A stretch of DNA of 23,499 bases, the filler included, from Folioceros fuciformis (taxonomy: Eukaryota), in NCBI GenBank assembly GCA_049999805.1. It is 5 parts of 5 records of this genome, joined end to end, with 100 filler letters (N's around TTAATTAATTAA, not from the genome) between each part and the next. Parts side by side here need not be neighbours in the genome. Positions count along the whole stretch, not along the records: positions 1,126 to 7,360 come from JBNGIO010007237.1; positions 7,461 to 13,313 come from JBNGIO010007238.1; positions 13,414 to 19,071 come from JBNGIO010007239.1; positions 19,172 to 23,499 come from JBNGIO010007240.1; 1 more part is not named here. One strand, given 5' to 3'. The translations under genes and the position numbers were made by a program. Positions 1-23,499 of this stretch are shown piece after piece. The notes beneath the pieces were generated by a model that worked only from the letters and a program-made list of their open reading frames with translations, searched no databases and had not been told where the DNA came from. The stretch's first letter is position 1. Each line of letters opens with the position of its first letter.

Positions 1-1025
1 GCAGACATAGTAGGGGTCAATCCTGTTGTGCCAAGTCCTAAATCCCTCAGCTGACAAAGAAGCATTTCTATTTTTGCATAATCTCTATTGAACAAATCTT
101 CACGTGTTGCTTGGTTGTCTTGTTGTTGCTCATCATTACTGTTAGCATTCCATGCCTCAAAACTAAGTTGATTCAAGTCTATATCTGACATGCTAGCACT
201 TGCTCTCTCCTGCCATAACCCAGAGTGTTTCCAACAATTTTCCCTTTAACATCGATACTCCAAGCGTTTTCCAACATAGTCACAGCATGATATAGATCAA
301 TAAGAGGAGAATTACCATTTTGAATCTCTTGGATTTGATGCTGAACAAGCCTTTTCCTGTTATTGGCCTTAAAAGACTGTATAATGCTTGCATTCATGGG
401 TTGGTAACGACCCGTAACATTAGGAAGAAAAAATTCAACCCTTGTAATTTGAAGCTTACTTTGTGTCTCAGCTGATAGTTTATGAACAGGAGCATTATCC
501 AAAAGAAGCAAGACATTAGTATAGCCCCTAACTCTCATGTTCGCATCAAAAAAGAGAATAGATTGCTCAAATAAAGCCACTGACATCCAAACATTTGAGT
601 TCGCTGACCAATGAATACCCAAATTCTCCACTCGTCCAATGTTGTGACTAGTAAAAGCTGTGGGCCTCAAGAATTTGTTGATCACAAAGGGTGGTAATTT
701 ATAACTACCATCCATATTGGTTGTCAACGCAACAGTTAGCCTTTCCTTTGGAGTTTTCTTCCCGCTTAGCCTCTTTGTTGCCAATGTTTTGTTCGGTTCC
801 AATCTATAGAACAACCCTGTTTCATCCATGTTAAAAATATCCTGAGGCTCGTATCCTCGCATGATACTTTTAATGTCTTCCATTTTATCTTGAACCACCT
901 GCAATGTATCAGCACTTGCAGCTTCTCCATGCTTCACAAAACCTTTGATGCCATGTCAATGTTTAAACTTTGCTATCAAACCATGAGAAAATGTTAGTGG
1001 TTTTTCCAACCTTTCTGCTTCTGGT
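1..1025 (-). pseudogene. pogo/Tigger-like (Tc1-mariner superfamily) DDD transposase, degraded and truncated at both ends
   Basis: ORF 179-937 has DIFNMDETGL, KERLTV, LLLLDNAPVH and YQPMNASIIQSFK (DDE_1 motifs; the third Asp of QPxD appears as Asn). The upstream in-frame text LTFSHGLIAKFKH*HGI is the end of a CENP-B/Tc5 HTH with a TGA at 956-958. A frameshift near 240 restores NCWKHSG and a frame that stays open to the window start. No TIRs are visible. Confidence 0.88.
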
Positions 1026-1125
1026 NNNNNNNNNNNNNNNNNNNNNNNNNNNNNNNNNNNNNNNNNNNNTTAATTAATTAANNNNNNNNNNNNNNNNNNN
1101 NNNNNNNNNNNNNNNNNNNNNNNNN
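1026..1125. other. Artificial contig spacer
   Basis: 44 N + TTAATTAATTAA (stops in all six frames, 1070-1081) + 44 N. Confidence 0.98.
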
Positions 1126-1204
1126 TTTTCAGCATGCTTCCAAGTAGTGCAAACCAGGGAACTGGCGCTTAGGAGAGATCACCCCGCCTCTGGAGGGCAT
1201 CAAC

Positions 1205-1795
1205 ATGCCTCGGCGAGATCGTAATCGACAACTCCAGAAGCAGCGCTCCTGGAAACATCCAACTTTCCAGTCAGCACCAATTGTTGCCTCACGATCTGCT
1301 GAGGAAAATTTGAGCTCTCACCGGAGAAGCGCCGGGGAAGACATTGCTGGTTGGAACGCCCAAGCAAGGCCGTGTGCAGCCTGTACAAGTGGATTTGGTG
1401 CTCACATGTGCTGTCCGTCAAATCATACATTTGCCGTCAGCCGTTCAGGTCTTGGCTACGGCCAGAACATCACTCAGTACCGTAATCCTTTCGCAGGTTG
1501 CACTAGGCGTCCTTACAGAAAATCAAAATCACATAGTTATCTGCACCCTCAACTGTTTGCTATCTTGCAGTCCCTCAATTCGCAAGGACAAGTTCATACA
1601 AAATTACAGCATAAATTAGGGAGTATCTCTGCAAACAGAGGGAGGGATACAACAAATCTGCTTGTGACAATCTTGAGCAAGTTAGATTTTCTGGATAGGA
1701 AGGTGTGTGCCTTGCTAGATGTCCTCATTTCTTTAGATCTGCTACTTAGAAAGACAGATCCTGCATCTGCAAATGGGTCATCTCATGACCCGTAG
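1205..1795 (+). CDS. Upstream accessory ORF0 of element 1, 196 aa, unknown function
   Basis: Intact ATG ORF (AACATGC context) starting MPRRDRNRQLQKQR with a Leu-rich helical C-terminus. Positional counterparts with shared short motifs occur in elements 2 and 3. Confidence 0.65.
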   Translation: MPRRDRNRQLQKQRSWKHPTFQSAPIVASRSAEENLSSHRRSAGEDIAGWNAQARPCAACTSGFGAHMCCPSNHTFAVSRSGLGYGQNITQYRNPFAGCTRRPYRKSKSHSYLHPQLFAILQSLNSQGQVHTKLQHKLGSISANRGRDTTNLLVTILSKLDFLDRKVCALLDVLISLDLLLRKTDPASANGSSHDP

Positions 1796-1808
1796 AAGCA
1801 CTTAGGTT

Positions 1809-4800
1809 ATGGTCTCACGCCCACCTTCGTCAGAAGGAGGGTCTTCAACCTCTTCTTTACCACACACACCTCTGCAGCGACAAAGGCTCCTCAAGATTCC
1901 TTTGAGAACAACGCCTAAGCCTCAGCCAGTACTAAACATGTCTGGAGTACCAGGCGGAGGAGGAGGGGGAGGCAGTGGTGGTGGAGGAGGTGGCAGTGGT
2001 GGGAGTGGTGGCGGTGGTGGTCAGGCACCCCAAGTACCTTCACACACTACCATCACACATTTCAAGGTTGATTTCAAGGACCGTGATCGCTTTAATGGTA
2101 GCGAGTACGAAATTTGGACAATTCGCCTGCGTACCATTCTAGAAGAGCAGGACTTGCTTGATATTGTTTTGGGAACAATTGTGAAGCCACCAGTTGGTTC
2201 CCCACCTGCTGACATTGAGGCTTGGGCCAAGGCTGATCGCCGAGCTCGGAGCATACTGGTCGCAGGCCTTGATAAGAATATGTTGCACCACGTACAAGGG
2301 CTTGACACAGCTGCAGAAATGTGGTCAACCTTCGACCAGATGTTCCAAACCAAGAACTCTGCGTCTATGGTTAATTCAACCAGGGCGTTCTGGCATCTCA
2401 AGATGAAAGAACACGAGGCGATTGAAGCTCACTTGAACAAATTCAGAGCTCTTAGAGCACGCTTGGCAGCATGTGGCACCAAGTTGGACGAGACACAGGC
2501 AGCAACAGCTTTACTCATGTCTCTACCCTCCAGCTACAGAACTTTTGTGTCCTCGCAAAATAATAATATGCGAGCAGCTGGAGGAGGCAACCTAACTAAG
2601 GTTATTGGAGCTCTGTTAGAAGAAGAAGCTACTCGACATGGGAGTAGGCATGAAGGCAGACACGAAGGAAGCTCTAGTCGAGCTTTATACTCATCTAAGG
2701 GGAAAGGACCTCGCATGTCAAGCGGCAGGCAAGGTGGGAAGCGTACCCCGGAGTTTAAGTCAAACAGTTTTAAGAAAAAGGGAACTTGCAATTGGTGCAA
2801 GATTCCAGGCCATTTTGAGCATGACTGTCGCAAGAAGGCAGCTGGAGAGCCCAAGCGGGTAGGATCTTCCAATGCCGAATCACACTCTGCCACAGTCAAG
2901 AAAACTGGTACAATCTTAGCAACGTGTCTAGTGTCCTCAAACGGGGACAAAAGATGCTGGTTCATGGATTCCGGTGCTTCACATCATGTCTGCAATCAGC
3001 ATGAAGCCTTCACTGATTATAAACCTACACTAAATGGACAGACAGTCCGTGTAGGAGATGATAGAGCTCTGCCCATACTTGGAACAGGCTCAGTTCCCCT
3101 TAGGTTGCCATCTGGACATGAGATCATGCTCCTAGATGTCCTTCATGTACCTAGAATGGTGAAAAACTTGGTGTCAGTTACCAAGCTGAAGGTTGCATTG
3201 CCTAGGGTTCGTATTTTGTTTGAGTCCGAACCTGATGAATGCCACATAGAGCAAGATGGTCAGCTGCTGGCCATCGCTTATCCTTCAAATGACTTGTACA
3301 AACTAGAGTGTACACTCTCGCGCATACATGCAGCTGCACATGTCACGCAGGCTGAACAGACTGCCACCTTCAAACTTTGGCATCATCGACTTGGACACAT
3401 TAATGTGCGAAGAATGAAAGCAGCAGTAGTAGGGAACCTGTACAGGGAGCCCCTCAAGTTTCAGCCACAGTCTAAATTATTCTGTGAACCCTGTATTTAT
3501 GGCAAACATCACAAGTTGCCACATACAGATAAAAATCATACGAGAGCTAAGTCGTTGTTGGAGTTGGTTCACTCAGATTTGTGTGGCCCCATGTCGAAGC
3601 GGTCTTTTGGAGGTGCTAAATATTTCCTCTCCTTCATTGATGATTGGAGTAGGTTCACAGTAATATATTTTCTGTCGAAGAAATCACAAGCGTTAGAGTA
3701 TTTCAAGAACTACCTAGCCAATGCTCAACGACAAACCTCCCATCTTCTGAAGTCACTCAGAACAGATGGTGGAGGCGAGTTTGGATCAAACTCTTTCAAG
3801 CAGTTGTGTAGGGAATTGGGAATATCCAGACAACTTACCATTTCCTACACATCGAAGCAAAATCCCATAGCTGAGAGGAGTAACGGTATACTCCAGGAAC
3901 TGGCTAAGGCCTCCTTAGCTCAAGCAGGGCTGTCACTTGGATATTGGGCAGAAGCCGTGGCAGCCGCTGTTTACGTGAAAAACAGACTACCAACAGCCTC
4001 TGTCCCAGGAAGCACTCCTTTTGAGAGGTGGACAGGCCACAAACCCAGAATCTTACACCTTCGTGTATTTGGCAGTCCTGCCTATGCGTTTGTACCAAAG
4101 GAGAAAAGACGTAAGATGCAACCCAATGCTGAAAAATACCTTTTTGTGGGTTATTCAGAGGGAATAAAAGGGTATAAATTATTCAACCCTGCAAATAGAA
4201 AGATTATTCATGCCAGGAGTGTTGTCTTCGATGAAGCTGCGATCCTGAATCGTGTTCACACTTCATTGCCTGAGAAACATTCAACAGAACCCTCAGTCAC
4301 ATCCGAGATAGACGCAGACTCAGATGCTGATGGTTCATGTCAGACAGAATCAGATGAGAATCTTACCATCTCAGGTGACGAAGTCAATGAAGTAATCTCA
4401 GAACCAGAACAAGATTCGGACACACTGTCTGAATCATCATCAAATCCAGATGAGGAAATTCAGGTTCCTGAAGAAGTCAGTCAGTTTACGTCTGCCTCTG
4501 AGTCAGAATCTGAGGATGGTCAAAATGATGTCATTGAGTCTTCAGGTGGTGAGGACTTCCCTCCTCCACCTGTGACACGTCGATCATCTAGATATCGACC
4601 GACTCGTGATAACTGGACAGTCCGCCCGTATTCACCACCCAGCAACTCCCTCCGAACCTCCAGACGTTCAACACGCACATCAGTACGAAATTCTACACAG
4701 GTCCCTGATCAACCTATACAATTTGGGACTGTACCTTCTGATGAGCAACCCTCACAAACAGAGGAAGCTGCAAAGGCTGTCGTGGAGGACATACCTATAG

Positions 4801-6472
4801 AGGGAGTCTGCATTGCTCAAGCTGAACAGTCACAGAGTATCACAGCGCAATCTCTTGTTGCTGAGCTTGCTGGTGAACCTGCCACAATGGCAGAGGCACC
4901 TGTCAGGACCTCATGGAGCAGACTGGCAGGCAGCAATAAAATCAGAGTATGACAGCCTCATTCAAAACATGGAGGCTGGTGCCCTTACCAGCGAGGAGAA
5001 AAGCTGTAACGTGCAAATGGGTTTTTAAAACCAAGCTGAATCCAGATGGGTCTGTTGCACGCTACAAGGCTAGACTGGTGGCTCGAGGTTTCTCTCAACG
5101 ACCAGGCCTAGACTATCAGGATACTTTTTCTCCAGTGGTCAGGTTTACCTCAATCCGCGTGCTTATGTCGTTTGTAGCTCAGAACGATCTCACAATGCAT
5201 CATATGGATGTTAAAACAGCGTTTCTGCATGGAGAATTAGAGGAAGATGTCTTCATGCAGCAGCCCGAGGGATACGTAGACAAAAAGCATCCTACTCATG
5301 TTTGCAAGCTAATTAAAACCATCTATGGTCTAAAGCAAGCCCCTAGGGCATGGTTCCAGAAGTTCAGTACTTTCCTTAAGTCCTTGGGATTCAAGGAGAG
5401 TGATGCAGATACGAATGTGTATCTCTGCACAGACAGTAACAACTTTGTTATTATAGCTCTGTATGTAGATGATGCATTATTGATTACCAATAGTCCTGGA
5501 GACATGCTAGTGAAAGTGAAAGGTCTGCTGCAAAAACATTTCGAAATGACAGACTTGGGGGTCATACGTTTTTTCCTGGGGGTTCAAATCTTGCTTGTAC
5601 CTGCAAAAGGGGCAGTAATCCTGCATCAGGCACACTACATCAATCTGATGCTTAAGACTTTCAACATGGAGGATGCTAAACCTGTGAGTACTCCACTGGC
5701 TGCCGGAGTGCGTTTATCTAAATTGGACAGTCCAGAGACTGATGCAGAAAGGGCTGAAATGCAAGCTGTTCCTTACCGGAAATTTGTAGGGTTTGCATTG
5801 TATTTATCAACCAGAACACGACTTGATCTCACCCAGGCATGTGGCTCACTCTCCCAGTTTGTGGAAAATCCTGGCACAGTTCATTGGACAGCAAGTAAAA
5901 GAGTTATGCGTTATCTTAAAGGCACAAGAAATCTAGGACTGTGCTATAGAATAGACACAACTGTGAAGAAGCTTTTCCTACAGGGATATACGGATGCAGA
6001 CTGGGGTGGAGACCCAGATACAAGACGGTCAGTGTCTGCTTATTGCTTCATGCTTGCTGGTGCTGCAATTTCATGGCAATCAAAGAAGCAAACATTTGTG
6101 AGTACCTCCACAACGGAGGCGGAGTATGGAGCAGCAGCTGAAAGCTGCAAGGAGGCAGTAGCCAACCGCAGGCTTCTAGCAGATATATCTCAGGAACAGA
6201 CAGAACCCACTCCAGTGTTCTGCGATAATCAGTCAGCACTCCTGCTGGCAAGTAATCCTGTCTACCATGCACGAACAAAGCACATAGATTTGCATCTGCA
6301 CTACGTTAGACAGGCCATAAATCGTAAAGAAGTAGCACTTACATATGTGCCTACTAATTCTAATTATGCAGACCTCCTCACAAAACCTTTAAGTAGGGAG
6401 CGGCATGAGTCTCATCTACAGAGTCTAGGCATGGTTGACATTACTTCATATCTGACACATGCATTAAAGTAG
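1809..6472 (+). pseudogene. Copia gag-pol polyprotein with two frameshifts
   Basis: CNWCKIPGHFEHDC zinc knuckle; WFMDSGASHH protease; LWHHRLGH..CEPC; integrase HSD/RTDGGGEF/AER; GIKGY; RT HMDVKTAFLHG, YGLKQAPRAW, LYVDD; RNase H YTDADW, EAEY, CDNQSA, ADLLTK. The conserved LSGPHGADWQAAIKSEYDSLIQN lies in a third frame, so there are frameshifts near 4899 and 4968. An alternative start is ATG 1938. Confidence 0.95.
1953..2021 (+). repeat. GGN-rich low-complexity tract encoding a Gly/Ser linker at the Gag N-terminus
   Basis: Encodes GGGGGGSGGGGGGSGGSGGGGG. Confidence 0.9.
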
Positions 6473-6752
6473 AACAAAACTGGCATGCAGGTATGCCAAG
6501 AAGGCTTAACCTGCAATGTGTTTGGAGTATGTCACGTTAGTCAGAGTCAAATTCTGAGTCAGACCATTTAGCATAAGTCCTAGGCATAGAGGGAGATTCC
6601 GGTCTCCACAGTGAGCATTCACAATCAGAGTCACTGTCCGTTGTCATGTACGTGCATGTCCTTAGGTGCCCCGCAATCTGAAGAGCTCGTAGCTCTGTGA
6701 CTATAAACACCAGTACGAGGTATCAATCTACAGGAACAGCAGCAGCAAAACC

Positions 6753-7079
6753 CTAAAACCCAGGACTGGACGTACTGTAGCGATGGACAGCAACACATGA
6801 TTCATCAATACTGGAGCTCACTCTGATCATCAGATCTAAGGTTTTGTCATCAAGATATTGTGCTGCAGGGCCTACTGGAGTATGCTTCCGATCTCCACTG
6901 TCAACACTGTTGTGGCAGTTCATATTTGAGCGAAGTGAGGTTTGGACTGCAGCATCCGCAGTTTGAGCGCGAGACAAGCGTCTGAGATCGAGGAGTGTCT
7001 GGAGTACAAGACTAAACACCTAATACAAGATCAAGAGCAACATCATAGCTTGCAGCGAACCGTAAACGATGGTGGACAT
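6753..7079 (-). pseudogene. Antisense accessory ORF of element 1 (108 codons, one internal TAG), hydrophobic N-terminus
   Basis: ATG at 7079 reads MSTIVYGSLQAMMLLLILY*VFSLVLQTLLDLRR, in frame with track ORF 6753-7019 (TAG at 7020-7022). VLQTLLDLRR matches VIQLLIDIAR in the element 2 antisense ORF. Confidence 0.6.
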
Positions 7080-7110
7080 CGTGTTCAAGCTAGGTTAAAT
7101 GCAAGCGTCT

Positions 7111-7119
7111 AAGAGGGAG
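7111..7119 (+). other. Polypurine tract of element 1
   Basis: AAGAGGGAG immediately followed by TG; identical in element 2. Confidence 0.9.
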
Positions 7120-7360
7120 TGTCGCAGAAATATAGGAGTTTAGCCCCTTAATTAATTTATATAGCCGCATGCATAAAACCTTGGCAAAACGTCATCACCT
7201 AACCGACACCGGACGTGTCGGTTAGGATAATGGTCGTGTCCCGTCATCTGGACAGACCTGCTGGTCTTGAACGCTCTCCTCACCTGAGCCCTAATTAACC
7301 TTTCCTTTTCTGCTCTCACAAGCTCTGGTCTACCTGTCTCCTACGCGTCGTACTGCGTTA
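7120..7360 (+). repeat. 3' LTR of element 1 (probably nearly complete, cut by contig end)
   Basis: Starts TGTCGCAG right after the PPT. The contig ends CTGCGTTA, resembling the inverted terminus CTGCGACA. AT-rich start and pyrimidine-rich distal part. Confidence 0.8.
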
Positions 7361-7460
7361 NNNNNNNNNNNNNNNNNNNNNNNNNNNNNNNNNNNNNNNN
7401 NNNNTTAATTAATTAANNNNNNNNNNNNNNNNNNNNNNNNNNNNNNNNNNNNNNNNNNNN
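7361..7460. other. Artificial contig spacer
   Basis: 44 N + TTAATTAATTAA + 44 N. Confidence 0.98.
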
Positions 7461-7462
7461 GT

Positions 7463-7804
7463 GATCAGTTCACCAACAAGAGACATTTTCCAACAAATGC
7501 ACCTAAAACACAAAGTACGGAAGACAGAACCTTTGCTGCTGTTGTACGTGTTGAGAGATTGCTATCTTTGGTGCTACATAATCAAGAATTGTTGGAGAAC
7601 AAATTGGAGACTTTCTTGCCAGGAACGAGAGAACAGATCCCGTGGCTCTGCGAGTCAAAATTACATGTGACTCATAATCTGATAGACAAACTTGCACAAA
7701 AATTATGTGATTTTGATATCAGACTACGAGGGAGCATGGCAGATCTACCTCAGGATACAGGATGCTTGCCGATCTTGTCTTCTGGCAACGGCTCTGAGGC
7801 TTAA
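7463..7804 (+). CDS. Upstream accessory ORF0 of element 2, 5'-truncated (113 codons visible)
   Basis: The frame of track ORF 7559-7804 is open back to the contig start (DQFTNKRHFPTNAPKTQSTEDRTFAAVVRVERLLSLVLHNQELLENKL). IDKLAQKLC resembles LDFLDRKVC of element 1 ORF0. Confidence 0.55.
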   Translation, partial: DQFTNKRHFPTNAPKTQSTEDRTFAAVVRVERLLSLVLHNQELLENKLETFLPGTREQIPWLCESKLHVTHNLIDKLAQKLCDFDIRLRGSMADLPQDTGCLPILSSGNGSEA

Positions 7805-8254
7805 TTCTTTCCGCTGCGCGATGGCAGGAGGATGTCAAGCAGAGGTGCATGTGACCTGGTCAGATACCAAGCGTCATCTCCTAGGTCATGTCGCCTCGCT
7901 GCTGGCATCCCTTGCTCGCTGATAGGTTTGCTAGAGGAGTCATACCTGTTCAGCAGAACTCGACATGGAAGTTAGGGCAAGAAAGTGAACCGTTGTCACG
8001 TGACCTAACTTCTGCGAAAAGTCTTTTCTTTAGTAACAGGACAGTTTGATGAGGAGGTTAGCAAGAGAAGGCTAGGATAACCTTTTACCCCTTCCTCTTC
8101 CTGCTACCCCCCCCCCCCACCAAACTATCCCTGCATTTCTGATTAGTTTTGATGTCCAAATCAATCTGTATGAGCAAATATTAGTTGTGCAGGACGTATA
8201 GGTTTACCTGGATCACCTGGAGGCCATAGCTTTACGGTGTCCTGTTAAACCTGC

Positions 8255-11200
8255 ATGTCCGCAGCACAGCTTGCTGAATTAGCTAAACAGTTTGGTCAGT
8301 TGCACATCAATCCTAAGACACAGTTGAATCCCAAACTCACAGTCATGACGGATCCAACATTTACCTCCGAGTTAAAGGAGAAGGATCGATTCAATGGGAA
8401 TCGATATCCTGTTTGGCGAGTTCGTATCAAGGCAATCCTGGTGGCAAGAGGTGTCTGGAGCATTGTCGACAAAACATATGCCAAACCAAACGCTGCAGCC
8501 ACAGGAACACACAAGCCCACAGCAGACGAGATTGCCAAATGGGATAAATACAACAGCATTGCTGTTGCTCTCCTCATCAATGGCCTAGATGTGGATCTCG
8601 TGCCAGATGTGGAGCACCTTACTGATGCCTACGAGATTTGGGATCAACTAGAAAGAACTTACAAAAGCCAGAATATGATGAGTCTTTGTGCTATACAAAC
8701 TGAGTTGTATACACTGAAGATGAAGGAGGGAGAGAAAATTTCAGCTCATACAAGCCGATTCCGTCAGTTAAGAGCACAGATTACCTCGTTAACTGGTGAG
8801 AAAATACCTGAGTCACAGGCTGTGGCAAGGTTACTCTCAAGTCTGCCCCCGTCATATCAAGCTTTTGTAACAACACAGAATGGACCTGTGAAACCAAGTG
8901 GAGCTGCTGGAGGTTCTGTAAGCTCAATCACATGTGAAGACGTGATTGGTGCTTTGTACCAAGAGGAGCAGTCCCGCTTGAATTCTGCTGGTGTATCTAA
9001 AAACAAAGCAGAAAAGGTGTTAGCTGCAGGCTTTCGACCAAATAAAAACAAGTTCAAGCAATCGCGAACTTCAGCACAAGCAAGACCTGAGAGTGGCCCA
9101 TCATCCTCCAAGAGACCAGGGAATTGTAACTGGTGCGGGATTGCTGGCCACTGGGCTAGGGAGTGCAAGAAAAAGAAGGCTGGTGAACCTCAACGTGCTA
9201 CTAAGAGCGCTGCGAATGTCACCACGAGGGACAAACAGACAGGTGACACTAGACCACCAGTGAAGATACTGACTGTATGTTTGGCTCGTTCTGTACACAA
9301 AGAGGGGAGCTGGTACTTGGATTCCGGCGCAACGTCCCACATCTGCAATGACAAGAAACAGTTTTTCAGTTTTGATGCACACCAATCTGCAGAGACAGTG
9401 CTCCTTGGTGACGAAAAAAACAAAACTAGTCTACAGATACATGGGACAGGTACCTGCAAGTTCAATCTTCATGATGGGTCCATCCTGACGTTGCAAGACA
9501 TCTTGTATGTCCCGTCCATGGCAAAGAATCTGGTGTCCCTAAGCAAACTTATGCAACAGAGGGTTTACCGTATGACTGCCATAGAAGACACCTGCTTGTT
9601 TTTCAGACTGTCTGACCCATCTTTGTACGTCTTCAGAGGTATCCTTGAGAATGACTTGTACAGGTTGGATGTGTACACACATCAGCACGTAGCGAGCCTG
9701 ACATCCACAGATGCACAGAAATTAGCAGTCTTGTGGCATGCCCGTTTATGTCATGCCAACCAACATAAATTAGTGGACATGTCTTTGCAAGCCTGTCATA
9801 AGGAACCCTTACCTCGCTGTTTTAAGGCACTTCCCCCTTGTGAGGCATGCATCATTGCAAAGCAGAAACAACATCCTTTTCCAAACCTAGCCACGTATAG
9901 GGCAAAGTCTATCCTGGAGGTCGTCCATGCAGATCTTTCAGGGAAAATTCAGGTACCTTCCCTGGGTGGTGCCAATTACTACCTTTGCATCACGGACGAT
10001 TTTTCCAGGTATACATGGACTTATCCACTACGACTGAAGAGCGAAACCTTGGAGATGTTTCAGGACTGGTTTGTAACCATACAAAAGCAGACAGGACAGT
10101 CTGTCAAATGCCTCAGGACGGACAATGGCGGTGAATTTGTGAATGACGCCTTTGATGCTTTTCTAGCAGAACATGGAGTTCAAAGACAGTTAACCGTCCC
10201 ATATACGCCACAACAAAATCCAGTGGCTGAAAGGAAAAACCAAACCTTACTCTCCATGACACGTAGCATGCTCCTCTGGGCTGGGCTACCACAAAAGTAC
10301 TGGGCAGAGGCCATCGTAGCTGCAACCTATGTACTCAATCGTCTATTCACCAGTTCAGTTCTTTTGAAGACACCATTCGAAGCCATGTGGAACAGGAAAC
10401 CTAGTTTACTTCACTTACGGGTTTTTGGATCTCGTGCCTTTGCCCTCATACTTGAAAAGAAGAGGCAGAAGTTAGATCCACGTTCACAAGCTCTCATCTT
10501 CATGGGTTATAGTGAAACATCCAAAGCTTATAAATTATACAATCCTGTTTCCCAAACAGCTGTCCTGGCCAGGTCTGTCACTTTTATAGAGCCAACCCGG
10601 CCAGTCACCCCCGGTTTTCAGTCTCATATCACATCCGAGGGAGCCAATTCAGCTGTTGAGGGAGAAACTTTGGATAGTGAAACATCTGAATTTGACTTCC
10701 CTGATGATGATACTGGACCCGCAGCTCCTGCTCCCGTGATTCCTGTTCCAGATGCACAGAACCATGCTGACCCTGAACCAGCTGATGAATCAGATGATGC
10801 AGTGGATGCCCTGCCTGACCCTGTTGCTGATGCCCCTCATCCTGATCAAGATCAATTCCCTCAAGGAGATATACCACCAGACGCTGATGCACCAGAAGAC
10901 TTACCTGACATGCCTGACGTCTTAGATGAGGCAAATGAACCCAGACCAGTCCCTGACCCATTGCCTCAGGATGACGCAGCTCCCGGGCGTTCCAGTCGGC
11001 ACAGACCACCTCCTGAAGAGTGGAAAGAGCCGAGATATTAGTCTCTCGACTTTCGCACCTCCTATGCCGAAGCTGTGTATGCTGCATCAACAACAATTGA
11101 TTTAGAGCCCAAGACTTTGAAGGAAGCATTCTCAGGTCCTGAGAAGGACAAATGGAAGTTTGCAGTTGACGACGAGTTTAACAGTCTTGTTAAAAACCAC

Positions 11201-12538
11201 ACATGGAAGCTGGTAGACCTACCACCCAACCGGAAACCCATTTCGCGCAAATGGGTATTCAAAATAAAACAAAATGACAAGGGAGAAATAGCCAGATACA
11301 AAGCCAGACTTGTCGCCAGGGGTTTTACACAAGTTGAGGGGCTTGATTACCAAGAGACGTTTTCTCCTGTTGTCAAATCACAATCTGTTAGGATGATCTT
11401 AGCACTAGCTGCTGAATACAATCTGGAGTTATACCAGATGGATGTAAACACGGCCTACCTCTACGGTACATTAGATGAGGACCTCTATATGACACAGCCC
11501 GAAGGCTACGAAGACAGACAGCACCCTAATAAAGTATGCAAATTGCTGAAGACCATCTACGGCTTGAAGCAGAGTGGCAGAATTTGCAAACAGCTTTTAG
11601 ATGAAGTGAAACAAATGCTGAGCAGCAAATACGACATGAAGGATATTGGCGAACTGAGATTCAGCCTGGGCATCCAACTGTTGCGAGTCAGGTCTGAAGG
11701 ACTTTTGATGATCCACCAATACCAGTATATCCAGGATATCTTGGTAAAGTTTAAGTTGGATGAAGCACGTCCTGCAACCACTCCTGCAGCCGTAGGAGTC
11801 AAGCTCACAAGCCTGCAATGTCCTCAGTCGGAAACAGACAAACGGGAGATGGTTACAGTACCTTATCGACATGCGATAGGCAGCCTCCTATTTGTTGGCA
11901 ACTGGACGCGCCCAGATATACAGTATTCTGTGAGCACACTTTCCCAGTTCTTAGAGAACCCTGGCCGTGCACACTGGATAGCTGCTAAACGAGTTTTCCG
12001 TCACCTAAAAGGCACACAATGTTACGGACTATGCTATAAGAGTAGTGTGCAGAATCAACTTACTTTAAGAGGGTTTACGGATGCCGATTGGGCATCTGAC
12101 AGTGATAGCAGGAGAAGCCTTTCCACATACTGTTTCCTCCTAGCAAACGCAGCCATAAATTGGAGCTGTAAAAAGCAACTTTCTATTGCCCTATCATCCA
12201 CGGAAGCAGAATATAAGAGTTTGACAGATGCATCTAAAGAGGCAGAATGGGAAAGAGCTTTCCTTTCAGACTTGGGCCAGCCGCAACTGAAGCCAACACC
12301 CCTGCTATGTGATAATCTGTCAGCCTTAGCCCTCGTTGCTAATCCCAGATTCCACGCTCGAACAAAACACATAGACATTCAGCACCACTATATTAGGAAT
12401 GTGGTGGAACGTGCTGTTGTGAAGGTTGATTACGTCCACACCGACGAGAATACAGCTGACGTGCTTACCAAGGCCCTGTCAAAGACGAAACACTATCAGC
12501 ATATGGAAGGACTTGGTTTGCGTGATCTGTCTGGTTAA
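8255..12538 (+). pseudogene. Copia gag-pol with one in-frame stop and an RT-core deletion
   Basis: CNWCGIAGHWAREC, WYLDSGATSH, HAD/RTDNGGEF/AERKN, QMDVNTAYLYG, FTDADW. The TAG at 11039-11041 is in frame with 11075-12538. The YVDD segment is missing after YGLKQSGRI (near 11585). Confidence 0.95.
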
Positions 12539-12608
12539 CTGTCCAACAGCAAGTGAAGGACTGCACTGTACTTATCTGGTGGTAAGAGGGGTTGGGAGCC
12601 TGTGCTCC

Positions 12609-13166
12609 CTAGCTAGTGAGTGATGTTCTTATTGATTTGATGAAGAGCTCGCCAGTCTCCATCGCCGCCAGACCATCAGTTTCTGCACGTCCCCAAGCAC
12701 AGATATCAACAGGAGTAATCAGCAATATTATACCAAGCCAGGCAGGGCGGATGAAGCGCAACGCAAACCTAAACGTCCTGCAGTTGGCCGTCACTTCAGA
12801 AGCCTCTCTGATCTGCTCCAGCAGCGCTGCCGCTGTCTGCAGCTGATCAACAAGGCCTAACTCTTTCTCGCGTTCGTCGCCAGTCGGTGGCGGGTCATTT
12901 GTCTCCTCCGTCTGTTTTCCCCAGCGGAGGCGCGCATCCAGGCTCATAGCGTATCCTCTGATCTCGAAGATCTGTCCAGTGTTGTGGCACGTATCCCAGC
13001 TGTCTGAGGCGGTGCCCTGAATCCCAATGGTCGGTATGGGGTTTTCCCTTGCAAACCCCGTTGTCGAGGACTGTTGCCTTGTCCTCGCTATGTCGATCAG
13101 GAGCTGGATTACGATGAAGCAGACCAGTTGGATGGACGCGGTGAAGGTCGGGATGAAGATCAACAT
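12609..13166 (-). CDS. Antisense accessory ORF of element 2, 185 aa, N-terminal hydrophobic segment
   Basis: Intact ATG-to-TAG ORF filling nearly the whole pol-PPT interval. It shares motifs with the antisense frames of element 1 (VxQxLxDxxR) and element 4 (LQxxAxxxExxREAx[ED]V). Confidence 0.7.
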   Translation of the reverse strand: MLIFIPTFTASIQLVCFIVIQLLIDIARTRQQSSTTGFARENPIPTIGIQGTASDSWDTCHNTGQIFEIRGYAMSLDARLRWGKQTEETNDPPPTGDEREKELGLVDQLQTAAALLEQIREASEVTANCRTFRFALRFIRPAWLGIILLITPVDICAWGRAETDGLAAMETGELFIKSIRTSLTS

Positions 13167-13184
13167 CGTAAGCTCGTTACGCTT

Positions 13185-13193
13185 AAGAGGGAG
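13185..13193 (+). other. Polypurine tract of element 2
   Basis: AAGAGGGAG followed by TG. Confidence 0.9.
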
Positions 13194-13313
13194 TGTGAAA
13201 CATATATAGTCGTATATATGTTTATTAAGCTACACTTGCTTAGGTTATCGATAAATAGTTTATGTCCGTTTATAAGTGACTTTTCGTAATTAGGTTTAGG
13301 AACATATTAAACC
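13194..13313 (+). repeat. 3' LTR of element 2, partial
   Basis: TGTGAAAC start right after the PPT with an abrupt shift to AT-rich sequence; cut by the spacer. Confidence 0.8.
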
Positions 13314-13413
13314 NNNNNNNNNNNNNNNNNNNNNNNNNNNNNNNNNNNNNNNNNNNNTTAATTAATTAANNNNNNNNNNNNNNNNNNNNNNNNNNNNNNN
13401 NNNNNNNNNNNNN
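13314..13413. other. Artificial contig spacer
   Basis: 44 N + TTAATTAATTAA + 44 N. Confidence 0.98.
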
Positions 13414-13447
13414 ACTCTGTGGGGCTGTCCACCATGTAAGCATTCAA

Positions 13448-16400
13448 TCAGGCAGTAAAATACTTGTTGAAATCTACGAGACCTAAACCCTCTACATGCG
13501 TCTGATGTTTGTGTTTGGGCTGTGGTTTAGTGAGGACATCAGCCGTATTTCCGTCAGTGTGGATATAAACAGGGCTGACAATTCCCCTAGCCTTGACATC
13601 CCTAACGTAGTGATGTGCAATTTCTATATGTTTCGTTCTAGCGTGAAACCTAGGACGATCAACAAGGGCTAGGGCAGATTGATTATCACAGTGCAGTGTA
13701 GTAGGGAGTAGCTGCTCACAGTGCACTGAGGAGAGGAAAGAGCGTGCCCATTCAGCTTCTTTCGCAGCATCGGTGAGGCATTTATATTCTGCTTCAGTGC
13801 TTGAGAGGGCAATGCTGCTTTGTTTCTTACAGCTCCATGTAACGGCTGCAGAAGATAAGAAGAAGACATATGTAGACAAGCTCTTGCGTGTGTCCCCATC
13901 AGATGCCCAGTCAGCATCAGCAAAGGCTGACAAGGTAGGTGTTTCTCTTGTTCTTTTGTAGCATAGTCCATAATTATGTGTCCCCTTCAAATAACGAAAT
14001 ACTCGTTTGATGGCAGTCCAGTGATTACGGCCAGGACAGTCCAGAAATTGAGAGGCTGTGTTCACAGCATATGTGATATCTGGCCGAGTCCAATTACTTA
14101 CAAACAATAAGCTGCCGACTGCGTGCCGGTATGGGACATCTTTCATATCAGCAATGTCAGCAGCTGAAACGGGACTGTCATCCTTGGTGAGTTTGACACC
14201 ACTTGCACAAGGTGTGTTGGCAGGATGTGCATTGTCCATGTTAAAACGTTGGAGAATTTCTGAAATATATTTACGCTGATGGATAATGATCAACCCCTCT
14301 GCACGTACTCTCAATACTTGTATACCAAGACAAAATTTCAGCTCCCCTACATTTGTCATTTCAAATTCTGTTCGTAACATGTCTTGAACTCGTGCTAACA
14401 AGTGGGTATCATTTCCAGCAAATATGGCATCATCAACGTAAACAGCCAGAAGAACATAAGAGGTGCCATCATCATAGATGTAGACAGAAGGATCTCCAGG
14501 GCTCTGTCGAAATCCAAGGCCCTTTAGGCAAGTATCCAGTCTTGCATTCCACCGTTCTGCACTTTGTTTAAGGCCGTAAATGCAATTAATAAGCTGACAC
14601 ACATAGTCTGGATGATCAGGGTCTTCATAGCCTTCGGGCTGTTCCATATACAATTCTTCTTCGAGTATCCCATGTAAGAAGGCCGTTTTCACATCCATTT
14701 GCTACAGTTCTAAGTCACGCTCAGCAGCTAAAGCAAGCATGAGGCGAATTGATTGAGAGCGTACCACTGGAGAAAATGTCTCTTGGAAATCCAGACCAGG
14801 TATTTGTGTGAATCCACGTGCGCAGAGCCTTGCTTTATAACATGCTATGTTACCATCAGCATCTAACTTATGCTTGAATACCCATTTGCAGGTTATAGGT
14901 TTGCGCCCCTTAGGACGAGGAACAAGTTTCCAGGTACCATTTTGCATAAGACTGTTGAATTCATCATCCACAGCATGCCTCCATTTATCTCTATCGGGAC
15001 CTGAAAATGCTTCTTTGAGAGTGACAGGCTCAGGAGGGATAATGGGCAAAGAGGCATTGTGGACAGATGGGATACAGACTCCCACTGACTTACGAAAGTC
15101 GATAGATGTGTAACGGGGCTCTAGCCATTCAGAGGGAGGGCAATGAGCACGTGTAGACCTACGTACAGGTTCATGTGTAACATCAGCTGAAACTGGCAAT
15201 GCTGGTAATGTCTCTTCTTCACCAGAAGAATCAGAAGATTGGGAAGAACTGTCAGGTTCAGGTTCTGATTCTACGGGGTTAACTGGATTGTGGGGAAGAT
15301 CATGATCTGAATTTTCAGCATTGTCATGTGCAGATTCTACATCAGGCTCTGCATCTAGTGGAGTATCAGCTGGAGGAGCAGGTGGGAACATGACATCAGC
15401 ATCAGCTTCACCGTCAACATCATCTGGATACTCACCAGAATTTTCAGAATACAATTGGCTGGTAGAATCCCCCAAAGTGCCTGGTAAATAAGGAGAATCA
15501 GCTGATGATGGAACCAAATGCTCAATAAAGGTAACACTACGGGCTACCACCGGCTGCATATTGTGCATATCAAGAATTTTGTAGCCCTTAGTCACTTCAC
15601 TGTAGCCTACAAATACAAGCTGTCTCGAGCGATTGTCAAGCTTACGTCTCTTCTCTGCAGGCACATAAGCAAAGGCTCGAGAACCAAATATGCGAAGATG
15701 TAAAAGACTTGGCTTTCTATTCCAAAAGAGCTGAAAAGGTGTGCCACCAGGAACAGAACGAGAGGTAAGGCGGTTCAAAATGTAGGTTGTTGTGACAACA
15801 GCCTCAGCCTAGAAAGGATTGGGCAGTCCAGACCATAAAAGCATGGAGCGCGTCATCCCCATCAGAGTCTGGTTCTTTCTTTCCGCCACGCCGTTCTGCT
15901 GCTGCGTGTATGGAACTATCAGCTGATGGATAATGCCTTGTATTTCCAGGAAATGCTCAAAGGCAAAGCTTGTAAATTCCCCTCCGTTGTCGGTGCGGAA
16001 CATCTTCAGCATGCGACCAGATTGCCTTTGAACAACCAACAGCCAGTCTTGAAATATCTGAAAGGTGTCACTCTTATGCTCCATAGGGTAGGTCCATGTA
16101 TATCTGCTATAGTCATCAGTGAGAGTAAAATAATATAATGCTCCACCAAGAGATTGTTCTTGAAGTCTCCCACTAATGTCAGCATGTACTAACTCCAGAA
16201 CTGCCGTGGATCGAAATGCAGGAACTGTAGGAAAAAGAGTCTCCCGCTGTTTTGCCAAAGCACAAACTTCGCATATGGGCAGATCTTTGAAACAGCGAGG
16301 AAGAGGCTCCCTGTAACAGTCCTGCCTTGATAAGTCAACAAGTTTAGAACGGTTTGCATGCCCAAGGCGGGCATGCCAAAGTATAACCTGCTGAGCTGTT

Positions 16401-17794
16401 GTCAAGGGACCAACAGCTGTTGAATTTACTTGTTCACGGCGGATACAAGAGATATCCAGACGATACAATTCTGAATCTAGGACAGCTTTGAAAATACAGC
16501 GAGAAGGTGAGCTACAATGAGCAAAGCAACATGTGGTTTCTGAGACTGTAAGTATGAGGTCCTTCATCTGCATTATCTTGCTAAGTGACATTAAATTTTT
16601 AGCCATCTTAGGAACATAAAGAACATCTGGTAAAACTAAGACAGTATCATCATGAAGTGGGAACTTACAGATGCCTTTACCATGTATGTGCAGACTGCTG
16701 GAACTGGATTCATCACCTAAGAACACTCGTTCAGAAATAGTGGTAAGGGTCAAGCTAGTGAATTGGAGCTCATCACGACATATGTGAGCGGTGGCACCGC
16801 TATCAAGGTACCAACTGTCTACCTCACTCGTTTGAGTGCTCAGGCAGACTGTTAATATTTTCACAACTGGTTTGCTTGACTGAGGTTCGGAAACCTTTTC
16901 TTTTGATTGTGATGTGGCAGGTGCAGCTGTAGGTCGAGGTGTTGCCCGTTGAGGCTCCCCGGCCTTTTTCTTTCTGCACTCTCTGGCCCAGTGCCCAGGA
17001 GTCCCACACCAATTGCAGTTACCTTGTCTCCTTGATGCAGAAGGTTGAGTGGCATTGCGCTGAGCAGGTGGTTGACCTCTCCCTCTGCCTCTCATGTTGA
17101 ATCGACCCCCTCTTGTCGCAGAAAAAACTTTGTCAGTTTTAGAACGGCTGTGTTGTCCCCTTGATGACATTTGGCGGCTCATTTCCTCTTGATATAGAGC
17201 CCCAATAACATCTGTGAGCTTGACACTCTGGCTGGCAGCTCGAATGGGACCATTTTGCGTGGTGACAAATGTCTGGTAATTGGGAGGCAGGCTGGTGAGA
17301 AGCTGAGCTACCGCATCCACCTCTTGCATAGTTGTGCCAAGAGCAGCCATTTGAGCACGCAAGTGCCTAAATCGACTAGTGAATGCTGCAACAGAATCTC
17401 CTTCCTTCATGCGCAAGGTATAAAATTGCTGCCTTACTGCGCATAAGCTCATCATTGTTTCAACTTTATAAGTTCCTGTAAGCTGATCCCAAATTGCTTT
17501 TGCATTGGTGAGAAACTCGACTTCAGGGACAAGATCAGACTCAAGCCCATTGACTAGGAGGGCTACAGCAATTCTGTTCAGGTTATCCCATGCATCTTTC
17601 TGTTTTTGAGTAACAGTAGCTCCTGCTGTTGTAGGATTAGAAGGAGTGCCGGGATCTGGTTTTGTCCCATCAACTACATCCCAGACTCCACGAGCAAGTA
17701 AAGTGGATTTCATCCTAACACTCCAAATATCAAAACTCGTGCCATTAAATCTGTCTGTACTCTTAAGATCAGAGGTAAAAGTAGGGGCTGACAT
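13448..17794 (-). pseudogene. Copia gag-pol with two in-frame TAG stops
   Basis: Three track ORFs share one frame. The likely start is ATG 17794 (MSAPTFTSDLK, matching MTDPTFTSELK of element 2). Stops at 15809-15811 (conserved Trp of WAEA) and 14702-14704 (before QMDVKTAF). CCHC, DSG, DDE, YVDD and RNase H motifs are present. Confidence 0.95.
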
Positions 17795-18146
17795 GACTGT
17801 ATGTGTGCAGGTAGCTACAGCTGTACAACAGAAAAGATGGAGGCAGCAAGCAAAGACCAACTAACAAGGAAGACGTAACTAATGCAAAAAATGAATAGTA
17901 ACCATTCAAATCTTAGTGTGTAACTGTCAAGATACGAAACGTGCCCTAAAAAATATAAACTAGGGCTAAAGGAAGGAAAGCAGTTGGGATTCAGCAGAAC
18001 ATGAAGGGAAGCCTACAGGTGACATACTCAGGTAACCCTAATCGTCTCTTCATATCTGCAATCTGTGGCTGGAGCAATTGAGCAGATACTGCAATCCAGC
18101 ACCAAATCCCTAATTGCAACTCCTCTCCTTGTGCAGCGGAAACAAA

Positions 18147-18789
18147 TCACAGGATCGTGATAGGTGGGCAATCATGCTCTGAAGATTTAGATTCTCCTGA
18201 AATGAATGGTGACTCCGCCTTCAATTTCTCAAGGGGAGGTAAATTAGAAGCTCCAAGTAGAAGTAGCAATTGATTGCTGATACGTTGCAAATGACTAGAG
18301 TATTCTTCCTTCAAAGAAGAAAGTGCATGTTGAAGGCGTTTCTCTTGTTCATGCATAACCTCTAAAAAAAAAATCCTGTTTTGCGCGCAATTGAGCCACA
18401 CGTGTCTCAATACGATTATAATAAAATTCCACCACAGAATAAGCATCTTCATAATCAGGATATTCAAAATCAGAATCTTCTGAAATAGCATCATCAAGAA
18501 ACTCCAAATTGGACCGAAATTTATGATTTTCAGGAACTGGTTTTGAGTGGCTCCTGGGAGCCCCAATCTCTTGATGCCTATTCCTACTTTGCTCCCGCGT
18601 CAAGTTGCGGAGCCTTCTTTGTTCTTGCAATTGCTACTTCCAAAATTGTCGTAGTGAAACTCGATAATTATTGAATGTCTCATCGGTCCATGGCAATTTA
18701 GGAGTGGGTGGAGGAATATGTGATTCACGCTGGTGCCTTGGAGGAAATTCACCACGCGAAGAAACACGTTCTCCACGACCACGTGGCAT
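18147..18789 (-). pseudogene. Upstream accessory ORF0 of element 3 (about 213 aa reconstructed)
   Basis: ATG 18789 reads MPRGRGERVSSRGEFPPRHQ...FWK*QLQEQRR (TAG 18634-18636), in frame with track ORF 18349-18630. Removing one base from the 10-nt homopolymer at 18364-18373 joins it to ...FLEVMHEQEKRLQHALSSL, ending at 18147. Confidence 0.65.
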
Positions 18790-18823
18790 TGCAAGATACA
18801 AAGGATTCAAACACCATCAAGGC

Positions 18824-18835
18824 GCTCTGATACCA
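18824..18835 (-). other. Primer binding site complementary to initiator tRNA-Met
   Basis: TGGTATCAGAGC on the minus strand directly after the LTR-terminal CA. Confidence 0.95.
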
Positions 18836-19024
18836 TGCGGAGATACCTCATGCATCTAGCAAGAAAGGCCAGCATGCAGAGGCATGCGAGAGCAATAGAA
18901 CAAAACGATGTGTATTCAATAATAAGCAGAAAAATGTTATATACAAAAAGTACCCTATTAACCCTAAATAACATAACCTAAAAGTAAGTAGGGATATTTA
19001 ACCGTCGGGGTTATTAATCCAACA
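18836..19024 (-). repeat. 5' LTR of element 3 (about 189 bp)
   Basis: The minus strand reads TGTTGG...CCGCA then the PBS; AT-rich with an internal TATA. The 5' boundary is inferred from TGTTGG and a composition change, since no second copy is available. Confidence 0.75.
18937..18943 (-). promoter_or_regulatory. Putative sense TATA box in the element 3 LTR
   Basis: TATATAA on the minus strand in mid-LTR, followed by T/C-rich sequence. Confidence 0.5.
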
Positions 19025-19071
19025 CTGGCGAGGAATCGGGTCTGTGGCTGGTTTCCTGATGTTGGGCTGTG

Positions 19072-19171
19072 NNNNNNNNNNNNNNNNNNNNNNNNNNNNN
19101 NNNNNNNNNNNNNNNTTAATTAATTAANNNNNNNNNNNNNNNNNNNNNNNNNNNNNNNNNNNNNNNNNNNN
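19072..19171. other. Artificial contig spacer
   Basis: 44 N + TTAATTAATTAA + 44 N. Confidence 0.98.
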
Positions 19172-19173
19172 TG

Positions 19174-22100
19174 GACGTGACTGCTCAGCTGCTTTCTAGC
19201 TTGCCTTCATCCTACCAGAATTTTGTGTCCAGTCAGAACTCCATTTTGCGAGATGCATATAAGGAAGTTGCTTCTGGTCTTCCTTCCACCTTAAGCTTGA
19301 ATGAAGTGGTTGGTGCCCTGCTACAGGAGGAACAGAGCCGTCAGAGGTCTGGTTCCTCTCGCCTGCGAGGAGACAAGGTTTTGGTTGCTAAAGTGAAAGG
19401 GCCTTGGAAAGGAAAGACTAAAGGAAAACAGCAGCAGATGTTCTCACCTGGACAGTATGCTGGCTCCTTTTTGTCTACTCCAGTGAAGCGCCAGGGAAAC
19501 TGTAACTGGTGTGGTGTAGCTGGACATTGGGAAAGAGACTGTAAGAAAAAGAAAGCAGGGAGTCCGAAGCGCGAGAGTAAACCTAAAGCTCATGTTGCAA
19601 CAAAGGACTCCAGGAATCCTTCTTCTTCTTCAACTCTTCCCAGAAGTAGCAGTACTGCGTTGACAGTTTGTCTCACTTCTTCCTGCCATGGTCCATCATG
19701 TTGGTTTGTCGATTTTGGAGCAACAGCACATGTCTGCAATGATAGGGATCAGTTTGCAGCTTTTCGCACACGGTCTTACCCACAATCTGTTTTTGTTGGT
19801 GACTCTCGTGCTATACAAGTCAAGGGAGCTGGCATAGTACACTTGTCCTTGCCTGATGGTTCGTCCTTGACTTTAGAGAATGTCCTTTATGTACCTGACA
19901 TGAGTAAAAATCTATTATCAGTCCGAGCAATTGCACAAGGTTCTACTTACGGTTTCAGGTTTGAGGACAAGTGTTGTTACCTTTACATGTTGTCTGAGCC
20001 TGAAACCTACATAGCCAAAGTTACACTGTGTGAGGACTTGTATCAGTTAGACACAGTGTCTAAAGACAAAGCTAGAGTTCTTGTTTCTTCTGTCAATGCT
20101 CAAGCTTACCTCTGGCATGCTCGCCTAGGTCATGTGAATTGCTCTAAGCTGGATTTGATGTCCAGGTCTGATTGTTATCGGGAACGTCTTCCTTCTTGTT
20201 TCAAGCACTTGCCTGTGTGCAGCGCATGTGCCTTATCCAAACAGAAGGAGCTCCCTTTTCCTAAGTCTGCCACAAGAGCAAAGGGAATCTTGGATTTAAT
20301 TCATGCAGACATTTCAGGAAGAATGCCTGTCAAATCACTTGGAGGCGCTGAGTATTATCTTACCTTGACTGATGATTATTCACGTTATACCTGGACATTC
20401 CCCATGGCTGTGAAGAGTGAGGTGTGTGACATCCTTTTAGCTTGGATTCCTATGGTTCATCTGCAGACAGGACAACAGGTTAAATGTTTCCGTACCGACA
20501 ATGGGGGAGAGTTCACAGGAGGAAATGTGGATGCCTTGTTTCGTCAGTACGGAATCACTAAGCAACTTGCTATTCCATATACCCAGCAACAGAATGGTGT
20601 GTCCGAAAGGAGGAATCAAATTCTTATGGGTATGACACGGAGTGAGCTGTCTTGGTCTGGATTGCCTAAATCCTATTGGGCTGAAGCTATTGTCTATGCT
20701 ACATATACTCTGAATAGGGTTCTTACCTCTGCTGTCGTTGGTCGGACTCCATATGAGGCCTTCTGGGGTCGAAAACCTAGTATTCTCCATCTGCGAGTGT
20801 TTGGTTCACTTGCTTATGCTTATATTCCTACACCCAAGCGAAACAAGTTGGATGATAGGTCTCAGCCACTTGTGTTTGTTGGTTATTCAGAGGAATCTAA
20901 GGCTTACAAGTTGCTGGACCCTGCAACTAAGAAGATTGTTCTAGCTCGAAGTGCTACTTTCAAGGAACTTTTATTACCTCGTGTAGTGTCCTCTGTAGAG
21001 CAACTTGATGCAGGGAGTTGTGGTGAATCTGCAAGTCCAAGTCTGGAGCATGAGTCAACAGATGCTTTAGTTCCAGCTGTTTTTCCTATGTCAGATGGTG
21101 AACCAAGTGTTGTGGATGATGCTTCAGACGTACATGGTTCCTCTACTTCAGCTGTGAATCAGAACTGTGAGCAAGACAGTGAGCAGATTTTAGTACCTGA
21201 TGTACAAGGGGCTGATGTTGTGGAGCCTCTTGACATTCCTCATGATGATGGTTCAGATTCCTTGTCAGTTGCCAGCAGTGCAGAGTCTGTTGCTGATGAT
21301 TCAGATACTTTGCCTCATGACACTACAGCTGCAGAGGGAGTACAACCACCTATCATTCATGAGTTAGAACCAGCTGAAGATCCTCCTCTACCAGCTGAAG
21401 ATCCTCCTCCTAGGTATCCAACAAGAGAAAGGAGAGGACGAGCTGACTGGATGGAGTCACCATACCAAGCTGTTGATTTCCGGAGGTCTTATGCCCATGT
21501 TGTTGATGTTCATGTGCCTGAGGTGAGGCCAGATCCACAAAGCTATTCGGAAGCCTTGAATGGACCGGATGGTCATCATTGGCGTATCTCCATCGATGAT
21601 GAATATAATTCTTTGATTAAGAATCACACATGGGAGCTTGCTGATCTCCCGCCTGGCCGTAAGCCTATCTCCTGCAAATGGGTGTTTAAAACCAAGTTGA
21701 AGTCAGATGGTACTATAGCACGCTATAAGTCACGCTTAGTAGCAAGAGGTTTTTCACAGATACTTGGTATCGACTATGGTGACACTTTTTCACCAGTAGT
21801 GAAGCCACCCTCTATACGTATTCTTCTTGCTATGGCTGCCGAATTTGACCTTGAATTGCATCAGATGGATGTGTGTACAGCCTTTCTGCATGGTGAGCTT
21901 GAAGAGGTACTGTACATGCTCCAGCCTGAAGGGTTTGTGGACAAGAAGTTTCCAAAGAAGGTGTGTAAGTTGTTGAAAACTATCTACGGTCTTAAGCAAA
22001 GTCCTCAAGCGTGGTATAAACGAATTACAGCTTTTCTAAGGAAACATGGCTTTATTCAGTCTCCAGCAGACTCTAATGTATTTTACCTTGCTGTTGGGTC

Positions 22101-23121
22101 TTCCTTTGTCATACTTGCCCTTTATGTCGATGATGCCATCCTCCTCAGTGACCAGATGGTACACATGGATAGGGTTAAAGCCTTGTTGCGTACTGAATTC
22201 GAGATGACAGACCAAGGCCCTCTTCAATACTGCTTGGGTGTACAGATTCTGCGGGACAGGAGTACACATTCCATTGTACTTCATCAGACAAAGTATATTA
22301 AGGAAATATTGATACGCTTTCATATGGATTTAGCCAAGCCTTTATCTACACCTTCTGCAGTGGGGGTAAAACTTACTGTAGAGCAGTCCCCTCAAGATGC
22401 AGATGAGGTGGAGTATATGTCTACAGTTCCATATGCAGAAGCTGTAGGCAGTCTTATTTTTCTGGCGAACTGGACCCGGCCTGATATCAGCTATGCTGTG
22501 AGTTCCGTTTCTCAGTTCCTGAAAAACCCAGGGAGAGCACATTGGTCAGCTGTTAAGCGTATATACAGATTTCTAAAAGGCACTCTTAATTATGGTTTAC
22601 ACTATATTTCAAGTGGAAATAGAGATCTTACACTTACAGCTTTCACAGATGCTGATTGGGCATCAGACGCTGACTCTCGTCGTAGCTTATCAGCTTATGT
22701 TTTCACCTTGGCTTCTGGTGCTGTGAACTGGTCTTGTAAGAAGCAGTCTTCCTTAGCCCTGTCATCAACAGAAGCCGAGTATAAGTCTCTCACGGATGCA
22801 TGCAAGGAACTTGAGTGGGAAAGGCGTTTCCTTGAGGCAATTCGCTTACCACAGACTGATCCGACTTTGCTCTTCTGTGACAATATGTCAGCAATTGCCC
22901 TAGTCTCCAATCCCAGGTTTCATGCTCGTACAAAACATATAGAGCTTTACTATCATTATATCCGGGATGTGGCAGATAGAGGCATAGCCCGCGTATAGTA
23001 CATCAACACAGACTCTAATACAGCTGATATATTAACTAAGGGCTTGCCTCAGTTCAAACATTATCAGCATATGGCAGCTATGGGACTGAAAGAGTTCTCC
23101 CTACCTCTGCCTAAAGCCTAA
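19174..23121 (+). pseudogene. Copia gag-pol, 5'-truncated, with a premature TAG near the end of RNase H
   Basis: CNWCGVAGHWERDC; protease motif altered to DFG (19711-19719); HAD/RTDNGGEF/SERRN; LYVDD; FTDADW. After the TAG at 22996-22998 the frame continues YINTDSNTADILTKGL to TAA at 23119-23121. Confidence 0.95.
21369..21410 (+). repeat. 21-bp in-frame tandem duplication (PAEDPPL/PAEDPPP)
   Basis: ACCAGCTGAAGATCCTCCTC[T/C] twice in the INT-RT linker. Confidence 0.9.
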
Positions 23122-23287
23122 AGTACAAAAATGTGGCTACAGCCTGTCAGTCATGAGCAAACAAGTGTGTTTCTTACAGTTTCAGATAGCTGGGAAGGCT
23201 GCTTTCTGTATGGAGGAAACTCTTCACCTACACATGAGCTGACAGGCTTTCAGAATACACACAGTGGATGAAGCTGTAAAGCGCAAA

Positions 23288-23497
23288 TCAAGTCGTGGGT
23301 GTGTTCTGCAGTTTACCGTATCCCATTTGCTCCAGCCTTCCAACGATTGTCGTGAGTTCTTCTATGGTCGGAGGGATCTCGAAGCCGCAGTTGTCAGGAG
23401 TCTTTGCAAGCAGGTCCCTCAGCTCCAGGACCTTGTCGCGCGCCACGTCCATTGCCTCTCTGGCTTCTTCACACTTTAGGGCAGTCTTCTGAAGATG
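23288..23497 (-). CDS. Antisense accessory ORF of element 4, C-terminal 69 aa (start beyond window)
   Basis: Open frame HLQKTALKCEEAREAMDVARDKVLELRDLLAKTPDNCGFEIPPTIEELTTIVGRLEQMGYGKLQNTPTT*, not in the ORF track. It has 8/21 identities with QLQTAAALLEQIREASEVTAN of element 2. Confidence 0.65.
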   Translation of the reverse strand, partial: HLQKTALKCEEAREAMDVARDKVLELRDLLAKTPDNCGFEIPPTIEELTTIVGRLEQMGYGKLQNTPTT

Positions 23498-23499
23498 GC

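Follow-up and report, generated by a model that had tools for sequence, protein, structure and literature searches.

Stop-poor, strand-specific open frames in the long spacers of a decayed Ty1/copia clade of Folioceros fuciformis

Results

The window analysed here, a stretch of 23,499 nt from Folioceros fuciformis (GCA_049999805.1), is made up of five contigs with N linkers between them; Ty1/copia elements (E1 to E4; Table 1) lie on four of the contigs. These four separate contigs occupy positions 1126-23499, with N runs and a 12-base linker at 7361-7460, 13314-13413 and 19072-19171. A gag-PR-INT-RT element was found on each of them, in agreement with an earlier note on this DNA that had placed copia elements on separate contigs. 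The Pfam scan of E1 revealed Retrotran_gag_2, Pol_BBD, gag_pre-integrs, rve and SH3_retrovirus, followed by RVT_2 in the next ORF; E2-E4 align with E1, and the best 120 database matches are copia polyproteins. All four elements display the copia order gag - protease - integrase - reverse transcriptase/RNase H, with the integrase placed before RT. The gag-pol frames are broken in 4 of 4 copies, and the final ~40 residues of E4 pol lie in a different frame (22999-23121). Both this decay and a sample of four copies count against reading the flanking frames as accessory ORFs.

Table 1. Positions of the copia features in the window
Feature	Position	Strand	Remarks
E1 ORF0	1205-1795	+	196 aa; stop 13 nt upstream of gag-pol ATG; length p=0.001
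E1 gag-PR-INT; RT-RH	1809-4952; 4949-6472	+	Frame broken near 4950; Pfam domains in copia order
E1 zinc-knuckle signature	2787-2851	+	
E1 3' spacer	6473-7110		Pol stop to polypurine tract; 638 nt
E1 antisense frame	6540-7094	-	185 codons; three internal stops (7022, 6755, 6725)
E1 polypurine tract and LTR start	7111-7360	+	Tract 7111-7119; LTR (TGT...) from 7120; 15/16 bases as in the PPT/LTR start of L001
E2 5' region	7461-8254	+	Longest ATG ORF 57 aa (p=0.30)
E2 gag-PR-INT; RT-RH	8255-11041; 11075-12538	+	Frame broken between the two
E2 zinc-knuckle signature	9125-9189	+	
E2 antisense ORF	12609-13166	-	185 aa; fills the 646-nt 3' spacer
E2 polypurine tract and LTR start	13185-13313	+	Tract 13185-13193; LTR from 13194; motif as in E1
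E3 gag-pol	17794-15809; 15778-14702; 14698-13448	-	Three pieces; pol stop 34 nt before contig end
E3 zinc-knuckle signature	16953-17017	-	
E3 leader	17795-18823	-	PBS to gag ATG; 1029 nt
E3 ORF0	18147-18599	-	Within the leader; 150 codons stop to stop, 115 aa from ATG
E3 primer binding site and LTR end	18824-19071	-	PBS 18835-18824; LTR end ...CA; 236 nt of LTR
E4 gag-pol	19177-23121	+	5'-truncated within gag; polyprotein frame 19177-22998
E4 zinc-knuckle signature	19501-19565	+	
E4 antisense frame	23288-23497	-	69 codons, open at contig end; length p=0.17-0.28

The zinc-knuckle signature CNWCxxxGH[WF]xxxCxKKxAGxPxR, described earlier as common to the elements, is present in all four, and its back-translated pattern gave 4 matches against 0 expected. 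The full signature occurs in none of the 120 best database matches and its loose form in one (P0001). In an RT-RH tree of 124 sequences, five group as one clade (E2+E3, joined by E4 and next by E1+P0001) with SH-like support of 96-99, which bears out the single lineage claimed before. E1-E4 are decayed members of one Ty1/copia clade, within which the gag-INT identity of E1 and E2 is only 37%, and the closest relative of E3 is E2 (56% identity).

No LTR pair was found inside any of the contigs, each of which covers the internal portion of an element and no more than a piece of one LTR. The LTR of E1 passes the contig end and continues at 1126 onwards, and one run contig links position 7360 back to 1126; this joining of contig end to start suggests that the two LTRs of E1 were collapsed in the assembly. 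The polypurine tract (PPT)/LTR-start motif is common to E1, E2 and the metagenome contig L001. The genome uses a plant-type tRNA-iMet primer site; the E3 primer binding site (PBS) matches the plant tRNA-iMet motif at 12 of 12 bases. The combination of ...CA and this PBS was found in E3 only, PBS-like matches in E1 and E2 being at chance level.

The spacers before gag and after pol in the E1-E4 clade are unusually long, and those after pol are of nearly equal length in E1 and E2 despite the low gag-INT identity of this pair. L001 resembles E1 in its signature (CNWC..GHW...C.KK.AG.P) and its PPT/LTR start (GGGAG/TGTCGCAG), but it is compact, and the RT-RH tree puts it on a long branch outside the E1-E4 clade. 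Its repeat unit measures 4477 bp and gag-pol occupies a single frame of 1412 codons; only ~25 nt follow pol and there is no leader, neither spacer being present. Comparison with L001 suggests that the clade gained a leader (~0.5-1.0 kb) and a 3' spacer (~0.64 kb).

ORF lengths in the spacers were tested against 2000 shuffles. The extra sense ORF that the earlier note placed before gag in E1, E2 and E3 holds for E1, is borderline in E3 and falls to chance level in E2. The frame of E1 ORF0 has 2 stops in 227 codons as compared to 9 in each other sense frame; codon-position periodicity is absent from it (p=0.21), and no Pfam, PDB or Atlas match and no relative of 107-343 aa was found for it. In E3, the length of ORF0 is borderline (p=0.012-0.03) and its periodicity reaches p=0.0185; the best sense frame of the leader holds 6 stops in 342 codons (p=0.001), the other two 11 and 29. 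The 5' region of E2 has a 113-codon frame (7463-7804; p=0.03) which is open at the contig start and lacks a usable ATG; when the contig is assumed to close into a circle, the earliest Met of the frame is still only codon 104 of 125, and no periodicity was detected in it (p=0.54). E2 is without a credible ORF0 even though it is the closest relative of E3, an observation that speaks against the accessory-ORF reading.

The antisense ORF reported after pol in E1, E2 and E4 stands firmly in E2, where none of the 2000 shuffles gave an ORF as long (p<0.0005), while the lengths in E1 and E4 are those expected by chance. The E2 ORF begins with an ATG 19 nt inside the polypurine tract and ends 73 nt away from the stop of pol; its periodicity is significant (p=0.001) and its GC3 is 0.64. 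A search of 1.84 billion representative proteins matched it to one element copy and to two repeat proteins only. In P0121, which comes from another public assembly, the frame is kept with 67% identity over 81 aa, ungapped. The 185-codon antisense frame of E1 agrees with the E2 ORF in place and size. The longest uninterrupted antisense frame of E1 is 88 codons (p=0.18-0.41), and in near-identical run contigs the frame is open over 113 codons. Within the 88-codon frame, near-identical E1 copies differ by 2 synonymous changes, 5-6 replacements and a stop; these few differences look neutral, being those expected without selection. The E4 antisense frame displays periodicity (p=0.011), a GC3 of 0.63 and a codon-position make-up resembling that of E2, and these GC3 values are unlike those of gag-pol (0.37-0.45). 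The in-phase sense frame of E4 is equally open, over 78 codons of the same DNA, which again speaks against an accessory ORF.

By length, two of the six frames are clearly non-random, one is borderline and three are at chance level. As a statistic tolerant of decay we took the stop count of the least interrupted frame on the named strand, and its p values are 0.0075, 0.09 and 0.001 for the 5' sense frames of E1, E2 and E3 (combined 8e-5) and 0.085, 0.0025 and 0.60 for the 3' antisense frames of E1, E2 and E4 (combined 0.006). No stop depletion was recorded on the opposite strands (p=0.27-0.82; combined 0.88 for 5' and 0.58 for 3'). The orientation pattern described before, sense ahead of gag and antisense behind pol, is thereby supported for stop-poor frames. 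On the 3' sense strand the longest ATG ORFs are 28, 68 and 46 aa (p=0.96, 0.24 and 0.40). Periodicity is stronger in the antisense frames of E2 and E4 and in E3 ORF0 than in random codons free of stops; the LTR pieces display none (p=0.91 and 0.98). A codon model trained on gag-pol ranked the open frame top in only 3 of 6 candidates and gave the antisense ORF of E2 a score like that of a wrong frame.

Similarity between the accessory frames was not detected by all-versus-all blastp and tblastn (E>0.3 throughout), by Smith-Waterman scores against shuffles (p=0.09-0.87 for the relevant pairs), by hhalign (probabilities <1%) or by hydropathy and global alignment. Only one Smith-Waterman score was high, that of E1 ORF0 with the E3 leader, and its alignment crosses five stops; gag of the same element pairs scores 228-430. 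No match to these frames was found in Pfam (E up to 0.1-1), PDB or the ESM Atlas, for which the 'recognition' values were 1417 and 1823, most real families reaching 2300. AlphaFold2 confidence was low (pLDDT 46 and 39). The only conserved DNA patch between the E1 and E2 spacers has alignment gaps that break the frame, which likewise counts against accessory ORFs.

Discussion

The three-gene copia lineage put forward in the earlier note is retained in part: the lineage and the stop-poor frames on the named strands persist, while the uniform layout and similarity between the accessory frames do not. The layout cannot be called uniform because E2 lacks a credible ORF0, the E1 antisense frame has three stops, and E4 offers a 69-codon fragment with an equally open sense frame. 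That the stop-poor spacer frames are lineage-specific, fast-evolving accessory ORFs, partly decayed in these copies, is a reading for which we hold the scales about level. The antisense ORF is better supported than ORF0.

If the frames are accessory ORFs, the antisense ORF of ~185 codons would start 19-32 nt inside the polypurine tract and run convergent to pol, intact in E2, interrupted in E1 and cut off in E4, and the leader sense ORF would be intact in E1 and shorter in E3, with none in E2. By analogy with Grande, for which an own promoter upstream of the antisense ORF has been described (PMC7264820), the antisense ORF may be transcribed inward from the 3' LTR region. Either its protein or the pairing of sense and antisense RNA could act on the cycle of the element itself, and the leader ORF might act as a long upstream ORF limiting gag-pol translation. 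A stronger form, which we consider unlikely, would have the clade keep both accessory genes, the sense leader ORF and the convergent antisense ORF, throughout the divergence of gag-pol to 37% identity, both evolving at such a rate that nothing but position, size, strand and codon periodicity remains; the antisense gene, with its own G+C-rich third positions, would then be the first gene of aORF-3R type to characterise a copia lineage.

The frames may instead be non-coding by-products of spacers that work at the RNA or DNA level (in packaging, priming or promoter spacing) or that are simply junk, with the two long ORFs as the upper tail for spacers of 0.6-1 kb with a local composition beyond that captured by dinucleotide shuffles. 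We regard this as doubtful but a real contender: three of six frames have chance-level lengths, the frames of different elements are dissimilar though gag aligns readily, the Pfam, PDB and Atlas searches were empty with sub-threshold 'recognition', structural confidence is low, near-identical copies differ as if neutral, and the conserved DNA patch carries frame-breaking gaps. It does not account well for stop depletion tied to orientation and frame across elements that are independent and diverged, with control strands free of it, nor for periodicity above stop-free random codons in three frames, a frame of the same size and place in E1 and E2, and its retention in P0121. The mutual dissimilarity of the frames would equally be expected if the ORFs were real and unrelated, the spacers having been filled independently in each family by captured host or transposon fragments or by de novo ORFs, as proposed for SIRE, with no common three-gene ancestor. 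The departure of the antisense GC3 from that of gag-pol fits such an origin, as does the description of copia extra ORFs as 45 mutually dissimilar groups in PMC6317226; yet spacer length, orientation and frame limits agree between E1 and E2, E2 and E4 have a common codon-position make-up, and no host-gene relative emerged among the 1.84 billion representative proteins, so we hold independent filling to be quite improbable.

Least probable, and in our view very much so, is that the 3' spacer is the remnant of a SIRE-like sense ORF after pol, the antisense frame being open merely through its phase with the former codons. The in-phase sense frame of E2 does have only 4 stops over its 215 codons, where another sense frame has 15, that of E4 is open over the same DNA as its antisense frame, and the sense reading of P0001 continues ~235 residues beyond the end of pol. 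However, stops are fewer in antisense than in sense (no internal stop against four in E2, 5 against 9 in E1), the 3' sense strand is without stop depletion (p=0.82, 0.27 and 0.43), its ATG ORFs are all ≤68 aa, and the P0001 tail has no match anywhere in the window. Gly, Arg and Ala abound in this tail, a composition suggestive of G+C-rich DNA, in which long open frames arise easily.

Extra ORFs of LTR retrotransposons are common and their function is poorly understood. Should the accessory-ORF reading be true, with a copia clade keeping an antisense gene by the 3' LTR and perhaps a leader ORF, the layout would have arisen more than once, and the clade would offer a small, tractable system for the function of such genes, e.g. 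self-regulation via protein or antisense RNA. If the frames are neutral, they warn that orientation-specific open frames in spacers can look convincing in a few copies.

Grande, RIRE2 and Retand are Ty3/gypsy elements, as are Ogre and Retrosat2, and ORF1 of Ogre is a sense ORF upstream of gag. The account of known elements given in the earlier note agrees with the literature consulted, in which the named antisense examples are not copia and SIRE alone has a characteristic copia extra ORF. The plant examples of aORF-3R named in PMC7264820 are not copia; in PMC4093653, 15 of 15 bean families with an antisense ORF2 are gypsy and two copia families have sense env-like ORFs; and in PMC6317226, the catalogued copia extra ORFs are very heterogeneous and characteristic of SIRE only. 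The ORF0 of rice Retrosat2 is a separate sense ORF between 5' LTR and gag (PMC4093653, PMC3485330).

E1 and E3 ORF0 resemble Ogre ORF1 and Retrosat2 ORF0 in being separate sense ORFs between 5' LTR and gag. The Ogre and Retrosat2 ORFs are longer and kept across copies, whereas here ORF0 occurs only in E1 (196 aa) and E3 (115-150 codons), mutually unrelated, and E2 has none. The E2 antisense ORF is like the aORF-3R of Grande, RIRE2 and Retand in its orientation, its place after pol and ahead of the 3' LTR, the enlarged 3' region and the want of an informative database match. It differs from these in the copia domain order of its element and its short length (185 aa), and from Retand in that no Transposase_28 or other Pfam domain was found in the antisense frames (E up to 0.1-1). 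In the Tat clade, to which these three elements belong, the integrase follows RT/RNase H, whereas it precedes RT in E1 to E4. An antisense ORF is kept there in most copies of a family; the copies here comprise one intact (E2), one with three stops (E1) and one cut off (E4), to which one diverged relative is added. A sense env-like ORF after pol as in SIRE (Sirevirus) was not found on the 3' sense strands, and the open frame here is antisense, unlike that of SIRE. With SIRE the elements here share the copia backbone, a putative extra ORF in an enlarged 3' region and the heterogeneity of the extra ORFs.

Composition of the window and relationship of the copia elements

The contigs of the window are separated by two runs of 44 N around a 12-base linker, TTAATTAATTAA, which carries stop codons in all frames. 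The first contig holds a fragment of a DDE_1 (pogo/Tigger-type) transposase and has no relation to the four Ty1/copia elements, E1 to E4, of the remaining contigs. The Pfam domains of E1 follow the copia order, that is, gag, protease barrel, pre-integrase, integrase and SH3-like domain, then RVT_2. The polyprotein is broken in all four elements, into two pieces each in E1 and E2 and three pieces in E3; the last ∼40 pol residues of E4 lie in another frame. Identity to E2 over gag-PR-INT is 37, 56 and 46% for E1, E3 and E4, respectively. The only tandem repeats of the window are a Gly-codon run in the gag of E1 and, in E4, a duplication of 21 nt; Rfam at gathering scores gave no match across the window. 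The Gly run, at the N-terminus of E1 gag, consists of imperfect 9-21-nt repeats; the database protein P0001 has a Gly/Pro-rich N-terminus in the same place.

Coordinates of the features (positions along the whole stretch)
Feature	Position	Strand	Remark
DDE_1 transposase ORF	179-937	-	contig 1 (1-1025); Pfam E=3.5e-27
Junctions	1026-1125; 7361-7460; 13314-13413; 19072-19171		filler and linker
E1	1126-7360	+	Ty1/copia
E1 Gly-codon run	1956-2021		gag N-terminus
E1 antisense frame	7094-6540	-	185 codons between outer stops, three internal stops
E1 polypurine tract (PPT) and LTR start	7111-7120		LTR from 7120
E2	7461-13313	+	Ty1/copia
E2 leader motif	8193-8225		upstream of gag
E2 antisense residues 36-76	12939-13061	-	
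E2 PPT and LTR start	13185-13194		LTR from 13194
E3	13414-19071	-	Ty1/copia
E3 leader motif	18046-18010		upstream of gag
E3 second open frame	18349-18633	-	94 codons
E3 primer site motif	18835-18824		
E4	19172-23499	+	Ty1/copia, truncated within gag

The earlier note had assigned the four elements to a common lineage, and this assignment is borne out. The extended zinc-knuckle signature CNWCxxxGH[WF]xxxCxKKxAGxPxR occurs in the gag of all four (four matches of the back-translated pattern against none expected). In the RT-RH FastTree of 124 sequences, which has SH-like support only and contains no reference lineages, E2 and E3 (96), then E4 (99), then E1 with P0001 (96) form one clade. Among the 120 best matches of a search of 5.8 billion proteins, the full signature was found in none and its loose form only in P0001; an ordinary CCHC knuckle was present in 108 of the 121 rows of the comparison of best matches.

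Termini, primer sites and spacers

No LTR pair lies inside any contig of the window. The PPT AAGAGGGAG followed by TGT is common to E1 and E2. Between the PPT/LTR start of E1 and that of an unrelated metagenome element, 15 of 16 bases agree, a level that none of 200 shuffles reached. In E3, an LTR-like end in CA is followed by a 12/12 match to the tRNA-iMet primer site motif; the best primer-site matches of E1 and E2 (8-9/12) are at chance level. Positions 1623-1640 of E1, considered as LTR end plus primer site by likeness to those of E3, were rejected, the score being under the 95% mark of the shuffles. A complete tRNA-Met is described as the primer of most copia lineages (PMC6317226).

Contigs of the public sequencing runs were compared with E1 only. 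One of them connects the E1 end, 7360, to its start, 1126, possibly with ∼63 letters between, and another ends 28 nt beyond the E1 LTR start; we therefore read the E1 contig, and this one alone, as one collapsed LTR plus internal region, opened inside the LTR. The run contigs also include an 85%-alike copy over E1 1398-1847. Run X3, which shares its sample with X1 and X2, shows hardly any differences from 1126-7360 other than C>T (284) and G>A (375). A bisulfite-converted library would produce this pattern, and methylation of the element could then be read from the run. Run X4, guessed to be RNA, touches E1 only in 34-40-nt pieces at 1952-2010, which is the low-complexity Gly stretch of gag, and 5055-5094.

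E1 has 638 nt between pol stop and PPT, E2 has 646 nt and E4 at least 378 nt; in E3, primer site and gag ATG are 1029 nt apart. The leaders of E2 and E3 have in common a candidate motif of 33-36 nt, where local alignment of their 5' regions scores highest (27).

Scanning of metagenome contigs with the signature pattern gave a single locus, the compact copia element L001 (1-4763, 58% G+C), and scanning of viral contigs with the strict and the looser pattern gave none. The first 286 bases of L001 recur at its end with 99% identity, which indicates a repeat unit of 4477 bp wrapping round the contig. Its gag-pol is a single 1412-codon frame, with PPT and LTR start ∼25 nt after the pol stop and the gag start directly after a short LTR. 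L001 carries the knuckle signature, yet it falls outside the E1-E4 clade on a long branch. Since this signature-bearing out-group is without either spacer, both spacers are additions in the clade of the window. P0001, the only database member of the clade, continues in sense reading ∼235 residues beyond pol, and so it also has a long 3' region; its post-pol tail gave no match to the window. The gag start of L001 carries ATGGGCCCA, which resembles a half-tRNA-Met primer site. Such sites are mentioned for Osser, Bryco and Gymco-II (PMC6317226).

Open frames in the spacers

Lengths of the accessory frames against 2000 dinucleotide shuffles of the respective flank
Frame	Length	p
E1 ORF0	196 aa	0.001
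E3 ORF0	115 aa from ATG; 150 codons stop to stop	0.03; 0.012
E2 5' frame	57 aa from ATG; 113 codons, open at contig start	0.30; 0.03
E2 antisense	185 aa	0/2000 shuffles
E1 antisense	56 aa from ATG; 88 codons stop to stop	0.41; 0.25
E4 antisense	54 aa from ATG; 69 codons stop to stop	0.17; 0.28

The frames considered are ORF0, on the sense strand of the leader before gag, and an antisense frame between pol and PPT. That every element with the respective flank carries such an ORF, as had been proposed, is too strong a statement, since two frames are clearly long (E1 ORF0 and E2 antisense), one is borderline (E3 ORF0) and three are at chance. By ORF length, p was at least 0.13 on the opposite strand of each of the six flanks. 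On an assumed circular join, the first Met of the E2 5' frame is codon 104 of 125. The second open frame of E3 lies in another frame and overlaps the first half of ORF0, so that this leader holds two partly overlapping stop-free frames.

Decay of the frames was tolerated by a test counting stops per frame, with the fewest stops in any frame of one strand as the statistic.

Fewest stops in any frame of one strand (p)
Flank and strand	By element	Combined
5' sense	0.0075 (E1), 0.09 (E2), 0.001 (E3)	8e-5
5' antisense	0.67 (E1), 0.72 (E2), 0.63 (E3)	0.88
3' antisense	0.085 (E1), 0.0025 (E2), 0.60 (E4)	0.006
3' sense	0.82 (E1), 0.27 (E2), 0.43 (E4)	0.58

The antisense strand of E1 has 5 stops in 212 codons in one frame against 14 and 16 in the others. 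The 185-codon stretch between the outer stops of this frame starts 14 nt from the PPT and leaves 67 nt to the pol stop; for the E2 antisense ORF, the distances are 19 nt between PPT and ATG and 73 nt between ORF end and pol stop. Near-identical run contigs of E1 lack one of the internal stops, and their frame has an open run of 113 codons.

Codon-position composition, in a test calibrated on stop-free random codons, is non-random in E2 antisense (p=0.001), E4 antisense (p=0.011) and E3 ORF0 (p=0.0185), and not so in E1 ORF0 (p=0.21) and the E2 5' frame (p=0.54). LTR pieces and the rest of the spacer display no codon periodicity (p=0.20-0.98); the gag-pol control, with the same test uncalibrated, gave p<0.01 in 77% of 26 windows. 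The antisense frames of E2 and E4 are purine-rich at first positions, with third-position G+C of 0.64 and 0.63 against 0.37-0.45 in gag-pol.

The E2 antisense protein, searched exhaustively with phmmer against 1.84 billion representatives, gave three proteins. P0121 (91 aa), encoded on a 1188-nt contig from a different public assembly, aligns gap-free with residues 67-147 at 67% identity, so that at least 81 codons of the frame are retained in this one diverged copy. P0121 lends the frame modest support, because gene callers report open frames only. The other two are repeat proteins with E ∼1e-4. Seven stretches of P0122, a tandem-repeat protein of 446 aa from another public assembly with units of ∼58 aa, match E2 antisense residues 36-76 with 39% identity (library E=2e-4); the corresponding DNA is the only conserved patch that the spacers of E1 and E2 share. 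A spacer of this kind may have given rise to P0122 as a satellite, or the match may be due to chance.

Interpretation of the frames

The most likely reading, at about even chances, is that the spacers contain accessory ORFs which are specific to the lineage, evolve fast and have partly decayed in these dead copies; of the two, the antisense ORF has the better support. It is less likely that the frames are non-coding by-products, against which stand the strand-specific scarcity of stops and the periodicity. Several results are counted against genes. Between near-identical E1 copies, the changes in the 88-codon frame are 2 synonymous ones and 5-6 replacements, with an expected synonymous share of 0.23-0.34. 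The outcome of a codon model trained on gag-pol, a test of weak power, is mixed and is likewise counted against genes: the open frame ranks first in three of six candidates, and the E2 antisense ORF scores as a wrong frame does. So are the failure to find any match for the accessory frames in Pfam, for the E1 ORF0 and E2 antisense proteins in the PDB (sequence search, E up to 1), or any usable match for these two in the ESM Atlas, together with the low confidence of the AlphaFold2 models of two accessory proteins (pLDDT 46 and 39). A word-indexed protein search gave no match for E1 ORF0 among proteins of 107-343 aa and none for E2 antisense among those of 101-324 aa, limits below which P0121 falls.

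Lack of likeness among the accessory frames also counts against genes, and it is what independent, unrelated captures would leave; that reading is improbable, and the two 185-codon antisense frames take up nearly the same place between pol and PPT. All blastp and tblastn comparisons between accessory frames gave E>0.3, and Smith-Waterman scores of the meaningful pairs against shuffles gave p=0.09-0.87, the gag controls scoring 228-430. A single high score was rejected, as its alignment passes through five stops. The hhalign probabilities are <1%, and neither hydropathy nor global alignment relates the two 185-codon frames significantly. The best DNA alignment of the E1 and E2 spacers (6880-6918 with 12951-12990), at equal distance from pol, has frame-shifting gaps, which is counted against genes as well. 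A decayed sense ORF as the source of the 3' frame is highly improbable. The periodicity is blind to strand as against the in-phase complement, and this complement is open for 78 codons in E4; it has four stops in E2 and nine in E1.

Comparison with known elements

If the spacers do hold accessory ORFs, the antisense ORF would be expressed from the 3' LTR side and the accessory ORFs may have a regulatory role, by analogy with Grande (PMC7264820). Antisense ORFs are named in Grande, RIRE2, Retand, PvRetro13 and Boty in that paper; copia comes up in its covered part solely as a model element and in the title of one reference. PMC4093653 describes 15 gypsy families with an antisense ORF2, and an extra ORF in 2 of 65 copia families, sense and env-like in both; PMC2533021, in the part covered, deals with gypsy only. 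In the literature covered on copia elements with an upstream or antisense ORF, no description of the present layout was found; the supplementary tables of PMC6317226 may list copia 5'-forward and 3'-reverse ORFs. That survey reports 582 copia elements carrying extra ORFs of 250 codons or more; the ORFs fall into 45 groups and occur in all four classes of position and orientation. In its covered text, the sense 3' ORF of SIRE is the only extra ORF named as characteristic of a copia lineage. The frames of the window are shorter than its 250-codon cut-off.
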